In this document: positions 1 through 64,000 of the stretch, in pieces
Position numbering within the stretch: position 1 is the first letter of the stretch
Layout of the letters: each line of letters opens with the position of its first letter
DNA from: a virus
Taxonomy: Duplodnaviria > Caudoviricetes
Length of the DNA stretch: 64,000 nt
Strand: one strand, 5' to 3'
IMG/VR virus record: IMGVR_UViG_3300029288_003882
Location: 1 to 64,000 of that record
Made by a program: the position numbers and the translations under genes
The notes under the pieces: generated by a model
The model's input: the letters and a program-made list of their open reading frames with translations, nothing else
Told to the model about the DNA's origin: nothing
Databases searched by the model: none

Positions 1-2
1 GG

Positions 3-545
3 TGGGGGGCGTGGTCACTTGCAACGCTTGAACTAATGACCTGCGGAAAACCAATTCTTGCAATCGATGGACGTTCTGCGCCCGAACTTTTGGGAAAAGA
101 TTACCCATTATTTTTCGCCAAGGCGACTGAAGACAAAGACGCATACAAAGGCTTCCGAAGAAAACTTTTATCGATGATAACTGATAAAGAAATGTGCAAG
201 AAAGTTGGTGAGAAAAACCGCGAAAGAGTAAAATCGATGTTCGATTGGGAAAAGACCATCTTTGAGTGGGATGATCTTATATTGAAGCATTGCGATTTTG
301 ATTTATCGAACGACGACTCGGAAGGTAAATTGAAGTTGCTTGAATACGTCAAGAAGAAAGGCTCCGCTTCGAAGCGTGATATATTAAATCAATTCGGGGG
401 CGCTATTTCTTATACAAGATACAGGAAATACCTCCTGACGCATGGGATATACGACGATTACACGAAAGCGGAGGTTGAATACACATCAACGATGCCGACA
501 GAAGGCTTCAAGGAAGCGTCGGAAGATTGGGAGGAATTGTTTTGA
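3..545 (+). CDS. GT-B (GT4-like) glycosyltransferase C-terminal part fused to a probable winged-helix domain; 5'-truncated by window edge
   Basis: Frame is open from base 3 (WGAWSLATLELMTCGKPIL, matching the GT4 E-x7-E-AM-x-G-x-P region), then FDWEKT helix, then LLEYVKKKGSASKRDILNQFGG wHTH-like segment. Confidence 0.7.
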   Translation, partial: WGAWSLATLELMTCGKPILAIDGRSAPELLGKDYPLFFAKATEDKDAYKGFRRKLLSMITDKEMCKKVGEKNRERVKSMFDWEKTIFEWDDLILKHCDFDLSNDDSEGKLKLLEYVKKKGSASKRDILNQFGGAISYTRYRKYLLTHGIYDDYTKAEVEYTSTMPTEGFKEASEDWEELF

Positions 546-1063
546 ACCCAGTCGCCGTTTTCAAGGATATATATCAAGATTGCCTCTGCGAAGACATCGG
601 CGAAATGACATGCGCCAAAGAATACACCATAATTATCCGCCCGTTCAATTTCAACTTTGACGAATACATAACTAAGACAATGCAAGATTATATGGAACGG
701 ATATGTCCACCTGGAAATGATATGACCAAGGACATCGTTAATAGTATCGACGAAGTTCTAAAATCAGGAACTTTCCCGTATGCAAGACTAAACAAAACGG
801 TGATCACCGACAAGAAATTTTATACCGTTGTTCCTGAAAAGAAATATTTCTCATTTTCTGGTAGATACATCAACAACGCAAAGAAGATTTTGGGCGACGA
901 TTGCGAAATATTTTTACCCACTGTTTGTATCGTGGGTTATGCGCTTGCAAAGGATAAAAAATATATCGTGATGTTCTCGCCTGAAATCGGTGACGAACTT
1001 AATATTACCGAAGAAACAAAAGAGGAAAAGACCGACGATCTTGACGACAATAATTTATGGTGA
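542..1063 (+). CDS. hypothetical replication-operon protein
   Basis: ORF 527..1063; likely TTG start at 542 after GGAGG, overlapping upstream TGA; ends DDLDDNNLW. Confidence 0.7.
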   Translation: MNPVAVFKDIYQDCLCEDIGEMTCAKEYTIIIRPFNFNFDEYITKTMQDYMERICPPGNDMTKDIVNSIDEVLKSGTFPYARLNKTVITDKKFYTVVPEKKYFSFSGRYINNAKKILGDDCEIFLPTVCIVGYALAKDKKYIVMFSPEIGDELNITEETKEEKTDDLDDNNLW

Positions 1064-1067
1064 TTTT

Positions 1068-1349
1068 ATGCCATTTGCACAACAAAATCCAGAAGTCTAT
1101 AAGAAGATAAAGAACGAAAGATATGGCTACATTTGCCCGGAATGTGGCAACGTCGAAAAGTTCCAGCAATATATTAATTGCGTCAAGGATTTAATGCAAG
1201 ATGATAAGACAGGCAAAATCATATGGTATGGAAATGATACCGATATGAATTTGAAGCCTCATGTTACCGAAGTTCAATGCGCAGAATGTGGTGCAACGGC
1301 ACAAAAATGCAAGAAAGGAATTACTTTTGAGATGGAGTTCGTCATATGA
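1068..1349 (+). CDS. zinc-ribbon protein
   Basis: CPECG ... CAECG; GGTGA SD before ATG 1068. Confidence 0.75.
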   Translation: MPFAQQNPEVYKKIKNERYGYICPECGNVEKFQQYINCVKDLMQDDKTGKIIWYGNDTDMNLKPHVTEVQCAECGATAQKCKKGITFEMEFVI

Positions 1350-2149
1350 TAGAACAAAAAATAATTATTGGTGATTTCCTGGACGGGGGGGGCATTATTA
1401 AGGATAATAGTGTCGATCTAATTTTAACTGACCCACCGTATAATATATCCACAGAAATTACCATATTTCGTGGAAGCAACCCAATGAAGTTCAAAGGAAC
1501 GGATATTAAAGGTGATTTTGGTGAATGGGACCATTTTGAATCGGAGGAAAAATATATCGAATTCACTGAAGCATGGCTCGATCTATGTCATAAAAAATTA
1601 AGACCTGGTGGAATGTTCATATCATACTTTGACCGAGAAAGGATAAATTCTTTGTCGAATTATTTAAAAAAGAAATACAAATATAAATTTAAGGATTACT
1701 TTGCACATCTTAAAAATAATCCAGTACCGCAGGCAAGGATGGTAAAATGGATGTCTGCTTGGGAAATGGTTTGTATGTTGCAAAAACCAGAAGGTAAATT
1801 AACGTATAATTACAAATTGGGACAACAAAAGAATTATGCCATAGTATCTATCACAAGTCAAGGCGAAAGAATTGTTTCCGCGAAAGGGAAGACACATCCC
1901 ACGCAAAAGCCAGAATCGATAATCGAATTGTTCATTAAATATTGGTCGAACGAAGGTGATTTAATACTTGACCCATTCTGTGGGACAGGAACAACGTTAG
2001 CAATGGCGAAACGTTTAAGACGAAATGCCATCGGCTTCGAAATCGACGAAGACTGGAAGTACCCAGTTGAAAAGCGCATACAAGATACACACGAATCTGC
2101 AGAAGTCTATTTGCAAAATGATACACTTGACGAAGGTGAATTATTTTGA
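1346..2149 (+). CDS. DNA N4-cytosine/N6-adenine methyltransferase (beta class)
   Basis: LILTDPPY catalytic motif precedes DPFCGTGTT SAM-binding motif; HPTQKP motif. Confidence 0.93.
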   Translation: MIEQKIIIGDFLDGGGIIKDNSVDLILTDPPYNISTEITIFRGSNPMKFKGTDIKGDFGEWDHFESEEKYIEFTEAWLDLCHKKLRPGGMFISYFDRERINSLSNYLKKKYKYKFKDYFAHLKNNPVPQARMVKWMSAWEMVCMLQKPEGKLTYNYKLGQQKNYAIVSITSQGERIVSAKGKTHPTQKPESIIELFIKYWSNEGDLILDPFCGTGTTLAMAKRLRRNAIGFEIDEDWKYPVEKRIQDTHESAEVYLQNDTLDEGELF

Positions 2150-2301
2150 CCGAAGAAATCATAGATCACTATTGCACACGGTGTGGACGACGCTTGAAAA
2201 ATCCACAATTGATAAATGGAAAATATTACGGTGTCGTATGCGCCACAAAGATTGCAATATCAAACCATAGCCAGATCGGGACATTCGATGAGATGATTTA
2301 G
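2146..2301 (+). CDS. 51-aa zinc-finger microprotein (DUF6011-like), absent from ORF track
   Basis: Hand translation MTEEIIDHYCTRCGRRLKNPQLINGKYYGVVCATKIAISNHSQIGTFDEMI; TTG start 6 nt after GGTGA; fills the MTase-primase gap exactly. Confidence 0.65.
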   Translation: MTEEIIDHYCTRCGRRLKNPQLINGKYYGVVCATKIAISNHSQIGTFDEMI

Positions 2302-3459
2302 ATGGTGGTAAACGTTGAAAGGGATATTTACAGGAAGATATTACAACGGTACAACTTCGACATGTATCCCCGAACTGTGGGTTTTCCAGTCCAAAGGTTC
2401 ATTGGTGAATTTAAGGATTTCTGGAAATTTTTCGATTTCACCAGAGGTGAAAATACCTGTTTTACATCGACACAAAGTTATCCGAAATTAGCAATGAGTA
2501 ACAACAAGGTAAAACCCATTTCTATTTCGATGAACAACATTTTTTCAGATTTTGACGAATCGACAAAACCGGAAAATGCCTTGCGTGATTGCAGAAATAT
2601 GACCAACTTCCTTATCAATGAAAATATACCATTCATCAACAATTATTCTGGGTCCAAAGGATTCGCCAATTATATCATCTTGAAACCACAAACATACAAG
2701 TATATCGCCTCCCAAGATTCTGGTAAATCATTGAAGTTATTAATCTATGGTGTGCATTTGTTCTTTGAAAAAAAGTTTAAGATGACGACGATGGACAAAA
2801 AGGTTATGAAAGACCCAAAAAGATTATGTCGTATGCCTTACTCACCACATTGCAATCGTGAAAACTATTTGAGTGGGCGTCATTGTTATCCGTTGACAAT
2901 GGAACAATCCTTGAAATGGCAAATAAAGGAAATAACCGATTACGCATACAATCCAGAAGTTATCATACCAGAAGTCCAAGGAAAAATGATGACGTTAACC
3001 CAACTTGTCGATTATCTTAATGTTGACTTCGAGCAGGTTGAGCAGGAAATAGAATTCGCACCGACGAATAGGAAAGACGTTGGTCAAATTCAAGACGACG
3101 AAACGCAATTACTATTATGTATGCTCGACAAAATGAAGCCTTGCATAGCCAACAACTTGCGGACGATTAATCCTGATCATGATATGCGCTTCGCCTTCGC
3201 CGTGTGGATGAAAAGACTTGGTAAAACCCGTGAGGATGCAGAACGTCATTACGTCAATATCGGAAAACATTTCGGGTATGTTGACTTGCACAACGAAGAC
3301 GAAAGACGGGTACAGTTCGACAATATCTTTAATAATGATTATAAGTATGAACCCTCCTGCAATACAATTATACGGAATGGCTTTTGCATAGCCGAAAAAT
3401 GCGACCGTTTCCATTCAGCGTGGAAAGGTCACGAACATAAAAGGTTGGCGACGAAATGA
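2302..3459 (+). CDS. priS: archaeo-eukaryotic primase: PriS catalytic domain fused to PriL-type C-terminal Fe-S domain
   Basis: SDFD, YSGSKGF, D..RLCRMPYS (PriS motifs); KPCI...H..RFAF...PSC..I....C....C (PriL-CTD pattern). Confidence 0.85.
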   Translation: MVVNVERDIYRKILQRYNFDMYPRTVGFPVQRFIGEFKDFWKFFDFTRGENTCFTSTQSYPKLAMSNNKVKPISISMNNIFSDFDESTKPENALRDCRNMTNFLINENIPFINNYSGSKGFANYIILKPQTYKYIASQDSGKSLKLLIYGVHLFFEKKFKMTTMDKKVMKDPKRLCRMPYSPHCNRENYLSGRHCYPLTMEQSLKWQIKEITDYAYNPEVIIPEVQGKMMTLTQLVDYLNVDFEQVEQEIEFAPTNRKDVGQIQDDETQLLLCMLDKMKPCIANNLRTINPDHDMRFAFAVWMKRLGKTREDAERHYVNIGKHFGYVDLHNEDERRVQFDNIFNNDYKYEPSCNTIIRNGFCIAEKCDRFHSAWKGHEHKRLATK

Positions 3460-3728
3460 AAACAAAAAATGTGGACGAATTCATAGGCGTTATGCGAACG
3501 GTTGACCAGTTTTCATTCGACGAAATAATGCCCATAACTTTTGAGGAATGCCTCAAGAAGATCACTGTGGACCAGATTGATAATTTTGGTGATTTAACCG
3601 AGTGGTTGAAAGAAAAGGGATTTACTGAATTCGAACTCGGATTTATTCTCGGGTTCATTCATCACAAAGTGGCAAAGAACGAGGACAATGGTGGGGATAA
3701 TAAATATGAAATTCAGTACCTTCGTTAG
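3456..3728 (+). CDS. hypothetical protein
   Basis: 90-aa ORF with ATGA overlap on primase stop. Confidence 0.65.
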   Translation: MKTKNVDEFIGVMRTVDQFSFDEIMPITFEECLKKITVDQIDNFGDLTEWLKEKGFTEFELGFILGFIHHKVAKNEDNGGDNKYEIQYLR

Positions 3729-4542
3729 TTCGCCAAAGATTATACAAATGAAATTAGAATACGGCAATATCGCCGACTGGATAGCAATCGCTCGGCAAAG
3801 TATCGCAGAAAAGCAACCAACTTTTGAATTGAAAGGCGATACATTTACCATAAACGATGTGCAAGACCTTTTCCTCAAAAAAGTAGGATATGAATACGTC
3901 AAAAGAAAGCCTTGCATAGATCACCGCGAACTGGACGAAATGATAGATTTATCCAAGGAATTCGGGTTTGAGGTCGTTCAGTTGAAATTGGGCGAAGGTG
4001 ATTACCAGAGTGAACGATACGATACCCAAACAATCAACATAGAAAGAAAAGACAACGATTTTATCCCGTCTTTGTTCCACGACAAGCACATTTATGAGCA
4101 ACTAAATGCAATGAGAAAAAACCCGAACGTCAAGGCGTCTTATCTCATTTGCACAAAATCTTGGCAACAAATAAAGCGAGATATGGAATCAAGACATAAA
4201 CCATTACCACGCAACTTGTTAATATCGTATGTCGGTGAATTAGCATTGATGGGATATCCTCCGATATTCGTCGATGACTACCGCGATTATATGGATTTGG
4301 TTGAGTATCTCTTCGATGCATATTATAAAAATGTCAACCGCGCAAAACGTATTAATAATGCTATAAGTATAAAAGAAAAGAACATAATAAAATTTCCAGG
4401 AGTCTCGGACAAATTGGCGGAAAGATTGCTTGAAAAGTTCGGTTCAATTAAAGGGGTTTGCAATGCAACCCCAGAACAATTACTCGAGGTCAAAGGTATC
4501 GGCGAAAAGACCGCCCAAGAAATATACAAGTTGGTGAACTAA
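3688..4542 (+). CDS. ERCC4/XPF-family structure-specific nuclease with tandem HhH domain
   Basis: IDHRE, GDY, IERK nuclease motifs; PGVSDKLAERLLEKFGS and VKGIGEKTA HhH motifs; start 3688 or 3706. Confidence 0.88.
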   Translation: MVGIINMKFSTFVSSPKIIQMKLEYGNIADWIAIARQSIAEKQPTFELKGDTFTINDVQDLFLKKVGYEYVKRKPCIDHRELDEMIDLSKEFGFEVVQLKLGEGDYQSERYDTQTINIERKDNDFIPSLFHDKHIYEQLNAMRKNPNVKASYLICTKSWQQIKRDMESRHKPLPRNLLISYVGELALMGYPPIFVDDYRDYMDLVEYLFDAYYKNVNRAKRINNAISIKEKNIIKFPGVSDKLAERLLEKFGSIKGVCNATPEQLLEVKGIGEKTAQEIYKLVN

Positions 4543-5552
4543 TGAACTTCAATGAGAAATATCGGGTGAATTCTCTCGACGACATCAAAGGGCAAGAATA
4601 CGAAATTATGAAATTAAAAGCCATCGTGAAAAAAGTCCACGATCATATAGACGATGGCGACTGTCCGCATTTGTATTTTGAAGGCAAACCAGGAACTGGT
4701 AAAACCACCGTTGCAATCGCTTTCTTAAAAGACTTATTTGGTAAATCTTGGGATATGAACTTCAAAGAATTCAATGCATCGGAAACCAGAATCGAACAAA
4801 TAAGGACAGAAGTCATCGATTTGGCGCAAAAACAGGTTTTAGGTGAATACAAAACAAAAGACGGAAAGATTTACGACATACCATTTAATACTATATTCTT
4901 CGATGAAATCGATTATCTTCCCCCAAAATCACAGGCTATTCTGCGTCGTATTATGGAGGTCAATGCCACAAATACAAGGTTCATCTTATCCTGCAATTAC
5001 GGGCACAAAGTCATAGACGCTCTTAAAAGCAGATGCGTTTGTTGCCATTTCGGGAGTTTACGTCCAGATGCAATAAAGGAAATCTTGAACCCGATAATCA
5101 AAAAAGAAAGTATCAAGATTGAAGACGACGCTTTGGAACTTCTTGCGAATTCGTCAAGCGGTGACGCAAGAAAGGCGCAAAATATCCTATTCAAGGCGGC
5201 GCTTTCTGGTAAGGTGACAAAAGAAGAAATCGAACGGGCGACCACGTCGATACTCGAAGCATTCAATACCAAGATATTGGAACTTGCGATTGTATCGAAT
5301 GCGGCGAATGATGCAACATACGACAAGAACTTTAAGATAATAGAAAACCACATCAATAGGCTATACTATGAAAGAGGTTATTCCGCCACTCAAATCTTGA
5401 TTAATATCTTTGATAGTGTCAACAACGACGAAAAAATACCAATCCCTGTCAAGCGCAAATTATTCGGTTCTATTGCCGAATGTTTGCGGGATTGTTCTAT
5501 CGTGGACGATGACTTATATGCCTTAAAAATGTGGTTGAGGGGATTAAAATGA
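4542..5552 (+). CDS. rfcS: replication factor C small subunit (clamp loader)
   Basis: EKYR, GKPGTGKTT, FNAS, FFDEID, RFILSCNY, SRC motif; start taken at TAATG overlap. Confidence 0.93.
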   Translation: MNFNEKYRVNSLDDIKGQEYEIMKLKAIVKKVHDHIDDGDCPHLYFEGKPGTGKTTVAIAFLKDLFGKSWDMNFKEFNASETRIEQIRTEVIDLAQKQVLGEYKTKDGKIYDIPFNTIFFDEIDYLPPKSQAILRRIMEVNATNTRFILSCNYGHKVIDALKSRCVCCHFGSLRPDAIKEILNPIIKKESIKIEDDALELLANSSSGDARKAQNILFKAALSGKVTKEEIERATTSILEAFNTKILELAIVSNAANDATYDKNFKIIENHINRLYYERGYSATQILINIFDSVNNDEKIPIPVKRKLFGSIAECLRDCSIVDDDLYALKMWLRGLK

Positions 5553-6316
5553 AAGCCGTGGTCGACGTTCAACTATTGAAAAAATTTATCAACCAATTTC
5601 CGTTGATATACGACATTGCGCTTTATTTCCAAGACGACAAGATTTTTATCCAAGAGCAGGATTCTGGTCATTGCGCCATGATAATGTCGTCGATGAAGGT
5701 TTTAATGTCGGATAATTTTTGCACCAAGTTTAAGATCGCCGACGCAAACGATTGCCTAAAAGTTAAGGGTGATATTGTCATCGAACTAAAAGATAAAAAA
5801 TTACTCATCGATAACAAAACCATAAAATGCGAATTAATCACCGACGAACGCAAGACACCAAAAAATTTCGAATTCGATAATATGGTCTCAATCGATAGAA
5901 AATTATTAAGTTCTTTGAAGCCTATTGGTAATTATATCCACATAACGATGAACAGGAACGGGTTAAGAATTTATTCCAAAGACGAAGAAAAATCGGAAGA
6001 AATATACATACCAAAAGGGTCGTTTAGGTCGATGAAATGTGCCGGAGAATCCAGATCATTATACGGAAATAATTTGTTGGTGCCATTAATCAAAAATCTT
6101 CCAGGTGATATAATACAACTCGAATTCAAAAGTGGTTCGGACGAAGCCGAAAAATGTGCCCCTATGAGTATAAAATATAGGGATGAAAATATAGAAACCA
6201 ATATCTTCATTGCGCCAAGATTTTGCGACGAAGAACACAACGACATTAAAGATATTCCACCAATCGATGAAAAGAAATTCCAGTCTCAAACGTTCGACGA
6301 CGACGAACTATTTTAG
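5549..6316 (+). CDS. pcn: PCNA-like DNA sliding clamp
   Basis: QEQDSGHCAMI (D-x-x-h-V motif), two beta-rich halves, C-terminal PMSIKY...IFIAPR; lies between RFC and PolB. Confidence 0.82.
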   Translation: MKAVVDVQLLKKFINQFPLIYDIALYFQDDKIFIQEQDSGHCAMIMSSMKVLMSDNFCTKFKIADANDCLKVKGDIVIELKDKKLLIDNKTIKCELITDERKTPKNFEFDNMVSIDRKLLSSLKPIGNYIHITMNRNGLRIYSKDEEKSEEIYIPKGSFRSMKCAGESRSLYGNNLLVPLIKNLPGDIIQLEFKSGSDEAEKCAPMSIKYRDENIETNIFIAPRFCDEEHNDIKDIPPIDEKKFQSQTFDDDELF

Positions 6317-6324
6317 GTGACAAA

Positions 6325-9093
6325 ATGCCAAAAACTGGAAATTTGCGCCGTGAATTGATACGGGTAACAAAGATAGATTATTACCCACATCAAACGGATA
6401 AAACTGCTTTTCGTGATGAACTAATCACGATTATCTGGGGCGTAAATGAAGAACGCAAAAGGGTGGAATTGCATGTCAAAGGATGCATTCCTCGTTTTTG
6501 GGTAGACGAAGACCCAGAGGAAATAGAAATCGACGAAGAAATTAAAAAATATATTGTCAAAGTCAAGAAAGAAGGAAGATCATTCATCGACAATAAGGAA
6601 TTGTGGTGCATATACGTAAAATATCCTTATGGTTTAATCTTTCAACCATTGCGTTCATACTTCAAAAATCACTATCAAGCCGACGTTTATTTCCACGAAG
6701 CCGTTAGATACTTTTATGGCATCAAGACATACATATCCATCCCTTATCGAAAGTATTCCCTTAGCATTGGCGAAGTTGTCCCCGTCGATAATCCCGAAAA
6801 GAAGATACAAACGAACGATTATATCCTTGACATCGAAACAAGCGATACTAAAGGATTTGCCGCACCTCGGAACCCAAGTGCCGAAATACGTTGCTTGACA
6901 TTACGGTCAGTTGAAACGGGCGAAATATGGTCGGGCATCACGAAGAAGGTGGATAAAGCAATCGTGGAAAAATTGCTCAAGGATAAAGAACTTGTCAACG
7001 AAGCCGTTAAGCATGACGAAGATGTGGTTCCACCGCTTGAATCGAATTGTAGGATAAACATTTTCGAATTTTATAAGGGTGATCGGGAAGATAACGAACG
7101 GGAATTACTCAACTGGTTCAAATCAATCTTTGAAACGTTATCAATAACTACAATTGCAGAATATGGCGATTATGACCACTCATACATCATTGAACGGGTA
7201 AAATTAATGAATGGTAACATCAATTTGTGGAATCATAAGAACAAAGGCAATCGGCAATATTATCCAAGACACATCTTTAAACCTATTACCATCGGTGATT
7301 TGGAAAGATTTTATGAAAAGTTCGTAGGTTCGGCAAAAGCGTCTGGGAGAACTGCGCTTGAATGGATGGGGCAAGAAGAACTCGGATATGGTAAATTCCA
7401 GCGGGCAGGCATCGATGAACTTTATGAGAAGAATCCAGAATTTTTAATGGCATACAATATGTGGGATTGCATTTTGCCCGACCGTGTTATGAAGAAATGT
7501 GGCGAACTTCTGGAAATCCATAAAGAGGTTTGCGATTATATGGGATGCAATCTTGAAAGTTGGAATATGCCGATGCTTCAATGGGAAGCCATAGTAATGC
7601 ATCGATTGAAGAACAAGGAAATTTTACCATCTATTGACACAATTATCCGAGATGCAGGAATGGAAGCTGGGGGATTTGTAACTGAAAACGCCGCATGTGG
7701 AATGTTTGAAAATATGGTCGAGCTTGATAATAGTGGCGAATATAATGCGGTAGTCCTTACGGGCAACATCGATCATAAAACGCTTATACGAAACGACGCC
7801 GAACTAATGCAGGTAGAAAACGAAGGACTAAGAGTTGCCAAATTTCCGTCAGGTCGTTCCTATCTTCTTGATGTCAAAGGGATAATACCAGAAATTCTCA
7901 AAGAAATGATTAACAAGATTAACGAATATAAAAAATTAATAAAAGAGGCGAAGGCGCAACTCAAAGAACTACATAAAGAACCTGAAAAGAACAAAAAGGA
8001 AATCGAAGAACTGGAAGATCGCCTTGAAATTCTTGACCAGTTAAAATACGTCCCAAAATCGGGCACATTGTCATCAACTGGTCTTTATGGAACAGGTCGT
8101 GAAGGAAGAAAACGACCATTCAGACTTGCACACGGTGGAATGGCAAGCGATATAACGGAATGTGGTCGTTATCACGAAAGTTGGAATAAAGAATTTATAG
8201 AATCTCACAGTTATAACATGCGAACAAACGAACTTTGGAAACATGGTGAAGAACAAAAAGTTCCGATAGATGAAGCACCATTTAATACCCCAGAAGAATT
8301 CTTACGCCTCATTGTCATCGGACAAGACACCGATTCATGCAAATGTAAAATAGTTGGTAAACTTCCTGACTTGAAAGGTCGAGAAATGGAAACGTTCTTG
8401 ACTAAAATGGGTGATTGCTATTGCAAAGAACTTAATAAATCGTTTGACGAATTCGCCAAAAAAACCCTAAATGTAGATAAGCATTATTTCATGATAAAAT
8501 TGGACGCAACATACAAAAAATATTTCCAATGGGGTGCAAATAAAAATTATGTCTTCAAAGATTTCAACGACCAAATCCACTACAAAGGCGTCCGCCTTGT
8601 CAAGCGCGGTACTGCATTCATCATCCAAGAATTTATGAGAAAGTTCTTTGATATTGTCATGGCTGATATTCCTGTGGAAGAAATCAAGACCAAGATCACC
8701 GAATTAATGCGAACATACGAAGCGGATATTTTAGCGGGAAAATATACCATAGAATGTGGTGAACCTCGGAAGACGCATACGGAAACATTATATTGGGATT
8801 CAATGACGCATTCAAACACCATATTCAATAAAGAATTCCGTATGGACGAAGTTGCAATATTTTTCCCAGCTACTGCAATAGTGGGTCATCCTTTGCCAAA
8901 AAATAAACAAGTAGCCTTGGAATATGGTGATGACCCAATAAAATTTGGCATTAAACTTGATTATGAAGAGGTGTTAAGAAAAGTTAAAAAGTCAATTGAG
9001 ACAATCTTGTTAGCAATAGACAAGAACGCAACATGGGAAAATCTTGTCGAAGGAATAGAAAAAGGAAATATCGATGACGAAGAACTTTGGTGA
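6325..9093 (+). CDS. polB: family B DNA polymerase with 3'-5' exonuclease
   Basis: ExoI LDIET, ExoIII YNMWD, motif C DTDS, KNY and KGV motifs; motifs A and B divergent. Confidence 0.93.
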   Translation: MPKTGNLRRELIRVTKIDYYPHQTDKTAFRDELITIIWGVNEERKRVELHVKGCIPRFWVDEDPEEIEIDEEIKKYIVKVKKEGRSFIDNKELWCIYVKYPYGLIFQPLRSYFKNHYQADVYFHEAVRYFYGIKTYISIPYRKYSLSIGEVVPVDNPEKKIQTNDYILDIETSDTKGFAAPRNPSAEIRCLTLRSVETGEIWSGITKKVDKAIVEKLLKDKELVNEAVKHDEDVVPPLESNCRINIFEFYKGDREDNERELLNWFKSIFETLSITTIAEYGDYDHSYIIERVKLMNGNINLWNHKNKGNRQYYPRHIFKPITIGDLERFYEKFVGSAKASGRTALEWMGQEELGYGKFQRAGIDELYEKNPEFLMAYNMWDCILPDRVMKKCGELLEIHKEVCDYMGCNLESWNMPMLQWEAIVMHRLKNKEILPSIDTIIRDAGMEAGGFVTENAACGMFENMVELDNSGEYNAVVLTGNIDHKTLIRNDAELMQVENEGLRVAKFPSGRSYLLDVKGIIPEILKEMINKINEYKKLIKEAKAQLKELHKEPEKNKKEIEELEDRLEILDQLKYVPKSGTLSSTGLYGTGREGRKRPFRLAHGGMASDITECGRYHESWNKEFIESHSYNMRTNELWKHGEEQKVPIDEAPFNTPEEFLRLIVIGQDTDSCKCKIVGKLPDLKGREMETFLTKMGDCYCKELNKSFDEFAKKTLNVDKHYFMIKLDATYKKYFQWGANKNYVFKDFNDQIHYKGVRLVKRGTAFIIQEFMRKFFDIVMADIPVEEIKTKITELMRTYEADILAGKYTIECGEPRKTHTETLYWDSMTHSNTIFNKEFRMDEVAIFFPATAIVGHPLPKNKQVALEYGDDPIKFGIKLDYEEVLRKVKKSIETILLAIDKNATWENLVEGIEKGNIDDEELW

Positions 9094-9097
9094 TACA

Positions 9098-9433
9098 ATG
9101 GGAAAATTCGGCAAACTAATGCGGGTATGTGTGGGCGAGGTTGGCAAGCCTTCGTTTTTTGGTGAGGTCATAAGTCCTTATACGAAGATAGAACTTTTGA
9201 AAAATGCAAGAGTTACGCCAGCATTCAATGACGACAACGCAGTAGGAATTGTGGACAGGATTGAAGTCATCGACGGGAAAATAATGGCTGATATCCGCGT
9301 CGATGAAGGCTGGTTTAACAAGACTATAAAGGTCAACTTTGCACCTGCTGGATACGCCGATGAATTCGACAAGAAGACAAAGAAAATATCCAAGTTCATC
9401 GTGACCTCCATTGGCGCAACGTTCACGGGATGA
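9098..9433 (+). CDS. hypothetical protein
   Basis: GGTGA SD then ATG 9098; stop overlaps rfcL start. Confidence 0.65.
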   Translation: MGKFGKLMRVCVGEVGKPSFFGEVISPYTKIELLKNARVTPAFNDDNAVGIVDRIEVIDGKIMADIRVDEGWFNKTIKVNFAPAGYADEFDKKTKKISKFIVTSIGATFTG

Positions 9434-10452
9434 TATTGATGGATTGGGCGTTAAAACACCAACCAAGGACACCGAAAGAATACATCGGGATGAAATCAGA
9501 TATCCAGATCATATCGAACTTTCTCGATTTGTGGATAGGTGACGTCCCGCCAAAGAAAGCAATTATTTTATTCGGTGAACCTGGAAATGGTAAAACGTCC
9601 ATAGTTTATGCGCTTGAATCGACATACAACCTAAATATCATTGAAGTCAATGCCTCGGATGACCGCAATGCGACAGACATCAAGAAGTTATACCATAAGA
9701 CAGGATTAAACGCCTTTGACGACAAAATGACTGTTATGTTGCTTGATGAAGTGGACGGCATCAACGCTTGGGAAACACTTGGAACGCTTGTGGATAATAG
9801 CATGTGTCCTATATTTATGACTTGCAATAATATCGATGTCGTACCGTATGACTTATCAAAGAAATGTATATCTTTGGAGATAAGATATCCACCAACTGAT
9901 TATGTCATTCGAAGACTAACGGAAATAGCACGGAAAGAACATCTTGATATGGACAATAGGGCAATATCAACGATAGCCGAACGTTGCATATCTGTAAGGT
10001 CGGCAATCTTGACATTGCAATCATGTGCCTTGACAGGTTCGACGAAGCGAATTATACCGCATGATGTCGATTATTCCGAGTATGAACAAATCAGAAGGCT
10101 TTTTTCTGGTGAATCTTGCGCTTTCGATTTATCTCCCGAGGTCGTCAAGAAATGGGCAATATCAAACGGTGTTCCAATCCATAAACTTGACAAGATGATC
10201 ACCATGGGACGTGAATATCCAAACCTTCAAGATGTGGTGGAATCTTATGCAATGACATTAAGGGGTAACATTGAAAAGTTAAAATCACCGTATTACGTTG
10301 CTTTTAAGAAGTTCAAGAAAAAAGAAGCGACAAAGAAAGAAGACGAAGACGAAAAACCAAAAAAGAAGTTCGTTGCAAAAGAAGAAAGAAAACCCGAAAT
10401 CGAGAAAGCCGTAGTTGTCGGAAACAACTCGTTCGGTGATGATTTATGGTAA
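9430..10452 (+). CDS. rfcL: replication factor C large subunit
   Basis: W..K..P.T, GEPGNGKTS, IEVNASDDR, LLDEVDG, PIFMTCN, lysine-rich C-terminal tail. Confidence 0.9.
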   Translation: MILMDWALKHQPRTPKEYIGMKSDIQIISNFLDLWIGDVPPKKAIILFGEPGNGKTSIVYALESTYNLNIIEVNASDDRNATDIKKLYHKTGLNAFDDKMTVMLLDEVDGINAWETLGTLVDNSMCPIFMTCNNIDVVPYDLSKKCISLEIRYPPTDYVIRRLTEIARKEHLDMDNRAISTIAERCISVRSAILTLQSCALTGSTKRIIPHDVDYSEYEQIRRLFSGESCAFDLSPEVVKKWAISNGVPIHKLDKMITMGREYPNLQDVVESYAMTLRGNIEKLKSPYYVAFKKFKKKEATKKEDEDEKPKKKFVAKEERKPEIEKAVVVGNNSFGDDLW

Positions 10453-10715
10453 GAAAACGAGAAGCAATCAAACAAAAAATGACCCCATTGACAAGATTGG
10501 TTTTATTTCTGAAATCTGAAGGCTTCAATAGTGCCCAAATAAGGTACATTTGCACAAAAGTCCTACATATCAAAGGCGCCAAAATCCACGTCAAGATCAA
10601 TATGTATGTTAAATTTGTGGAAATCCAAGAAGCACAACGCCGCTTTTCCTCTGAACGAATCGCCACAAAACTGCGCATGTGCGGACTGTTGGAAGAAATT
10701 AAAAAAATTACCTGA
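10446..10715 (+). CDS. hypothetical basic protein
   Basis: GGTGA SD, overlaps rfcL stop. Confidence 0.55.
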   Translation: MVRKREAIKQKMTPLTRLVLFLKSEGFNSAQIRYICTKVLHIKGAKIHVKINMYVKFVEIQEAQRRFSSERIATKLRMCGLLEEIKKIT

Positions 10716-10733
10716 AATTATAACAAAGTTTAT

Positions 10734-10940
10734 ATGACGGTTCGCCCATTTAGAATACGAGGCGTTTTAATGCGAAAGGCACAAAAGACACAAAAAAAGT
10801 TTTGTGATGAATGCAACAATATGGTGCCAGAGTCTGGTATCGGGTTGCATATAGATGGGATTTATGGGCTTGGTGAATTGAACGTCTGTAATTCTTGCAT
10901 GGATGGGATGCCATATGAGAAAAAATGTGGTAAAAAATAA
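10734..10940 (+). CDS. small zinc-finger protein
   Basis: CDEC ... CNSC; exact start uncertain. Confidence 0.55.
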   Translation: MTVRPFRIRGVLMRKAQKTQKKFCDECNNMVPESGIGLHIDGIYGLGELNVCNSCMDGMPYEKKCGKK

Positions 10941-11226
10941 AATACTTTTGATGAAGGTCTTTTATCAAGAAATAAAAACGGGTCAACGTGATAAGGACCC
11001 AGTGAACAATCCGACCGATGGGCATTGGTTGTCGCAAACGACCAACGATCTAAAAGTATCTTTGCATATGACATCGGGCGAGGCGTCTCATTTTGTGAAA
11101 GCACACATGTTAAACATCAACTTCGGTGAGACGTGCATCGTGGTAAAAAAGAAAAATGGAAAGAACGGTGGGAACGTTTATAGGGTGGTGAATCTACTTG
11201 CCGAAAGCGAACAAACCCAAAAATGA
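10903..11226 (+). CDS. hypothetical protein
   Basis: 107-aa ORF in operon; true start probably ATG 10951. Confidence 0.55.
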   Translation: MGCHMRKNVVKNKILLMKVFYQEIKTGQRDKDPVNNPTDGHWLSQTTNDLKVSLHMTSGEASHFVKAHMLNINFGETCIVVKKKNGKNGGNVYRVVNLLAESEQTQK

Positions 11227-12367
11227 GTTCCGCTTCATACATTGCGCCGACTTGCACCTTGGATTTAAGCAATACAACGAAGACATCCGAGAAAAGGATT
11301 CTTATGATGCATTTGTAGGTATATTGGATTACGCCGTCGCAAATTCTATAAAGTTTATCTTGATTGCGGGCGATATTTTCCATAGCCGTGATATTTCACC
11401 AGAGACGTTATCTATCACCGAAAAGATATTGAACGAAGCACACAACCAAGGAATAATGTTTCTTGCAATCGAAGGCAACCACGATAGCCAACATATCATT
11501 GGTAAAATGTCGTGGCTTCAATACTTGCAAGTCAAAGGGCTTATTGCGCTTTTCGGAAAAGAGGACGGTCCTACATTTCTTGACTTAACATCACCGACGG
11601 GAAGATTATGCGTTTGGGGAATGAAATACGCAGGCGCATCCACAAAACAGGAACTGGATGCGTTCATCGATTACAAGAAAGACCAGATCGAACGTTTCCC
11701 AGAACAAATTGCCCGACCTGCCGTATTGATGATTCATGCAGGTGTTATGGGTCAAATCCCAAATTCTGGTAACATTGATGCATCCGATTTATTGCGCTTC
11801 AAAGCTTACTTTGATTATATCGCAATGGGACATATCCATAAACCGTATGAAATCGACAACTTCATATTTAATCCAGGTTCTTCAGAACATACGTCAATCG
11901 GTGAATCAGAATTTGAAGGCGGCTTTTACGACGTGGTGATCACCAATGAAAACGTGAACGCCAAGCACATAGTAACCAAAAAGCGACCAATGATAAGGAT
12001 TGAAAGCGATATTAACAAGATAGATTATCATTCGATAGTTAAACGCTTGCAAAACCTATCGGAGCCTATCGTTGAGTTCACTTTGGTAGGCGAATCACTG
12101 GAAAAGCCTGACATTAACGCAATACGCAAAGAACTGGAACACTTTTCGAAGATTCTAAGAATTCAAGATAAGACTTATCGACCAATGAAAATGGCGGAAA
12201 CGTTGCACGGTTCTACCGACGAAATTGAGAAAGCGGTGATAACGTCTTTGTCGAATTCGAACGATTTAACCCAACTCATAATCGACCTGAAAAATTCACC
12301 AACAGAAGATTCGGGCACAACGTTGAAAAGGTTCCAAAAACTGGCAGGTGTTGACGATGTTGATTAA
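11198..12367 (+). CDS. mre11: Mre11/SbcD metallophosphoesterase nuclease
   Basis: HCADLHLG, AGDIFH, EGNHD, MGHIH, NPGS motifs. Confidence 0.95.
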   Translation: MPKANKPKNEFRFIHCADLHLGFKQYNEDIREKDSYDAFVGILDYAVANSIKFILIAGDIFHSRDISPETLSITEKILNEAHNQGIMFLAIEGNHDSQHIIGKMSWLQYLQVKGLIALFGKEDGPTFLDLTSPTGRLCVWGMKYAGASTKQELDAFIDYKKDQIERFPEQIARPAVLMIHAGVMGQIPNSGNIDASDLLRFKAYFDYIAMGHIHKPYEIDNFIFNPGSSEHTSIGESEFEGGFYDVVITNENVNAKHIVTKKRPMIRIESDINKIDYHSIVKRLQNLSEPIVEFTLVGESLEKPDINAIRKELEHFSKILRIQDKTYRPMKMAETLHGSTDEIEKAVITSLSNSNDLTQLIIDLKNSPTEDSGTTLKRFQKLAGVDDVD

Positions 12368-14579
12368 ACATCTATCTATCAAGAATATCAAGACGCATAA
12401 GGATACCGAAATTGACTTTTTGCCGGGCGTTAATGCAATCATCGGGCAAAATGGGTCTGGTAAATCGACAATTCTGGAATGCATCAATGCGCTTCTGTTC
12501 CAATCGCTTGATTACAAGCCGTCAGAATTCATATCGAACGGTGAGAAAAAAGGAAAGGTCGTCTTGACGGTCGAAATTGGAAAAGAAACATACGACCTGA
12601 TCAGGACTTTTGGTAGCAACTCGGAATATTTAGTCATAACAAAATACGGTAAAACAATCGCAGACGGAAAAGAAGCCGTCACCGAATGGGTGCATAATGT
12701 CTTAAAGATAGATAACGCAATAGATTTAACGACGTTATGCCAAAATGTGATATGCGTTCCACAAGGTATGCACACATCACATTTCCTTTTACCGCCTTCT
12801 GGTCGCAAGAAAATCTTTGATACGATATTGAACATTGACGCTTATTCTGATTTGTTCAAGCGTCTTTTACCCGTCGCAACTCTATCGAATGAGGCAACGA
12901 CATCCTTAAAGATGAAATACGAACGAATAGGGACGCAAGCAGAGGGCATCGACGCATTAAAGGAACGTGCGGTCGTCATTCAGGAAGACATTAAAAAAGC
13001 CGATGCAGGACTGGATGAAATTACCATAAAGTTGCGAACTATCACGATAGAAAAGAAGACAATGGACGAAAAGCAAAAAGCCCACATCCAGATACCTCAA
13101 ATAAAAAATAATATCGATTACGCAAAAGGTGAAATTGACAAGTTGAATGAGGCGCTCGCAGATACGCAAGAAGCAAAAGAACGCCTGCAAGTTGTCGAAA
13201 AGGACCTTATATTGTGCAAAAGACTGGAAGACGAAGCGCAAGAGGTAAAATTTGAACTTCAAAGAGAAACGCATATCAAGAACGATATTAAAAACCTCGA
13301 AACGTCAATAAAGGAAAATGAGATATACGGTGAAAATATCCAAAAACGCATTGACGACATGGCGCAATTTGTGGAAGCCGCAGGTAAATATGACGATCTT
13401 CAGGAAAGCCTTAACGTGATAAATTCGGACGTTTCTTCGGTTGATTCTAAGATTGAAGAACTTGAAAAGTATAAAGAAGACGCCGAAAAGGGTCAATGCC
13501 CAATATTACATAACGCTTGCAATCAGAATATAAAAAACACCGTTATCGACATATTATCTGGGTTGCGAGAAGATTCCGAAAAGTTGCACGCTCGGTTAAA
13601 TGTCATTAAGGAAAAATTGAAGTATGCAAAACAAGCCAAAGAACAATGCAGAAGTCTCGGTGAAATGAAAAGTTTACTGAAACACAACGAAGAGGCTTTA
13701 TTAAAAACAGAGGGCGATCTGGCGATGTTAAGAATGGATATGCCCGATTTTGACGCAATGCGGTTAAAGTTGAATAGTCTCGAATCTCAAATATCAAAAT
13801 ATAAACCGCTTTCTTCTGAACAAATAAAATTAAAAGCAACTATTCAAGCCGAAAAGGTGAGAATTGGTGCATTACAAGAAAACGAGGCACGTCTCAAGAT
13901 GTATAATACAAAGTTAAAAGAACTGCAAGAAATCGCCAAAGATTATAATCAAGAAGATTTTAATGCCGTAAACGAAGCATACCAGAAGACGTTCTCGGAA
14001 AACGAGGTAATAAAACGTGATATTTACAACTTCAGGTTAAAATTGAAAGATACAATGGAAGAAATACACCAGAAAGAAGATAAGGCAAAAGAAGCGCAAG
14101 AACTAAAGGACAAAATCGCAACATACGAAGCAGTGACGACCATGATCAACAATGTCCGCGAAATCGTCAAGAAGATACCTGAAAATCTGGTGGAACAATA
14201 TGTCGCAAATATCAACTATGAGGCGAACATGATATTTAACGACATCACGAAGACTAATTCCATTCTGACGTGGACGAACAACTATGAGATAGTCATTGAC
14301 GGTAAATCTTTCCACCAACTATCTGGAGGCGAGCAGGTTGTCGCAGCGATTTCGGTACGTCTTGCATTGTTGAAAAGCATCTCGGGCATAGATATTGCTA
14401 TATTTGACGAACCGACCATTAATCTTGATAGTGAAAGACGCGGAACGCTTGCCGAAATGATAAGGAACGTCAAAGGCTTCAATCAATTGTTTGTTGTGTC
14501 GCATGATAACGCTTTCGATAATATCATCGAGAACGTCGTCCATATCAAGCGGATAGATAATCGAACATTTACGGCTTAA
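12357..14579 (+). CDS. rad50: Rad50/SbcC SMC-like ATPase
   Basis: GQNGSGKST Walker A, long coiled coil with central CPILHNAC, LSGGE signature, IFDEPT Walker B, VSH. Confidence 0.95.
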   Translation: MLIKHLSIKNIKTHKDTEIDFLPGVNAIIGQNGSGKSTILECINALLFQSLDYKPSEFISNGEKKGKVVLTVEIGKETYDLIRTFGSNSEYLVITKYGKTIADGKEAVTEWVHNVLKIDNAIDLTTLCQNVICVPQGMHTSHFLLPPSGRKKIFDTILNIDAYSDLFKRLLPVATLSNEATTSLKMKYERIGTQAEGIDALKERAVVIQEDIKKADAGLDEITIKLRTITIEKKTMDEKQKAHIQIPQIKNNIDYAKGEIDKLNEALADTQEAKERLQVVEKDLILCKRLEDEAQEVKFELQRETHIKNDIKNLETSIKENEIYGENIQKRIDDMAQFVEAAGKYDDLQESLNVINSDVSSVDSKIEELEKYKEDAEKGQCPILHNACNQNIKNTVIDILSGLREDSEKLHARLNVIKEKLKYAKQAKEQCRSLGEMKSLLKHNEEALLKTEGDLAMLRMDMPDFDAMRLKLNSLESQISKYKPLSSEQIKLKATIQAEKVRIGALQENEARLKMYNTKLKELQEIAKDYNQEDFNAVNEAYQKTFSENEVIKRDIYNFRLKLKDTMEEIHQKEDKAKEAQELKDKIATYEAVTTMINNVREIVKKIPENLVEQYVANINYEANMIFNDITKTNSILTWTNNYEIVIDGKSFHQLSGGEQVVAAISVRLALLKSISGIDIAIFDEPTINLDSERRGTLAEMIRNVKGFNQLFVVSHDNAFDNIIENVVHIKRIDNRTFTA

Positions 14580-16971
14580 TATACGTTGTAGGCTTCAATA
14601 CTTCGACGCTTGACAATGTAAATGCCATAGTCTTCTTGCGTTCGTATGTCCAAGCCAGTTCACGCAAGATAAAATTACCATAGGCGTTATATCGTGCCGA
14701 ATCGATTTCTACCGTTTGTCCTGGAAAATAATCGAAGCGATCTGGCACGAACTTAACAGTTATCTTCTTTGGTATCTCGTTGTGCGCTCTCACCCATCCA
14801 CGGGCGACTTGATAACAAGCATCGACACCGATGAGCGAGGTATCGGATATATTTTTGTGTCTTGGGTTATCTGGGAAATCAGGTATTGGATTATTCTCTG
14901 GGTCTAATTTTCCTGGATAGTATGCGCGGACACCATTTGCACCAACAACTGTTGCACAATCGAAATAATAGGAGCCATCTATTTCAACCGATAAATCGGT
15001 GATTTCGGCATCGGTTAATGTCACTGCTGGTTCCTGATTTTCATAATCTGGAAGGGGTGCAAATATCACACTATCATTTTTAACGTATATGTGGTAAATT
15101 GTCCCGTCGTCGTTGCCGCCGATGACAAGATATAATAATAATTTTATCGCCTCGAGTCTGGATTTATCTGTTAAATCGATTGAGTCAACTATGACGCCCG
15201 TCTCGATGTCGATACCGCCAGAATCGATGTCATGACCAGAATTTGAAATAATATCTTTGATGATTGCGCCCGCATCTGTGCCGGCATATTTTCCTTCATT
15301 TGGCGGAATGTGTTCGTTGTTCAATGCTTGCAAGACATCATAACAAGCGAACTGGACAGATTTAGGGGTGATCTTGGTCGTCAAAACATTTCCTTTAAAG
15401 ATTCTATCGTCGACCTCGGTTGGCGGGGTTAACTCTGTTTCAAAAGTCAAATCGTCGCCATATGGGTCTTCTACGGTATTGGTGATCACTGCGCGGAAAT
15501 GATAAACGGTCAAGTCATCGAGACCAGTTATTGTTTCTGATATTACATTTCCAACCCTTTTGCCAGTTCTATGTGTCGTTTCTGAACCATACGACAAAGT
15601 TTTACCATATTGGAAATAAACTTCGCAATCTTCGCCAGAATCTTCGGTTACTTCGGCGGAAATTGTTGCGTATGTATCGCCTACATCGGTTGCTGCTTGC
15701 GTTTCAATCGTCGGGCAAGGTTGCTCATCCGTCTTAAACGTCATATCAGAACCAGTAGTTGCGCCCTGATTGTTACTGATAGCCGCTTGGTAATGATATG
15801 TGGTATCTGGGTCCAATCCTGTCAACGCGGCGAAAGGAGTATTTCCAACTCTTTTGCCTGTTTGATGTGATGTTGAACTACCATATCCTACAGTTTTTCC
15901 ATAATTAAACCAAACTTCGCAATCTTCAGCGGAATCTTCCGTTACCTCTGAATTTACGGTTGCACCAAAATAACCAATATCTGTCGCTGCGTCTGTATCT
16001 ATTGCTGGTAATGGAGGTGTATCAAATTCACCGTCGGCGCCATATGTTGTGCCTTGGCTATTCATGATCACAGCACGGAAATGATATGTAGTATCTGGGT
16101 CAAGAGACGTTATATTTTCTGCTATTGTGTCAGGTATTCTCTTTTGTGTTTCGTGATTTGTTTCCGTTCCATAACCTGTATCAAGCCCATATTCCAACCA
16201 AACCTCACAATCTTCGCCACTATCGTCGATGACTGTGGCGTTTAATGTCGCTTGCGTCGATGTTATGGCGGAAGCTGGGTCGGTTTGAACAACGGGTGGC
16301 GCAGGAGGAAACCATTCACCTTCTTCTGCATATAATGAATCACATAACCAGGTTGTTGTCGGTAATTGTGACCAATCTGCAGGCGTGCCATACCAACAAT
16401 TGGCATCCGGATTAATATTTTTGTTATTGGCACCTAATACCGCTATATTTATTTCTGTGTCAACGACCGCAGTTATTTCATATGAAGCCAATAACGTTGT
16501 TCCTGCATCGTCATATACATAAACAGTTAATTTTTTGGATGTTCCATTATAACTCAATATCAATGTATACCATGTATTATCACTTAACGAATATCCCATG
16601 TCCTCGTCCTTATGATATATCCCATGTTGCGAATCGATACGAGCCCTTAGAGCACCAGTCCTATCTACTGATACTCCGAGAACATCAGCGTATAACCACG
16701 CTTCAAAAAATCCCAGAAAACCTATTGAATTGGCATGAGCATTAATAAGATTAGTTGGTGATCTTATATGCATAATACCGTGGAAGTCTTTTGTGAGGTC
16801 TTGTCCAGCAGAAAGAGATTGCCCAAATCTCTGACTGCTACCGGCACTTGTATAAAACGAAGTCCATAAATGTGCTCCACCATCAGTTGAATAATTCGCA
16901 CCGTAGGTAGTATTAGTGCCCACGACCGAATCTGATAATGCTGTTCCTGATTTATCGAGTAAAACTACCAT
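14569..16971 (-). CDS. tail baseplate hub/Tal-like protein with N-terminal lectin-like and three fibronectin-III-like domains
   Basis: Three ~93-aa repeats, then IFKGNV...FACYD, GAIIKDII, FPGQTVEI hub-like pattern; located downstream of tape measure. Confidence 0.7.
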   Translation of the reverse strand: MVVLLDKSGTALSDSVVGTNTTYGANYSTDGGAHLWTSFYTSAGSSQRFGQSLSAGQDLTKDFHGIMHIRSPTNLINAHANSIGFLGFFEAWLYADVLGVSVDRTGALRARIDSQHGIYHKDEDMGYSLSDNTWYTLILSYNGTSKKLTVYVYDDAGTTLLASYEITAVVDTEINIAVLGANNKNINPDANCWYGTPADWSQLPTTTWLCDSLYAEEGEWFPPAPPVVQTDPASAITSTQATLNATVIDDSGEDCEVWLEYGLDTGYGTETNHETQKRIPDTIAENITSLDPDTTYHFRAVIMNSQGTTYGADGEFDTPPLPAIDTDAATDIGYFGATVNSEVTEDSAEDCEVWFNYGKTVGYGSSTSHQTGKRVGNTPFAALTGLDPDTTYHYQAAISNNQGATTGSDMTFKTDEQPCPTIETQAATDVGDTYATISAEVTEDSGEDCEVYFQYGKTLSYGSETTHRTGKRVGNVISETITGLDDLTVYHFRAVITNTVEDPYGDDLTFETELTPPTEVDDRIFKGNVLTTKITPKSVQFACYDVLQALNNEHIPPNEGKYAGTDAGAIIKDIISNSGHDIDSGGIDIETGVIVDSIDLTDKSRLEAIKLLLYLVIGGNDDGTIYHIYVKNDSVIFAPLPDYENQEPAVTLTDAEITDLSVEIDGSYYFDCATVVGANGVRAYYPGKLDPENNPIPDFPDNPRHKNISDTSLIGVDACYQVARGWVRAHNEIPKKITVKFVPDRFDYFPGQTVEIDSARYNAYGNFILRELAWTYERKKTMAFTLSSVEVLKPTTYIKP
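15436..16296 (-). repeat. three tandem FN3-like coding repeats
   Basis: aa ~226-512 repeat EDS.EDCEV.F.YG.T..YG..T.H.T.KR.G...L..DT.YH..A.I.N. Confidence 0.9.
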
Positions 16972-17165
16972 TATTGTTCCTCTTCTATTTCGATTAGATC
17001 ATCAAATCTCATTATCGACGTATTCAAACCACCAGCATTTGGGAAAGTCAACGTGATTTCTGTGGAAGCGTTTTCGCTAATCTTGACATCAATACGGGAC
17101 GGGTAAACGTATGACACTTGCCCGTTTTGCTCGGTTAATTTTACCTTCAAAGACATATTAAACAC
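16971..17165 (-). CDS. small tail protein resembling the N-terminal strands of a baseplate hub
   Basis: SRIDVKISENASTEITLTFPNAGG...DDLIEI; TAATG coupling to the 800-aa gene; start probably 17156. Confidence 0.55.
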   Translation of the reverse strand: MFNMSLKVKLTEQNGQVSYVYPSRIDVKISENASTEITLTFPNAGGLNTSIMRFDDLIEIEEEQ

Positions 17166-19263
17166 TCTTGTATTGAATCACTGCTGTCCACGGAACGTCA
17201 TCGATATATCCACCACGTCTTGAGTGGTTGAAAGATAAAATATAGCCAGTGAATTCTTTGGTGGCTCCGGTGACATCGAAGTAATTAAATCTTACAAGCG
17301 TTTGCCCAATGACATAACCTTCCATCAAGGTTATATCTGCTTCTGTCATATGCGCCTGTCCAGCAATCTTGAGAACTTTGTTCATCGTTCCCAAGCCTTC
17401 GACATCTGGATATCCTCCACCAATATTTTGAGTGATCTGGTAATCGGACTTTAAATCGACATCTACCTGTCTGGGATGTCTATTGAAGGAAATGGTGGTC
17501 GCAGTCAACAAGTCCAAAATTTTAATCTTCATAAGTATTTTGTCGCTGGCTTCGTTTAAATCGTCTTTAACTGTTAGACCTACGACGAAGATTCCCGCCC
17601 CACTGTATGTATGTTGTGCATACGGTGAAGTTTGCCAGGCTTCGGGTGTTCCGTCGCCATAATCGAAACGATAGCCATTTCCTGAAGCGATATATCCATT
17701 ATCATCGACATCATACGAATCATTACCGAAAAACGATAATGTAGAAATGCCTGCCCCAGACAATCTTGATACAAGAGGCTTAACCCACAATCGAGCAACT
17801 GGTGCAGAATTCTGGGCATTTACTTCAATCGTATTAGACCATCCGCTTACGGCGCCATTACTATACTTAACTTTTACCTTTGCATCGAAGACGCCGCTTA
17901 ATTCATTTTGGGAATGTTTGTTATAAACGTGATTGACAACGTTATGAGTAATCCATCCAGAATTCAACCCGTCCCCAAAATCGAACCAATAATGGGTGAC
18001 AGTTACGTCTGGGTCCTCTGGTTCCACAGAAGTTGCGTCGAACGTCAAGCGATAACCAGTTTTGGTAACGATTGGGGTTATTATGTCGTCGTTGTATGTA
18101 TTTTCAGTTACCGCCAACGATACTTCGCCCCCAGTCACGAAGTAAGTTACCTTTAAGTCCTGAAGTATCGGGCTATCGTATCCTTCTTCATTTCTAAATT
18201 TGATAAGCAAAGATATACTGGATTCAGTGATGTCGTGGATATCGATTTCCGCCGCGGTCAAGTCTTCATAGCCAGCAATCGGCACACCGACACTATTAAG
18301 GACGGTCGTTGTTATCATCTTGCGATTAGGGATAGATTCACCAGATTTAACCAACGTTATCTTGTCCCATTGATACCAATTTGACGGGGCTATATTGATT
18401 GTTTCGAATTCTTGTTGGTGATCTGGATATTGTATTTCGTCGTCGTTTTGATTTAAGAAGGTTTCAAGTCTTTGGCTATCCATGTAAACGGTATGGACGC
18501 CAACGCCGCCTGTAAATAAGATTTCAAGACAGACAGGTCCGTCGAAGTCTTCAAAGATTGGTGATATATCAGACGTTTCTTCCTCGGATGTGCTTTCTTT
18601 CAATACGTGATAAAGTATCCTGTCGCCTGATTTTTCTATTGTCATTTTTACCCATTCGCCTTGTGGCGTCTTCGCTAATGTCGGCATTGCAATTTCGGAA
18701 TCAATCGCAATACCATTACCGTCAGGAACAACCTTGAAAAATTGTCCAGAACTCGTGCCGATGTATGCGTATGGAAGACTTGCATAGCCAGTGGCGAAAT
18801 CGTCAGTCGCCCGTTGAAATGCATAAAATCCTACATCGACATCCCCGGCAATAATGGTTGCATCTATAAGAAGATAGAACGAAGCCTTCCAATCGTTCCA
18901 CCCCCCGACGCATAACCCAGCTCCTGAAACGTAATACTTGAACACAGCAACTGGTCCGCCGTTGGTGATCACCTTCGCAGCTTTGTTTCGACCTACTGGA
19001 AAAGTGGGTGTGTCTGATGTTATTGAAGACGAGCCACCAAGAACTATTGCAGAATAAAATGTATTTATTTCAGCGTCAGAGACCATTAAGCATTCTTGCG
19101 CCAGTTTATTTGCTTTTATCAAACCTTCGGCGGTATATTGTAGTATGCGCTTATCAGTGCTCGGCTTTATCTTCGTCGTATCGTGAAAGTCATCCTCCCA
19201 AGTCATCACCAATTTATACCACCTCGTAATCGCCACGTATGATTGCGGAATGTAGTTCTTCAA
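17158..19263 (-). CDS. distal-tail-like protein with lectin-like and two PKD domains
   Basis: YWFDFGDG and YRFDYGDG...HTYSGAGIFVVGLTV PKD motifs; C-terminal Dit-like LKIAG...FTGYILSF; true start likely near 19206. Confidence 0.65.
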   Translation of the reverse strand: MKNYIPQSYVAITRWYKLVMTWEDDFHDTTKIKPSTDKRILQYTAEGLIKANKLAQECLMVSDAEINTFYSAIVLGGSSSITSDTPTFPVGRNKAAKVITNGGPVAVFKYYVSGAGLCVGGWNDWKASFYLLIDATIIAGDVDVGFYAFQRATDDFATGYASLPYAYIGTSSGQFFKVVPDGNGIAIDSEIAMPTLAKTPQGEWVKMTIEKSGDRILYHVLKESTSEEETSDISPIFEDFDGPVCLEILFTGGVGVHTVYMDSQRLETFLNQNDDEIQYPDHQQEFETINIAPSNWYQWDKITLVKSGESIPNRKMITTTVLNSVGVPIAGYEDLTAAEIDIHDITESSISLLIKFRNEEGYDSPILQDLKVTYFVTGGEVSLAVTENTYNDDIITPIVTKTGYRLTFDATSVEPEDPDVTVTHYWFDFGDGLNSGWITHNVVNHVYNKHSQNELSGVFDAKVKVKYSNGAVSGWSNTIEVNAQNSAPVARLWVKPLVSRLSGAGISTLSFFGNDSYDVDDNGYIASGNGYRFDYGDGTPEAWQTSPYAQHTYSGAGIFVVGLTVKDDLNEASDKILMKIKILDLLTATTISFNRHPRQVDVDLKSDYQITQNIGGGYPDVEGLGTMNKVLKIAGQAHMTEADITLMEGYVIGQTLVRFNYFDVTGATKEFTGYILSFNHSRRGGYIDDVPWTAVIQYKSV

Positions 19264-22200
19264 GGAATCCTTTTGCGGCGGCTTTTCCTTCGGATTCGGA
19301 ATTTGCGTTGATTGTCAAGTTAAGGTTACCAATATTCATGTTCTTCGAAGAAACATTACCGGCGGATAATTGTTGGCGATATTGTGCTGACTCACCAGCG
19401 TTCAAGACTATTTCTGATTTGTGCAACTTATAAAGTCCTGTTGCCGGAACACCTTCTTCGCCAGTGCCTTCAGCGAATCCGATAATATCTCCCGCTGTGC
19501 TAATTGCACCTCCAATTCCGCCAGATACTGTGTCTTTTAGATCACTCGCTTTATCGACGGCGGAGGTTATTGCATCAACTACATCCATAACTATGTCATA
19601 GATGTCCCAGAATAAATCATAAACTGGTGTAAGCAAATCTATCCAAGCGGCTACAGAAGTATCCATCTGGTCGGACCACATGTCCCAAAGATATACGACA
19701 CCTTCAATCGCCAATTGAACGCCCATTATCAATAAAGCGATTTGTCCAATAGGCGTCAATAGATACGTTAAGACTATCAGAAGAGGCGTCAAGACTTCGA
19801 CGACCTGTCCAATGATGGGTATAAACGGTTCAAGAATATCATTAAACAAAGTGAACAACGGTAAAAGGGCTTCGAGTATCGGGAAGAACGCTTCGAGAAT
19901 GGGTGTGAGCGTTTCAAAGATTAATGTTAATGCTTCAGTGGGTAAAATTAGAGCCATTATTATGGGCATTAATTCGACAAGTATGGCGACAAGGAAGGAA
20001 ATATTTGGTACAACTACTTCATTTATCACTGTTGCAACGAATTCGAATACTGGGGTTAACATACCCAGAACGCCCGTAAGTTCCATTATTATCGGCGTCA
20101 AGATTGCACCAATTATGGGAGCCAATGAATCGAGTAGAGGCTTCAATGCCATTATAACGTTGTTGACTGCACCGAATAGTGGTGTTAACCCAATCAGGAC
20201 ATCACCAAGTGCCGTGAAAATTGGCGTTATCGCTTGAAGGACTACCTGCAAAACGCTCGATACAAATCCCGCAAGCATTTGGATGGCAGGCATCAAAGCC
20301 ATTATCGGTTGAAATACTGCAGTTATTACCTCTATCAAACCAGAAACGACGGGCAATAATGCCATCATCGGTTTTCCCAGTTGTTCCATAGGAACTGCAA
20401 GTTGACCGAGTAAACTGCCCACACTATCAACAACGGGCGCAAGTTGATCGAATATCGGTGTTAACCCAGATGTAGAATCGCCAAACATTGTCATCAATGG
20501 CGAACCTTGCATTAACATTTCGACAATACTTCCGAGTGATGTCACCAATGGATTTATCGCCGTTGCGACACTTGGCAAGATAGTTAAAATACCTTCGAAC
20601 TTCGGTATTATAGATGTCAATAACGGAAGAACCGATTTAACCACCGGTATAAACATATTACCTATTTCAATCTCTAAATCTTGCCAACCTTTTTTCGTTT
20701 GTTGCAATGATAAGTCCATTGTACCGCTCATGATATCTGCAGTTGATTGAGTTGCACCTTGAGACGTTGTTAATGCGGTTGTAAATGCTCCCAAGGCATC
20801 CGAACCTTGCGATTTCAAAGACAACATTGCAGAAGCACCACGGGCTCCAAATAGTTCGATCATATCAGCAGAGGAAATACCGGATGTTTCAAGTTGCTTT
20901 ATTATTTCGGTAAGACTAACGACGCCTGTTACCCCGTTTTGCATTGCAGCCGTTAAGTCTTTTACCTTTTGTTCCTGCAATGCTAACTGGTCAGAATTTT
21001 GTTGTTGTGCAATAGAATTTTCCTGCAACTTCAAAGTTAATTGGTCACGTTGGGCACCTAATGCAAGATTCGACGCTTGCAACGTTTCAATAGCCGATAT
21101 TTCAGAAGCAGCGGCTTCTTTGATTTGTGCGGCTTTATCCGCTTCGAGCTTCTTAATGTTGTTACCAAGTTCTTCCTGTTGTATCCCTGCCTTCTCTCTT
21201 TGTATCGTTAGTTCGTCATTCGCTTCCTCAAGTTGTTTAATCCTTGATTGTTCCTGTTCGGTCAGGTCACGTCCTTCTCTATCGGCTTGTTGACGTATTT
21301 CCATAACTTCGAGATTGTTTTTCTTCATATCGAGCGAAAACGCAGACATAGAATCCTGGAGACCAAGCATGTCGCTTCTTAAACTGGCGATCTGGTCATC
21401 CCAAGCCGAATACATACCACTTATCGTGTTTATCGCTTCTTGGTGGATTTGTATTTGCTGATTGTTTGCACCTATGGTAAAATTTATGCCCGCCATTTCG
21501 TCATTGATAGATTTGGTACTCGATTCTAACGACGCTTGTTCTGATTGCAAGGCATTCAAGATAGGAATCTGAGACTTCAAAGATTCTTTTGCGTTTTCGC
21601 CTTCGATTGTGAAAGTATTAAATTCAAGTCCTAACCGTGTCATTGTCGATATTGCTTCTGTGGAGGGGTCTAATAATTGCGACAACGATAATCTTAAACC
21701 TGACGAAGCGGTGGAAACGTCCATACCAGAGTTAGCCAACGTCGATAAAGCAGCCGTCACCTCTTCAAAGGATATCCCAGCCGCCGTTGTGATCGGGGCT
21801 ATTGCCGATAATGCATCGCCCAATCCTTCCATTGTGAGGTCAGAATTTATTACCGCATAAGTCATAATATCTGATACTCGTGCTGCTTCTGCGGTTTTAA
21901 ATCCGTATAAATCCATAGCATTGTCTAATATCATAGTTGCGGTATTTAGGTCGGTCATTGATGCTCTTGCCAATAACGCCGATTGTGCCGTAAGCGTCAT
22001 TATATCATTTGCATTTTGACCACTTTTACCAAATATTATCATAGAATTGGAAACATCTTTGAAGGCGAACTCGGTATTTTTTGCCAAATCTCTTGCGCTT
22101 GTTTGCAATGCGTCGAACTCTTCCTCGGTCGCACCGCTCACTGCTTTGACTTTTACCATCTCACGTTCGAAGTCGGAGGCTGCCGTTATCGACGCTTTAC

Positions 22201-22381
22201 TAAATGCAACGCCCGCCATTACTGCAGCCGCCGCAATCGCAACACCTGCCGAAGCAATCCCAGCGCCTACGCCTGCAACGACACCTTGAAGTCCACCTAT
22301 CTCGTTCCTTGCTTGATTGAACGAGTCGGTAAAATCGTTTACGCCTTTTATGGCTATTGCAAGAGTAAGTACCTCGGACAT
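19214..22381 (-). CDS. tail tape measure protein
   Basis: 1055 aa; FEREMVKVKAVSGAT TP901-type region, LFGARG motif, amphipathic Pro-punctuated repeats. Confidence 0.93.
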   Translation of the reverse strand: MSEVLTLAIAIKGVNDFTDSFNQARNEIGGLQGVVAGVGAGIASAGVAIAAAAVMAGVAFSKASITAASDFEREMVKVKAVSGATEEEFDALQTSARDLAKNTEFAFKDVSNSMIIFGKSGQNANDIMTLTAQSALLARASMTDLNTATMILDNAMDLYGFKTAEAARVSDIMTYAVINSDLTMEGLGDALSAIAPITTAAGISFEEVTAALSTLANSGMDVSTASSGLRLSLSQLLDPSTEAISTMTRLGLEFNTFTIEGENAKESLKSQIPILNALQSEQASLESSTKSINDEMAGINFTIGANNQQIQIHQEAINTISGMYSAWDDQIASLRSDMLGLQDSMSAFSLDMKKNNLEVMEIRQQADREGRDLTEQEQSRIKQLEEANDELTIQREKAGIQQEELGNNIKKLEADKAAQIKEAAASEISAIETLQASNLALGAQRDQLTLKLQENSIAQQQNSDQLALQEQKVKDLTAAMQNGVTGVVSLTEIIKQLETSGISSADMIELFGARGASAMLSLKSQGSDALGAFTTALTTSQGATQSTADIMSGTMDLSLQQTKKGWQDLEIEIGNMFIPVVKSVLPLLTSIIPKFEGILTILPSVATAINPLVTSLGSIVEMLMQGSPLMTMFGDSTSGLTPIFDQLAPVVDSVGSLLGQLAVPMEQLGKPMMALLPVVSGLIEVITAVFQPIMALMPAIQMLAGFVSSVLQVVLQAITPIFTALGDVLIGLTPLFGAVNNVIMALKPLLDSLAPIIGAILTPIIMELTGVLGMLTPVFEFVATVINEVVVPNISFLVAILVELMPIIMALILPTEALTLIFETLTPILEAFFPILEALLPLFTLFNDILEPFIPIIGQVVEVLTPLLIVLTYLLTPIGQIALLIMGVQLAIEGVVYLWDMWSDQMDTSVAAWIDLLTPVYDLFWDIYDIVMDVVDAITSAVDKASDLKDTVSGGIGGAISTAGDIIGFAEGTGEEGVPATGLYKLHKSEIVLNAGESAQYRQQLSAGNVSSKNMNIGNLNLTINANSESEGKAAAKGFLEELHSAIIRGDYEVV

Positions 22382-22389
22382 ATCTTCGC

Positions 22390-22561
22390 CTACATATTGT
22401 TCAAATGTTCTTTGCGATTGCGTTCTGATGTTAGGTGAATCAACGTATTTTTCTCTATTGTGTCAAGTTGATTCCACTCTATTAGATTCAGGTTGTTTTC
22501 ACGCATTACTTGGGCGAGGAATTGTCCTTCATCTGACTTGGCGAATTCTCTAATTTTTTTT
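22390..22561 (-). CDS. -1 frameshift extension of tail assembly chaperone (lambda gpGT-like)
   Basis: A8 slippery run at 22554-22561 (CAA AAA AAA TTA); -1 frame open to TAG at 22390, 9 nt before tape measure ATG. Confidence 0.75.
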
Positions 22562-22943
22562 GAGTGTTGGTGATCGCTTCGTTTATACGCTTCGCAAGTT
22601 GCCCCGTCCTTGTCGTCGAGAATTTCCTGAACTGCTTCTCGGTAAATTCAAGATTCGGGTTGCCTTTCAACATGCGCCTATACGTGAGCAAAATACCGAA
22701 CATTTGCCCCTTAGGTGTGCTTGCATCATTAATAAACCCAGACACCCTTTCAAGGTCGGGGTCTATTTGCAGCATCATAACGTCGTCATTCGAAAGGTCC
22801 TTAACGTTCAACGTCTTTAAGGGCACCTCTTCGCCCCTTTCGTTGATAGACTTGAAGCCAAGATCTTCCACATTGACTTCGATGACTCGATTAGGAACGT
22901 CCAGCTCGACCTCTATCCAGCTCATTGCCTTTTTTGACGACAT
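22506..22943 (-). CDS. tail assembly chaperone
   Basis: Position between tail tube and tape measure, slippery site near 3' end. Confidence 0.75.
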   Translation of the reverse strand: MSSKKAMSWIEVELDVPNRVIEVNVEDLGFKSINERGEEVPLKTLNVKDLSNDDVMMLQIDPDLERVSGFINDASTPKGQMFGILLTYRRMLKGNPNLEFTEKQFRKFSTTRTGQLAKRINEAITNTQKKLENSPSQMKDNSSPK

Positions 22944-22977
22944 TTATACCACGTCCTTATGATGTTGCGACCGTGAT

Positions 22978-23391
22978 TTATGATGAATTATCCGTGGAGG
23001 ACCAGTTCAACCCTTCGAAGTCAGCGTTAAGCATCAATGCGCCCTTATCCCCTGCCTTGATGCTCGAACCCAAAGACTTCAAAGAACACCCGGAGCAGGT
23101 ATAGGTATTGTTGCCGTCGCCGGGGTCGAAGACGATGAGCTTCTCTTCCTTGTTGTTGAACCAGTCATATAACTGTCCCGTTGTGATGCCCCATGCCTTC
23201 GTTATCTTGCCCGTGACCTTCTTCATCCCAAAGGTATGATCTATTGCAACATTCGAACCCTGCTCGATGTATTTGTCCATGTCGTATTCGAGTTTAAAGT
23301 CCGCTTCGACGTATCCTTCAATAGAGCCGCCTGTCGTTATCTTGCCCGTAACACCGGTAAATGCATGACCACCAGTTGCCATATTTTTCAC
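22978..23391 (-). CDS. major tail tube protein
   Basis: Beta-rich, KKVTGKITKAW and LMLNADFEG tube-like pattern; biased codon use; start probably ATG 23382. Confidence 0.75.
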   Translation of the reverse strand: MKNMATGGHAFTGVTGKITTGGSIEGYVEADFKLEYDMDKYIEQGSNVAIDHTFGMKKVTGKITKAWGITTGQLYDWFNNKEEKLIVFDPGDGNNTYTCSGCSLKSLGSSIKAGDKGALMLNADFEGLNWSSTDNSS

Positions 23392-23435
23392 CTTTTTATT
23401 ATATCATTAGTGAAATAAAATCGTTACCAGAATAT

Positions 23436-23467
23436 AAATATATATTGTGTTAAAATTAATACCGTCC
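23436..23467 (-). promoter_or_regulatory. late promoter motif, copy 1 (tail tube operon)
   Basis: Minus strand GGACGGTATTAATTTTAACACAATATATATTT; near-identical copies at 39276 and 42976. Confidence 0.75.
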
Positions 23468-23543
23468 ATTCGCAAGACACCTAAATTATACCGAGAAAGT
23501 TTTCACTATGCGACGAAGAATTTATGAAACAACTTTTGGTTGT

Positions 23544-24209
23544 TTACTTGGAGGCTTGCTTGCGTCTTTGCAACGCGGCATACTCGGGTGAGGATTTCAA
23601 TGCACCTTCTACCTGTTCCCGAGGCATGTTCCCCTTTATGTATGAAACATAGCATTGAAGACCGCCCGCATCGGGTTCCCTTTCAAGAATCTTCCAATAT
23701 GCCTTGCGGACGAATTGTTCTGGCGTCGATTCAGGCAAAGTTCGCCAATCGATCTTGGGCTTCGGAACGGCAGGCTTTGGCGGCGCTTGCACAGGCTTCG
23801 GCGCTTGCACGGGTGCGGGTGCGACCGCTGGTGTGGGTGCGCGGACGGGAGCGGGAGGGGTCACGGGCGCTGTTTTTGGTGCAGGTGCGGGAACGGGCTT
23901 GGGGGTGATCACCGGCATCGGCGGAGGCGTCGATGACTTCAATATCGGAGGAATCGGCTTCGGAGGTTCTGGCGCTTTTACAGGCGCAGGAGGGACAATG
24001 GGTGCGGGTGTGGGTTCGAGTTGCTTTTGTGCATCAAGAACCGCTTGGCGCAGGTATTTCAAAGTGTTCGATGGATACTTTGTCATGTCGACCTTAGCAC
24101 CGCGCTTCTCTAAGTCTTCGACGATTTCAAGAAGTTTGGCTCTCTTTGTCAAGTTCGCAAGGTCTTTCTCGGTATAAATCTTAGGTTGCTTGTCAATCAT
24201 TTTAACCAC
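23544..24209 (-). CDS. HeH-like N-terminus + Pro/Ala-rich linker + DUF4214-like C-terminal domain
   Basis: PEQFVRKAYWKILEREPDAGGLQCYV...REQVEGALKSSPEY matches DUF4214 pattern; ~90-aa PA-rich linker. Confidence 0.7.
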   Translation of the reverse strand: MVKMIDKQPKIYTEKDLANLTKRAKLLEIVEDLEKRGAKVDMTKYPSNTLKYLRQAVLDAQKQLEPTPAPIVPPAPVKAPEPPKPIPPILKSSTPPPMPVITPKPVPAPAPKTAPVTPPAPVRAPTPAVAPAPVQAPKPVQAPPKPAVPKPKIDWRTLPESTPEQFVRKAYWKILEREPDAGGLQCYVSYIKGNMPREQVEGALKSSPEYAALQRRKQASK

Positions 24210-24210
24210 T

Positions 24211-24243
24211 AACGATATATATACCGTTATAAGTATTTAATTT
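24211..24243 (-). promoter_or_regulatory. second promoter class (TTAAATACTT-N-TATATATATC)
   Basis: Minus strand TTAAATACTTATAACGGTATATATATCGTT just before ATG; similar at 30547 and 36151. Confidence 0.55.
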
Positions 24244-25202
24244 TATTTCTTTGCAATTTCAGAAAAGGTACCAACTTCCTTAGTGATTTTGTCCAGATCA
24301 ACGTCTTCATTATCGAAGACAAAATCACTCAACGGGTGCGCTTTATCGTAATCGACCAAGACGACATCCGCGGCGTTATGTATTTGTTCTATGTAGCCAA
24401 AAATAACTTTGGGGTCGTTGTTGGTTTTCTTCTTAAGGAATGTTATTGCGTCTTCAAAGGACATATTTCGGTCCCGCATTAGGTAATAGATGTGCTTTCG
24501 AACTTGATGCAATCTATTCCTACAAAAGCCATAATGATACACCGAAATCACGGGGTCGCTTTCCTTCGCAATCTTTCCAACTAAGTTAAACTTGTATGCG
24601 TCGCCCTCCTTCAAGTCAAGGTATAGTTTCCTGTCTTTGTAGTATTGATTAAAGAAAGTATCACGATTGTCCCCGTCATTTATCGTTGGATGATTGACAT
24701 AATACATATATTCCTGATACTTGAAAAACTTTTGGTGACGTTGCATAGTTCGTATGTTACCAGATTCTTTATCTACAAAGATTTTATTTTTATCCCAAAA
24801 GTTAATCACCGACGGGACAAATTCACCGATTTCTGGATATTCTTTGATAAGTCTTTGAAGTTTTAATCTCATATCGGGGTCATAGAATTCATCTGCACCA
24901 TATGTAATGCACCAATCGCCAGGTTCCACATGATTGAGCATTGCGTTTTGTTGGTCTTGTTTAGATAGCCATTTTCCATCTGGGTCGTTTGTGATTAATA
25001 CCATCTTATGCTGGTATTTGTGCAAGTATGCTTTAAGGATTAATAACGTATCGTCGATGGAATGTCCGTCTGGTGTAGTAAACGGATGCCCGATCACCCC
25101 GCCTTCCGCGATTATCATCTTATCGACAAGCGGAAGATTATAGAGAAGGAATCGTTCTATGATTTCGGCTTCATTCAAGACGCAACAAAGCCCAACTATC
25201 AT
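24243..25202 (-). CDS. glycosyltransferase family 2-like (GT-A)
   Basis: CCVLNEAEII, SIDDT, GADEF (DxD-like); start at ATGA overlap 25202. Confidence 0.82.
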   Translation of the reverse strand: MIVGLCCVLNEAEIIERFLLYNLPLVDKMIIAEGGVIGHPFTTPDGHSIDDTLLILKAYLHKYQHKMVLITNDPDGKWLSKQDQQNAMLNHVEPGDWCITYGADEFYDPDMRLKLQRLIKEYPEIGEFVPSVINFWDKNKIFVDKESGNIRTMQRHQKFFKYQEYMYYVNHPTINDGDNRDTFFNQYYKDRKLYLDLKEGDAYKFNLVGKIAKESDPVISVYHYGFCRNRLHQVRKHIYYLMRDRNMSFEDAITFLKKKTNNDPKVIFGYIEQIHNAADVVLVDYDKAHPLSDFVFDNEDVDLDKITKEVGTFSEIAKK

Positions 25203-25324
25203 AGGTGGCACCCAACGCATACCAGTCCTTTGCAAGACGGGCAGGTAACTTGGTTCGGATTTCCTTTGACGATGATTTTCTCACCGCAATAAGGGCACTC
25301 TATAGGTTCGTCATGCTTAGCCAA
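25199..25324 (-). CDS. 41-aa zinc-ribbon microprotein, absent from ORF track
   Basis: Hand translation MAKHDEPIECPYCGEKIIVKGNPNQVTCPSCKGLVCVGCHL; GGTGA SD and TTG start. Confidence 0.65.
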   Translation of the reverse strand: MAKHDEPIECPYCGEKIIVKGNPNQVTCPSCKGLVCVGCHL

Positions 25325-25973
25325 ATAAATCACCCCATTTTCCGTTTATCATCTTGAACGCTTCGGCATATTTCATAGTTAGGTTCCTTGCGTTCATTCC
25401 TCTAAATGAGGACAAGGTCTTTATCGCTTGTATGTAATCGAATTTTTCGAGTTGTGATTTGTATATTTTGGCAATTTTAATCTTGAATGCCAACCCGTCT
25501 TCGTCGAACGATACATAAAAATTAGGTTCGGGTATTGTCCATTTGTGATGTTCATAAAAGAAGATTGTCGCCTTCGGAAAAGCCCGCATTGCTTCGATGC
25601 CTAACTGCGCATGATCTTGGTGTAAATCTTCTGGGTGATGAACAACGACGATATCTGGGTTGTATGACTTCTTTAATTTTACCATATCCTCCAATATTTC
25701 TTGTCGTTGTTCGTTGAATCTTCTCACTTGATAGTCATAGAGTTTATGCGTCTTTATTGCTACCAATCGTTGCGCTGTTTCCCATTCCTTGATGGTAGCA
25801 GTCGGTTCATACCCATTTGGTAAACTTACAATGCAAGGTGAGAAGGTGACATGCATCGTATCGAACTTTTTAGAATCGACCAACTTTTTAGCCATGATCG
25901 GGCAGGAAAGTTCGATGTCGTCTGTATGCGCCGAAATGAATAGAACTTTTCTCATTTTACACCTTCGATACAT
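25317..25973 (-). CDS. PIG-L/LmbE-family N-acetyl-sugar deacetylase
   Basis: SAHTDDIEL and H..D.HQDH motifs, YAEAF; start probably 25955. Confidence 0.88.
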   Translation of the reverse strand: MYRRCKMRKVLFISAHTDDIELSCPIMAKKLVDSKKFDTMHVTFSPCIVSLPNGYEPTATIKEWETAQRLVAIKTHKLYDYQVRRFNEQRQEILEDMVKLKKSYNPDIVVVHHPEDLHQDHAQLGIEAMRAFPKATIFFYEHHKWTIPEPNFYVSFDEDGLAFKIKIAKIYKSQLEKFDYIQAIKTLSSFRGMNARNLTMKYAEAFKMINGKWGDLFG

Positions 25974-27493
25974 ATCTTGTATAGTTCTACGAGTTTATGA
26001 ATGTGATTCTCCATGACGAACTTATGTTTTACCAATGCAACATTCTTCCGCCACGCTTCTAACGTTTCACGGTTCCAACCATTGCTAATTTCACCGCCGA
26101 TATAATTGCTTTCGACAATATCACGGTGAGACTTTTGCAAACCGTAATTACACAATACTGGTAATCCTGAAGCGATATAATCCCATAACTTGTTTGTGCA
26201 ATTTGAGAAAGTAGATGTTCTTTCTTTGACGCCTACTGGCACATCTGGGATTATACCAAAATCGTATTTCGCCATCCTTTGTATTAGTTCGGCATATGGG
26301 AGTTTTTTCTTGATATTGTATAATTTGGAAGGCTTTGCAGAGAAGGTGGGATAAACATCTATCTTGGCTCCACGTTTTGCTATTGCGCTAAAATCGTCCG
26401 TAGAATCACGATACCCTCCCATTCCGCCTTCGTAAACGCCCCAAAGATATTTATCATTAAGTCTTGGTTCGAATTTTTTAGGTAGTTGCAACGTTGACGG
26501 CATCGAATGCAAGACAATCGATTTATTTATGTCCACGTCGTATTTGCCCATGTAGTAATAGAGCATCGGATATGAAACGTAAACCCTTCCGTCTGATTGC
26601 TTGTTGGCGATTTCTTCCTCTTTCTTGACAAGATCATAATTCCTCGAATAAGGTTTTAAATAACCCAATTCGTGGCTATCGTGAATGACGCTTATATCAT
26701 ACTTCTTTCTCAATTGTATTGCCGTTAAAGCCTGTTCGTCTGGAAAGTTATGACAATGTATAACGTTTATGTTATTTATTTCTACATGTTTCGCCATCGT
26801 GGGTCCGTCCATCGATGTATTGTAAATTGTAATTCCAGGAATTGTGATGTTGTCGGGTGTATATCTTGATATTATCACTATTTTGCCCACATGGGACTTT
26901 AATGCGAGAGCCTCTTTTATCGCCCGTGTGCATAGTGAATTTTCCACCATTAATACGTTTATTTCTTTTGAATTATTTATTTTCTTAGGTGTTTTTTCTC
27001 TTATGACCTCTTCGATGACTTCCTTTATTTGTTGTGGTTGTGGTTGTGGTTGAATAATAGGTAATATTTGCACAGGTTTAGGCTTTTCTGGTTCGATGCA
27101 TTCAATCGATACACAATCAATTAATACACGGCTTACAGTGTCCTCAACCCATAATCTGACAAATGCTTCATACGGCATATCCAGATCAGGACATTTTAAA
27201 TCTATTGACACGGATAAAAAAGAATCTTCGCATTTCAAGGTAACTATTTTATGGGCGAAATCCATATCTGTGTTTCTATAAAGATTTGCAATCACTCGGG
27301 CGCCGTTGATGTTGCATTTATAATTGAACTTCATGCGATACGTGATGCCCGATATTAACAGAACAGAAAATTGCATCGGCGAGGAACCGTTCCTCAACAA
27401 TGTACCTTTATGATGTTCCACGAATTTCTGGAATAATGAATTGTATCCTATTAATTCGTTTTGGTGCATGGTTTTTCGAAGACGATAACGCAA
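25952..27493 (-). CDS. GT-B glycosyltransferase with N-terminal beta-sandwich domain
   Basis: VIHCHNFP, VIHDSHE, TNKLWDYIASGLPVL; start probably 27469. Confidence 0.8.
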   Translation of the reverse strand: MRYRLRKTMHQNELIGYNSLFQKFVEHHKGTLLRNGSSPMQFSVLLISGITYRMKFNYKCNINGARVIANLYRNTDMDFAHKIVTLKCEDSFLSVSIDLKCPDLDMPYEAFVRLWVEDTVSRVLIDCVSIECIEPEKPKPVQILPIIQPQPQPQQIKEVIEEVIREKTPKKINNSKEINVLMVENSLCTRAIKEALALKSHVGKIVIISRYTPDNITIPGITIYNTSMDGPTMAKHVEINNINVIHCHNFPDEQALTAIQLRKKYDISVIHDSHELGYLKPYSRNYDLVKKEEEIANKQSDGRVYVSYPMLYYYMGKYDVDINKSIVLHSMPSTLQLPKKFEPRLNDKYLWGVYEGGMGGYRDSTDDFSAIAKRGAKIDVYPTFSAKPSKLYNIKKKLPYAELIQRMAKYDFGIIPDVPVGVKERTSTFSNCTNKLWDYIASGLPVLCNYGLQKSHRDIVESNYIGGEISNGWNRETLEAWRKNVALVKHKFVMENHIHKLVELYKICIEGVK

Positions 27494-28143
27494 ACGCCTT
27501 TTGATTCGAATTGCTGAAACGTCTTCATACCTCTTTTCTCAAATTCATTTGCCCACCAATTGGGAGAATGAAGACTGAAATGAGAGGGATTTTTATTCTT
27601 ACCTATCGATATTGTGGGTTCGTTTGTTTCTTTTCCTATCGGTGTGCTTACAACAAGAAAGTCCTTGGTTACCCTTATGTGTTCATCTATTGCTTTTGAT
27701 AGTTGCCCGTCGTCTTCTGGAATGTGTTCAAGAACTTCCATAGATATGACGAGTTCGAACATATTGTCCTTTATGTTGTTCTTGTCAAGTTCGCAAACGT
27801 CGCCTACGAACAGGTTCTTTATTCCCTCGTTGACGCCACGACCAATCGCATATGCGCTAATGTCTATCCCCATTGCGTCAACCTTTGCGTTCTTTTGCAA
27901 CGTCTCGACAAGATAGCCGACGGCACATCCAAGAACTAAGACATTATTTGGCAATCGTGATTTACCGAACTTCTTACCGAACGTATATCCTGCCATGTCT
28001 AAAATTTGGGCGCATTGTTCGATCTTGAAAGGCAAATATATTTCACGAGTATATCCACCTCGAGGATTGGAAAAGCCATAACTTGACTTCGTATCCTTGG
28101 TAAAATATTCTTCGTCGAAAAAATCAGCTCCGTATCGCTTCAT
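27451..28143 (-). CDS. class I SAM-dependent methyltransferase
   Basis: VLVLGCAVG, GIDISAYAI, SMEVLEHIP. Confidence 0.88.
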   Translation of the reverse strand: MKRYGADFFDEEYFTKDTKSSYGFSNPRGGYTREIYLPFKIEQCAQILDMAGYTFGKKFGKSRLPNNVLVLGCAVGYLVETLQKNAKVDAMGIDISAYAIGRGVNEGIKNLFVGDVCELDKNNIKDNMFELVISMEVLEHIPEDDGQLSKAIDEHIRVTKDFLVVSTPIGKETNEPTISIGKNKNPSHFSLHSPNWWANEFEKRGMKTFQQFESKGVCVIVFEKPCTKTN

Positions 28144-29390
28144 TTTTTCACCTCCATACGTTCGTTAGCCGCCTTTCGCAAGATAAAGTTGGCTTCGTTT
28201 GCTATGTCGTCCCACCCAAAGTTCTTCTTTGCAAATCTGAAGGCTGCCTCTCCCATTTTCCGCGTTTCGCTTCTGTTGTCGTATGCATACTGGAAGGCTT
28301 TTGCCATTTCGTCAACGTCAACAATAGCCCTCCGTATGTTGTATTCGCCCATGACGTAATCATTAGGTGGGATTAAAAAGCCTCTATCGTCGCCTACAAG
28401 TTCGGCGCTCGATGTATAATCGGTGATCACCGCAGGCGTGCCACAAGCCATCGCCTCCACAGTTGGTATTCCGAAGCCTTCGCCACTTGTCGATGACGCA
28501 TAAACATCAAACAAATTATAGAAAGCCGCCAATTGTGAAACGAGAATACCGTCATCGAGTTTATCCGTTTGGTCGATGAACAATACCTTTCCTTGTTCGA
28601 TCTTCTTTTGCTTGATGTATTCGTATAGGTTATTTCCTTGCATTGTTCTATTTGCGGGGTCGCCAACTTTCATAAGCATAACGGCGTCTTTCTTATCCTT
28701 GGCGAATTTGGCAAAAGCATCTATTACTTTTGTATGTTGCTTTCTCATACAATTCTTGCCTATGACACCCACGCAAAACGTATCTGGGTTTTTCTTAAAG
28801 AAGTTTTGGCGATTTTCTTCTCTAAGATTTCTTGCCAGAGGTTTGAAAGTATCCAGATCAACGCCGTGGTATAGATGTGGCATTCCGAAATGTCTTGTCC
28901 ATCCACCTCGACCAAAATCCATAACCGCTTTCGTGACCACATCACGTCCATATTTTGACATTGCGAGAGGTGTATGCGTCTTTTTTATCATATCAAGCCA
29001 CGGTGTATAGAACGGGTCACCATCGACGGGGAAATAGTTCACGTAAGGAACGCCTGCCTCATTACAATAGTCTATCAATCCCTCCGTAAACCAATAATCG
29101 ATTAGTGAAAATGCACAATCGGGTTTAAACGTCTTCAAATAATGCGGGAACTTTTCTGGGAAGGCAGGGTCGAGCATCGACGTTAGCCCGTGGTTCAATT
29201 GAAGATATATCCCACCTTTTCCGTCGCCGTATTCTTGCGGCATTCCGTTGTGTTGCCAACCGACGTGATAACATTTCCAGCCACGTTTCGCAAGACGTGG
29301 TAAAAGATTTGCCATAACGACGCCATATCCCGTTGGCATAAGTGTCGATTCGCTTCCCGATAATAGAGTTAATATTTCTTTGTTCGACAT
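28140..29390 (-). CDS. GT4 glycosyltransferase
   Basis: PTGYG, HGVD, EGFGIPTVEAMACGTP; start taken as ATG 29390 downstream of TATA box. Confidence 0.92.
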   Translation of the reverse strand: MSNKEILTLLSGSESTLMPTGYGVVMANLLPRLAKRGWKCYHVGWQHNGMPQEYGDGKGGIYLQLNHGLTSMLDPAFPEKFPHYLKTFKPDCAFSLIDYWFTEGLIDYCNEAGVPYVNYFPVDGDPFYTPWLDMIKKTHTPLAMSKYGRDVVTKAVMDFGRGGWTRHFGMPHLYHGVDLDTFKPLARNLREENRQNFFKKNPDTFCVGVIGKNCMRKQHTKVIDAFAKFAKDKKDAVMLMKVGDPANRTMQGNNLYEYIKQKKIEQGKVLFIDQTDKLDDGILVSQLAAFYNLFDVYASSTSGEGFGIPTVEAMACGTPAVITDYTSSAELVGDDRGFLIPPNDYVMGEYNIRRAIVDVDEMAKAFQYAYDNRSETRKMGEAAFRFAKKNFGWDDIANEANFILRKAANERMEVKK

Positions 29391-29419
29391 AACAATCAAT
29401 CTTTGAAGCGAATTATTAT

Positions 29420-29433
29420 TATATAAATATTTT
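29420..29433 (-). promoter_or_regulatory. archaeal BRE-TATA promoter of glycosylation cluster 1
   Basis: Minus strand GAAAAATATTTATATA about 30 nt upstream of ATG 29390. Confidence 0.55.
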
Positions 29434-29871
29434 TCACCACAAAACGGTGACCTCAAAGACTTGCACCCATGTTAGGCAATCGTTTGCTTTATTCTTATCA
29501 ATCGCCCAATCGTTCTCAATTATTAGATCATCTACATAATCGGTAGGATTGTGTGATAACGTCGTATTTTGGAAAATGCGTCTCATTTCATGCACCATTT
29601 CACGTCGGATATCCTCGTTATAACCAGATACATGAACAAAAATCGACGCTTGATAAATTGTAGGCGACGACGACCTATCCATATCTCTTTGTTGATAGTT
29701 TGTAATTGGTTGGAATTTACCGTCTTTTCCTGTCAAGTATATCTGGCGTTCGTCTTGACGATTCGTCTCAAAATACGCCTCATTAACTTTGGTTGTCCAA
29801 CCTGTTATCGTGAAATTTGCAAGTATAAAATCTTTGACTACCTTCCGTGGGTCAATGTCGTCTACCGCCAT
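29434..29871 (-). CDS. tail terminator/completion protein
   Basis: Size, position after adaptor, SIFVHV and VQVFEV strands. Confidence 0.6.
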   Translation of the reverse strand: MAVDDIDPRKVVKDFILANFTITGWTTKVNEAYFETNRQDERQIYLTGKDGKFQPITNYQQRDMDRSSSPTIYQASIFVHVSGYNEDIRREMVHEMRRIFQNTTLSHNPTDYVDDLIIENDWAIDKNKANDCLTWVQVFEVTVLW

Positions 29872-29873
29872 AG

Positions 29874-30545
29874 TTATTCATCCGTCATGTCTTCGAGTTC
29901 GGAAACAACGCTTTCATCCCGCCATTTTCCTATCGTATGAACGGCAAGGTTTTTATGGCGAATCTTTGTATTAAGCAATTCTTCCACGCGGGACATCCAA
30001 CCGCCTATTACCTTTTCCCATTTGTTTATTTGTTCTTTGCATTCCTCTTGGAATTCTCTTGAAGTTGCCAGATCGACCGCAGTCATCAAGATGCAACATT
30101 CTTCCACATAAGAAGGTATTTCAGAATGCCCGTATATGTATGTTGTTTTTACTCTTTCCGTTCCGACATCTGGTGTATCCCAAAATCGTACCATACCAGA
30201 ATTCGGCTTCTCAAGCCAATAATCGTCGTTGTTTCTATCACGACCTTGAGTTGCGAGTGTGTATTCTGTGCCGTCATAAACCGACAATTCGGTTACCGAT
30301 ATGACTGGATATTTATCGAGAGGCATTCTTGGATTTCCAACAATATCGTGATATTCATCAGTGACGGTTGTTGGATTAAAATTCATCCCGTGCTCTTCGT
30401 TAATGCGTTTTGACTTTCGCGCGATAAGTCTTTCTACCATACTGGGGTCGAATTTCCCACCAGATATTATCCAGACTTGATTATCAGATGAATATTTACC
30501 CAATATATCATTGATGTCCTGTACCATGCAAAACATAACTGGCAT
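29874..30545 (-). CDS. head-tail adaptor (gp6/gp15-like with beta insertion)
   Basis: LIARKSKRINEE, YPVISV, TYIYGHSEIPSYVEECC pattern. Confidence 0.72.
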   Translation of the reverse strand: MPVMFCMVQDINDILGKYSSDNQVWIISGGKFDPSMVERLIARKSKRINEEHGMNFNPTTVTDEYHDIVGNPRMPLDKYPVISVTELSVYDGTEYTLATQGRDRNNDDYWLEKPNSGMVRFWDTPDVGTERVKTTYIYGHSEIPSYVEECCILMTAVDLATSREFQEECKEQINKWEKVIGGWMSRVEELLNTKIRHKNLAVHTIGKWRDESVVSELEDMTDE

Positions 30546-30546
30546 A

Positions 30547-30577
30547 ATGATATATATAACGGTGCAAGTATTTTAAA
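30547..30577 (-). promoter_or_regulatory. second-class promoter for adaptor operon
   Basis: Minus strand TTAAAATACTTGCACCGTTATATATATCATT immediately before ATG 30545. Confidence 0.55.
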
Positions 30578-30581
30578 TTAT

Positions 30582-31860
30582 TTGTCATACAAACGAATGA
30601 TAAATTTATAAATATCGAATATAATTCTTATTAACATGCAATTGACACAAAAAATAAAAATATCACCAACAAAAGAACAGGAAATGGTTCTTATTGCGTT
30701 ATCTGAAAAATGCAGGTTGATTTATAATTTTGCATTAACAGAAAGAAAGGAAGCATTTGTAAAAGGTATATATTTAGATTACAACAAACAACAAAATGGT
30801 TTACCTAAAACTAAGGAAAAATATCCAGAATATTGTTGGGTTTATAGTAAAGTTTTACAGATGACTTTGAAAAATCTTGACAACGATTTTAAATCCTTTT
30901 TTGCGTTGATAAAAAAAGATGCAACATCGAAGCAACCTAATTATAAAGGTGAAAAACATTTTACCACGATGTGTTATAATCAAAGCGGATTTAAATTAAA
31001 TAAGGGGATAATAACATTATCACATAAACATCCATCAAAAATTAAACTCAACTTTAAAATTCCTGAAAAATTCATATTCGATAAAATATACCAAGTTGAT
31101 GTCTATAAAAATGGTAAACAATACTTTTTATCTATTACCTATGACGTTAAGGAAAATGAATTTACAGATAATGGATTATACCAAGCGTTCGATTTGGGAA
31201 TATTAAAGCACACCGCGGTTAATATGTCAGGTAAATTTTTTGAAACAACGATACAACGACCTGATAGATATTGGGAAAAATCATTGAGTGATATTCAAAG
31301 CAGAAAAGATCATTGCAAAAAATACAGTAGAAAATGGATATTTTATAATGATGTTTGGAATAAATTAATAAAAAAATCTTCTAATCAAATGAAGGATAAT
31401 ATTCATAAATTATCAAGGAAGGTGATAGATAATACAAAAGCAAATACGATAATAGTTGGTGATTTATCACCAAAACAAATGTGTAAAATTGATAAGCGAC
31501 AAAAAGGATTACATCGAAGTCTGCACAACACAGGAATAATTTCCCGATTTGTTAGTTTTCTAACCTACAAGGCAAAACTCGTAGGTAAAAGAGTAATAGA
31601 AAACAACGAATACAAGACATCCCAGAAATGTTGTTGTTGTGGAAACATGATGAAAATGCCTTTAGAAAAACGGGAATATATTTGCGATAAGTGTGGTAAT
31701 AAGATTGATCGGGACAGAAATAGCGCCGTAAATATGATGATAAATTACCTATCGCAAAATGGCTTATGGACGGCCTACTGGCTATTTGTCAGTAATCTGC
31801 GGCAAACAGGGTTAGCAATAGTTAATCACCCGCAGGAAATCACCAATGGTGTATAGTTCA
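30582..31860 (+). mobile_element. IS200/IS605-family (IS1341-like) non-autonomous element carrying only tnpB
   Basis: tnpB on opposite strand to its operon, very AT-rich; left hairpin TTTGTCAT..ATGATAAA after TTAT; right end hairpin CACC-AAT-GGTG then TTCA; no tnpA; boundaries approximate. Confidence 0.7.
30636..31856 (+). CDS. tnpB: TnpB RNA-guided endonuclease
   Basis: KIKISPTKEQ..CRLIYN HTH, AFDLG (RuvC-I), IVGDL (RuvC-II), TSQKC..CG..C..CG..IDRD.NSA.N (Zn finger and RuvC-III). Confidence 0.95.
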   Translation: MQLTQKIKISPTKEQEMVLIALSEKCRLIYNFALTERKEAFVKGIYLDYNKQQNGLPKTKEKYPEYCWVYSKVLQMTLKNLDNDFKSFFALIKKDATSKQPNYKGEKHFTTMCYNQSGFKLNKGIITLSHKHPSKIKLNFKIPEKFIFDKIYQVDVYKNGKQYFLSITYDVKENEFTDNGLYQAFDLGILKHTAVNMSGKFFETTIQRPDRYWEKSLSDIQSRKDHCKKYSRKWIFYNDVWNKLIKKSSNQMKDNIHKLSRKVIDNTKANTIIVGDLSPKQMCKIDKRQKGLHRSLHNTGIISRFVSFLTYKAKLVGKRVIENNEYKTSQKCCCCGNMMKMPLEKREYICDKCGNKIDRDRNSAVNMMINYLSQNGLWTAYWLFVSNLRQTGLAIVNHPQEITNGV

Positions 31861-31880
31861 TATTATCTTAAAATATGCAA
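31700..31880 (+). ncRNA. predicted TnpB omega/reRNA scaffold plus flanking guide
   Basis: Inferred from established TnpB biology (RNA overlaps tnpB 3' end and right end); 5' boundary is a guess. Confidence 0.45.
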
Positions 31881-32238
31881 GAAGACCACCAACTATTAAT
31901 ATGAATTCAGTAAGAATCGTGACCACTGCGCCAACGATATACTTGGTGGAATTATTTTTAAAGTGTATCACGATTGCGCTTTCCTCCTCGCCACAATTTT
32001 CCCCGTCCGCGCATACATGCTTACCCTTTGGCTTCTTTATATCGTTGTCAATACGTGAATGCACCCGAGATTGGCATCTTTCACGTCTCGTTTGGCAATC
32101 GCTTCGAGGAATAAACTTTTCCTTCATTTCGTCCGAACATTCTTTTTTGTGGGTGTTTATTGCGCTTGCGACGCCCGCCGCCGCTTTTGCCTCGACGATT
32201 TTCTCAAATCTTGCCCATTCCTTTTCTGTTATTGCCAT
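31858..32238 (-). CDS. membrane-anchored coiled-coil protein
   Basis: C-terminal TM YIVGAVVTILTEFILIVGGLLAYF; GGAGGG SD before ATG 32238. Confidence 0.7.
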   Translation of the reverse strand: MAITEKEWARFEKIVEAKAAAGVASAINTHKKECSDEMKEKFIPRSDCQTRRERCQSRVHSRIDNDIKKPKGKHVCADGENCGEEESAIVIHFKNNSTKYIVGAVVTILTEFILIVGGLLAYFKII

Positions 32239-32251
32239 ATTTCTCCCTCCA

Positions 32252-32536
32252 TTACGGTGGCGGCGGTGGTACAGGAGGTATAATAGCAACGATTATACCG
32301 TTTGCAACCATTACCGTATTTCCTTGAGCGTCTTCAAATTGTCCCGTAAACCCACTAACCGCTGGTGTTAAAATTGTTTCAGTTCCTTTGGTGATCACCC
32401 TTATAGTTCCTGTTGACGAATGAACATAAACGAGACGATTAGCCAATCTTGATATGTATCCTTGTTTCTTTGCGTAAGCCATCGCCGCAGATAGATTTGG
32501 TTGTTCGCCCAACCAATTTAAGTTTTCAATAGCCAT
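32252..32536 (-). CDS. hypothetical virion protein
   Basis: GAGG SD; C-terminal PPVPPPPP; within structural operon. Confidence 0.6.
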   Translation of the reverse strand: MAIENLNWLGEQPNLSAAMAYAKKQGYISRLANRLVYVHSSTGTIRVITKGTETILTPAVSGFTGQFEDAQGNTVMVANGIIVAIIPPVPPPPP

Positions 32537-32544
32537 ATTTCGCC

Positions 32545-32865
32545 TCAAAGATTATCATAGACTTTAAAATTACCTATCGATGATTTCCAGGTCCCAAGTG
32601 ATGGAAGAACAATGCTTGCCTGAATCGTCCAGATACCTGCAACATCCAGATCACTCGCAGAAAGCGTCTTGTAATAAATCTTACCATCTGTTCCATCAGT
32701 TTCAAAAATACCTGCCTTTGTCACTGATGTTCCGTTCGGCTTCTTAAAAATAATATTCTTTGTAGTTGCTTCAGAAATGTCCACTGGGTCATCGCCTTCC
32801 TTGACGGTTACCAAGAACTTTGTTCCGATGTCACCCACATGCACCTCTTCGACGACGTTGCTCAT
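32545..32865 (-). CDS. BppU-N-like Ig-fold virion protein
   Basis: GDIGTKFLVTVKEG..PVDIS...FKKPNG...DG.IYY...DLD.AG.W..Q pattern. Confidence 0.72.
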   Translation of the reverse strand: MSNVVEEVHVGDIGTKFLVTVKEGDDPVDISEATTKNIIFKKPNGTSVTKAGIFETDGTDGKIYYKTLSASDLDVAGIWTIQASIVLPSLGTWKSSIGNFKVYDNL

Positions 32866-33023
32866 AAATCCACCTCTTGATTTTCTTGCGTTTTTACAAT
32901 GACTTGAACGGTTGTCTCACGTTCTAAGGTTAGATTGAAATCCAACGACGACAGAAGCGACAAGGAAAGGCTTTCTTCCCTATGCACGTATGCATCTATG
33001 AGCATTATGTCTTCGTCGGGCAT
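32862..33023 (-). CDS. 53-aa microprotein, absent from ORF track
   Basis: Hand translation MPDEDIMLIDAYVHREESLSLSLLSSLDFNLTLERETTVQVIVKTQENQEVDL; GGTGA SD; ATGA overlap. Confidence 0.6.
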   Translation of the reverse strand: MPDEDIMLIDAYVHREESLSLSLLSSLDFNLTLERETTVQVIVKTQENQEVDL

Positions 33024-33027
33024 TGCG

Positions 33028-33171
33028 TCACCTTTCAAGGACGAAAGCGTCCGTCCTATCTATATATAATGTGAATTCGAGTATATCTAACCATTCTCGC
33101 TGAGGTACGTATGATGCCAAACCGTATGAAGCGATTTGGGATCCTATACCGAGTCCTTGTTGTGGGAACAT
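33028..33171 (-). CDS. 47-aa microprotein
   Basis: MFPQQGLGIGSQIASYGL...LEFTLYIDRTDAFVLER; AGGTG SD. Confidence 0.55.
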   Translation of the reverse strand: MFPQQGLGIGSQIASYGLASYVPQREWLDILEFTLYIDRTDAFVLER

Positions 33172-33172
33172 T

Positions 33173-35659
33173 TTATAACACCTGATTTCCGCGATTTGCT
33201 GGACCAGTTCCTTGTATTGTGAAATTACCACCGCCTGATTTAGTGAATGTCCACTTTTTGATTACGGTGGTTCCTGCATCGTCGTATAGCCACAATTGTT
33301 GCCCGTGCCATTCGAGTTTGTTTTCTAAGATGTCCATTATATCGTTTAATAACGTTGTCAATGATGATAAGTCTATCGATTCAACTGCTTCGATGACATT
33401 TTCTTCCGACGTGGTGATCGCCCCAGTTATGACGCCTTGAGAGGTAGTTATCGCTGATTCCACGGAGGCTTCGCTTGCAGGGTCATCTGGTAGGTTTTCT
33501 GTCCTCTCGGTAACTGTATCAAGTTGGTCAGATAAAACTTTTAGATCATCGTCATCTGTTCCGCGGATATTTTCTTCGCTTGTTGTGATTGCATCGGTAA
33601 TATCCCCAACTGCACCATCTATATAATCTTCGATATTGCCTTCTGAGGTAGTTATTGCGCCAGTAATTACACCTTGGGAGGTCGATATTGCGCCTTCGAT
33701 GTCGCTTTCATCCGCTGGGTCAGATGGTAGTCTCGAATTAATCGCCGATGCATCACCGGCGGCACTTGACGCATTAGTAGCCACACCGTCTATTTGGTCG
33801 GAAATAACCTTCAGGTCGTCTGAATCAGAACCACGGATATTTCCCTCCGATGTCGATATGGCTCCCGTTATCGCTGGAACATCTACGGTGCGGATGTTGT
33901 TCGTATCGGTCTTAACACCAGTAACCGATAATTCTTTTGCCATATCTGTGTAAATCGATTTTAATGCAGTGTCTGGATTTCCGAGCATTGTTTCAATAGA
34001 CTTTAAATTCGTTCTTGCGGAAGGATTGCCAATGTTTGCAGATATTTTATTTTGAGAATCGGTTGTGGCGTCAAAGGTTGCACCGCCATTATCATCCGCC
34101 AACTTCTTAATATTCGCTGCTATGCTTGCACCACCGCCGTCTATGTTCGCTGGTGTGCCTATGTTGTCCATCAGTTCATCGATAGAATCGTCATTGACCT
34201 CCACCGCACACTGGTAGACATGGGATAGGTTCAGAATGTCCCTGACCTTCACCATGTAATTTACGTTTGAGGTCGTAAATTCTCCCGCACCTATGTTAAG
34301 GGAATAATAGCCATGTCCTTGTTCCTTCCATTCTGCTGCGATAGGAACATAAGCGGTCCAGGCCGTATCACTCTCTTTTTTATATTCTACTTCAAGGTCT
34401 GCCACTAATTGCCCTACGACACCGAGTTTATTAGCATCCATCAGTCTGATAGGTATCCAGGTATCGGTAGATTTCTTTCTGCGGAGGACGGCAATGTTAT
34501 CCTGGAATGTTTCTGGGACAGTGTATGCTGGAATTGTAATATCAATAGGAACTGCATCGGTTCCATAGTCAGATGCCATTGCCTGAGTCACTGTTTTTAC
34601 AATGCCTGCGTTCATTGCCCAGATTTTTATTGTAGGACTGACAGCAGAAATTTGAACATACCCCGTTCCACTTTTCAGATACCCTATATTATATGGAACA
34701 AACAAAGCCCTCATTTCATTGCGTATCTGGGATACGGTGAATAATGCATTATAATTTCTGATAATTGTTTGTGTGAGATGTGGCCTACCAGTAGCATCGG
34801 TCTTTCTACATCTAAAAATATCATTGGTTATTCTATTATAATTTGTCTCACCACCCGTATATTCTATGGAAAATAAAATATCAGTATATGGATTTCCTGA
34901 AACATCCACCGCCCTGATATTAATTGTTCTTACTTTTGTAACATCGATAAAATCATTATTATATGCGGTTGGGCATGAAAAGGTTATTGTGCCTATAATA
35001 TAAACTCTTGGGGCGAATTGACCTACACAACATATCCCTGGAACGACAATAGTAAAATCGTGCCAATAAAATTCTCCCGATATGTCCATACCATTTTCTA
35101 ACCAAGTAGCCGAAGATGGGTCTTTTTTAATAGTAGTTTCTCGCAGGTAATGACTCGGATAAAAAATAAATACATAATGTCCCGTTGCGGTTCCGATTGA
35201 GGATTTATACATATATAGATGGATGCCTCTTTTAATTTCTGTTGCTGAACTTGGGTATCCTACAAATGTAACACTTGAAGCGACTCTACTCACTGTAAGG
35301 GCATAGTCTGACATCCCCAAATGGACATAAGACATATTCCCCGAAAGAACATATAATACTGCCACATTCGACAATGCTAATCTGTATCCTACGGTTGGGT
35401 CATCGGGATAAACTCCCCCAACTGCATCCCCTGTTATGGTAATTGTATTATAGAATGTGCAATTACCATTACCACAAGACACTGTAAGGTCATTCGTTTC
35501 TCTTACAATATATAAATATCTTCCAGCCGTATCTGTTGTCACTATTCCCGTTATATCGGCAGGAATTGTCATACGATTGGCATAGGAGGAACCATCGCCT
35601 AATCCAGCAGGTGCTCCCAGAGTCCAAAAAGTTGTTGCAGCAATGGTGTATACCGTCAC
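33173..35659 (-). CDS. 828-aa fibre/spike-like virion protein with repetitive helical stalk
   Basis: Beta-rich N-terminal half, ITTS-containing repeats, C-terminal LWLYDDAGTTVIKKW. Confidence 0.6.
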   Translation of the reverse strand: MTVYTIAATTFWTLGAPAGLGDGSSYANRMTIPADITGIVTTDTAGRYLYIVRETNDLTVSCGNGNCTFYNTITITGDAVGGVYPDDPTVGYRLALSNVAVLYVLSGNMSYVHLGMSDYALTVSRVASSVTFVGYPSSATEIKRGIHLYMYKSSIGTATGHYVFIFYPSHYLRETTIKKDPSSATWLENGMDISGEFYWHDFTIVVPGICCVGQFAPRVYIIGTITFSCPTAYNNDFIDVTKVRTINIRAVDVSGNPYTDILFSIEYTGGETNYNRITNDIFRCRKTDATGRPHLTQTIIRNYNALFTVSQIRNEMRALFVPYNIGYLKSGTGYVQISAVSPTIKIWAMNAGIVKTVTQAMASDYGTDAVPIDITIPAYTVPETFQDNIAVLRRKKSTDTWIPIRLMDANKLGVVGQLVADLEVEYKKESDTAWTAYVPIAAEWKEQGHGYYSLNIGAGEFTTSNVNYMVKVRDILNLSHVYQCAVEVNDDSIDELMDNIGTPANIDGGGASIAANIKKLADDNGGATFDATTDSQNKISANIGNPSARTNLKSIETMLGNPDTALKSIYTDMAKELSVTGVKTDTNNIRTVDVPAITGAISTSEGNIRGSDSDDLKVISDQIDGVATNASSAAGDASAINSRLPSDPADESDIEGAISTSQGVITGAITTSEGNIEDYIDGAVGDITDAITTSEENIRGTDDDDLKVLSDQLDTVTERTENLPDDPASEASVESAITTSQGVITGAITTSEENVIEAVESIDLSSLTTLLNDIMDILENKLEWHGQQLWLYDDAGTTVIKKWTFTKSGGGNFTIQGTGPANRGNQVL
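33386..33872 (-). repeat. internal duplication and AITTS repeats
   Basis: Two copies of AI.TSE.NIRG.D.DDLKV.SDQ.D.V...LP.DPA.E...E.AI.TSQGVITGAITTSE. Confidence 0.85.
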
Positions 35660-35991
35660 TTAGAAACCACCTTAGCAGTCAATACTTCCTTCTTCCCATA
35701 TAATTCCAACAACCTATCATCTATGTCCTTCTGACTTATGACTACCTTCCCCTTATCATCCATCATTACCTCTTGCCCCTTCCAGTTCTTGATGTCCTCT
35801 TTCACCCTTATCAATTCCTCTTTCAGTTGTGATTGTTTCTGGGACTTAATGAATTCTATCGGGTCTGTCTTATCATCCAGGCCACAGATGCAATGTTCCT
35901 CACCATCGACAGCGACATGGATGTTAGAGAGGCCATCAGACCGCTTGATAGACTTGAGGATTCTATCCGAGATAACTTCGCCTTTCATCAT
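35656..35991 (-). CDS. hypothetical protein
   Basis: 111-aa ORF, GTGA overlap with fibre gene. Confidence 0.6.
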   Translation of the reverse strand: MMKGEVISDRILKSIKRSDGLSNIHVAVDGEEHCICGLDDKTDPIEFIKSQKQSQLKEELIRVKEDIKNWKGQEVMMDDKGKVVISQKDIDDRLLELYGKKEVLTAKVVSK

Positions 35992-36045
35992 CTTACATCA
36001 CCTTGGCAAGGACCTTCTTAGAAATACCTGGTGCGGTTATCATTA

Positions 36046-36126
36046 TTACACCAACTCAGCCTTAAGCACCTGTATCTGCTTGACCTTCTCGACGAGGACT
36101 TCGTCCTCTTTTGTGACCGTTACCAT
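36046..36126 (-). CDS. 26-aa micro-ORF
   Basis: AAGGTGAATCAT-ATG SD; MVTVTKEDEVLVEKVKQIQVLKAELV. Confidence 0.4.
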   Translation of the reverse strand: MVTVTKEDEVLVEKVKQIQVLKAELV

Positions 36127-36150
36127 ATGATTCACCTTCAATAGTTCACA

Positions 36151-36188
36151 CTATACATATATGACGCATCGAAGATTTAATATCTTCG
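36151..36188 (-). promoter_or_regulatory. second-class promoter candidate
   Basis: Minus strand ATTAAATCTTCGATGCGTCATATATGTAT, similar spacing to 24211 and 30547. Confidence 0.4.
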
Positions 36189-36234
36189 AAGGTTTCAAAA
36201 GGGTGTAATGTACCCATTTGATTCGATTTCATAC

Positions 36235-36861
36235 TCACACCAGTTGCCCGAGTGGTTTCTTTGTTGAAAGCGGGCTTTTTAATGCTTGTTGTGGTAAAAA
36301 GTATGTTAATTCTATCTTAGGCGGGTGTGGGTAAGCCGATGCATCGAATCGAGCGCCATAATTTATATTCGCTGGTAGATCATCATAATCCCTACCTGAT
36401 AATCCGTATAGTTTAATTTTTCCATCAACTATCAAACCAGAGACTGGTATTTCTATGTCGTTGTATGCATTAAGGGTTATTGTCGTCGTAGGTACCCGTT
36501 TAACGAGAGCGCCCCAATATGCTTTATTGAAATCTCCAACGACGACGGGAATACTCGGGTGAATTCCGTCGCCTTTTACAAATACCAAATCTGTATCCTC
36601 AACACCTTTAAGATTGCACCACAATCTCAATATCGCTCTTGCCAATGTAATGCCTGCTGGTGGTGTATAGACTAATGCAGCACGGCGGGCATTCCAGGTT
36701 TCAAACATACCTCCAGAATGACCCACAAATATTTCCAACCATTCTCTCGTTAGTGTGCTATCTGCTTCTGTGGCATTTCTTGCGTCGTCTGCAGAACTGA
36801 AAGATACCTTCTGAAAAGAATCAGATACTAAGGTGTCGGTTATAATCACTGTTTTAGACAT
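36235..36861 (-). CDS. DNRLRE/CBM96-like beta-sandwich virion protein
   Basis: RRAALVY..PAGITLARAILRL...FDASA..HPPKIELTY pattern. Confidence 0.55.
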   Translation of the reverse strand: MSKTVIITDTLVSDSFQKVSFSSADDARNATEADSTLTREWLEIFVGHSGGMFETWNARRAALVYTPPAGITLARAILRLWCNLKGVEDTDLVFVKGDGIHPSIPVVVGDFNKAYWGALVKRVPTTTITLNAYNDIEIPVSGLIVDGKIKLYGLSGRDYDDLPANINYGARFDASAYPHPPKIELTYFLPQQALKSPLSTKKPLGQLV

Positions 36862-36872
36862 ATCAGCACCTA

Positions 36873-37262
36873 CTACCGAGCGTAATCGGTCTTGGTGATA
36901 GATTTAGGAATGGTCTTGTTGACGCCCTCTGTTATGTCTATTTGCATTGACACTTTGACGCTTTTTGCCGATTTGAATTCAAGATGTGGATTTGGGTCAG
37001 TTCCTACCGTGTATGTCTTTGAGTCAATATCACGATATGTTCCATCATCCAGTTCCTTTACTCGGATGGTAACGATCTTCGCGGCGGTAAGATTGTATAA
37101 GAAAACCGTCCCGATGAATTCTTTTACCTTATCATCAGTATTGGAATATTCATACAAATCCTTCTCGGCGGTACCTGAAAGATACGTCTCATCGTCGTTG
37201 TCTAAATCTCCCAAAGAACCTGCCACAGGTCCGCTGGATGAACTTACGTTTCCGGGTTGCAT
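36873..37262 (-). CDS. putative head/virion structural protein
   Basis: Beta-rich 129 aa downstream of capsid gene; GGTGATC SD. Confidence 0.55.
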   Translation of the reverse strand: MQPGNVSSSSGPVAGSLGDLDNDDETYLSGTAEKDLYEYSNTDDKVKEFIGTVFLYNLTAAKIVTIRVKELDDGTYRDIDSKTYTVGTDPNPHLEFKSAKSVKVSMQIDITEGVNKTIPKSITKTDYAR

Positions 37263-37268
37263 CGGTGA

Positions 37269-37598
37269 TCACCACAAAATAGTTATCTCAAGGTCAACGT
37301 CGCCGTCCACACCTTTGTAAGCAATGCATCGAACTTTTTGCGTTCTGGATTGTGATGCGCCAGGACGTATCAACCTCGATGCCGTATCGCTTACATCGCC
37401 GGATAATACGTTGACATCGATACGTGCCGATTTGCTTGCAGGGTCTAACGGGTCTTCGGCATTAGCGATTTCTACAGCTTCCGCGGCAACGCCTATTACC
37501 CCTTTCGTCGCACCGAAATCAGAAAGCCACAATCGATTGGTAACGCCGTTGCTTGCGGTGACATGTATCGTCTTTGAATTTTCTGGTGATTCTTTCAT
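37269..37598 (-). CDS. putative head/virion structural protein
   Basis: 109 aa directly downstream of capsid gene. Confidence 0.55.
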   Translation of the reverse strand: MKESPENSKTIHVTASNGVTNRLWLSDFGATKGVIGVAAEAVEIANAEDPLDPASKSARIDVNVLSGDVSDTASRLIRPGASQSRTQKVRCIAYKGVDGDVDLEITILW

Positions 37599-37624
37599 AT
37601 GACTACCCCATTTTTCAGGTGCAG

Positions 37625-37700
37625 GATTTCCGACTTGAACGGAAATCTAACATAAAGAAAAATAGGCTCCCGATTACAGGGGGGTGAAAATCGGGAGCCT
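37625..37700 (-). terminator. double stem-loop downstream of major capsid gene
   Basis: Perfect 12-bp IR AGGCTCCCGATT (37664-75) / AATCGGGAGCCT (37689-700) followed by T-rich tract on minus strand; second IR GATTTCCG/CGGAAATC. Confidence 0.7.
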
Positions 37701-37717
37701 TCTTTGCTATTGCGTGT

Positions 37718-38764
37718 TTACAAAGTTCCAGGTAATACGTTGATTATCTGGCATATCGCAGCGAGGTACCGCACGTTGAAAGCCATGTCCTCTTTCGGGA
37801 CGAGGATGATCTGGTCTTTCGTCGGCTCGTCGTCTATCTCAATGGTGAACTTGCGCTCAGCCATTGTCGGGTTGCCGATTATGGGCGACCTCTTGTTGAC
37901 GACAAGCACAACGGTGCGGTTGTCGGCGGTCGTGCCGGAGCCTTGGTTCCTGGCGACGCCCGTGGAATCGAGTGTGTCGGGTATGAGGGACGTCCCGATG
38001 ACGGTCATACCGAACAACTTGCCTATCTCGCCCGTCAGTACGGTCGCCTGCGGACCATACTTGTCAAGCGTCTTGAGTTCATCCCATCCGAGGATGACGG
38101 TCTCGACCGAGGTCGATACGATCATGACAAGGTCGGTTTTCTTCTTGCCATACTTTCCGAGAGCCGCGAGAGCCTTGCGGACGTGGGTGCTGGTAAGCGA
38201 AGCGCCAGAGGCGTTCACGCTTGCGCCGCCGTTAAGCGCATAGTACCGCAGTCCTTTGAGCTCCAGCCTTGGGTCACGGGTAACTATCCCGTCGGGGAAG
38301 TTGGTGATGTTGTATGCGCCGTTGATGTTGCTTGCCCCAGCGGTTGTGTCGCCGTTTACGAAGACATCCTCTTCGGTCTCTGCAACCGAATCCTTTATGT
38401 CGCCTTCGATGGCGGGCATCAAGGTGGGAACCGCATACGCCAGAGTCTTGCGGTCAATCGGAGCATTTCCGATTATTGTCTTCATCGACAGTTCTACCTC
38501 GTCCGTGGACTGCCTGGATTCCGTTGCAGCCGTACCGACGTAGCCCGTGGTTCCTTGCATCGTAATGCCTGCAGTGAACTTCGGGATTTTCAGGGTCTCG
38601 GTCGTCATGTTGACTGACTGGAATGTGTTCCTTACCCAAGACTCCTCCCATACCTGCATGATGATTTCTTCCGAAACCTCTGTAGGTAGCATCTCAGCGC
38701 CGTAGCCGGTTGTGCCATCGAACGCTGTCTTTATCTCTTCAACACCTGGTATTTTCTGGGACAT
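37718..38764 (-). CDS. major capsid protein (HK97 fold)
   Basis: GAEMLPTEVSEEII, KIP, E...F..GD, GEIGKLFGMTV pattern; AGGTGA SD before ATG 38764. Confidence 0.9.
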   Translation of the reverse strand: MSQKIPGVEEIKTAFDGTTGYGAEMLPTEVSEEIIMQVWEESWVRNTFQSVNMTTETLKIPKFTAGITMQGTTGYVGTAATESRQSTDEVELSMKTIIGNAPIDRKTLAYAVPTLMPAIEGDIKDSVAETEEDVFVNGDTTAGASNINGAYNITNFPDGIVTRDPRLELKGLRYYALNGGASVNASGASLTSTHVRKALAALGKYGKKKTDLVMIVSTSVETVILGWDELKTLDKYGPQATVLTGEIGKLFGMTVIGTSLIPDTLDSTGVARNQGSGTTADNRTVVLVVNKRSPIIGNPTMAERKFTIEIDDEPTKDQIILVPKEDMAFNVRYLAAICQIINVLPGTL

Positions 38765-38798
38765 ATGTTTCACCTTTTTGGTTTTTCCGTTTCGATCT

Positions 38799-39230
38799 TT
38801 ATGAAGACGGTTTCCTTGAGTATCGGGCAAGTGTCTTCGACATCTTGCGGTAGGCTTCTTTCTTCTTGTCGCTCACGTTCATGTGGGCGAACTCGTCGGA
38901 CTTGGGTGTCGTTGCGTCGTCCTCGTTGCTTAGGGATTTCTTCTTGGGCGGTGCGTTCTTTGCCGCTGCATCTACCTGCTCGCGGACTTTCTTCTCGTTC
39001 TCAAGTTCTACGATCTTGGCTTCGAGCTCCTTTATCTTCGCATTGAGCGGGTCTGCGGTCGTCTTGATGACGGTCGCAATCTCTTCCGCCTTCTTGCGTT
39101 CGTCTTCGGCAGCCTTGAACTTTGCAAGCGTTTGCTCTTGCTCGGCAATCTTCGCCTGCATCTCTGTGACCTTCTTCTGTGCATCGTCAACAGGTGACGG
39201 CGCTTGAGTTTTGTTATCGTTTTCGGACAA
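38799..39230 (-). CDS. nested in-frame scaffolding protein (143 aa)
   Basis: GGTGAAAATA-TTG at 39230, in frame (codon 351), 46 nt downstream of an internal late-promoter copy; coiled coil. Confidence 0.62.
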   Translation of the reverse strand: MSENDNKTQAPSPVDDAQKKVTEMQAKIAEQEQTLAKFKAAEDERKKAEEIATVIKTTADPLNAKIKELEAKIVELENEKKVREQVDAAAKNAPPKKKSLSNEDDATTPKSDEFAHMNVSDKKKEAYRKMSKTLARYSRKPSS

Positions 39231-40280
39231 TATTTTCACCACTTCTTTATTTGCTGGTAAGTTATTTAGCGGTTTTGTGTTAATATTAATACCGTCCACC
39301 GTTTCTGGTTGTGCCTTTATTTCCTGTTTCTTGATAGGTGGACCCGTGCAACCTTTTATCACCAGCATTACCTCCTCCTCTTCGTCTTCGGCGTCGTCTT
39401 CGTCTTTCGATGAAACGTTCTCGGTGGAATACTTGTATGTACCGTAGTCATCGGTAAATTTGGGCTTCAATGCGTCTATCAAGCCCTTCCATTGTGCGCC
39501 TTCGATTTCGGCATCCCTGTTTGCAGGTGAATCGACGACAGATATTTCCACCAGCCTTATCTTCGTGTATCGCCAATAACACTTGTCCTTCTCGGGGCAA
39601 TATTGTTCTACCTTTTTCACCATAAATCCGATAGAAAACGCCCGCAACGTTCCAGAGATGATCTTCTTTATGATGTCTATTTCGGTGGCGTCGATTTGCA
39701 TTTGTGCCCGAACCGTCTGGTTTACCTTCCAGATTTTTAACGTCTTGCCTATGGGGTTGGCTTGATGCATATATCGAACGGTCGGGAACTTCATATAGAA
39801 GTCTATACTTTCTATGATTGCGTCAGGCAATACAATCTCTTCGTATGTATCGACGCTTTCGGAAGATATGATGCCTTCGATTATGAGGTCTTTGCCCTCC
39901 ACGTATTCATCAACCTTCGGTGCCATTTCCTTGACGATACGATATATCATGTTCGAAGTTCTACCCTTAAAACTTTCGAACGATTTTGGCACAACGACCT
40001 TCAAAGATTTCAAATCAAATCCGTGGTCGGTAATCCAAGTTTTTATCTTGTCTTCTGACCAAGAATATTTATCTTCCGTGCTGAAACGGATTGATTGTTC
40101 GGTGATCTGGTCGGGGTTAGACTTCAATGCACCGCCAATCGCCCGTATTCCTTCTTTGTTATACGGGTAATTACCGTCGTCTTTCGTTGGCTTTGCGGGC
40201 CAGATTTGCTTCATCCATTCGAACTTTCCAGGCTCCTCTACCCGTGCTCTCCATTCTGATGGCTTCTTTTCCAATGGCAT
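38799..40280 (-). CDS. prohead protease (HK97-like) with N-terminal extra domain and C-terminal scaffold coiled coil
   Basis: IEGIISSE.VD, YMHQ..PIG, LRAFSIGF, LVEISVVDSPAN. Confidence 0.9.
   Translation of the reverse strand: MPLEKKPSEWRARVEEPGKFEWMKQIWPAKPTKDDGNYPYNKEGIRAIGGALKSNPDQITEQSIRFSTEDKYSWSEDKIKTWITDHGFDLKSLKVVVPKSFESFKGRTSNMIYRIVKEMAPKVDEYVEGKDLIIEGIISSESVDTYEEIVLPDAIIESIDFYMKFPTVRYMHQANPIGKTLKIWKVNQTVRAQMQIDATEIDIIKKIISGTLRAFSIGFMVKKVEQYCPEKDKCYWRYTKIRLVEISVVDSPANRDAEIEGAQWKGLIDALKPKFTDDYGTYKYSTENVSSKDEDDAEDEEEEVMLVIKGCTGPPIKKQEIKAQPETVDGININTKPLNNLPANKEVVKILSENDNKTQAPSPVDDAQKKVTEMQAKIAEQEQTLAKFKAAEDERKKAEEIATVIKTTADPLNAKIKELEAKIVELENEKKVREQVDAAAKNAPPKKKSLSNEDDATTPKSDEFAHMNVSDKKKEAYRKMSKTLARYSRKPSS
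39276..39297 (-). promoter_or_regulatory. late promoter motif, copy 2, inside protease CDS
   Basis: Minus strand GGACGGTATTAATATTAACACA, 21/22 identical to copy 1. Confidence 0.68.
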
Positions 40281-40293
40281 AATTTCACCTTCT

Positions 40294-40719
40294 TTATGTG
40301 TTTTGATTGCTATTTGATTTTTCGGTTTCCTCTTTTAGTATCTTGTCTATTGCAACTAAATTTAATTCGATTAACTTGGCTTGGTTTTTCTTGACTGCAT
40401 CATGCAAGAAAAATCTTCCAGGAAAAAATGAAGTTCCTAATTCCTGGTAGGTTGCGTAATCCACGTTTGTGCCTGGACCTCCGAATTTCACGAAGATGGT
40501 TCCCATTTCACGACCAGAACCTACCTCCGCTTCAAGCCTTCCAGATCGCCGTAATGCGCCCGATTTTACAGGTGCATTTAACTTGGCGTCCTTTAGTATC
40601 AACGAAGCGACGTTTTTTATTTGCTTCATAGATTCTTTGGAGATTCTGCTTTCCATTTCCTTTAATGCATCTTTGACCTGCTCGCAATTTTCAGACGTGC
40701 CCCATTTTTTGACGCTCAT
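40294..40719 (-). CDS. HK97 gp10-like neck/tail completion protein
   Basis: APVKSGALRRS, YATYQELGT...GRFFL..A. Confidence 0.85.
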   Translation of the reverse strand: MSVKKWGTSENCEQVKDALKEMESRISKESMKQIKNVASLILKDAKLNAPVKSGALRRSGRLEAEVGSGREMGTIFVKFGGPGTNVDYATYQELGTSFFPGRFFLHDAVKKNQAKLIELNLVAIDKILKEETEKSNSNQNT

Positions 40720-42945
40720 TTAATCACCCTCCTCCTCGTTAGGTTCTGGCGTCATATCACCGCGGCAAAACGGGTGGGCAGGTATGACATCTTCGGCTTC
40801 CTCTGCAGGATATATCCAGTTATTGTGTTCAAGACAGTCAGGATTGGTAACATCGTCTTCGGTCTCAATGCGTCTAAAATTCTTAAAGCCCATTTGCACA
40901 TGTCCGCGCATGTGACCTTCGACGACGAAACGGGCGGTCTCGGTAACTACCACTCGTTCATACATCCATCTGGGAAATCCTTCGCTTTCAGGATTTAAGA
41001 AGTCTTCGAATTCTCTTACCGTCTTTTGCCAATTCCAATGATTATCTGCCGATTGATCTAAAATATCCTTTAATGTATTTTTATAATTATAAGGTGTTTC
41101 GTCCGTTGTCAAGCGTTCGAACATCGGGGGGAAATATTCGTTTTGCAAGTAGTCAAGAACCGCTTTATCTGGTTCGTTGAACGATATACCCATACCTGCA
41201 TCGCCCATAATCCACTTCATAGTGTCTTTGAAGACCTGTTTGGTGGGCTTTTTTAGACCGTCCACGCCTTCGCTTGATGCATCTTCCAGAGTTACTTCGA
41301 AATCACGATACATTTTCTCATAGTCTTCAGGCGACGGATAATCCAAATCATTCGCTCTAATGCCCATTTTTATCTTCTTGACATCACGCATTAAATTCTC
41401 ATAAAGCGTGGATGCAAAAGTTCCTAAAAGATACTTGCGTATGATAGGCGCTTTTATGTCTTTGAAGCGGTCAAGTCTTTTAATAAAGTTAAGTTGTTCT
41501 TTCGATGGACGTCCTTTTGCGGGATATGGTTTGACTTTTGGGTTTTTTTTTTGGATTACCTTTTTGCGATATGGGAAATATTTATCGACGACGATGCCTT
41601 CCTCTTGTTGATCACCTTCATCGATATTATCCCCGTCTTGCATATCTGGCGGAATTTCGCCCTGTTTTGCAAGTATCGACGGGCTTGGATATCGAACGTC
41701 ATCCGCCCAAGGTTCGTCAATTCTTGCCACCTCGAATAATGACCTTGCCTCATTGACGCTTAAAAACCCTTCCTGTCTTCCGATACGGCAGGCATTTGCG
41801 TTCTTTGCCCGTGCTTCGCTTTCAGTTTTTATTTGCTTCGGGCGTAATGTGTTAAACTTGAAATCCCAGTCGGTGCATCCCATCTCGGTAATTATGCCGT
41901 TGTAAATCGCCTTTTCAATCTTTCTTTGTATGCGCTCAATGATGTCGTAATAGGTATCATCCTGATTATCGGCATCACCCAATTTTCCGGGTGTTGCCAG
42001 TCCCATCTTCGTCGGTGGAATCCCGAAAACGGAACAAATCTCTTCCCGATAATATGCAAGCGTTTCTAAGAATTTACCAGATTCGGCACTGTCCATAAGT
42101 TTTTGCAATTGAAAGCCATTCGGCACATTTACCATAATCATGCCGTATGGATTTTGGGCGACGTTTAACTGGTCACGAACTAAGGTAATCAATCTATCCA
42201 TCTCATCTGGGTCATAATCGCCGGCGTTTATTATCGTCTTTGGGATTGCGCCCTTATACAACTTGCCCATATAGCCAGTTAAGTTGATTTGTCCAGCAAT
42301 GACATTAAGCAACGACGTTAACGGCGATTGCCCGTTAGTTCGCCCTTTCTTGAATCTTGTTGTTCGGATGATCTTGCGGGCATTGAAGTATACTGATGCA
42401 CCGTGGACCGTTTGTTGATAACACATTTCTTCTGGGTCGGTGCTTAATTGCCCCGTCTTGTTGTTTGCAAGGATGAACATTGTTGAGCCGTCGATATGAA
42501 AGATTCCGACCAGATCACCGCCGAACCAGTTGTAATTGTTTTTCGAATCTTCGACATCGTTCGTTCCAACCTTTTCCCAAAATGCATCACCGTATAGTAT
42601 CAAGTCATAGACGAAATTTTCCAACCATTCGTCTGATACGTCGTCGGGATTAGGTTTTGAAAAGAATTTATTGAGCCTATCCAATTGTTCTGGACTCGGT
42701 TCTTTTACACCTACATGAGGCTTGAATTTATGACCGGCATTTGCTATGTCGTCAGTCATATGGCGGAGTATCCCATCTACCGTTTCCGAGCCGTTTGCAA
42801 CCTTTCTTAATAGTGAACGTTCAACGTCGGGTTTAACCGCCGAACCTTCTTGCCAATATGAACTCCCAAAATCAGCAAGCGACGCAACGGCTTTTACCGA
42901 GAACTTATGTGCTTCTTTCGGTTTCTGTTCTTGGGATAATGTCAT
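40720..42945 (-). CDS. portal protein fused to MuF/gp7-like head morphogenesis domain
   Basis: LILYGDAFWE, GQSPL, ICSVFGIPP (portal); TETARF...C......HPFCR (MuF). Confidence 0.88.
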   Translation of the reverse strand: MTLSQEQKPKEAHKFSVKAVASLADFGSSYWQEGSAVKPDVERSLLRKVANGSETVDGILRHMTDDIANAGHKFKPHVGVKEPSPEQLDRLNKFFSKPNPDDVSDEWLENFVYDLILYGDAFWEKVGTNDVEDSKNNYNWFGGDLVGIFHIDGSTMFILANNKTGQLSTDPEEMCYQQTVHGASVYFNARKIIRTTRFKKGRTNGQSPLTSLLNVIAGQINLTGYMGKLYKGAIPKTIINAGDYDPDEMDRLITLVRDQLNVAQNPYGMIMVNVPNGFQLQKLMDSAESGKFLETLAYYREEICSVFGIPPTKMGLATPGKLGDADNQDDTYYDIIERIQRKIEKAIYNGIITEMGCTDWDFKFNTLRPKQIKTESEARAKNANACRIGRQEGFLSVNEARSLFEVARIDEPWADDVRYPSPSILAKQGEIPPDMQDGDNIDEGDQQEEGIVVDKYFPYRKKVIQKKNPKVKPYPAKGRPSKEQLNFIKRLDRFKDIKAPIIRKYLLGTFASTLYENLMRDVKKIKMGIRANDLDYPSPEDYEKMYRDFEVTLEDASSEGVDGLKKPTKQVFKDTMKWIMGDAGMGISFNEPDKAVLDYLQNEYFPPMFERLTTDETPYNYKNTLKDILDQSADNHWNWQKTVREFEDFLNPESEGFPRWMYERVVVTETARFVVEGHMRGHVQMGFKNFRRIETEDDVTNPDCLEHNNWIYPAEEAEDVIPAHPFCRGDMTPEPNEEEGD

Positions 42946-42975
42946 AATAGTTAATTAAAATCACGTACCCAAATT

Positions 42976-43006
42976 AAATATCTATTGTATTAAAATTAAT
43001 ACCGTC
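42976..43006 (-). promoter_or_regulatory. late promoter motif, copy 3 (portal operon)
   Basis: Minus strand GACGGTATTAATTTTAATACAATAGATATTT. Confidence 0.75.
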
Positions 43007-43015
43007 GGTTGGATG

Positions 43016-43091
43016 TTGTCATTCCGTGCGCCATTTTACAAAATCTATATATATGGATAATGCGTTATACTATACGGAAGTTGGTCAAATG
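43016..43091 (+). promoter_or_regulatory. early promoter motif, copy 1
   Basis: TACAAA..TATATATA..TATACTATACGGAAGTTGGTCAAATG, homologous to 53297 and 56233. Confidence 0.7.
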
Positions 43092-43448
43092 GACGCAACA
43101 ATGAAAGAAGACATCAAGCAACGCATACAAAAAGACTTTGAGACGATTGCGAACTTTTACGGTGGCGACGCTTCGACAATCACGATAAAAATACATTACG
43201 TTGAACCGTGGCTTTTGCAATCTTCGGGACGATATGTTGCATCAAAGAATCTTATGCACATTTCGATACCCGATAATGTCGAATTCGTAAAAAATAATTA
43301 TCTTAGGATACGCAAGACGTTAACGCATGAATGCATACATCATTTTGAAAAGTTGCATCATGATAATGTCGGTTACAAAGTTGGGTTTTATTCGGGTGAC
43401 AAAGACGTTTATACGATTTTGATTCTTGCAAAAATCTGGAGGAATTAG
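43089..43448 (+). CDS. HExxH zincin-like metallopeptidase domain
   Basis: SGRY...RKTLTHECIHH; start set by conserved promoter-leader motif. Confidence 0.7.
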   Translation: MDATMKEDIKQRIQKDFETIANFYGGDASTITIKIHYVEPWLLQSSGRYVASKNLMHISIPDNVEFVKNNYLRIRKTLTHECIHHFEKLHHDNVGYKVGFYSGDKDVYTILILAKIWRN

Positions 43449-43598
43449 ATGGGATATTTTCGAAATTGGTATACGTTGTCCTGCGATTGCGGGTTTAGAT
43501 GTTATGAGAAGTATCGAAGTAATGCGAACGTTAAAAGGCGAAAGGGCAAATACTATTGCCCAACGTGCAACAAAGAACTATCAAAGGAGGAATATTAA
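43449..43598 (+). CDS. 49-aa zinc-ribbon microprotein (SprT-ribbon-like), absent from ORF track
   Basis: Hand translation MGYFRNWYTLSCDCGFRCYEKYRSNANVKRRKGKYYCPTCNKELSKEEY; GGAGG SD. Confidence 0.7.
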   Translation: MGYFRNWYTLSCDCGFRCYEKYRSNANVKRRKGKYYCPTCNKELSKEEY

Positions 43599-43834
43599 TG
43601 AAATACACAATATACCACGAAGTTGATGATTTATGGACAATCATCGACGAGAACGTTAAAAGAGTGGGCGAATATCTCAAAAAGGGCGAAGTTGCAAACT
43701 GGATTTCCAAGAACTTCAAACCTGGCGACGAAATCGAATGGGAAGAAAAGAAGAAAGAACCAGCACCAGAAGAACCTTGGACAGAAGATCGAACGAACAA
43801 ACTTATCAAGACGATAAAGAACCTTGGGAGGTAG
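43598..43834 (+). CDS. hypothetical early protein
   Basis: GGAGG SD, TAATG overlap. Confidence 0.65.
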   Translation: MKYTIYHEVDDLWTIIDENVKRVGEYLKKGEVANWISKNFKPGDEIEWEEKKKEPAPEEPWTEDRTNKLIKTIKNLGR

Positions 43835-43838
43835 GTAA

Positions 43839-44186
43839 ATGAAAGCATACAACGAAATCGATTTAAGTCTTGACGTTCTTGTGGACGTCATGCGCGGACG
43901 TGCAGGCGGGTTAAGACCATCAAAGCCGTCAAAAAACGGTTTGCACCAGTATATCTGGCGGATGTGCAGGTTCCACTCAGGCAAGGATGTGACCATGCCG
44001 ATAATGTGCATCTACGATCTGGAAAGATGGCTTAAGGAAAACGATTACGATTATTCCGTTTGCTTCAAGCCTACACCTGAAGCGCAAGCGTTCATGAAGA
44101 CACTCGATACCGTAATCGACCAGATTCTTGACAAGTTGAAAGAATCGAAATATGGCGGCGCAATAGCATGGGCAAAGGTGATATGA
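43839..44186 (+). CDS. hypothetical early protein
   Basis: GGAGGTAGGT SD, 115 aa. Confidence 0.7.
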   Translation: MKAYNEIDLSLDVLVDVMRGRAGGLRPSKPSKNGLHQYIWRMCRFHSGKDVTMPIMCIYDLERWLKENDYDYSVCFKPTPEAQAFMKTLDTVIDQILDKLKESKYGGAIAWAKVI

Positions 44187-44539
44187 TGTTTCCACACGAA
44201 TACAGAAAAGCAATGAAGGAACTTGATGACGAAGAGAACGAACTGCGAGCAGAGAAGGAAATAACCGTTGCGAAGATGAAAACGGACCCGACCGCATTCA
44301 GAAAAAAGGTAGTCAAAGACATCAACCACAAATTGATGGTTTTGGCAAGGAAGAAATCGCAACTACCCCTTCCCGATGTTTACGTCAAGAAGAACAAACC
44401 GAAATCATCGACGATAACATCCACAGAATGTTTCTTCGATCTGGTTCCCTGCAATCACGAGTGGGTAAAGGCAAATCCAGGAACGTTCACTTGCACAAAG
44501 TGTGGCGAGGTAGAAAATGTCCCAGAGGTGAAAGAATGA
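44183..44539 (+). CDS. coiled-coil protein with C-terminal zinc ribbon
   Basis: CNHEW...CTKCG; GGTGA SD. Confidence 0.7.
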   Translation: MMFPHEYRKAMKELDDEENELRAEKEITVAKMKTDPTAFRKKVVKDINHKLMVLARKKSQLPLPDVYVKKNKPKSSTITSTECFFDLVPCNHEWVKANPGTFTCTKCGEVENVPEVKE

Positions 44540-44682
44540 AAACGAGAAAATCCATAGAACGAATCGTCATCGAAGAACTTATGAGACTTCATGACGACAA
44601 GATAGTTCTGAAGGTATGCGCCGATGTTTTCGGCTACGACAAGCGCAAAGTATCCGAAATAATGGGCAATATCAAAAGGTGA
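44536..44682 (+). CDS. 48-aa microprotein
   Basis: GAGGTGA SD, ATGA overlap. Confidence 0.55.
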   Translation: MKTRKSIERIVIEELMRLHDDKIVLKVCADVFGYDKRKVSEIMGNIKR

Positions 44683-44687
44683 TATTG

Positions 44688-45029
44688 ATGCCCAAAGACG
44701 TATCGACAAAAGAAACGATAATAAACTGGATGAAACGCTTGAAAGGGATACAACTAATGGACGAATTCACCATACACAATTTGGATATCGATTTCCAAGA
44801 ACTTGACCAAGAGACAATAGACTACTTGCATGAATGTGCAATCAATCAAAGGCAACGACGTCCCGCATCTTGCGAAGACGGGCAATGCCCCGTATCGGGC
44901 AAGAGTGACTTATGCAAGTTCCGTTCCTTATATTTCGGATGTAATGATTGCAACATATACAAAGGCAAGAAACATCTTTTAATCGATAACGTTGGTGATC
45001 ACCAAAAGAAGCGACGACACAAATCTTAA
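44688..45029 (+). CDS. Cys-rich hypothetical protein
   Basis: AGGTGA SD; C..GQCP....CKF....GCNDC. Confidence 0.6.
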   Translation: MPKDVSTKETIINWMKRLKGIQLMDEFTIHNLDIDFQELDQETIDYLHECAINQRQRRPASCEDGQCPVSGKSDLCKFRSLYFGCNDCNIYKGKKHLLIDNVGDHQKKRRHKS

Positions 45030-46693
45030 CCTACGGTCCATACCTTAATTTCCTTCTTTCTTGCGAATTTAAGCCCGATCAGGCAATAGACTGCGGTATG
45101 CAAGAAGTGGTCCGGTCCGCTTCGCCCATATCTCGTATAGACATCTTTTGCCTTATAGGATTTGTCACCTAATTTTATTTCGAAATCACTTAATAGATTC
45201 GTGAAATGAGGTATGGCATCCTCCATAACCTCACGAGAAGTTGGCGCATAAGGAAACGTTATCTTTTTGTTGTGTATTGCTTCGATGCACATTTCTATGG
45301 CTTGAGAACGATTGACGTTAAGGCGATAAATCTTATTGTTCTGGTCGTCTTTCTCTTTGTATTCATAGAACTTGTCCACAATCGTGATGCCGTATCTGCA
45401 ACCTTTGACTATATCAAAGAATATACTTTGAAGTTCTCTTACCTCTTTTTGCCCATATCCCCAGTCAACAACGGCATTTTGGATATTGAATCTTTGGAAA
45501 ATCTTGGCAATGTGGTCGATTTCTTCTTTTAACGTTCTATAAATCATAGTATCGACAAACTCCATATGCAAGACTTTCATGTTTTTATCCATCACCATAA
45601 TATGATGACCTTTGCCGCAGTCCATCCCGAAAACGTTTCCAGGTTCTTCGCTTGAAAAGACATAATTCAATTTGTGATCACAGCAGTCCAGCATTTGGTC
45701 AACCGTTATCGGTCTCGTCCCACCAGAATACGACATTCCCCAAACTTCGTTTTCCCATAAGCGTTCGCTTTCGTATTCTTCTCTTGCTCTAATGATGTCG
45801 GTCGCCGTTATTTGTGGATGCATCATTTGGTGAGTGTGATAGCCTACAAAGTTTGCCTTTGCATGATCTTCGCAAGTTTCTACCCATCTTCCTGCAAGAA
45901 CGTTTAATACCGATTTGCATTCGATACAACCTTTATAGTATTCGTTTTCTTTATTTGGGTCTTTCATGACGTTTTCTTTTTGCAAGAACTGGCGACGACC
46001 ACATTTTTTGCATTGGACTTCCCATTCGTTTTTGGTGGACTTTTCCCACATCTCATCGAATTCGTCACCCTTATCTCTTGCAGTTCCTGCCATTAAAAAC
46101 CATTTATGAGGTGATAATCTAATTATTTCTTTGACTTTGGGAAACCATTTGCGCTTCATATCTTGAACTTCGTCAACGACACAAAAATCACCCGCTAAGC
46201 CCAACAATGCAACGGCGTCGCCCCATGCAGAATACATATAGAGATGATTATACAATTTTCTATCGTTATCAACAATAAATCTTTTATGTGAAATGCTGGA
46301 GGGCTTTTCGAGATATGCGTCAATCGTACCGTTTACAGAACTATTTATCGCATCGTCGAGTCTTTCTGTGGAAAATACGTTGACCTGTTTCGATCTTGCG
46401 ATTGTATAAAGCGATACAAAATATTCCAAAACCAAATCAGATACGAGCAACAAGTTGCATATCGTTTCTGTTTTTTCCATTTTTCTTGAGGATTTCCATA
46501 CAACGGTTTTTGGTTTGTATGGTACGAATTCGTGATAAATCGCCCTAAGGTATGGGCGTTTGTCTAATGAAAATGGTTGCCCCTTTATCGTTCTAATTGT
46601 TTCGGCAAAAACGTCGAAGTTTTCGGTTAAGAAGTCAAGTTCCTCCGAGGTGAATTGCTCGGGCTCTGAAGATATTATTTCCGGACCTGTCAT
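45026..46693 (-). CDS. terL: terminase large subunit (GpA-like)
   Basis: KSSRKMEKTE, VVDEVQD, AGT coupling motif, CKKC..C.EC Zn motif, FGMDCG RuvC-like, DH.LH. Confidence 0.9.
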   Translation of the reverse strand: MTGPEIISSEPEQFTSEELDFLTENFDVFAETIRTIKGQPFSLDKRPYLRAIYHEFVPYKPKTVVWKSSRKMEKTETICNLLLVSDLVLEYFVSLYTIARSKQVNVFSTERLDDAINSSVNGTIDAYLEKPSSISHKRFIVDNDRKLYNHLYMYSAWGDAVALLGLAGDFCVVDEVQDMKRKWFPKVKEIIRLSPHKWFLMAGTARDKGDEFDEMWEKSTKNEWEVQCKKCGRRQFLQKENVMKDPNKENEYYKGCIECKSVLNVLAGRWVETCEDHAKANFVGYHTHQMMHPQITATDIIRAREEYESERLWENEVWGMSYSGGTRPITVDQMLDCCDHKLNYVFSSEEPGNVFGMDCGKGHHIMVMDKNMKVLHMEFVDTMIYRTLKEEIDHIAKIFQRFNIQNAVVDWGYGQKEVRELQSIFFDIVKGCRYGITIVDKFYEYKEKDDQNNKIYRLNVNRSQAIEMCIEAIHNKKITFPYAPTSREVMEDAIPHFTNLLSDFEIKLGDKSYKAKDVYTRYGRSGPDHFLHTAVYCLIGLKFARKKEIKVWTVG

Positions 46694-46817
46694 CTTTCAC
46701 CAGATTGCCGCAGTCGGGGCATTCAAGATATGCCCCTTTGCTATTATGAACTTTTCGCCTACCACAAACATAGCACATAATACTCGGATTGGAATATCCA
46801 CGTTTAAACCGGTTCAT
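46635..46817 (-). CDS. zinc-ribbon microprotein
   Basis: CYVCG...CPDCG; overlaps terL start. Confidence 0.55.
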   Translation of the reverse strand: MNRFKRGYSNPSIMCYVCGRRKVHNSKGAYLECPDCGNLVKDDRSGNNIFRARAIHLGGT

Positions 46818-47073
46818 CGATGTGCCTCTGTTTTTTATCGTTTACCGCCTTGACAATTCCCACCGCGTTTTCATGATCTAAGATGTCCTTGAACTTGTCG
46901 CAATCGACAGAATGTCCTTCGACATCATACATAGCCATAGCGGTGTTGTTAAGTGATACCAGAATAACAAAAGATTCCTTCTCTATCTTGATATTATTTC
47001 GATATGCGTTCAAAGATTTATCAAGAAAGTATCCGCGTTCCTTTAAAAATTGTTCCGTATCCATAGACATCAC
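46804..47073 (-). CDS. hypothetical protein
   Basis: 89 aa, coupled to neighbours. Confidence 0.6.
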   Translation of the reverse strand: MMSMDTEQFLKERGYFLDKSLNAYRNNIKIEKESFVILVSLNNTAMAMYDVEGHSVDCDKFKDILDHENAVGIVKAVNDKKQRHIDEPV

Positions 47074-47192
47074 TCATGCAACATCGCTCGGTCCGCCAAA
47101 CGCTTCTTTTGGGCGATTAACTTGCATTTAGGGCAAACGTATGCTGTGGTTGTTTCTTGCATCTTAATGCTCTTGCACCGTGGACAATCCAT
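47070..47192 (-). CDS. 40-aa zinc-ribbon microprotein, absent from ORF track
   Basis: Hand translation MDCPRCKSIKMQETTTAYVCPKCKLIAQKKRLADRAMLHE; GGTGA SD. Confidence 0.65.
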   Translation of the reverse strand: MDCPRCKSIKMQETTTAYVCPKCKLIAQKKRLADRAMLHE

Positions 47193-47331
47193 CTTTGTTC
47201 ACCACCTTAACTTCGGCATTCTTTTCGAGATGCAAGATAAGGGTTTCCTTTTCGAATTGTATTCTCGTTACCGTAAAACCTGGCATTTTCAACAACGCCA
47301 ATAAATCGTCTTTCGTATAGATGAGTTGCAT
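47164..47331 (-). CDS. 55-aa microprotein, absent from ORF track
   Basis: MQLIYTKDDLLALLKMPGF...; TATA-like TTATAAA upstream. Confidence 0.55.
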   Translation of the reverse strand: MQLIYTKDDLLALLKMPGFTVTRIQFEKETLILHLEKNAEVKVVNKDGLSTVQEH

Positions 47332-47362
47332 AGATGACAATTTGATTATGAATATATAAAGT

Positions 47363-48355
47363 TTATAATTTTAAACCGTTGACTTCGATATAATGTTTGG
47401 TAAATAAATCGTTGCTATATCTATTTTGGTGTTTTATGAATTCGTCTTTATTGTATTGCTTTATGAAGCGTTCTATTTCTTCGTAAGCGTTCAATATGGA
47501 CAAGTGTTCCCTTTCGCCAAATACGAAGCGCATTTTATCGAACGACACATTATAGGACCTATTATCGATGTTTTGCACGTCGGATATAACGTTCAGGTTC
47601 TTGTTTATCTTCTTTAATTCATCCGCAACCTCCGATATACGCAAGTTGAACGAACCTATATTAATTATTTCCCTCATGCGCATGTGCGGATGCACGACCG
47701 TCTGCACGAAGTATTTGGCGGCATCACGAACATGAACAAACGGGCGCCATTGGTCACCGCCAAAGATATTAATCTTGTTTTCTAAAACGGCGCTTTTGAT
47801 TAATGTATTGATCACCAAATCGAAGCGCATCCTTGGCGAATACCCGAACAATGTGGAAAGCCTGAAAATTTGCCAATCGACATTAATATCCCTATCGGTG
47901 CAAACGATATATTTTTCCACGTCTGCTTTTGTCTTTGCATACAACGACACTGGGTTAATGTCGCTTGTCTCATACAGTTCCATTTCTTCGGAAAACCCAT
48001 AAACAGAACATGACGAAGCGAATAATAATTTTTTTATTTTGTAGTCTTCGGCTAAATCAATAACATTCTTTGACGCTTCGACATTAACTACTCGGGTGTA
48101 TTCTGGACTTATTGAACATGCGGGGTCGCCAACGATGCCTGCAAGAAGTATAACGTTATCTGTTCCTTTCATCACTTTGGCGATCTGGCAAATGTTCGTT
48201 ATATCCCCAGTGATAACTTCTACCTCTTTCGTTGGTTTCGGAATAATCCCATGCATGAACGAATCAAATATTTTTACCCTTTCACCGTTTTGTATTAAGC
48301 CTTCGACGATGCAAGACCCCAGATATCCAGCACCGCCTATTATTAGAGTTACCAT
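47363..48355 (-). CDS. NAD-dependent nucleotide-sugar epimerase/dehydratase (extended SDR)
   Basis: GGAGYLG, FASSCSVYG, YAKTK, RPFVHVRD. Confidence 0.93.
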   Translation of the reverse strand: MVTLIIGGAGYLGSCIVEGLIQNGERVKIFDSFMHGIIPKPTKEVEVITGDITNICQIAKVMKGTDNVILLAGIVGDPACSISPEYTRVVNVEASKNVIDLAEDYKIKKLLFASSCSVYGFSEEMELYETSDINPVSLYAKTKADVEKYIVCTDRDINVDWQIFRLSTLFGYSPRMRFDLVINTLIKSAVLENKINIFGGDQWRPFVHVRDAAKYFVQTVVHPHMRMREIINIGSFNLRISEVADELKKINKNLNVISDVQNIDNRSYNVSFDKMRFVFGEREHLSILNAYEEIERFIKQYNKDEFIKHQNRYSNDLFTKHYIEVNGLKL

Positions 48356-48363
48356 ATAATCAC

Positions 48364-48948
48364 CTACGGGATATTTCCGAATAAAAATATTTTATTTCTA
48401 TCATCTATCTTATATGTTTGTATCGTTGTTATTTCTGAATTTTTATATTTTTCCAAAACTTCATGTTCCGAACTGAAATATCTTACATGCGTATCAGACA
48501 TAAAATTTGGAACGCTTGCGATATATCTTTTGCCTTTGATCTGGTTCATTAAACGCAAATCGTCCCAAATGTGTTCAAGGAATTCAAGCATGACCACGAC
48601 TTCGTATTTACCGAGATTTATTTTGCTTATTGCAGAAAAAACGTCGTCGCATGTGAACTTAAAATATTTATTACGTTGTTTAGCCTGTTCTATTGCAACA
48701 CTTGAAAAGTCCACGCCCATATAATCGACGATACTTGGAATTCCTTCTGCAAATTGACCAGTACCGCATCCTAAATCGAGAATAGATTTGTATGGTCGCA
48801 ATCTAATATAAACGTCTCGCCATATCTTGATATATATCGAAGATTCGTAAGGTGCCGAATAGTCTTTTTTACCTGCGCCCGCATAGTAATCGTTATATTG
48901 TTTTGCGGTAAATTCAGGCAATTCCGCGCCTCCGTTTTGCATCGTCAA
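48364..48948 (-). CDS. class I SAM-dependent methyltransferase
   Basis: ILDLGCGTG, GVDFS, EFLEHI. Confidence 0.88.
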   Translation of the reverse strand: MTMQNGGAELPEFTAKQYNDYYAGAGKKDYSAPYESSIYIKIWRDVYIRLRPYKSILDLGCGTGQFAEGIPSIVDYMGVDFSSVAIEQAKQRNKYFKFTCDDVFSAISKINLGKYEVVVMLEFLEHIWDDLRLMNQIKGKRYIASVPNFMSDTHVRYFSSEHEVLEKYKNSEITTIQTYKIDDRNKIFLFGNIP

Positions 48949-49687
48949 CGACGATCTTCCGCGGGCGCTTGAATTCTTCTGAATTATAATCCCATTTGCT
49001 TGATATATTCGAACCGTGGTGCCAATAGTATTGTATCGGCGTATCTATGAACTTTATTTTATAATTCTCAGACAGGTTCAACCAGAAATCCCACATAAAG
49101 TTCCGATGCACATCGTCCCGAATCTTCCAGTCCTTGATTTCTTTCCACGCTTTCGTTCTTACCAAAGAATTATCGATGACGCAACATGTCTCGAGTAAAA
49201 AGGCAGGGTCAACATAATAACCCTCATTCGCCCGTATGAAGCGTTTTAATGCCTGTGCGGTGATCACCGAATCGAGAGCGGTGAAGTTCTTGTCTGCATT
49301 GATGAAATTACCATAAGCGGCGCCTATTTCTTCGTTTTCTTCAAGCGCATTAAACTCTACCAGTAGTTTATTTGGGAACCAGAATTCGTCGGCTCCGCAG
49401 AAGCAAACATACTTGGTAGGATTTATTTTTAGAATATCGAGACCTTGTTGCAAGCCCGCTCTTGGAATACCTTCTTTATTCCATACTTCGATGCGTGAAT
49501 ATTCGGCACTATATTCGTGGCATATCCTTTTGCATAAATCGGGGTCGTCGCCTGCGTCATCGACGACGATAACCCTTTTGGGCAAAATAAGACCACATTC
49601 GATGGTCCGAAGCATCGTTGGCAACATTAATTCATAATTTCGGCAAGCGATTATTACCGTTATGTCCTCTGTTCTTTGTAATGGCAT
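48914..49687 (-). CDS. glycosyltransferase family 2
   Basis: ITVIIACRN, IVVDDA, GADEFW, DFWLNL. Confidence 0.85.
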   Translation of the reverse strand: MPLQRTEDITVIIACRNYELMLPTMLRTIECGLILPKRVIVVDDAGDDPDLCKRICHEYSAEYSRIEVWNKEGIPRAGLQQGLDILKINPTKYVCFCGADEFWFPNKLLVEFNALEENEEIGAAYGNFINADKNFTALDSVITAQALKRFIRANEGYYVDPAFLLETCCVIDNSLVRTKAWKEIKDWKIRDDVHRNFMWDFWLNLSENYKIKFIDTPIQYYWHHGSNISSKWDYNSEEFKRPRKIVVDDAKRRRGIA

Positions 49688-50783
49688 AGTTAAGCATCTC
49701 GCAGACGTATTTGACATCTGTTAACGTCATGCACACATTGACGGGTAAGGTTAATAATCTTTTCTCAATCACCTGAATTTTTGGGAAGGTATACTTCTGG
49801 TGTTCCGTATATAGGGCGAGACGGTAAATCGGTTGATATTCGACCGTAGTTTCAATATTTTTCATTTTAAGGAATGTTTGTATTTCTTCCCGATTGACAT
49901 CAACGGGCAAGATCACTGTAAAATTATAAACCGTAGTATCGCTGTTTAAGTAATCACGAGCGAACGGCACGGTTAAGCCTGCAATGTTAAGACACCCATA
50001 CATGTATGTTCGACCGAGTTTTGATAAATGCTTTCTAAATCCTGCCAACTTTTCAAGTTGAACCAGACCAATAGCACATTGATATTCCGTCATTGCACAT
50101 TTCCCAGATGGGATAATCACATCGTATTTCCTGATTTCGTCTGCGATACGACCTATCTCACGCATACATCGGATTTTTTTGCTTACAACATCACTATCGG
50201 TAATAACCATACCGCCTTCACCGATAGCCAAAGTCTTCGTTGCGTGAAATGAGAAAACGCTTGCATCGCCCCAGTGACCAGCATAATAACCGAAAGATGT
50301 GGACCCAATTGCGTGAGCGCAATCTTCAATCAAGAAGATGCCTTTTTCCTTGCAAAACGCGGCGATTTTGTTGATGTCTTCGCATATATGCCCTCCGTAA
50401 TGGACGACAACGACCCCGACGACATCATCCGTATATTTGCGCTTGATGTCTTCAAAATCGGCGTTTAAATCCCGTTCGCTTTTAATGTCGTATAATCGAA
50501 CGTTGTGCCCGTTTCTTGTTGCACAATTCACGGTTGAGACGAACGTCATAGCTGGGGCAAGAACTGTTCCTATCTTGAATGATAACGCCCGAACTGCAAG
50601 ATAAAGCCCTTCTGTCGCCGAACAAACAGCGACACCATAATTTTTATGATGCAACTTGGCGATTTTTTCCTCAAATTCTTTCCCTTTATCGTGATGAACA
50701 AGCCATCCGCTTGCGAACACCTCTTTTACCGCCCGCAATTCCTTACTGTCATACTTAAATTGTGCCGTTCGAATCATATCCAT
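49632..50783 (-). CDS. DegT/DnrJ/EryC1/StrS PLP-dependent sugar aminotransferase
   Basis: GKEFE..IA, PAMTFVST, LIEDCAHAIG, VFSFHATKTL..GEGG. Confidence 0.95.
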   Translation of the reverse strand: MDMIRTAQFKYDSKELRAVKEVFASGWLVHHDKGKEFEEKIAKLHHKNYGVAVCSATEGLYLAVRALSFKIGTVLAPAMTFVSTVNCATRNGHNVRLYDIKSERDLNADFEDIKRKYTDDVVGVVVVHYGGHICEDINKIAAFCKEKGIFLIEDCAHAIGSTSFGYYAGHWGDASVFSFHATKTLAIGEGGMVITDSDVVSKKIRCMREIGRIADEIRKYDVIIPSGKCAMTEYQCAIGLVQLEKLAGFRKHLSKLGRTYMYGCLNIAGLTVPFARDYLNSDTTVYNFTVILPVDVNREEIQTFLKMKNIETTVEYQPIYRLALYTEHQKYTFPKIQVIEKRLLTLPVNVCMTLTDVKYVCEMLNYAITKNRGHNGNNRLPKL

Positions 50784-50793
50784 AAAATCGCCT

Positions 50794-52212
50794 CTATTCG
50801 TCGATGATCTTGTTTAGACGTTGCAGGAATCTTCTCAAACCATACTCGAATCTTGTTTTTACCTTTGCGTCTTCGTCGATGTCGCCCGAGTATCCTTTCT
50901 TCATATCTTGAATGCACATTATTATATGGTCGACCTCGTTTAGGCAATTGACATACTCGACGCATTCATCCATCTTATGATTCCAGATCACCTGTTTTCC
51001 TGCGCTCAAGTATTCGAGAACACTTATCGACAATCCGTCCGTATGCGTCAATCTTAGCAACGTTGAGACCTGTGGCATAATCGTCTTCATATCCGACCAC
51101 ATTCCTCCGAGATACGTTGCGTTCGGGTGTTCTACTTTTGAAAAGTTCGCAACATCTACTGGTAGACCGTAGATTAAAAATTTAACTTTCGGACAACCAG
51201 ATATAATCGCATGTAATTTATCCGTTGGACAAATGTTATCATTTCGAATATAAATTCCTACAGTGAATTCGTCTGGCATCGGTGCGTCAAAGAATCTAAA
51301 GGTGTTTGGCAAGATATGAATATCCTTGAAGCCTAATTTTATCAAGCGTTCTTCCATTGCCGAATATTCGCATATCACCCGAGGCGTCATAGGATATTCC
51401 TTGATATTATATTTACCTTCCTCGAGGTAACGAACTTCGGTGCCTGTGAAATAATAATACGGTGTGCATTTGATATTATTTTCACGGAGGGTTTTAAAGA
51501 TGTATCTAACTGGATAATCCACTGGCGGCCAGATTAGAACTTTTGAGTGTTGTTTCAATAGACGAACGGCGTCCAGATCATAACGTTTCGCCAACATCCC
51601 AGTCATTCTACCCATATCTTCGGCAAAGCCGTCGCACCACGAGTATGAGATTAAAATATTGTTCTTCGTGAAAGTATAAACGTGGCACGGACTTGCCACC
51701 TCGAGGTCATCATACAAGCGCCATCCAAATTTCTTGAACAATGCAACGTAATCATGCATAAAGCAATGCTCGTCTGTCTTTTCACATCCTACTGGTTCGG
51801 TGATCACCGCGAATTTAAATAATTCGGTGATTTGCTTGATAACGACCTCAATATTTAGGTCGTTGACATGTTCGAGAACGGTATTGCAAAAGAACAAATC
51901 GAACTGGTTAGGTTTTAGAAATCTTTTCATGTTCGTTAAGGAATCTACTCTAACTGGCACGTTTGGATATCTGTTCTTGCATTCTTGCGCCAACTCGGAC
52001 GATAGTTCTATGCCCATCAATTTCTTTCCTGCGAAGATTCTAAAATAATCTCCGACACCGCATCCTCCATCGATGACAGTGTTAAACTTGATTTGTTGCA
52101 AGATGCCCGCAAGAAGATCACCATGAGCGATGATAGATTCAGATATTTCCTTTGGGTGTTTTGCAATATATTCCTTCGCTCGGTTTTCCCAATATTCTTT
52201 ATCTTGATACAT
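50794..52212 (-). CDS. SAM methyltransferase fused to GT-B-like domain
   Basis: N-term IDGGCGVG, GIELS, TVLEHV; C-term LRLTHTDGLSISVLEYLSAGKQVI. Confidence 0.78.
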   Translation of the reverse strand: MYQDKEYWENRAKEYIAKHPKEISESIIAHGDLLAGILQQIKFNTVIDGGCGVGDYFRIFAGKKLMGIELSSELAQECKNRYPNVPVRVDSLTNMKRFLKPNQFDLFFCNTVLEHVNDLNIEVVIKQITELFKFAVITEPVGCEKTDEHCFMHDYVALFKKFGWRLYDDLEVASPCHVYTFTKNNILISYSWCDGFAEDMGRMTGMLAKRYDLDAVRLLKQHSKVLIWPPVDYPVRYIFKTLRENNIKCTPYYYFTGTEVRYLEEGKYNIKEYPMTPRVICEYSAMEERLIKLGFKDIHILPNTFRFFDAPMPDEFTVGIYIRNDNICPTDKLHAIISGCPKVKFLIYGLPVDVANFSKVEHPNATYLGGMWSDMKTIMPQVSTLLRLTHTDGLSISVLEYLSAGKQVIWNHKMDECVEYVNCLNEVDHIIMCIQDMKKGYSGDIDEDAKVKTRFEYGLRRFLQRLNKIIDE

Positions 52213-52213
52213 A

Positions 52214-53044
52214 TTAACCCCACATTGTATATTTTCCGGATTCGGTATCTACTGCGAATCTGATGCCGTGTCTTCGCAATAGATTTCTTGCCTTCTCGGA
52301 AATTTTAGTAACTTCGCCTTCGATCACCATTAAATCAAAATGGAAATAAGCGTTATCGATTCTATAAGTTAAATCGTCAATCTTTGACCAGATTGTATTA
52401 AGTTCGCCTAAGATTTCTTCAATCATTTTTTCCTGCTCTTTGACTTCGATACGTGGTAATTTTTGTGATAAGAAATCCTTGGGGCGTGCAGGAATACCAA
52501 GCGCAATGCAATTATTTGGAACGTCTCTTGTTACCAAAGAATTTGCACCGATAACGACATTGTTTCCAATGGTGACGCCCGGCATTACCGTCGCATTTGG
52601 AATCCATACTTTGTTTCCTATCCTGACAGGTGCGAACTTGACAGGAAAGCCTTCGATGCAAGACAAATAGGCTCCGTGGGTATAAATGTTAGTGAAACGA
52701 CCAATACCTACTTCGTTGCCTATTATCACTTGTCGGGCGGTATTTATCATCGAATAACTGCCCATATGGAACCAATAACCTATTTTCAAGGATGATAATG
52801 TTTCTTGACAGGAACCACCACCAATCTCTGCGTGATGATTCGAATAGAACTCTCGCCCGATCTGGATATCCCGACCGTGGATTATCGTATCTTTTCCGAT
52901 GATAGAATTTTTCCCAATTTCAAATCTTTCGGTAACTTCTATGTCAACGCCGTCCCGAATTTCGCAATTATCGCCGATAATTAAATTCTTACAATTAATC
53001 TTTGCCGTGGGCGATATGCGAACGTTGTTTCCTATTTTTTGCAT
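52214..53044 (-). CDS. hexapeptide-repeat (left-handed beta-helix) acyltransferase
   Basis: IGNNVRI, IGDNCEI, IGNKVWI, PGVTIGNNVVIGANSLVT.DV, GIPAR. Confidence 0.92.
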   Translation of the reverse strand: MQKIGNNVRISPTAKINCKNLIIGDNCEIRDGVDIEVTERFEIGKNSIIGKDTIIHGRDIQIGREFYSNHHAEIGGGSCQETLSSLKIGYWFHMGSYSMINTARQVIIGNEVGIGRFTNIYTHGAYLSCIEGFPVKFAPVRIGNKVWIPNATVMPGVTIGNNVVIGANSLVTRDVPNNCIALGIPARPKDFLSQKLPRIEVKEQEKMIEEILGELNTIWSKIDDLTYRIDNAYFHFDLMVIEGEVTKISEKARNLLRRHGIRFAVDTESGKYTMWG

Positions 53045-53236
53045 AACGTCAAAATCAAAGTATGTTAATAAAAATCTTTCTTTCGGTTGAACGACGCAAA
53101 AAACTAAATAACTTGATGTCGTTGTATGACTATGGCACGGCTATCTTGGTCATATCTCTTCCATTAAAACCCTCTTTCAAATCCGTGCCGCGGCGGGTAT
53201 GTATGCCAATGCGTACCCGCCTCAATTTTTAATCGA

Positions 53237-53373
53237 TTCCTTGGATGACGCTTGGAACTGGATGCTTCATTTTAAGGTTTCCAATCTGCTGGATATTGTA
53301 GTTCCGCACGTTGGGCTACAAAGAGTATATATACTGGTATTGTGATTATCTATACAATGGAAGTGGACAAATG
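53237..53373 (+). promoter_or_regulatory. early promoter motif, copy 2, with upstream imperfect palindrome
   Basis: TTCCTTGGAT..GCTTGGA, then TGTAGTTCC..GGGCTACA-AAGAG-TATATATA..ATGGAAGTGGACAAATG. Confidence 0.78.
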
Positions 53374-53487
53374 CAAGCGACAAACAAAATATCGGCAATG
53401 TTCGAAGCGATTGCGACGAACGACGGGCTCTGGGAAATGCTCTTCAAGATCGACAACATAATCGCCTTTTCAAACGGAGGAATATAA
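53371..53487 (+). CDS. 38-aa early microprotein, absent from ORF track
   Basis: MQATNKISAMFEAIATNDGLWEMLFKIDNIIAFSNGGI; ATG at end of conserved leader. Confidence 0.55.
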   Translation: MQATNKISAMFEAIATNDGLWEMLFKIDNIIAFSNGGI

Positions 53488-53488
53488 A

Positions 53489-53821
53489 ATGGTAGCAATC
53501 GGAGAAATATACGAAACAAGCTGGGGATATGACATGACGCACAACGATTTCCTACAAATCGTTGCCGTATCGAAGACTGGAAAAACCGTCACTTGCAAGA
53601 TGATAAAGAGCAAGAAGTTGACAGGCGGCGGATATTCGGGCGAAGAAATCGCCTTGCCCAACGAATTCGTGGGCAAAGAATTCCGCATGAACGTTCGGGA
53701 AGATCGCCTGCGCGGACAATACCCGTACTGCGCCCACGTCATAGATAACGATTCATCGAAGCGCATGGGTTCGTTCAAGTTATGGGACGGAAAAGCGACA
53801 TACTACAACACGGTGGACTAA
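53489..53821 (+). CDS. SH3-like hypothetical phage protein
   Basis: IGEIYETSWGYDMT..DFLQIV..S.TGK.V pattern recalled from phage hypotheticals; GGAGG SD. Confidence 0.7.
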   Translation: MVAIGEIYETSWGYDMTHNDFLQIVAVSKTGKTVTCKMIKSKKLTGGGYSGEEIALPNEFVGKEFRMNVREDRLRGQYPYCAHVIDNDSSKRMGSFKLWDGKATYYNTVD

Positions 53822-53823
53822 AC

Positions 53824-54270
53824 ATGTTCGAATACGAGTGGATAGACAGCTTTGGGGGCTCCGTCAAAGTCAAGGTTACGACGGAAAGGGGAACAGTGAC
53901 CATCGACGTGCTCGATTTGATTGATGCATTCAAGCGAGCAAAGAAGGACAAGGACGACGGCGACGACATGCTTTATCTTCTTGAATCGTTCGCCGAGTTC
54001 AACGATGACGAAGAGGACGAAGACGACGAAGGCGAAGAGGAATATAACAACGCAATCGCCGAAGAGGACAAGCGCATCGACGAAGAGGAAGAGCGAATGA
54101 AGAACGACAAGAAGACAAACGAAGCACCTAAACCCGACGACATGACCGAACTACATTGCAACGATTGTGGCGCACCGATGACCTACGAGGAGTCCAAAAA
54201 CGGTGTATGCTTCGATTGTGCGAACAACGAAGACGAAGAGGACGCAAAGGACGAAAAGGAGGAATCATAA
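53824..54270 (+). CDS. highly acidic protein with C-terminal zinc finger
   Basis: NDDEEDEDDEGEEEY; CNDCG...CFDC; GGTGG SD. Confidence 0.72.
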   Translation: MFEYEWIDSFGGSVKVKVTTERGTVTIDVLDLIDAFKRAKKDKDDGDDMLYLLESFAEFNDDEEDEDDEGEEEYNNAIAEEDKRIDEEEERMKNDKKTNEAPKPDDMTELHCNDCGAPMTYEESKNGVCFDCANNEDEEDAKDEKEES

Positions 54271-54587
54271 TGGGAAACATGTCTTACTGCAGGATGCAAA
54301 ACACATACCACGACCTTCGGGATGTCGAAGAACATATCAACGACGACGACATGAGCAAAGACGAACTAAGCGCAAGAGAAAATATAATTTCTTTGTGCAA
54401 GAGAATCATTGACAACGCCGTACCCGCCGACGAACTAAACAACAACGCAACAAAGAAGAAAGAACTGGAAGACGAGTACGATTTGTTGATGCACGAGAAA
54501 TCCGGAAAGACCGAAGCACAACAAAAAGAAATCGAAAAGCGCATGTGCCAGATCGAAGAGGAACTGAACGACATAACAGGTGAGTAA
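54270..54587 (+). CDS. conserved-type phage hypothetical protein
   Basis: MGNMSYCRMQNT..DL.D N-terminus; GGAGG SD; TAATG overlap. Confidence 0.72.
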   Translation: MGNMSYCRMQNTYHDLRDVEEHINDDDMSKDELSARENIISLCKRIIDNAVPADELNNNATKKKELEDEYDLLMHEKSGKTEAQQKEIEKRMCQIEEELNDITGE

Positions 54588-54816
54588 AATGGGAACGGCG
54601 ATGATTGTCAAAACATACGAGGCTTGGTTAAATCAGGCGAAAGATGCACAAAAGAAACTCGAGGAATGCGGTGCTAAGAACTTAAACGAATTCAACGAAA
54701 AGGACCACCAGAACTTTTGCAAGTTGATAGAAGCATTGTATGCCCTCAAAGTGCCGATAGACCAAGATTTGATGCAAAAAGCCGAGATGCGCCCCGTCGA
54801 TGAATTGTTTTCATAA
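54580..54816 (+). CDS. hypothetical early protein
   Basis: AGGTGA SD; start 54580 or 54589. Confidence 0.65.
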   Translation: MSKMGTAMIVKTYEAWLNQAKDAQKKLEECGAKNLNEFNEKDHQNFCKLIEALYALKVPIDQDLMQKAEMRPVDELFS

Positions 54817-54825
54817 TCGGGGCGT

Positions 54826-54836
54826 ATTTTTTTTCT
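54826..54836 (+). terminator. oligo-T archaeal terminator
   Basis: T run directly after last gene of + strand island. Confidence 0.5.
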
Positions 54837-55069
54837 CAAAATCCCAATAGTCTTAAATAAACGTGCCACGGACAACCTTCTTCTGCATAAGCGCATACAA
54901 CAGATGGCGACACCGTTCCATCTGGGGAAATTGTATGATCATCTATCGTCTCGATTTTGTTGCAACAACCACACCTAACAACGGTAGACTTTTTACCGTA
55001 TGCATTTGTCCAATAAGTCCATTCGCCCACATCTGGGAACTTTTTATCGGTCTTTTTTAATTCTATCAT
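54836..55069 (-). CDS. small Cys/His metal-binding protein
   Basis: CGCC...HTISPDGTVSPSVVC....CPWH. Confidence 0.62.
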   Translation of the reverse strand: MIELKKTDKKFPDVGEWTYWTNAYGKKSTVVRCGCCNKIETIDDHTISPDGTVSPSVVCAYAEEGCPWHVYLRLLGF

Positions 55070-55301
55070 AACATATCCCCATGAGCGTCTTCGTATCGAC
55101 AATGCCATCTATCGTTCGTATGTTATCTATCACGATTTGCTGAAGTTCTTGCATATCTTTGGCGGTGATCTTGGCAAGAAAGTCAAATTCTGAAAATATA
55201 GGATAACATTCATCAATTTTATTTTCTGATTTTAACGCATTGAAGACGAAATATTCCTTTTCCGTTTTCACCTTTATCAAGACGAACCCAATAACTGTCA
55301 T
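55044..55301 (-). CDS. stand-alone Lrp/AsnC ligand-binding (RAM) domain
   Basis: GFVLIKV...V...L.....ECYPIFSEFDFLAKI....L..IV...IRTIDGIVDTKTL; no HTH. Confidence 0.88.
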   Translation of the reverse strand: MTVIGFVLIKVKTEKEYFVFNALKSENKIDECYPIFSEFDFLAKITAKDMQELQQIVIDNIRTIDGIVDTKTLMGICYDRIKKDR

Positions 55302-55858
55302 GGGTGATTATATGTCTTCGTTATTATTTCAATCTTTCGAATCGCCATAAAGATGTTATCAACTACAATAACCGGAAAATGAAGATTCAAGGCATCTTCT
55401 GCAACTTCGCTACCACATCCCGTGCGGACGAGGATAGTCCTGCAACCAGCAGAATGTCCAGATCGAAGGTCAGAAATAGTATCGCCTATCATAAAAGATT
55501 TCTGCATATCTATGAGTAGGTATTTTTTTGCTTCGTTGAGTAAATACGGCTTTGGTTTTCTACATGCGCAGGCAATAGCCGTATCGTGAAAACAATAATA
55601 GAACTTATCGATTGTGGTGCCATATTCCTTAAGTTCTTCTTGCATTGCGTTCTCAAATTTTAAAACGTCTTCGATGGTGTAGTATCCGCGACCTACACCA
55701 GATTGATTCGATACGACGATCACCAAAAAGCCCATATCGTGGGCGAACTTTATGGCAGCCTTTGCGCCAGGCAAAAATTTCAAGTCTTCTATTTTGTAGG
55801 TATGCCCGTCGTCTTGCGTTATCGTTCCGTCTCGGTCTAAAAATATGGCTTGTTGCAT
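55298..55858 (-). CDS. gmhB: HAD phosphatase of GmhB/HisB-N type
   Basis: FLDRDGT, VSNQSG..RGY, C.CRKP.P, MIGD..SD. Confidence 0.88.
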   Translation of the reverse strand: MQQAIFLDRDGTITQDDGHTYKIEDLKFLPGAKAAIKFAHDMGFLVIVVSNQSGVGRGYYTIEDVLKFENAMQEELKEYGTTIDKFYYCFHDTAIACACRKPKPYLLNEAKKYLLIDMQKSFMIGDTISDLRSGHSAGCRTILVRTGCGSEVAEDALNLHFPVIVVDNIFMAIRKIEIITKTYNHP

Positions 55859-55947
55859 CAAAGAACTTATTTCAAAACGAATAAATAAACTTGTATGCAA
55901 GGTCACCGATATTAAAATTTAAATAAAGATAAATCGATGTTGCGCTT

Positions 55948-56157
55948 ATGGCATACACATCGTTCTCAAAGAAAGGGGACAACGTTTCCTTTAAGGGTAA
56001 TTTGTATGTCGTCAAAGTCATCGACGAGACTGGTATCATCTTAAGGAAGATAGATGGCAATGCCGACTTTGAAGCATTGACGCATGAAGAAATCAAAGAA
56101 GCAGAAGAATCGGGTGATCTGGTCGCATACGTTGAACCTGACGAAGCGAGTATATAA
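55948..56157 (+). CDS. small SH3-like hypothetical protein
   Basis: KGDNVSFKGNLYVVKV; TATA-like sequence ~30 nt upstream. Confidence 0.6.
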   Translation: MAYTSFSKKGDNVSFKGNLYVVKVIDETGIILRKIDGNADFEALTHEEIKEAEESGDLVAYVEPDEASI

Positions 56158-56168
56158 AGGGAACCAAG

Positions 56169-56307
56169 TTCCTTGGATTGAGCTTGGATTGTAATCCGTG
56201 CACCAAGTGATTTTGTCGCTTGTCGTTTTCTATGTAGTTCCAGCGTCGGAACTACAAAGAGTTTATATATAGGTTTGTTTATACTATATGATGGAAGTGG
56301 TCAAATG
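56169..56307 (+). promoter_or_regulatory. early promoter motif, copy 3, with perfect 9-bp inverted repeat
   Basis: TGTAGTTCC (56233-41) / GGAACTACA (56248-56), then AAGAG-TTTATATA..ATGGAAGTGGTCAAATG. Confidence 0.8.
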
Positions 56308-56589
56308 ACAACATTCGGAAACAAGAAACTCAACAAGAAGGAAAAGAAGCACCTGAAAGAGTGCGGAATTGTGGGCAAGTGGATGATGGAACAACAGGTA
56401 AAGGCTATGCTTGAAGAACGCAAGAAGTCCAGAGACGAGCGTGTTCTTTGCTGGGAATGCTGGACAATCGCTAAGAAACTCGGAATGGTTAAAGAAGTTT
56501 GCCCCGAATGCGGGTGCACATGGGGGGATTCTTCCCGAGAATGCGACGCCTGCCACTCGCTTGTAAGCCCGATTTTTGTGGAGGCATAA
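56305..56589 (+). CDS. zinc-finger early protein
   Basis: CWEC, CPECG, CDAC. Confidence 0.7.
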   Translation: MTTFGNKKLNKKEKKHLKECGIVGKWMMEQQVKAMLEERKKSRDERVLCWECWTIAKKLGMVKEVCPECGCTWGDSSRECDACHSLVSPIFVEA

Positions 56590-56591
56590 TC

Positions 56592-57815
56592 GTGATCAAC
56601 GAAGCAACGATAAAGGAAGCCGTTGCAAGCGACCCGACGCAAGAAATAACTGAAGGTGGAAACGTCGTAGGCGAAAACTGGAACCTCCGCGTTAATGCAT
56701 TCGTCGAAGCACATGGCAAGATCGTCGGGTCCATAGTTTACAACTACCTCTCGGATGATGAAATATACAACAAAGGAAAAGCCGCAATCGAGCACGGAAT
56801 GATTGCAGGTACCGATATGTATATCGGCGTAATCCAAGAATACGCAAAACAGGGATATTTCCACTGCATGATATGTGGGGCGCATATACATCACCACTAT
56901 TGGGCGAAGATGAACGACGGGAAATATGGTGCAATCGGCTCCGAATGCATCGACGTAATAACGGGCACAACGATAGGCGAACTTGCCCAAGTAGCCGCTG
57001 GAAAGGCAATACGTGATACGCTTGCAAGAAGGAAAGCCTCGGCGGTCAAAAGGGAATTTGTCAGGTATTATAATGCGCTTGATGACGACGAAAAGAACCA
57101 CGTATTTGTCATAAGCGACGGGATAAACAGGTCTTGCCCATACATCACCGAATCACAATACAAGAAGACGAAAGAAACATACCACTTCCGCGAAAGGGCG
57201 AAATTCAACGAAACGAACATAATAGAATTCTGCAAAGAACATTCCAAATGCTCGGAATTCATGTCGTCTTGCGTCGAACACCCAACTTTTGGAAGAATCG
57301 AAGCGGTTAAAAATTGCGGATGCAAGACCTGTGGAACGAAGTTCAAAGCCCCAAAGTTCGAAGCAAAACCACCCGAACATTTCAACGTATGCGATTGGCT
57401 GGTTGCAAGACCAATAAACTTCAAGGATATCAAGATAGTTCAAGAAGTTGCCGAAATGAAGAAATGCGGAACGCCTTGCGCTTGCATACAAGAAATCACC
57501 TGCGAAAAACACATGAAGTGGATTGCCGATTGCATAATCGGAAGCGATAAGTCTACCACGTGGAAATTCAAAAGCGCAATAAACGATATAAAAGTCCTGA
57601 TTGAAATCGGATACTTAATGCCTGACTTTGGCAAGGTCGAACCTGACCCAATGAGTGATGACGAAGTAAAAACGCTTAATGCAAAGGTCAACAAGGAAAT
57701 AGAACGTGCAACGAAGATGGCGGACAAGATGAAAGCCGACTTTGAGGCAAAGAAGCAAAAAGAAGAAATCGAAAAGAAAAATTATGAAGCAAAGTTTAAG
57801 ACAGGAGGGAATTAA
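56592..57815 (+). CDS. large Cys/His-rich early protein
   Basis: CMICG..IHHHY..G.IGSECI; further C..C motifs; GGAGG SD before GTG 56592. Confidence 0.7.
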   Translation: MINEATIKEAVASDPTQEITEGGNVVGENWNLRVNAFVEAHGKIVGSIVYNYLSDDEIYNKGKAAIEHGMIAGTDMYIGVIQEYAKQGYFHCMICGAHIHHHYWAKMNDGKYGAIGSECIDVITGTTIGELAQVAAGKAIRDTLARRKASAVKREFVRYYNALDDDEKNHVFVISDGINRSCPYITESQYKKTKETYHFRERAKFNETNIIEFCKEHSKCSEFMSSCVEHPTFGRIEAVKNCGCKTCGTKFKAPKFEAKPPEHFNVCDWLVARPINFKDIKIVQEVAEMKKCGTPCACIQEITCEKHMKWIADCIIGSDKSTTWKFKSAINDIKVLIEIGYLMPDFGKVEPDPMSDDEVKTLNAKVNKEIERATKMADKMKADFEAKKQKEEIEKKNYEAKFKTGGN

Positions 57816-57816
57816 A

Positions 57817-58266
57817 ATGGACGGTAGAATGAAACAATCTTTGGACAAACACATAACTGGAAATTATGGCGAGGACCAATATCCTGAAGAGAAAGAAGAT
57901 TGCAACCCCAAAGAATATATCAGATGCCTGCAATGCAACGAAGCAATGCCACGAAGCGAATTTCTCGAACATTTCAGGACGAAGCATGAAGCGGTGATCA
58001 CCGACTTCTTGAATGACTTTCTAAGGGAAGCCGAAGAACTTGCGACGAAAGAGAACGAAACGTGCATACATCAAGGTATAGAAAAGGACGAAAAGGGGAA
58101 GACGCATTGCAAGATAACTAACACCCCATGCACATGGTCAAGCGTTCCCAAGGACTGCCCGAAAGAAGCGAAAGATTACACTAAGAAGTATAGACTTAAT
58201 GGGCATCTTCGTTCCTGCGATTGTGGCGAATGCTTCGATTGTGATGCCGATAACGACGAACTATAA
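57817..58266 (+). CDS. C2H2-type zinc-finger protein
   Basis: CLQC........HFRTKH; GGAGG SD. Confidence 0.7.
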   Translation: MDGRMKQSLDKHITGNYGEDQYPEEKEDCNPKEYIRCLQCNEAMPRSEFLEHFRTKHEAVITDFLNDFLREAEELATKENETCIHQGIEKDEKGKTHCKITNTPCTWSSVPKDCPKEAKDYTKKYRLNGHLRSCDCGECFDCDADNDEL

Positions 58267-58276
58267 ACGCTTATCA

Positions 58277-58322
58277 AGACGACGAAGCAAACCACTTCCA
58301 CTTCGTCGTCTATTTTTTTTTT
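58277..58322 (+). terminator. stem-loop plus oligo-T terminator between convergent units
   Basis: AGACGACGAAG (58277-87) / CTTCGTCGTCT (58301-11) followed by T10. Confidence 0.78.
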
Positions 58323-58518
58323 AATCATGTTCTAAGATAACAAGATTTGTTTTACCCTTTTCAAAAGGATGTTGCATTAAAGTATCAAGATTCTTGGCTT
58401 CTTTTTGTGATACAATCGCTTTAAATGATACGTTCAATTCCACAAGGTCGCCTTGCGTCTTATTGACGCTTATCGAATTAAAGTTTATAGCCCTTAGTTC
58501 AAGAATTCGACGCTTCAA
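58321..58518 (-). CDS. hypothetical protein
   Basis: 65 aa; GGTGATC SD with TTG start. Confidence 0.55.
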   Translation of the reverse strand: MKRRILELRAINFNSISVNKTQGDLVELNVSFKAIVSQKEAKNLDTLMQHPFEKGKTNLVILEHD

Positions 58519-58528
58519 GGAAGATCAC

Positions 58529-58849
58529 CTACGACATACCCGCAAGCGATATAAGTTCCTCATAAATGCAATCGAGACATATGTTATACTTGCGATTTGG
58601 GTGGCATACTATTTGTTTGCAACGCATACATTCCACCCGATTGTCGGCAGGCTTTTCTTGCGTCGTTGCTTCGATGACTCCCGCCGTTTTTGCGGGCAAA
58701 ATAACGAACTTGCACCCAAACATCTCGGTAGCCCTTTCGAGTTGCTTCGTGAGTTCTTTTATCGCAATATCAGTAAGATCATCCTTGAACTCAATAAGGT
58801 AGATTTTGTTGGGCTCCAGATTCGATATTTTCTTTATGTCGAACTTCAT
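58529..58849 (-). CDS. hypothetical protein with C-terminal zinc finger
   Basis: CMRC...CLDC; TAATG overlap. Confidence 0.65.
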   Translation of the reverse strand: MKFDIKKISNLEPNKIYLIEFKDDLTDIAIKELTKQLERATEMFGCKFVILPAKTAGVIEATTQEKPADNRVECMRCKQIVCHPNRKYNICLDCIYEELISLAGMS

Positions 58850-58986
58850 TATATCCGCTCCTTGACTCTCGTTACCATTCTTATAGAATTGGAAATGACC
58901 GCGCGGTCGGATGATCTTGTTAATTGCTTATACGATGCGCGGAGGTATCGCAACGCCTTGGATAAGTTTTCTTTGTCGCTTGTCAT
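58849..58986 (-). CDS. 45-aa microprotein
   Basis: AGGTGA SD before ATG 58986. Confidence 0.55.
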   Translation of the reverse strand: MTSDKENLSKALRYLRASYKQLTRSSDRAVISNSIRMVTRVKERI

Positions 58987-59005
58987 ATTATCACCTAAAA
59001 AATGT

Positions 59006-59095
59006 GGCGCCCGACGGGATGGGATGTTCACATCGGGCACCTGGTTTTTGCTTTTAGGGATTGTTTTGGGCTCTGCACTCGAAAGCACAAAGACA
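59006..59095 (-). ncRNA. candidate structured leader or small RNA
   Basis: GGUGCCCGAU/GUCGGGCGCC stem pairs fully only on minus strand (G-U wobbles); TATA-like CTTTTATA upstream. Confidence 0.35.
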
Positions 59096-59126
59096 AAATG
59101 ACAACAAGTTATGGATATAAAAGTTT

Positions 59127-59288
59127 TTAGTTATGTGGTCGGTGTTTTCCCAAGTTGCGCTTGGCGTGATTCAAACAACGCTTATGAGACCAAAGGATTT
59201 TTCCGGTTGTTGGGTCCTCTTTCTTCATTGCCTTACGGTCTGATTTTACCGATATTGGTCGCCCGCAGAACTGGCAATATTGTCGCAT
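59127..59288 (-). CDS. 53-aa zinc-finger microprotein, absent from ORF track
   Basis: MRQYCQFCGRPI...WSHKRC. Confidence 0.62.
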   Translation of the reverse strand: MRQYCQFCGRPISVKSDRKAMKKEDPTTGKILWSHKRCLNHAKRNLGKHRPHN

Positions 59289-59290
59289 AT

Positions 59291-59560
59291 CTATTCCTTC
59301 TTGACGATCTTGGTGATTTTCCAGCCTTTCAAGTTGGTGATCTGGTCAGTCAAATCGACGACGACAACGCAATGAGTATCCTTTTTGGGGTCGTCGGTCT
59401 TCTTAGGTGCTTCTAAGATTAAGATAGAACGATGTTCTATACCCAATTTCTTCAAACGAAAATCGGCAAGATTGGCATAATCGGCACAATCCTTCGGCGT
59501 CGATTTTTGTATTTTCATATCTTTAACCTGCTGATTGACAAAATCTTCCATATCGGTCAT
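59291..59560 (-). CDS. hypothetical protein
   Basis: GGTGA SD before ATG 59560; DTHCVVVVD. Confidence 0.55.
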   Translation of the reverse strand: MTDMEDFVNQQVKDMKIQKSTPKDCADYANLADFRLKKLGIEHRSILILEAPKKTDDPKKDTHCVVVVDLTDQITNLKGWKITKIVKKE

Positions 59561-59796
59561 GATTTCACCTTCTCGGGCAAATGGTCTCTTTTGTTTAGTT
59601 CGGTTATTTTCTCGTCTATGAGTTGTATGTCGAATTGTGTTAGTTGTATTATTGTGGTGGGCTTCGATTGCATCGGCATAAATACCCATTGAAGATATCC
59701 ATTTTTTAGGGTTTGCTCAATCATGCCTATGAGTTGTTCGCCCTCTTTTACGGTATATTCTGTAAGTACTCGGTCTATATGTATATGTATCGTCAT
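59557..59796 (-). CDS. hypothetical protein
   Basis: GGTGA SD before ATG 59796. Confidence 0.55.
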   Translation of the reverse strand: MTIHIHIDRVLTEYTVKEGEQLIGMIEQTLKNGYLQWVFMPMQSKPTTIIQLTQFDIQLIDEKITELNKRDHLPEKVKS

Positions 59797-59954
59797 TTTA
59801 TCACCTTCTTTTCCTTGGAACATCGGCAACATTTGTATTTCTGGACGGTGACGGGCTTGATACGATTGCACCACATTATTTCCATCTCGTCGTAATATTT
59901 CCGACCGTGATGATGCCAGCAGTGGAAACCCAAGATGCATAGGATGTTTCTCAT
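59793..59954 (-). CDS. 53-aa Cys/His microprotein (DUF1660-like), absent from ORF track
   Basis: MRNILCILGFHCW...KCCRCSKEK; ATGA overlaps at both ends. Confidence 0.65.
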   Translation of the reverse strand: MRNILCILGFHCWHHHGRKYYDEMEIMWCNRIKPVTVQKYKCCRCSKEKKVIK

Positions 59955-60181
59955 TCTTTTTTACCTCGTTTCTTTTTGGGAAGGATGGCAACTTCGACGA
60001 TTTTATCACCAGATATTAGGATGGAAATGTCGATCATCTTGCCGTCTTGAACGATGTCGGATAATTCTGGTAAGGAGGCTTCGGTGGCGAAAAATTCGAC
60101 CTTGATTATGTGCTTATACAGAACATCATTGGGATTTTTGTGTATCTGGTGCTCAGATATGGTCGCTTTATCTATTTTCAT
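59951..60181 (-). CDS. hypothetical protein
   Basis: 76 aa, ATGA overlap. Confidence 0.6.
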   Translation of the reverse strand: MKIDKATISEHQIHKNPNDVLYKHIIKVEFFATEASLPELSDIVQDGKMIDISILISGDKIVEVAILPKKKRGKKE

Positions 60182-60450
60182 AACTTTTGCCCCCGAGCAT
60201 CAACAAGATTGGACTTATGTTGATCTAACATTTTGAGAACGGCTTCTTGCGCGGCTTTCTGGGCGGCGATTTCGGCAGCCTCAACCTCGGCACGAACTTG
60301 ATTATACCCGTTAATGTCGCCGCCTAAGATTTGACAATACTTCTGGTATATCTCGTTAGCCTTCTTTTCTTCTTGCAATCGGGCAATAAGATAGTTTATC
60401 GTGTTCATCGTGGCTTCCATTTGCGTCAATAGTTCATGAGCGGATGGCAT
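60178..60450 (-). CDS. coiled-coil hypothetical protein
   Basis: GGTGA SD before ATG 60450. Confidence 0.6.
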   Translation of the reverse strand: MPSAHELLTQMEATMNTINYLIARLQEEKKANEIYQKYCQILGGDINGYNQVRAEVEAAEIAAQKAAQEAVLKMLDQHKSNLVDARGQKL

Positions 60451-60563
60451 TACTTCACCTTTCCACTTTTGCAATCATCACAAAGACCTAATTTCTTATT
60501 TATGGGTATTCCATCTCGGATGGGGATGGGCTTCCAGCAACGCCGACAGGTCGTATATTGCAT
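60450..60563 (-). CDS. 37-aa zinc-finger microprotein, absent from ORF track
   Basis: MQYTTCRRCWKPI...GLCDDCK; GGAGG SD; TAATG overlap. Confidence 0.62.
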   Translation of the reverse strand: MQYTTCRRCWKPIPIRDGIPINKKLGLCDDCKSGKVK

Positions 60564-60742
60564 CAAGATTCCTCCTTTCTATCACGGGTGAAATATAAGG
60601 TAAATACCATCGTGATGATGGTCGCAATTTCGCCAGAAAGAGTGTTGGTAACGGCGCAATATATGAAGACGGCGCCGGCTACTAAGGTAAGGATGAACCT
60701 GCCAGATGACATTTTACCAACTAAGTAATCCTTGGAAGGCAT
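60563..60742 (-). CDS. small two-helix membrane protein (holin-like)
   Basis: SGRFILTLVAGAVFIYCAV and IATIITMVFTLYFTR. Confidence 0.6.
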   Translation of the reverse strand: MPSKDYLVGKMSSGRFILTLVAGAVFIYCAVTNTLSGEIATIITMVFTLYFTRDRKEES

Positions 60743-60903
60743 TAGCACACCGCCGAATCGTGCAAAGTTTTGGTCTTATCGACATCGACACAGGATGGGC
60801 AGCAGGTATTCTGGGAATTGGTGCAGGATGGCTTTTGTTCGTGATCGTCGGCGTGGGAACAACCGAGGCAGGATGGGCGAAAAGAAGGGCAACGGACGAT
60901 CAT
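60742..60903 (-). CDS. 53-aa Cys-rich microprotein, absent from ORF track
   Basis: MIVRCPSFRPSCLGCSHADDH...CTNSQNTCCPSC...; coupled at both ends. Confidence 0.55.
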   Translation of the reverse strand: MIVRCPSFRPSCLGCSHADDHEQKPSCTNSQNTCCPSCVDVDKTKTLHDSAVC

Positions 60904-61115
60904 TTTTTCACCTTTTCTTGGCGGGAAATCTCACGTTCGAGATACCATTTTGCCTTTTTCAAATCTTCTATTGCATCACCTTTTTTGCCAGATCGGGCAA
61001 TATATTTAACAACATTGCCCAAATGAAAGTTTAAAGCCCAATCTTCAATAACGTCGATGACTTCGAATTTACCGGAATTATAATGCGACGGGTGGTTAAC
61101 TTTGTTGTCGGTCAT
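60900..61115 (-). CDS. DUF3310 protein (T7 gp1.7 nucleotide-kinase-like family)
   Basis: VNHPSHY...EVID....F.LGNVVKY..R.GKK...EDLKKA.WYL. Confidence 0.92.
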   Translation of the reverse strand: MTDNKVNHPSHYNSGKFEVIDVIEDWALNFHLGNVVKYIARSGKKGDAIEDLKKAKWYLEREISRQEKVKK

Positions 61116-61267
61116 CCCAATGCCTCCGATATTTTCTTGTATGCAGAATATAATGCAGCTTGTTCTTTTTTAGGATAGTTCGCTGTTCCAATTCCCATAC
61201 GATCATCCAATTCAGCACGTATAACCTGCAATTCTAAAATTGTGAATGATATTTTTTTTTCTGTCAC
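61112..61267 (-). CDS. 51-aa microprotein, absent from ORF track
   Basis: GGTGA SD, GTGA and ATGA overlaps. Confidence 0.5.
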   Translation of the reverse strand: MTEKKISFTILELQVIRAELDDRMGIGTANYPKKEQAALYSAYKKISEALG

Positions 61268-61473
61268 TCTTTCACCTTCAGGTGTTTTAGGTGCCAGTTG
61301 GAAGCTGCGACAAGAGTTTTTCCGCCGGTTATGGCACCCATATTTCGCAACGTGTTAATGTTTGAGGACAGGGCAGGGTAGGAAATTCCGGTCGCTTTCA
61401 AGATTTCTGGTCGTGAAACGGGTCCAGAATTGCGGATATACTCGTAGACTATTAACGATGTTAGCGGGCGCAT
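61264..61473 (-). CDS. winged-helix transcription regulator
   Basis: YEYIRNSGPVSRPEILKATGISYPALSSNINTL..MG.I. Confidence 0.8.
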   Translation of the reverse strand: MRPLTSLIVYEYIRNSGPVSRPEILKATGISYPALSSNINTLRNMGAITGGKTLVAASNWHLKHLKVKE

Positions 61474-61497
61474 AAAGTGAAATCGTTTTAGGATTAT

Positions 61498-62688
61498 TTA
61501 AAAGATTGCGTCGTATACTGTCATGAAGCCCCAAAGATTCTTATTGTGTTCGGAGGTCAAGTTGAAGGACGGTATCTTATCGGCGTATCGCTTATAGAAT
61601 TTAGAGGCAAGGAAAGAGGAGGTGATACGGGAGGTTTCGACATCGCCAAGGTCGATTGTATATTTATGGAGGACGGGAGGGGTAATGTCGAAAAGGGATG
61701 GGTCAAGATGTCGAACGATTGTCTCACGGACAAGGTCGGCATATTTGCCAATTTTTAGGAAAGAATCGTTGCACTCGGCAACGACGGAAAGGTAGGCGTA
61801 GGATGTGAATGGGTAAATAACGTCTTGAAATTGATTATACCACTGGGCAGTCCATTCACCTTTGAGTGGGCAATATTGGAGCCAGCGATTGATGGGAATG
61901 TTATCACAATAATGGAAGTTTTTGTAGTTGGGATAATTGCGGGATGGATAATCGAATATTTCACCGCCGTAGGAACCGGAGATTACGGTATAATCACGTT
62001 CAAGATGGTATGGGACAAGATCACGCCAGAAATTCATCTGACCAAACCACGTATAGAAGCCGTTTAGAGGGCGATCTTTATGACCGAGGTCATATGGGTT
62101 TAAGGAAGGCATTGGAAAGGTGGAATAGAATGAAGGAGACCAACCTTGTTTTTCCATTATCAGGTTAAAAAGTTTTTCTTCTGGCTCGTGGCATCGGAAA
62201 TGGATATGAGGTAAATCTTTCTTGAATTTACGAAGCATCAAAGAATTAATGCGTGAGTCATACCCACTGGAATGAAATACGAGGTAATGGTTTTTAGACG
62301 AAAGAACAAAACTGAAAAAACGGTCTAAGGCACCTATTAGTTCGTCGCAATAGTCATCTAATGAATTAACGGTGGGTGTCTTATCTTGCAAGATGTGGAG
62401 GTGGGAGGGAGAGGTCAGGAGGATTTTCTCGGCAGGCGAAGCGAGACGGATTTCTCGGAAGGGCGTTTCGATATAGTTGCGTCGCTTATAGTTGGGATTC
62501 AGGTAATGTTCGTCGAAGGTCAAGGAAGGGAGGGAACGAGCGACATCAAGGATATTGGTGGACGCCTTGTCATTGTCACCGATAAAGATGATGGACGGAT
62601 AGCAAAGAGGGAAGGAAGCGGACTTTTTACCTATAAAGCGCATAAAGTGGGAATGTGGGTTTGGAAATTTATACTTTATGCTCATCAA
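61498..62688 (-). CDS. asparagine-synthetase-like ATP pyrophosphatase (PP-loop) domain protein
   Basis: HSSGYDSR PP-loop and VISGSYGGEIF; no clear N-terminal Ntn glutaminase Cys. Confidence 0.65.
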   Translation of the reverse strand: MMSIKYKFPNPHSHFMRFIGKKSASFPLCYPSIIFIGDNDKASTNILDVARSLPSLTFDEHYLNPNYKRRNYIETPFREIRLASPAEKILLTSPSHLHILQDKTPTVNSLDDYCDELIGALDRFFSFVLSSKNHYLVFHSSGYDSRINSLMLRKFKKDLPHIHFRCHEPEEKLFNLIMEKQGWSPSFYSTFPMPSLNPYDLGHKDRPLNGFYTWFGQMNFWRDLVPYHLERDYTVISGSYGGEIFDYPSRNYPNYKNFHYCDNIPINRWLQYCPLKGEWTAQWYNQFQDVIYPFTSYAYLSVVAECNDSFLKIGKYADLVRETIVRHLDPSLFDITPPVLHKYTIDLGDVETSRITSSFLASKFYKRYADKIPSFNLTSEHNKNLWGFMTVYDAIF

Positions 62689-63178
62689 CGTAATGGGATA
62701 ATCCGTGGAAGTCTGTGTGACCCAAATTTTCAGGTAAATTAATGGTGCGGGAATCTTCCATCATACGACGGATATAGGAATGTCGGAGGACGTGGATGTG
62801 CCTCTTTTCTTTGGGTAAGTTTAAAGAGATTGCAATGTCGGTATAGATACGTTGCATTTGCCGTTTAGACATACGGTCAGATTTGTTGGAAGAAATTAAA
62901 GGACTTTTCGGGTCTTTACCAGATATATGATGGGATAAAATACGTTTCAATGATCTGGAATAAATGGGTATTGTCCGACCTTCAGGATGGTATTTTGAGG
63001 AAGAAACACGAATATCGGAACAATCTGGTGATATGTCTTCAACGTTGAGTGCAGATATTTCACCCACTCGCATACCAGTATCGATTGCAAGACGTAAGAT
63101 CAAATGGTCACGGTGATGTTTGGCACTATCAAGAACTTGGTTAAGTTGTTCATCGGTTAAGGCGTTCATAGATGACAT
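62669..63178 (-). CDS. tyrosine recombinase catalytic domain
   Basis: RD.LIL.LAIDTGMRVGEI..L..EDI, HVLRHS, LGH......HY; lacks N-terminal core-binding domain. Confidence 0.85.
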   Translation of the reverse strand: MSSMNALTDEQLNQVLDSAKHHRDHLILRLAIDTGMRVGEISALNVEDISPDCSDIRVSSSKYHPEGRTIPIYSRSLKRILSHHISGKDPKSPLISSNKSDRMSKRQMQRIYTDIAISLNLPKEKRHIHVLRHSYIRRMMEDSRTINLPENLGHTDFHGLSHYVDEHKV

Positions 63179-63526
63179 TATTATTCTGATAAGTATATAA
63201 CAGTTTTGGATTTTGGTAACCTGCTGGAACTTTCCGGAAAATGGAAGAGTTATCAGTTTTCTGGTTTTTGGGAAGAGAAATGCATCTCACATTCCCATCT
63301 TCCACGGCCGACCGCCACAGGAAAAAAGAATTCTTTTTGGGAAAATTTCCGCCGCCGACGGGTGATCACCGTGTCGTCGTTGTTGTCGTTGTGCTTAGAG
63401 TGTCATCACATCTGTTATTTAGTGTCATAAGGATGACGTTATATTTATATACAGGCTTCCTTAAGAACACCAACACACAACAAAGATAACATTATAATAA
63501 AAAGAATATATCGACCTTGTTGTAGG

Positions 63527-64000
63527 TTATCCTTTTACTTCATGCGCCTCTATGTCTATTACCTTTTTTTTCCTTTGCATCTTTTCTCTAACTTGCGCCA
63601 CTAAATCTATCTTGATGTTGACGTTAACACCAGGCGTTTTGCCATCCTTACCGCCCACGTTCAACACCTTTTCGCCTGATTCTTGTATCTTGATGATCTT
63701 CTCTATAACGTTAGCAACTTGTTGTTTATCTTTGGCGGTTAGTTGTGTTTCTTCTTGCGTTATGTCGCCCTTATACGTTGCGACCGTGAACGTTCTTCCT
63801 TCATCGACCTCCTTCGATATTAATTTCTTTAAGTCTTGCATTGCTTCTTGGCGGATGTTAATGCCTTGTTCTTCGAATTCTTTATACTTAGCAATAAGAT
63901 GCTCTTGACGGGCAGCCACCAATGCCTTCAAACGATCTGGCGGGAGGCTTTCAAGAAAACGTTTAACGTGACCGGAATTTATTTGCCCACCTACTGGCAT
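63527..64000 (-). CDS. helical hypothetical protein, possible terminase small subunit
   Basis: Helical core and VNVNIKID tail reminiscent of TerS; start coincides with window edge so may be truncated. Confidence 0.4.
   Translation of the reverse strand: MPVGGQINSGHVKRFLESLPPDRLKALVAARQEHLIAKYKEFEEQGINIRQEAMQDLKKLISKEVDEGRTFTVATYKGDITQEETQLTAKDKQQVANVIEKIIKIQESGEKVLNVGGKDGKTPGVNVNIKIDLVAQVREKMQRKKKVIDIEAHEVKG

Follow-up and report, generated by a model that had tools for sequence, protein, structure and literature searches.

Acidic, aromatic-ended C-terminal tails on replication and DNA-modifying proteins of a tailed virus: candidate PIP-type peptides for a viral PCNA-fold clamp

Introduction

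The PIP box, with the consensus Qxx[LIM]xx[FYW][FYW] and the haloarchaeal form QxxLxxFx, lies at the C-terminus of the archaeal family B DNA polymerase (PolB) and of the large subunit of the RFC clamp loader (RFC-L), as well as of Fen1 and RNase H2 (PMC7776575). Human PCNA has a strongly negative surface near its pocket, where acidic flanks are unfavourable for binding (PMC6881253). Bacteriophage T4 provides what is, by analogy, the closest precedent for the locus described here: its gp43, gp33 and gp55 proteins carry highly similar, interchangeable hydrophobic-acidic C-terminal epitopes that bind the C face of the gp45 clamp (PMC2988020). Among cultured viruses, the haloarchaeal virus HVTV-1 encodes a divergent clamp together with PolB and both RFC subunits, the small one (RFC-S) and RFC-L (PMC4889955).

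Two other arrangements are relevant. The SSB tip (DDDIPF) and the tails of T7 gp2.5 and gp4 have, at a free C-terminus, an acidic stretch and then hydrophobic-x-Phe, and act as replisome docking handles, one tailed hub being recognised by many clients that hold the pocket. In the 9-1-1 clamp, Rad9 is a PCNA-fold subunit with a long disordered C-terminal tail, for which folding back on the ring in competition with ligands has been proposed.

Results and Discussion

The window analysed here is a stretch of 64,000 nucleotides of C9, the complete 83-kb genome of a tailed virus. The last 496 bp of the contig repeat its first 496 bp at 98.8% identity, as expected of a circular contig. C9 came within a bacterial bin, from which it is separate and to whose composition it is foreign; no PCNA was found in that bin, and the bin's own SSB ends in NEDEIPF. 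The host of C9 is probably an archaeon. C9 has no 20-mers in common with the bin's other contigs, so that neither spacers nor att sites point to a host. Among sequencing runs, a single landfill metagenome run matched; it is probably the source sample and hence gives no independent evidence on habitat. The tailed genes lie in the first 10.5 kb of the window, which contains:

3..545, + strand: GT-B-like glycosyltransferase, C-terminal part (Pfam Glycos_transf_1, weak, E = 0.004); the gene starts at the opposite end of C9, a circular contig; tail SEDWEELF at 519-542
542..1063, + strand: 173-aa protein with no assigned function; tail DDLDDNNLW at 1034-1060
1346..2149, + strand: N4/N6 DNA methyltransferase (Pfam N6_N4_Mtase, E = 6e-43); tail DTLDEGELF at 2120-2146
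2146..2301, + strand: 51-aa Zn-ribbon-like protein upstream of the primase; degenerate tail GTFDEMI
4542..5552, + strand: RFC small-subunit-like clamp-loader ATPase (NCBIfam RFC small subunit, E = 1e-63); no tail, conserved basic C-terminus KMWLRGLK
5549..6316, + strand: PCNA-fold sliding clamp, 255 aa (Atlas structure match); tail QTFDDDELF
6325..9093, + strand: family B DNA polymerase (Pfam DNA_pol_B); tail NIDDEELW at 9067-9090
9430..10452, + strand: RFC large-subunit-like protein (NCBIfam RFC large subunit, E = 4e-37); tail NSFGDDLW at 10429-10449

A reading made from the sequence alone had proposed that six of these proteins share an acidic, aromatic-ended C-terminus. All six C-termini are exact in the open reading frames (stops at 545, 1063, 2149, 6316, 9093 and 10452) and have the form acidic-[LI]-[FW]-COOH. 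Protein assignments were for the most part right: those of the methyltransferase, the polymerase and the two RFC-like proteins were borne out by Pfam and NCBIfam matches, and that of the glycosyltransferase gained a family match, a weak one. The 173-aa protein matched no Pfam or PHROG family and groups with methyltransferases in BLASTP clustering; its Atlas model weakly resembles beta-clamp domains (TM 0.45-0.52), a lead only.

When C-termini were compared over whole sets of reading frames, the strict pattern [DE][DE].{0,2}L[FW]$ occurred in 6 of 91 C9 ORFs of at least 80 aa, all within 1-10.5 kb, and in none of 2,597 on the bin's 20 other contigs. Under a looser definition (aromatic end, aliphatic residue at -1, one or more acidic residues between -5 and -2), 6 of the 13 ORFs of the replication module carry a tail as compared with 21 of 2,597 (0.8%) elsewhere (Fisher p = 1e-9). 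Three weaker echoes had also been noted. GTFDEMI is upheld by its orthologues, which in relatives end in DDERIW (L013/L021), GDEDIW (L001) and KDARIW (L022), whereas PVDELFS (54816) and ADNDEL (58266) found no support.

In eight related metagenomic virus contigs (handles beginning with L) the tail tracks protein families, independently of overlap with the next gene. It is present on PolB (8/8), RFC-L (6/6), PCNA (3/3), methyltransferases (9/9, in the form of a tail or a PIP-like end) and glycosyltransferases (2/2, that of L006 ending in SSWEMF at the equivalent position), and absent from RFC-S (0/7), primase (0/5), XPF (0/3), Mre11 (0/5) and Rad50 (0/4), although these also overlap neighbouring genes; RFC-S, for one, lacks it in all seven relatives despite overlap with the gene that follows. 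In seven PolB homologues with identities of 29-55% the C-terminus is always acidic-[LIT]-[WF], and the five RFC-L orthologues end in ELW, ALW, DIW, SIW or DLF. A DpdA/TGT-like enzyme bears the tail in relatives, and in L021 and L022 unnamed tailed proteins of a size similar to the 173-aa protein (173 and 178 aa, ends KTFDNDDLW and KTFDNDALF) lie directly upstream of PCNA; they do not cluster with the window protein by BLASTP. Six tail-bearing proteins were counted in the window, in L001 and in L006; for the lineages L013/L021 and L007/L022 the count is seven or eight. The PolB relatives came from metagenome contigs; none was found in IMG/VR or in the species-genome collection.

The tails of one virus resemble each other, forming dialects such as ELF/LW, DIW, DALF/W and WEDLF: identity at positions -3 to -1 within a virus is 0.47 as against 0.33 ± 0.025 with shuffled labels, and none of 20,000 shuffles reached 0.47. 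HVTV-1 has a parallel dialect, VL[DSGE][FWY]-COOH, on seven proteins (PolB, RFC-L, methyltransferase, GNAT, DUF6610 protein, HNH protein and a 167-aa protein).

A trivial origin for the motif would be translational coupling, in which the SD sequence and start codon of the downstream gene force Gly, Asp or Glu and Trp-stop codons onto the end of the upstream one. Five of the window's six tails do have codons that run into the SD (GGTGA or GGAGG) or the start of the next gene, as the sequence-only reading had cautioned: TGG-TGA and GGT-GAx give GGTGA, and TTA-TGG and GAT-GAT contain ATG. The PCNA tail is free of such overlap, its SD lying in TAG+GTGA, past the tail, and F-ended tails supply neither SD nor start. 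Coupling in general does not generate the motif, since a loose tail was found in just 6 of 903 tightly coupled pairs of the bin, and coupled RFC-S, primase, XPF, Mre11 and Rad50 are always tail-less. Conversely, tails persist in homologues whose downstream gene is uncoupled, being kept ahead of intergenic gaps of 24-52 nt, for example on the 817-aa methyltransferase of L021 and the TGT-like protein of L006. Beneath identical peptides there is much synonymous variation: KTFDNDALF occurs on PolB in L007 and on the 178-aa protein in L022 with different codons at six of nine positions, and Leu at -1 is encoded by all six Leu codons. Family distribution, uncoupled tails and synonymous variation lead us to reject coupling as the main explanation, which is largely refuted and now hardly credible, although the overlap in five window tails may bias the choice of residues (W-stop gives GGTGA). 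Family conservation, synonymous-codon variation and dialects support the claim of a real, selected, virus-specific linear motif on PolB, RFC-L and DNA-modifying enzymes.

The motif had been put forward as a docking code that replaces the PIP box; a replacement by something unrelated is not supported. On PolB, RFC-L and the methyltransferases the tails make up the final 7-11 residues, which is where PIP boxes are located, in disordered ends of PCNA clients (PMC7776575, PMC3201878), and the window encodes a candidate cognate clamp of PCNA fold at 5549-6316. Like the PIP box, the tails sit on PolB and RFC-L and combine a hydrophobic anchor with a terminal pair, and some copies keep the exact x-x spacing (hydrophobic-x-x-aliphatic-aromatic): WEELF of the glycosyltransferase, alone in the window, and WEDLF, WDELF and WDVIF in relatives. 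Among distant TARA relatives, PolB of L016/L017 ends in QTTMEDWF[AS], a canonical PIP box, and the L016 methyltransferase in a SLDGFF-like sequence; PolB of HRTV-8 retains a host-type box (QTGLAAFC). Because of the PIP position, the copies with PIP spacing and QTTMEDWF in the distant PolB, the tail can be read as a PIP box that has become degenerate and acidic. The differences from the PIP box are also clear. Window tails lack the correctly spaced Gln and carry Leu at -1, so that most fall outside the consensus Q-x-x-[LIMV]-x-x-[FYW]-[FYW], which is matched by the L016/L017 polymerases and nearly so by the L006 tails; overall, the tails are mostly without Gln, have Leu/Ile at -1, a variable anchor spacing of 2-6, with 3-6 for most of those in the window, and strongly acidic rather than basic flanks, and the motif ends exactly at the C-terminus.

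As in T4 and RB69, a tailed virus encodes its own PCNA-fold clamp and RFC-like loader, and highly similar hydrophobic-acidic C-termini recur on its polymerase and on several other, otherwise unrelated proteins, each time as a short peptide behind a variable linker. The C9 clients differ from those of T4 in being DNA-modifying enzymes and the RFC large subunit instead of transcription factors; moreover, the aromatic residue is always final, and the clamp itself bears the peptide and is, by the Pfam PCNA_N matches of its relatives, a member of the PCNA rather than the gp45 family. The bacterial beta-clamp motif (QL[SD]LF) does not fit, the tails having no QL and the virus encoding a PCNA-type clamp with an RFC-type loader. 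The SSB type, in which an OB-fold ssDNA-binding protein ends in the consensus D-D-D-[IL]-P-F, does not fit either: PolB, RFC-L, PCNA, methyltransferase and glycosyltransferase are not of SSB families, Pro is found at -1 in 0 of 35 tails, and in C9 it is the clients that are many and tailed.

We consider it somewhat better than an even chance that the tail is a degenerate, strictly C-terminal PIP-type peptide predicted to bind the virus's own fast-evolving PCNA. Such a peptide would have one of F/I/L/W as its hydrophobic anchor, next a stretch of 2-6 residues, most of them acidic, then Leu/Ile and a final Phe/Trp, and would tether PolB, RFC-L and DNA-modifying enzymes (methyltransferases, the glycosyltransferase and, in relatives, the DpdA/TGT-like transglycosylase) to the putative receptor, the viral PCNA-fold clamp. 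A single sliding platform would then serve clamp loading, DNA synthesis and the modification of the nascent strands, and rapid co-evolution of clamp and tail might give each virus its dialect.

Should the target instead be a host protein, PCNA or another replication factor, to be recruited or sequestered, the absence of a visible clamp from the partial sequences of L001, L004 and L006 would be accounted for, and there is a parallel in viruses without their own clamp loader, which use host-type PIP boxes: HRTV-8 PolB ends in the host-type QTGLAAFC, and no clamp loader is annotated in the 31 kb flanking it. This seems improbable to us, given that virus-specific dialects and a fast-evolving viral clamp favour a viral receptor, that acidic flanks are unfavourable for binding cellular PCNA (PMC6881253), and that a clamp bearing a ligand for host PCNA makes little sense.

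The identification of the clamp was less direct than that of its neighbours. The window PCNA had no Pfam match, and an exhaustive HMMER search with it matched itself alone; its relatives surfaced with a profile seeded with an L013 fragment, and a third search gave one more, marginal match. The earlier assignment to PCNA holds by fold and by homology: the ESM-Atlas model matches PCNA families with TM 0.78-0.80 over residues 1-228, and the homologous P0011 and P0012 score 41.8 and 33.5 bits against Pfam PCNA_N (cut-off 20.3) and end in NNDDLW and NNDALW. AF2 models of the clamp reached a mean pLDDT of 33.6 alone and 39.9 with a three-sequence alignment. The clamp evolves fast: between the window and L013 PCNA is 24% identical as against 55% for PolB. 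Profile comparison for a clamp in L001 and L016 gave 2% probability, and two HVTV-1 clamp candidates gave no signal. As no clamp was seen in the available parts of L001, L004 and L006, tail and viral clamp are found together only in three lineages and, from the literature, in HVTV-1.

What is unusual with respect to known systems is that the clamp is itself tailed, via an acidic extension, and that its core is not acidic. In the window PCNA, core residues 1-228 (net charge -1) are followed by a 27-residue extension (6233-6313; net charge -6) that ends in the tail; such extensions are 27-42 residues long in the tailed clamps, and the PCNAs of phiH and HRTV-DL1 end directly after the LxPRI strand without one. 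Net charges of whole cores, which are sums and not surface maps, are -1, -5 and +4 for the viral PCNAs, -20 for P0013 and -35/-44 for halovirus PCNAs. Charge complementarity would thus be the reverse of that between cellular PCNA and basic PIP flanks, with a clamp core devoid of the usual strong negative charge and acidic tails. The acidic linker of the clamp would begin beside the position of the PIP pocket, and the clamp's own tail may be a built-in competing ligand that fills free pockets in cis or on an adjacent subunit and gives way to a client or to RFC-L. Rad9 differs in that its tail is long, phosphorylated and eukaryotic, the C9 extension ending in the very peptide of the presumed clients.

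A tailed clamp is also a point against a clamp receptor; it would be simpler if all the tailed proteins, clamp included, docked on another hub. PCNA is tailed in each of the three lineages that yielded one, and a conserved, very basic, tail-less potential partner exists: the 89-aa protein encoded after RFC-L (pI 10.4, net charge +13), of which five relatives have an orthologue. The tails of SSB and T7 proteins, acidic with a terminal aromatic residue, are similar to those of C9, and a hub of this kind would resemble Ctf4 with its CIP-box or T7 gp5, to which gp2.5 and gp4 bind through acidic tails ending in Phe. Besides the 89-aa protein, the candidates are a 579-aa DinG-like helicase, a 663-aa protein (no match in Pfam or PHROGs), an unrecognised SSB and the RFC small-subunit ring, and positive evidence was obtained for none of them. 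The tail position on PolB and RFC-L, the PIP-spaced copies and the L016/L017 PIP box favour the clamp pocket, and a client list of methyltransferases, transglycosylase and glycosyltransferase suits a platform sliding on DNA. We therefore regard a hub other than the clamp, with PCNA as one more client, as unlikely.

Every carrier binds or acts on DNA, and the acidic C-tails of SSB and T7 gp2.5 bind their own DNA-binding clefts. The tails could thus be DNA-mimic, autoinhibitory segments lying on the protein's own DNA-binding surface, or else C-terminal degrons timing the turnover of early proteins. Both are quite improbable, as the strict terminal aliphatic-aromatic pair and the common anchor and dialect in unrelated folds imply one common pocket; we know of no degron that matches the motif.

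A bolder form of the PIP-type reading is a tentative proposal, possible but doubtful. It describes an orthogonal, charge-reversed clamp-client system in which PCNA plugs itself, the tail dialect admits viral enzymes only, and nascent DNA is modified at the fork, the proposed modifiers being methyltransferases, the glycosyltransferase and the 7-deazaguanine transglycosylase; or, alternatively, one in which all the tagged proteins gather on a non-clamp hub.

Conclusions

If the tails bind the viral clamp, they would be a sequence signature that predicts fork-acting proteins among the uncharacterised proteins of these viruses, and would flag unannotated proteins of 48-51, 173-178, 287 and 420 aa. 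Methylation, glycosylation and 7-deazaguanine insertion would then be physically coupled to replication via the clamp in archaeal-type tailed viruses. Clamp and peptide would moreover be a naturally orthogonal pair in which the electrostatics are reversed and the clamp is self-liganded, and could help to explain how a viral replisome is kept apart from that of its host. The same pattern is found in the cultured HVTV-1, which makes these predictions accessible at the bench.

Acidic tails in the replication module

The replication module occupies window 1-14.6 kb on the + strand; the genes for tail, portal and terminase lie on the minus strand at 14.6-50 kb.

Genes of the replication module, in order
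1, + strand: GT-B-like protein, C-terminal part
2, + strand (542-1063): 173-aa protein, unknown
3, + strand: 93-aa ORF
4, + strand: N4/N6 DNA methyltransferase (MTase)
5, + strand: 51-aa protein
6, + strand: AEP-primase-like protein
7, + strand: XPF/ERCC4-HhH
8, + strand (4542-5552): RFC-small-like protein
9, + strand (5549-6316): 255-aa clamp
10, + strand: PolB
11, + strand: 111-aa ORF
12, + strand: RFC-large-like protein (RFC-L)
13-15, + strand: three small basic proteins
16-17, + strand: Mre11, then Rad50

Six of these proteins end in a short acidic peptide with terminal [LI]-[FW], and the C-termini match exactly those of the sequence-only reading. The strict pattern is found in 6 of the 91 ORFs of the viral contig C9, every one within 1-10.5 kb, and in none of the 2,597 ORFs that the bin's 20 other contigs contain. 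Under a loose definition, 6 of 13 module ORFs carry it, against 0.8% elsewhere (Fisher p = 1e-9). On sequence grounds, it is a real, selected and family-wide C-terminal tail with a predicted docking function. A DinG/XPD-like helicase (phrog_2488; C9 64.8-66.5 kb, L020 779-2518) and a topoisomerase-like protein (phrog_6247; C9 68.4-69.4 kb, L020 4430-5356) are tail-less.

It had been cautioned that such endings may reflect the signals of the downstream gene, and five of the six window tails do overlap a downstream SD (GGTGA or GGAGG) or start codon. Translational coupling does not create the motif, because tail-less genes of the same operons are coupled equally tightly; because tails are kept where the junction is uncoupled, as before the gaps of 52 nt after the 817-aa MTase of L021 and of 24 nt after the TGT-like protein of L006 (both metagenomic contigs of related viruses); because F-ended tails contribute neither SD nor start; and because synonymous codons vary, KTFDNDALF on two different proteins differing in 6 of 9 codons and Leu at -1 being encoded by all six Leu codons. 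Of 903 gene pairs in the bin that are tightly coupled, 6 have the loose tail.

Dual coding is systematic at window junctions 545, 1063, 2149, 6316, 9093 and 10452. Trp followed by a stop (TGG TGA) and Gly followed by Asp or Glu (GGT GAx) both yield the SD GGTGA in the DNA; genes with a terminal Phe have TAG as stop, whereby TAG+GTGA reads AGGTGA. The RFC small subunit (window 4542-5552 and orthologues) has its own conserved basic-hydrophobic C-terminus, KMWLRGLK/KMWLRKLKL/KTWLRSLKL, overlapping the SD and start of the clamp gene. A conserved intergenic word, TGTTATAACAAAGTTTA, which includes the palindrome GTTATAAC and, after it, an A/T-rich box, precedes genes in three viruses (window 10716-10733, L021 ~7961-7990, L022 ~3403-3432) and might act as promoter or operator.

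Distribution in related viruses

Gene neighbourhoods were read on eight metagenomic contigs, and across these relatives the tail tracks protein families. Every PolB homologue (29-55% identity) has an acidic-[LIT]-[WF] C-terminus.

Tailed families in the relatives
PolB: all copies
RFC-large: ELW, ALW, DIW, SIW, DLF
PCNA: DDLW, DALW
DNA MTases, all tailed: three with DIW in L001; KLW, KLF and WDVIY in L021; WDVIF in L022
GT of L006: SSWEMF
TGT/DpdA-like protein of L006: GWDELF
Small or unknown proteins of 48-51, 173-178, 287 and 420 aa: tailed

Among the relatives compared, no tail occurs on RFC-small, primase, XPF, Mre11 or Rad50, nor on the small basic protein encoded downstream of RFC-L. This last, in the window an 89-aa protein (10446-10715) of pI 10.4 and net charge +13, is kept in five relatives and may bind DNA or serve as an alternative hub. 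The 1,319-aa PolB homologue P0004 contains intein-type Pfam domains (PF14528, PF14890) and retains an acidic tail, DDDDTW. The Atlas model of the tailed 173-aa protein (window 542-1063) weakly resembles beta-clamp domains (TM 0.45-0.52); L021 and L022 encode unnamed tailed proteins of similar size (173 and 178 aa) directly upstream of PCNA. The window protein may be a second one with a clamp fold.

HVTV-1, a cultured haloarchaeal virus, encodes RFC-S, RFC-L and PolB, together with, according to PMC4889955, a divergent clamp. Seven of its replication-module proteins (PolB, RFC-L, MTase, GNAT, a DUF6610 protein, an HNH protein and a 167-aa protein) terminate in VL[DSGE][FWY], which just one further greedy ORF, of 149, matches. 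The DUF6610 protein adjoins queuosine-type genes. Such 7-deazaguanine genes lie at L006 4128-5624 and 15144-15596 and at HVTV-1 27786-34252, and in relatives that have them the tail is borne by a TGT/DpdA-like or DUF6610 protein, which suggests clamp-coupled DNA base exchange. Full-text search of the accessible literature on archaeal tailed viruses found no account of these shared tails.

Tails of different proteins are more alike within one virus than between viruses: identity at -3..-1 is 0.47 within a virus vs 0.33 +/- 0.025 with shuffled labels, none of 20,000 shuffles being as high. L001 uses D-I-W, six times; L007 and L022 use D-A-L-F/W, and L006 W-[ED]-x-hydrophobic-F. Co-evolution with one common receptor would predict such dialects.

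The clamp and its own tail

For the 255-aa protein no sequence homologue was found among 1.8 billion representatives, nor any Pfam match. It is taken as a clamp because its ESM-Atlas model (pTM 0.79) aligns over residues 1-228 with PCNA families (TM 0.78-0.80), it shares 24% identity with a truncated ORF on the related contig L013 (E = 9e-7, small database), and a profile of the two retrieved P0011 and P0012, both of which pass Pfam PCNA_N. Divergence is marked, at 24% identity vs 55% for PolB. No clamp was located in the stretches of L001, L004 and L006 that were searched.

In all three clamps 27-42 acidic residues follow the conserved LAPR strand, and each terminates in the dialect of its own virus (DDDELF, NNDDLW, NNDALW), unlike the PCNAs of phiH and HRTV-DL1, which end directly after that strand with no extension. 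Self-ligation of the clamp pocket, or a separate hub of which the clamp is a client, would explain this tail equally well. Net charges of the whole core are -1, -5 and +4 in the viral clamps vs -20 to -44 in comparison PCNAs. The surroundings of the human PCNA pocket are strongly negative and basic flanks are preferred (PMC6881253); from both we infer a putative charge-shifted, private clamp-peptide pair.

Genome identity and host

C9 83,415-83,910 repeats window 1-496 (496 bp, 98.8% identity); C9 is therefore a complete virus genome, circular or terminally redundant, of ~83.4 kb, and the GT, first gene of the window, begins at its other end. The bin represents the complete genome of a bacterium; it encodes the beta clamp DnaN and an SSB with the C-terminus NEDEIPF, and contains no PCNA or PolB outside C9. 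Membership of C9 in it is not demonstrable: no 20-mers are common to C9 and the remaining bin, and its tetranucleotide correlation with the core contigs is 0.80, the other large contigs reaching at least 0.985. C9, C11, C12 and C13, with correlations of merely 0.66-0.85, are likely foreign or mobile. A landfill metagenome is the sole public run containing C9 sequence. The host is probably an archaeon, since the replication proteins are archaeal-type, the only virus proteins in GenBank related to the clamp are haloarchaeal-virus PCNAs, and PCNA and RFC are reported in archaeal and eukaryotic viruses only (PMC4889955); these points fall short of proof.

Relation to the PIP box

Archaeal PolB and RFC-L bear a PIP box at the C-terminus, of the form QxxLxxFx in haloarchaea (PMC7776575). 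The window tail occupies the same position on both proteins, and the PIP spacing hydrophobic-x-x-aliphatic-aromatic is kept in WEELF (window) and in WEDLF, WDELF and WDVIF (relatives). The PolB of the most distant relatives, TARA contigs L016 and L017, has a canonical box at its C-terminus, QTTMEDWF; that of the L016 MTase is SLDGFF-like. Position, spacing and the canonical box in L016/L017 point away from the earlier proposal that an unrelated code replaces the PIP box, and the window motif is better read as an acidified, loosened PIP derivative. HRTV-8 PolB has the host-type QTGLAAFC and no shared tail; no clamp loader is annotated in the 31 kb flanking it.

The best precedent for the window tails is T4. 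Most likely the tail is a PIP-type motif for clamp binding, private to these viruses, whose unusual features would be a tagged clamp, an acidic chemistry and the presence of DNA-modification enzymes among its presumed clients.

Follow-up and report, generated by a model that had tools for sequence, protein, structure and literature searches.

An evenly spaced, highly iterated palindrome in the genes of an archaeal-type tailed virus: a putative binding-site array

The 10-bp palindrome GGTGATCACC recurs throughout the DNA of a tailed virus, and the question is what keeps it there and whether a protein reads it. The window, a stretch of 64,000 nucleotides, contains 12 exact copies (Table 1); every position given in the initial annotation is an exact match. 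The near-copy reported at 15481 was confirmed as well and is one of nine copies with one mismatch. The whole contig of 83.4 kb (about 84 kb), which is circular or terminally redundant, carries 13 copies, the last at C9:74666 beyond the window. This corresponds to a density of 156 per Mb. Expected were about 0.05 copies from the base composition, 0.05-0.07 from Markov models of order 0-3 and 0.05 from 100 dinucleotide shuffles, in which the maximum was one. Among the palindromic 10-mers, GGTGATCACC is the most frequent. Only CGGTGATCAC, its one-base-shifted extension, scores above it (16; both strands counted).

All ten positions are invariant across the 13 copies. The flanking bases follow the preference Y-GGTGATCACC-R in 22 of 26 half-sites, which lengthens the dyad to 12 bp. 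An extension to 12-14 bp had been described for six copies. The extension itself was found again, the number was not: seven of the 12 copies in the window and eight of the 13 overall extend to a 12-bp palindrome, six of them as CGGTGATCACCG, and a single copy reaches 14 bp. A second enriched word, GGTGATCTGG, has nine copies and is non-palindromic.

Table 1 Copies of GGTGATCACC in the window and the near-copy (VIT, Val-Ile-Thr; GDH, Gly-Asp-His)
Copy	Position	Context (strand)	Palindrome or sequence
1	799..808	VIT in 178-aa gene 527-1063 (+)	12 bp
2	11935..11944	VIT in Mre11-like phosphoesterase gene 11198-12367 (+)	12 bp, TGGTGATCACCA
3	18964..18973	VIT in PKD-domain tail or fibre gene 17158-19263 (-)	
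4	23904..23913	VIT in DUF4214 gene 23544-24209 (-)	
5	28422..28431	VIT in GT4 glycosyltransferase gene 28140-29456 (-)	
6	32390..32399	VIT (I-R-V-I-T-K) in small gene about 32252-32537 (-)	
7	37264..37273	Junction of two head-module genes, read on minus strand	
8	44994..45003	GGT GAT CAC (GDH), near 3' end of gene 44616-45029 (+)	14 bp
9	49259..49268	VIT in GT2 glycosyltransferase gene 48914-49717 (-)	
10	51799..51808	VIT in 472-aa methyltransferase-domain gene 50794-52212 (-)	
11	57993..58002	VIT in 174-aa gene 57742-58266 (+)	
12	63361..63370	Non-coding 350-bp stretch 63179-63526, downstream of TATATAAATA box	
Near-copy	15481..15490	Coded VIT, in the 7-kb gap between copies 2 and 3	GGTGATCACT, antisense AGTGATCACC

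Eleven of the 13 copies are inside genes. The reading frames were rechecked and agree with the earlier reading: ten copies are read as G|GTG ATC ACC (including 32390, 49259 and 57993), one as GGT GAT CAC (44994), one is at a gene junction and one is non-coding. On the minus strand the junction copy (37264) provides the TGA stop of 37269-37598 and, as GGTGATC, a ribosome-binding site 4 nt ahead of the ATG of 36873-37262. The non-coding copy (63361) is about 185 nt upstream of a 169-aa tyrosine-recombinase gene (62669-63178, minus strand). The proteins containing the ten VIT-coded copies are mutually unrelated.

A codon-aware null model had been named as a possible refutation of the enrichment. 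In 1000 synonymous-codon shuffles, which kept every protein and the codon usage of each gene, a mean of 1.17 and a maximum of four copies were obtained, mostly the unshuffled non-coding ones. Within genes 0.19 copies were expected and 12 observed (z 28), an enrichment of more than 60-fold. Hence the enrichment survives, and the earlier proposal of a genome-wide signal at the DNA level, against codon usage, was upheld by these shuffles. The codons of VIT tripeptides show the same. GTG ATC ACC codes for 11 of the 22 in this virus, while codon usage predicts 1.5%. Furthermore, the tripeptide itself is 2.8-fold over-used (22 against 7.9 in residue shuffles; maximum 19, none of 2000 at 22). In an orthologous glycosyltransferase of the relative L013 (55% identical; compare copy 5) VIT is retained, coded by GTT ATT ACA. 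The selection behind GGTGATCACC targets DNA rather than protein.

A word that is carried by one genome only, from a metagenome bin, could reflect chance, an error of assembly, or an artefact of composition or codon pairs. With this explanation it is hard to reconcile that the observed count was not reached in any of the 100 dinucleotide and 1000 codon shuffles, and that copies stand in frame within conserved proteins, for example in a glycosyltransferase motif. The sequences flanking the copies share no similarity; therefore the array is not a repeated element. An artefact is extremely improbable.

The copies are spaced on the circle more evenly than by chance (CV 0.42, P about 0.001), with a mean interval of about 6.4 kb. 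The smallest gap is 2540 bp (P 0.002) and the largest 11.3 kb (P 0.005). The ten motif-bearing VIT tripeptides are also spaced more evenly than 99.3% of random picks from the 22 available slots (P 0.007). The near-copy at 15481 is the only VIT without the motif that is more than 2.8 kb away from a perfect copy. The regularity goes by kilobase of DNA, not by gene.

This last result bears on a possible role in RNA. GGUGAUC pairs with the 3' end of 16S rRNA (GAUCACC) and could act as an internal ribosome-pausing site, as the initial annotation had suggested; alternatively, the word could be a self-complementary mRNA contact, working with either strand transcribed. GGTGA(T) is indeed a ribosome-binding motif before many of the virus's own genes, and the element is viral, with expression signals of the archaeal type. 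In addition, all copies are in transcribed DNA, the frame is constant in ten of the 11 coding copies and the copy at 37264 truly acts as a ribosome-binding site. However, GGUGAUC alone would suffice for pairing with 16S rRNA, and the ACC that completes the palindrome would stay unpaired. The frame bias is explained by the TGA stop which arises in one other frame and by the rarity of Gly-Asp-His. The half-site GGTGATC is enriched four-fold, sense and antisense alike (half-sites within genes: 26 sense against 4.9 expected and 29 antisense against 4.8), and the enrichment of non-palindromic half-sites is equal on both strands. No position within the gene is preferred (relative positions 0.14-0.92). 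A pause site is unlikely because the antisense enrichment is equal and the spacing follows DNA, not genes, and for an RNA signal in general we see little likelihood. Use as Shine-Dalgarno sites, which stand 4-10 nt ahead of a start codon in sense orientation, was rejected with one of 13 copies before an annotated start (37264); an ATG follows 4-8 nt downstream in four of 26 orientations, compared with about two expected. A polar signal of the Chi or KOPS type was also rejected, the word being palindromic and its half-sites without strand bias (26 against 29).

Another explanation is an enzyme site. YGGTGATCACCR could be the target of a base-modifying enzyme (a sequence-specific methylase or another kind), or of a nickase or endonuclease that takes part in replication, recombination or packaging. 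The ten invariant positions and the compact, unspaced dyad of 10-12 bp with a GATC core are typical of type II sites. Besides a DNA methylase, the virus has genes for Mre11-Rad50, for an XPF-like nuclease and for several other methyltransferase and glycosyltransferase domains, and transitions make up most of the one-mismatch copies. In a variant of this explanation a methylase and biased repair push the word to high copy number, as for HIP1 (GCGATCGC). This highly iterated palindrome of cyanobacteria occurs chromosome-wide at roughly one copy per kb, is common to related genomes and is linked to cognate methylases. The viral motif resembles it as a palindrome with GATC core in coding DNA against codon expectation. 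It differs in that it occurs in one viral genome, once per 6.4 kb, evenly spaced and without a recognisable matching methylase. The only recognisable DNA methylase of the viral contig (1346-2149) is a beta-class N6/N4 enzyme, closest to CcrM (6pbd, E 5e-26) and to HpyAVI/DpnA-like enzymes. Such enzymes act on GANTC or GAGG, and the motif is without GANTC, which leaves the suggested link between this methylase and the palindrome unsupported. Moreover, repair drive predicts no control of spacing, yet spacing is controlled, and it would convert most convertible slots, yet 11 of the 22 VIT tripeptides are unconverted. A nuclease cleaving 13 sites would break up the genome. Enrichment throughout a host was absent from every genome searched (see below). 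An enzyme site is thus considered unlikely.

Short palindromes are otherwise purged from the viral genome. CTAG was found 0 times with 64 expected, GGCC nine with 114 and AGCT 26 with 135, and GTAC, CCGG and CGCG are further avoided words. For a restriction-modification target avoidance would be expected, and GGTGATCACC is enriched instead. Restriction pressure was also considered as the source of the array. If an overlapping GGTGA-type adenine methylase can modify the A of GATC next to a GGTGA flank, GATC or TGATCA would persist in this context only, and the surviving sites would accumulate there. This agrees with the strong avoidance of related sites (GGATC three against 104 expected, GAGATC 0 against 31, one AGATCT, no CGATCG), with the about two-fold depletion of TGATCA outside GTGATCAC (roughly 11 against 23) and with GGT on 60 of 338 GATC flanks. 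Against it, GATC as such is frequent (169 copies). Such an exemption restores at most the neutral level of about 0.2 copies, never 12-13, and can produce neither the extra VIT tripeptides nor the even spacing. We therefore hold a by-product of restriction to be very unlikely.

The search in other genomes limits the array to one viral lineage among those sampled. In 80 related viral loci (914 kb) no copy of GGTGATCACC was found. Four complete relatives of about 81 kb have no iterated 10-bp palindrome of any kind, and the half-site GGTGATC is missing from three of them and from a fifth complete relative. Conservation in relatives, the lack of which had been named as a second possible refutation, was not observed with these 0 copies; the comparison is not a fair one, since protein (terminase) identity to the nearest relatives is only about 50%. 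The 40 relatives of the co-binned bacterium have 0-13 copies per genome, and 301 Thermoplasmatota genomes at most about 15 per Mb, compared with 156 on the viral contig. The other 20 contigs of the assembly (2.73 Mb) have none. Thus, the HIP1-like, host-wide motif that had been proposed was not seen, neither in the co-binned bacterial genome nor in the Thermoplasmatota; the density of about one copy per kb and the sharing by relatives which characterise HIP1 were not found in the genomes searched. By its appearance the contig belongs to an archaeal tailed virus and was probably placed in a bacterial bin by mistake, and therefore the zero copies in 2.73 Mb are uninformative about the host. The result is also a warning about the binning of this 84-kb contig.

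DNA-level selection, dyad symmetry, invariance and even spacing were observed together, and for the 13 copies of (Y)GGTGATCACC(R) we propose a putative binding-site array for a dimeric DNA-binding protein, a reading to which we give about an even chance. The reader would be a sequence-specific homodimeric protein, most likely virus-encoded, which may recognise the copies with high affinity on double-stranded viral DNA. The sites may have arisen under selection by recoding of existing Val-Ile-Thr tripeptides and by the making of new ones. Selection would maintain the intervals of about 6.4 kb, so that each site could serve one stretch of the genome; this spacing would fit a chromosome-wide job. 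Binding could mark viral DNA as 'self', load a sliding or spreading factor, serve compaction or segregation, or set genome-wide transcriptional roadblocks in a temperate virus. Several points stand against a binding-site array. With 10-12 bp and no spacer the site is short for a classical helix-turn-helix dimer and resembles an enzyme site more, the non-palindromic GGTGATCTGG is unaccounted for by a simple dimer model, and the array is carried by one genome only. No reader was found among the roughly 117 predicted proteins of the contig, most of which have no family match; the single structure prediction attempted was unusable (pLDDT 34).

Dispersed sites of related form are known. In Cluster A mycobacteriophages the immunity repressor binds stoperators and blocks transcription; these sites lack symmetry, follow the direction of transcription and lie mostly between genes. 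The viral array resembles them, and other dispersed repressor sites of temperate phages, in that one short site recurs many times along a viral genome of temperate type, here with a tyrosine recombinase gene. Unlike stoperators, its sites are symmetric and intragenic, and with a perfect palindrome and 11 of 13 copies in genes this class was rejected. Cluster O mycobacteriophages (Corndog and relatives) have an invariant 17-bp dyad repeat, TGTTCGG-N3-CCGAACA, in more than 30 copies (PMC4351075). It is present in each of the five cluster genomes, its arms are separated by a 3-bp spacer, and neither a reader nor a function is known; in Corndog the 34 copies come at about one per 2 kb, many of them intergenic or close to 5' ends (PMC4351075). 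In both cases an invariant inverted repeat is scattered over a tailed-virus genome of similar size, with some copies intragenic. In contrast to Cluster O, the 13 copies described here are spacerless and nearly all deep in genes of an archaeal-type virus, and the word is missing from the sampled relatives (nearest about 50% terminase identity). On the IncP plasmid RK2 the KorB operators (OB), 16-bp sites upstream of promoters, are read by a CTP clamp of the ParB family; KorB loads at OB, acts at a distance and is both global regulator and partition factor (PMC11790492). Like OB, the viral palindrome is dispersed over a mobile replicon. Compared with ParB/KorB-type sites, which are dispersed palindromes of 13-16 bp, it has a 10-bp dyad, extended to 12 bp in eight of 13 copies, over the whole circle, and was counted as agreeing with this type. 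Unlike RK2, the viral contig encodes no ParB_N domain protein: a search of the whole assembly with PF02195 gave matches on contigs C5 and C14 only, none on the viral contig C9.

A more specific version of the binding-site array, possible but doubtful, is a virus-specific 'self' tag, with a viral protein telling viral from host DNA by the regularly spaced 12-bp palindromes. Such a tag might shield the DNA from a viral nuclease, direct selective compaction or packaging, or load a Rad50/SMC-like or sliding factor. If true, this would be the first genome-marking system of its kind described for an archaeal virus, and an instance of a wider, undescribed habit of large viruses to write evenly spaced palindromes into their genes.

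A few phages and plasmids are known to carry identical palindromes at dispersed sites; what reads them, and to what end, is understood only for those with a protein of the ParB/KorB type. The virus offers a clean case, with 13 identical sites, mostly at synonymous positions, as if tiling the chromosome. With a 12-bp probe and about 117 candidate proteins the question of the reader is directly testable. If found, the reader would reveal how an archaeal virus organises or marks its own chromosome.

The initial annotation had described 12 exact copies of the 10-bp palindrome GGTGATCACC (also written YGGTGATCACCR) in the window, and the word was found at exactly the 12 positions assigned to it. 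A thirteenth copy lies at C9:74666 on contig C9 (83,912 bp), one contig of a 21-contig assembly, whose first 64 kb form the window. The motif is the commonest palindromic 10-mer of C9; a higher score is reached by CGGTGATCAC alone, which is an extension of the motif and was counted on both strands. Under order 0-3 Markov models 0.05-0.07 copies are predicted, and dinucleotide-preserving shuffles (n = 100) averaged 0.05 copies, with one copy at most. The enrichment also survived the codon-aware null model proposed with the initial annotation. When synonymous codons were shuffled within genes, a mean of 1.17 copies was obtained for the whole of C9 (maximum 4 in 1000), mostly in the unshuffled non-coding DNA. 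Inside genes, 0.19 copies were expected and 12 observed (z 28). Chance or artefact is ruled out as an explanation for practical purposes.

The final 498 bases of C9 repeat the initial 498 at 98.6% identity. Thus, C9 represents a whole genome of about 83.4 kb, either circular or terminally redundant, and its assembly was drawn from a slightly heterogeneous population. In total 117 genes were called (92% coverage). Structural genes encode a lambda-type large terminase, an HK97-type capsid protein and protease, a tail tube and tail proteins. Replication and repair are represented by a family B polymerase, RFC-like clamp loader subunits, primase, Mre11, Rad50, an XPF-like nuclease and an XPD-like helicase. 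Furthermore, many sugar-modifying enzymes, a TnpB-like transposase and a short tyrosine recombinase are present. Operon-first, leaderless genes carry a TTTATATA-type (TATA) box about 27-30 nt upstream of the start codon, and operon-internal genes carry GGTGA(T) 5-8 nt upstream of the start; both are archaeal expression signals. The polymerase aligned best with polymerases of haloarchaeal tailed viruses. The other contigs are bacterial: C1 encodes SecA (E 5e-123), and DnaE- and AcrB-like reading frames are present. From the archaeal signals on C9 and the bacterial co-binned contigs, the most likely identity of C9 is a tailed virus of archaea that was wrongly binned with a bacterium. Hence, the lack of any motif copy in the other 20 contigs (2.73 Mb) carries no weight about the real host. 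The Atlas taxa for the heptose kinase, taken as a host clue, were bacterial and uninformative.

Ten motif copies are read as GTG ATC ACC preceded by G, encoding Val-Ile-Thr (VIT), in ten unrelated proteins, among them Mre11-like, PKD tail, DUF4214, GT4, GT2, methyltransferase-domain and SIS-domain heptose isomerase proteins. The other three are found once each as GGT GAT CAC, at a junction of stop codon and ribosome-binding site, and in non-coding DNA. GTG ATC ACC encodes 11 of the 22 VIT tripeptides, compared with 1.5% predicted from codon usage. The tripeptide itself is over-used (22 versus 7.9 in residue shuffles, with 0 of 2000 shuffles reaching 22), so some motif copies cost amino-acid changes. 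The peptide PxVITDYT of the GT4 glycosyltransferase is kept in a 55%-identical relative, where VIT is coded GTT ATT ACA. A repeated element or insertion as source of the motif was discarded, since the copies lie in unrelated flanking sequence and a relative has an orthologue of the coded peptide. It is at the DNA level that the enrichment acts.

Of all 6-, 7- and 8-mers in the genome, the half-site GGTGATC shows the strongest enrichment, with 60 occurrences over the two strands (14.8 ± 2.9 under synonymous shuffles). Within genes, 26 half-sites are sense (4.9 expected) and 29 antisense (4.8 expected). In 22 of 26 half-sites the dyad continues into the flanks as Y-GGTGATCACC-R, with no shared flank beyond. 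An RNA-level site resembling a ribosome-binding site would account for the identity of the word with the viral ribosome-binding motif. This reading seems rather improbable to us, as it leaves the palindromic extension, the antisense half-sites and the per-kilobase spacing without account. A second word, GGTGATCTGG / CCAGATCACC, was detected in nine copies (about 0.4 expected) in several frames, four of which extend to GGTGATCTGGTC. In this word the enriched half-site is linked to CCAGATC, a further enriched flank. Its enrichment acts at the DNA level.

On the 83.4-kb circle the 13 gaps between motif copies range from 2.5 to 11.3 kb with a CV of 0.42, compared with a mean CV of 0.90 for random placement (P 0.001 for CV, 0.002 for the smallest and 0.005 for the largest gap). 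When 10 of the 22 VIT slots were chosen at random and the three other copies were fixed, spacing as even was reached in 0.7% of draws. All VITs without the motif lie within 2.8 kb of a perfect copy, except that at 15481, which is itself a one-mismatch copy. Eight of nine one-mismatch near-copies fall inside the five largest gaps; conditional tests for near-copies as gap fillers were not significant (P 0.10-0.17). The even spacing and synonymous recoding also raised the question of synthetic watermarking, which is implausible for a metagenome contig with decayed copies and half-sites.

No relatives close enough to test conservation were obtained by Megablast against phages or by single-protein scans. 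The relatives with the best terminase matches share about 50% identity and lie on short contigs, on which neither motif copies nor a half-site excess were found. Within the bacterial order, the search produced a single weak match (E 1.2e-4, 27% identity) and nothing credible as a relative. No copy was present in 80 IMG/VR loci (914 kb, alignment-based scan). The idea that each relative has its own palindrome array was rejected, since four complete relatives of about 81 kb contain no iterated 10-bp palindrome and only clustered palindromes of three copies. With no array in the sampled relatives, the array is specific to this lineage. The relatives are so distant that their lack of the motif is no evidence for or against purifying selection on the sites. 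Cell genomes searched contain at most about 15 copies per Mb, compared with 156 per Mb on C9. A literature search for the exact word returned primers and unrelated contexts only, and further literature searches yielded no specific match. As separate observations, non-palindromic 10-mers such as CTGTAGGTCC reach 20-30 copies in the complete relatives. The 8-mer AATCTTTG / ATCTTTGA ranks with the commonest ones, with 30 copies on C9 and 10 and 6 in two loci of relatives with about 50% identity (L012 and L013), which may be a shared codon-pair or peptide habit.

Avoidance of short words was examined over the whole of C9 against the synonymous-shuffle expectation. Strongly reduced 4-mers were CTAG (0 observed, 64 expected), GGCC (9, 114), AGCT (26, 135), GTAC (52, 164) and CCGG (54, 155); CGCG is also avoided. 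Longer avoided words were GGATC/GATCC (3, 104), AGTCG (24, 127), GAGATC (0, 31) and GGAGA (28, 125), while AGATCT occurs once and CGATCG never. GATC was counted 169 times (306 expected), 13 times within YGGTGATCACCR and 156 times elsewhere, and this apparent depletion is due to the longer avoided words, which account for the deficit. TGATCA is not depleted (27 copies, 16 of them inside GTGATCAC). Separately, the palindrome CGAATTCG was found 10 times on C9 (1.8 expected, order-3 Markov); GAATTC itself is common with 60 copies. Each of the four complete relatives (G530, G531, G533 and G534) entirely lacks its own, differing set of 4-bp palindromes, e.g. GATC (0 versus 464 expected), AGCT, CTAG, GTAC and ACGT (all 0). 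The loss of short words from synonymous positions on C9 points to a host range with many type II and IIS restriction systems. A 10-12-bp palindrome maintained at 13 copies stands out all the more in such a genome. That the array is a by-product of such a restriction context is very improbable, because a by-product of this kind cannot lift a word over its neutral expectation.

Features of C9 other than the motif copies (positions in the window, in the downstream locus L009 = C9:64001-83912, or on C9)
Feature	Position	Remarks
Second word GGTGATCTGG / CCAGATCACC	window 18417, 40101, 42510, 50983, 56113, 59336; L009 3615, 4186, 17471	both orientations
Methylase gene	window 1346-2149	beta-class N6/N4 family, nearest CcrM and HpyAVI
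TnpB/IS605-type transposase gene	window 30636-31856	opposite strand; phrog_506, E 9e-69
Lrp/AsnC ligand-binding (RAM) protein	window 55044-55301	85 aa, without DNA-binding domain; E 7e-13
Tyrosine-recombinase (Phage_integrase) gene and upstream non-coding stretch	window 62669-63526	169 aa; leaderless-type promoter
1-kb stretch without called gene	L009 15391-16394 (C9:79391-80394)	GGCC site, half-site, one-mismatch motif copy

The 350-bp non-coding stretch before the recombinase gene holds its own TATA box, one motif copy, a palindrome of 16 bp (AAAAAGAATTCTTTTT) and a GGCC site, of which C9 has only nine. It could be an attachment or control region. The GGCC-containing 20-mer beside this gene gave two chance matches only, in GC-rich bacteria, among reference genomes, and the Atlas look-up and AlphaFold model of two neighbouring proteins were uninformative. 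The gene-free 1-kb stretch is a possible replication origin or non-coding RNA locus. The TnpB/IS605-type gene has its own TATA box and sits in the tail and glycosylation module.

For about 90 predicted proteins, Pfam, PHROGs and NCBIfam searches detected no helix-turn-helix, ribbon-helix-helix or ParB domain and no other recognisable domain for sequence-specific DNA binding, but only a stand-alone Lrp/AsnC ligand-binding domain and weak zinc ribbons; no ParB_N protein was found on C9. The stand-alone RAM protein might partner a host Lrp-type regulator. The methylase had been put forward as a possible modifier of the motif, but nothing ties this enzyme to the word. A site of modification or nicking, including HIP1-like drive, would explain the compact unspaced dyad; spacing control and the unconverted VIT slots are left unexplained, and we regard such an enzyme site as unlikely.

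Among the closest systems are a 17-bp dyad repeat found in Cluster O mycobacteriophages, which has no known function (PMC4351075), and the KorB operators on RK2 (PMC11790492). Stoperators and HIP1 are also close comparisons. By the features tested, the array falls outside the ParB/KorB, stoperator, Chi and HIP1 classes. Tiled sites read by a putative dimeric DNA-binding protein would explain the dyad, its invariance, strand symmetry, spacing and lineage specificity, and we give this reading an even chance. In general, the motif array is real: it is statistically robust, lineage-specific and evenly spaced in the genes of an archaeal-type tailed virus.
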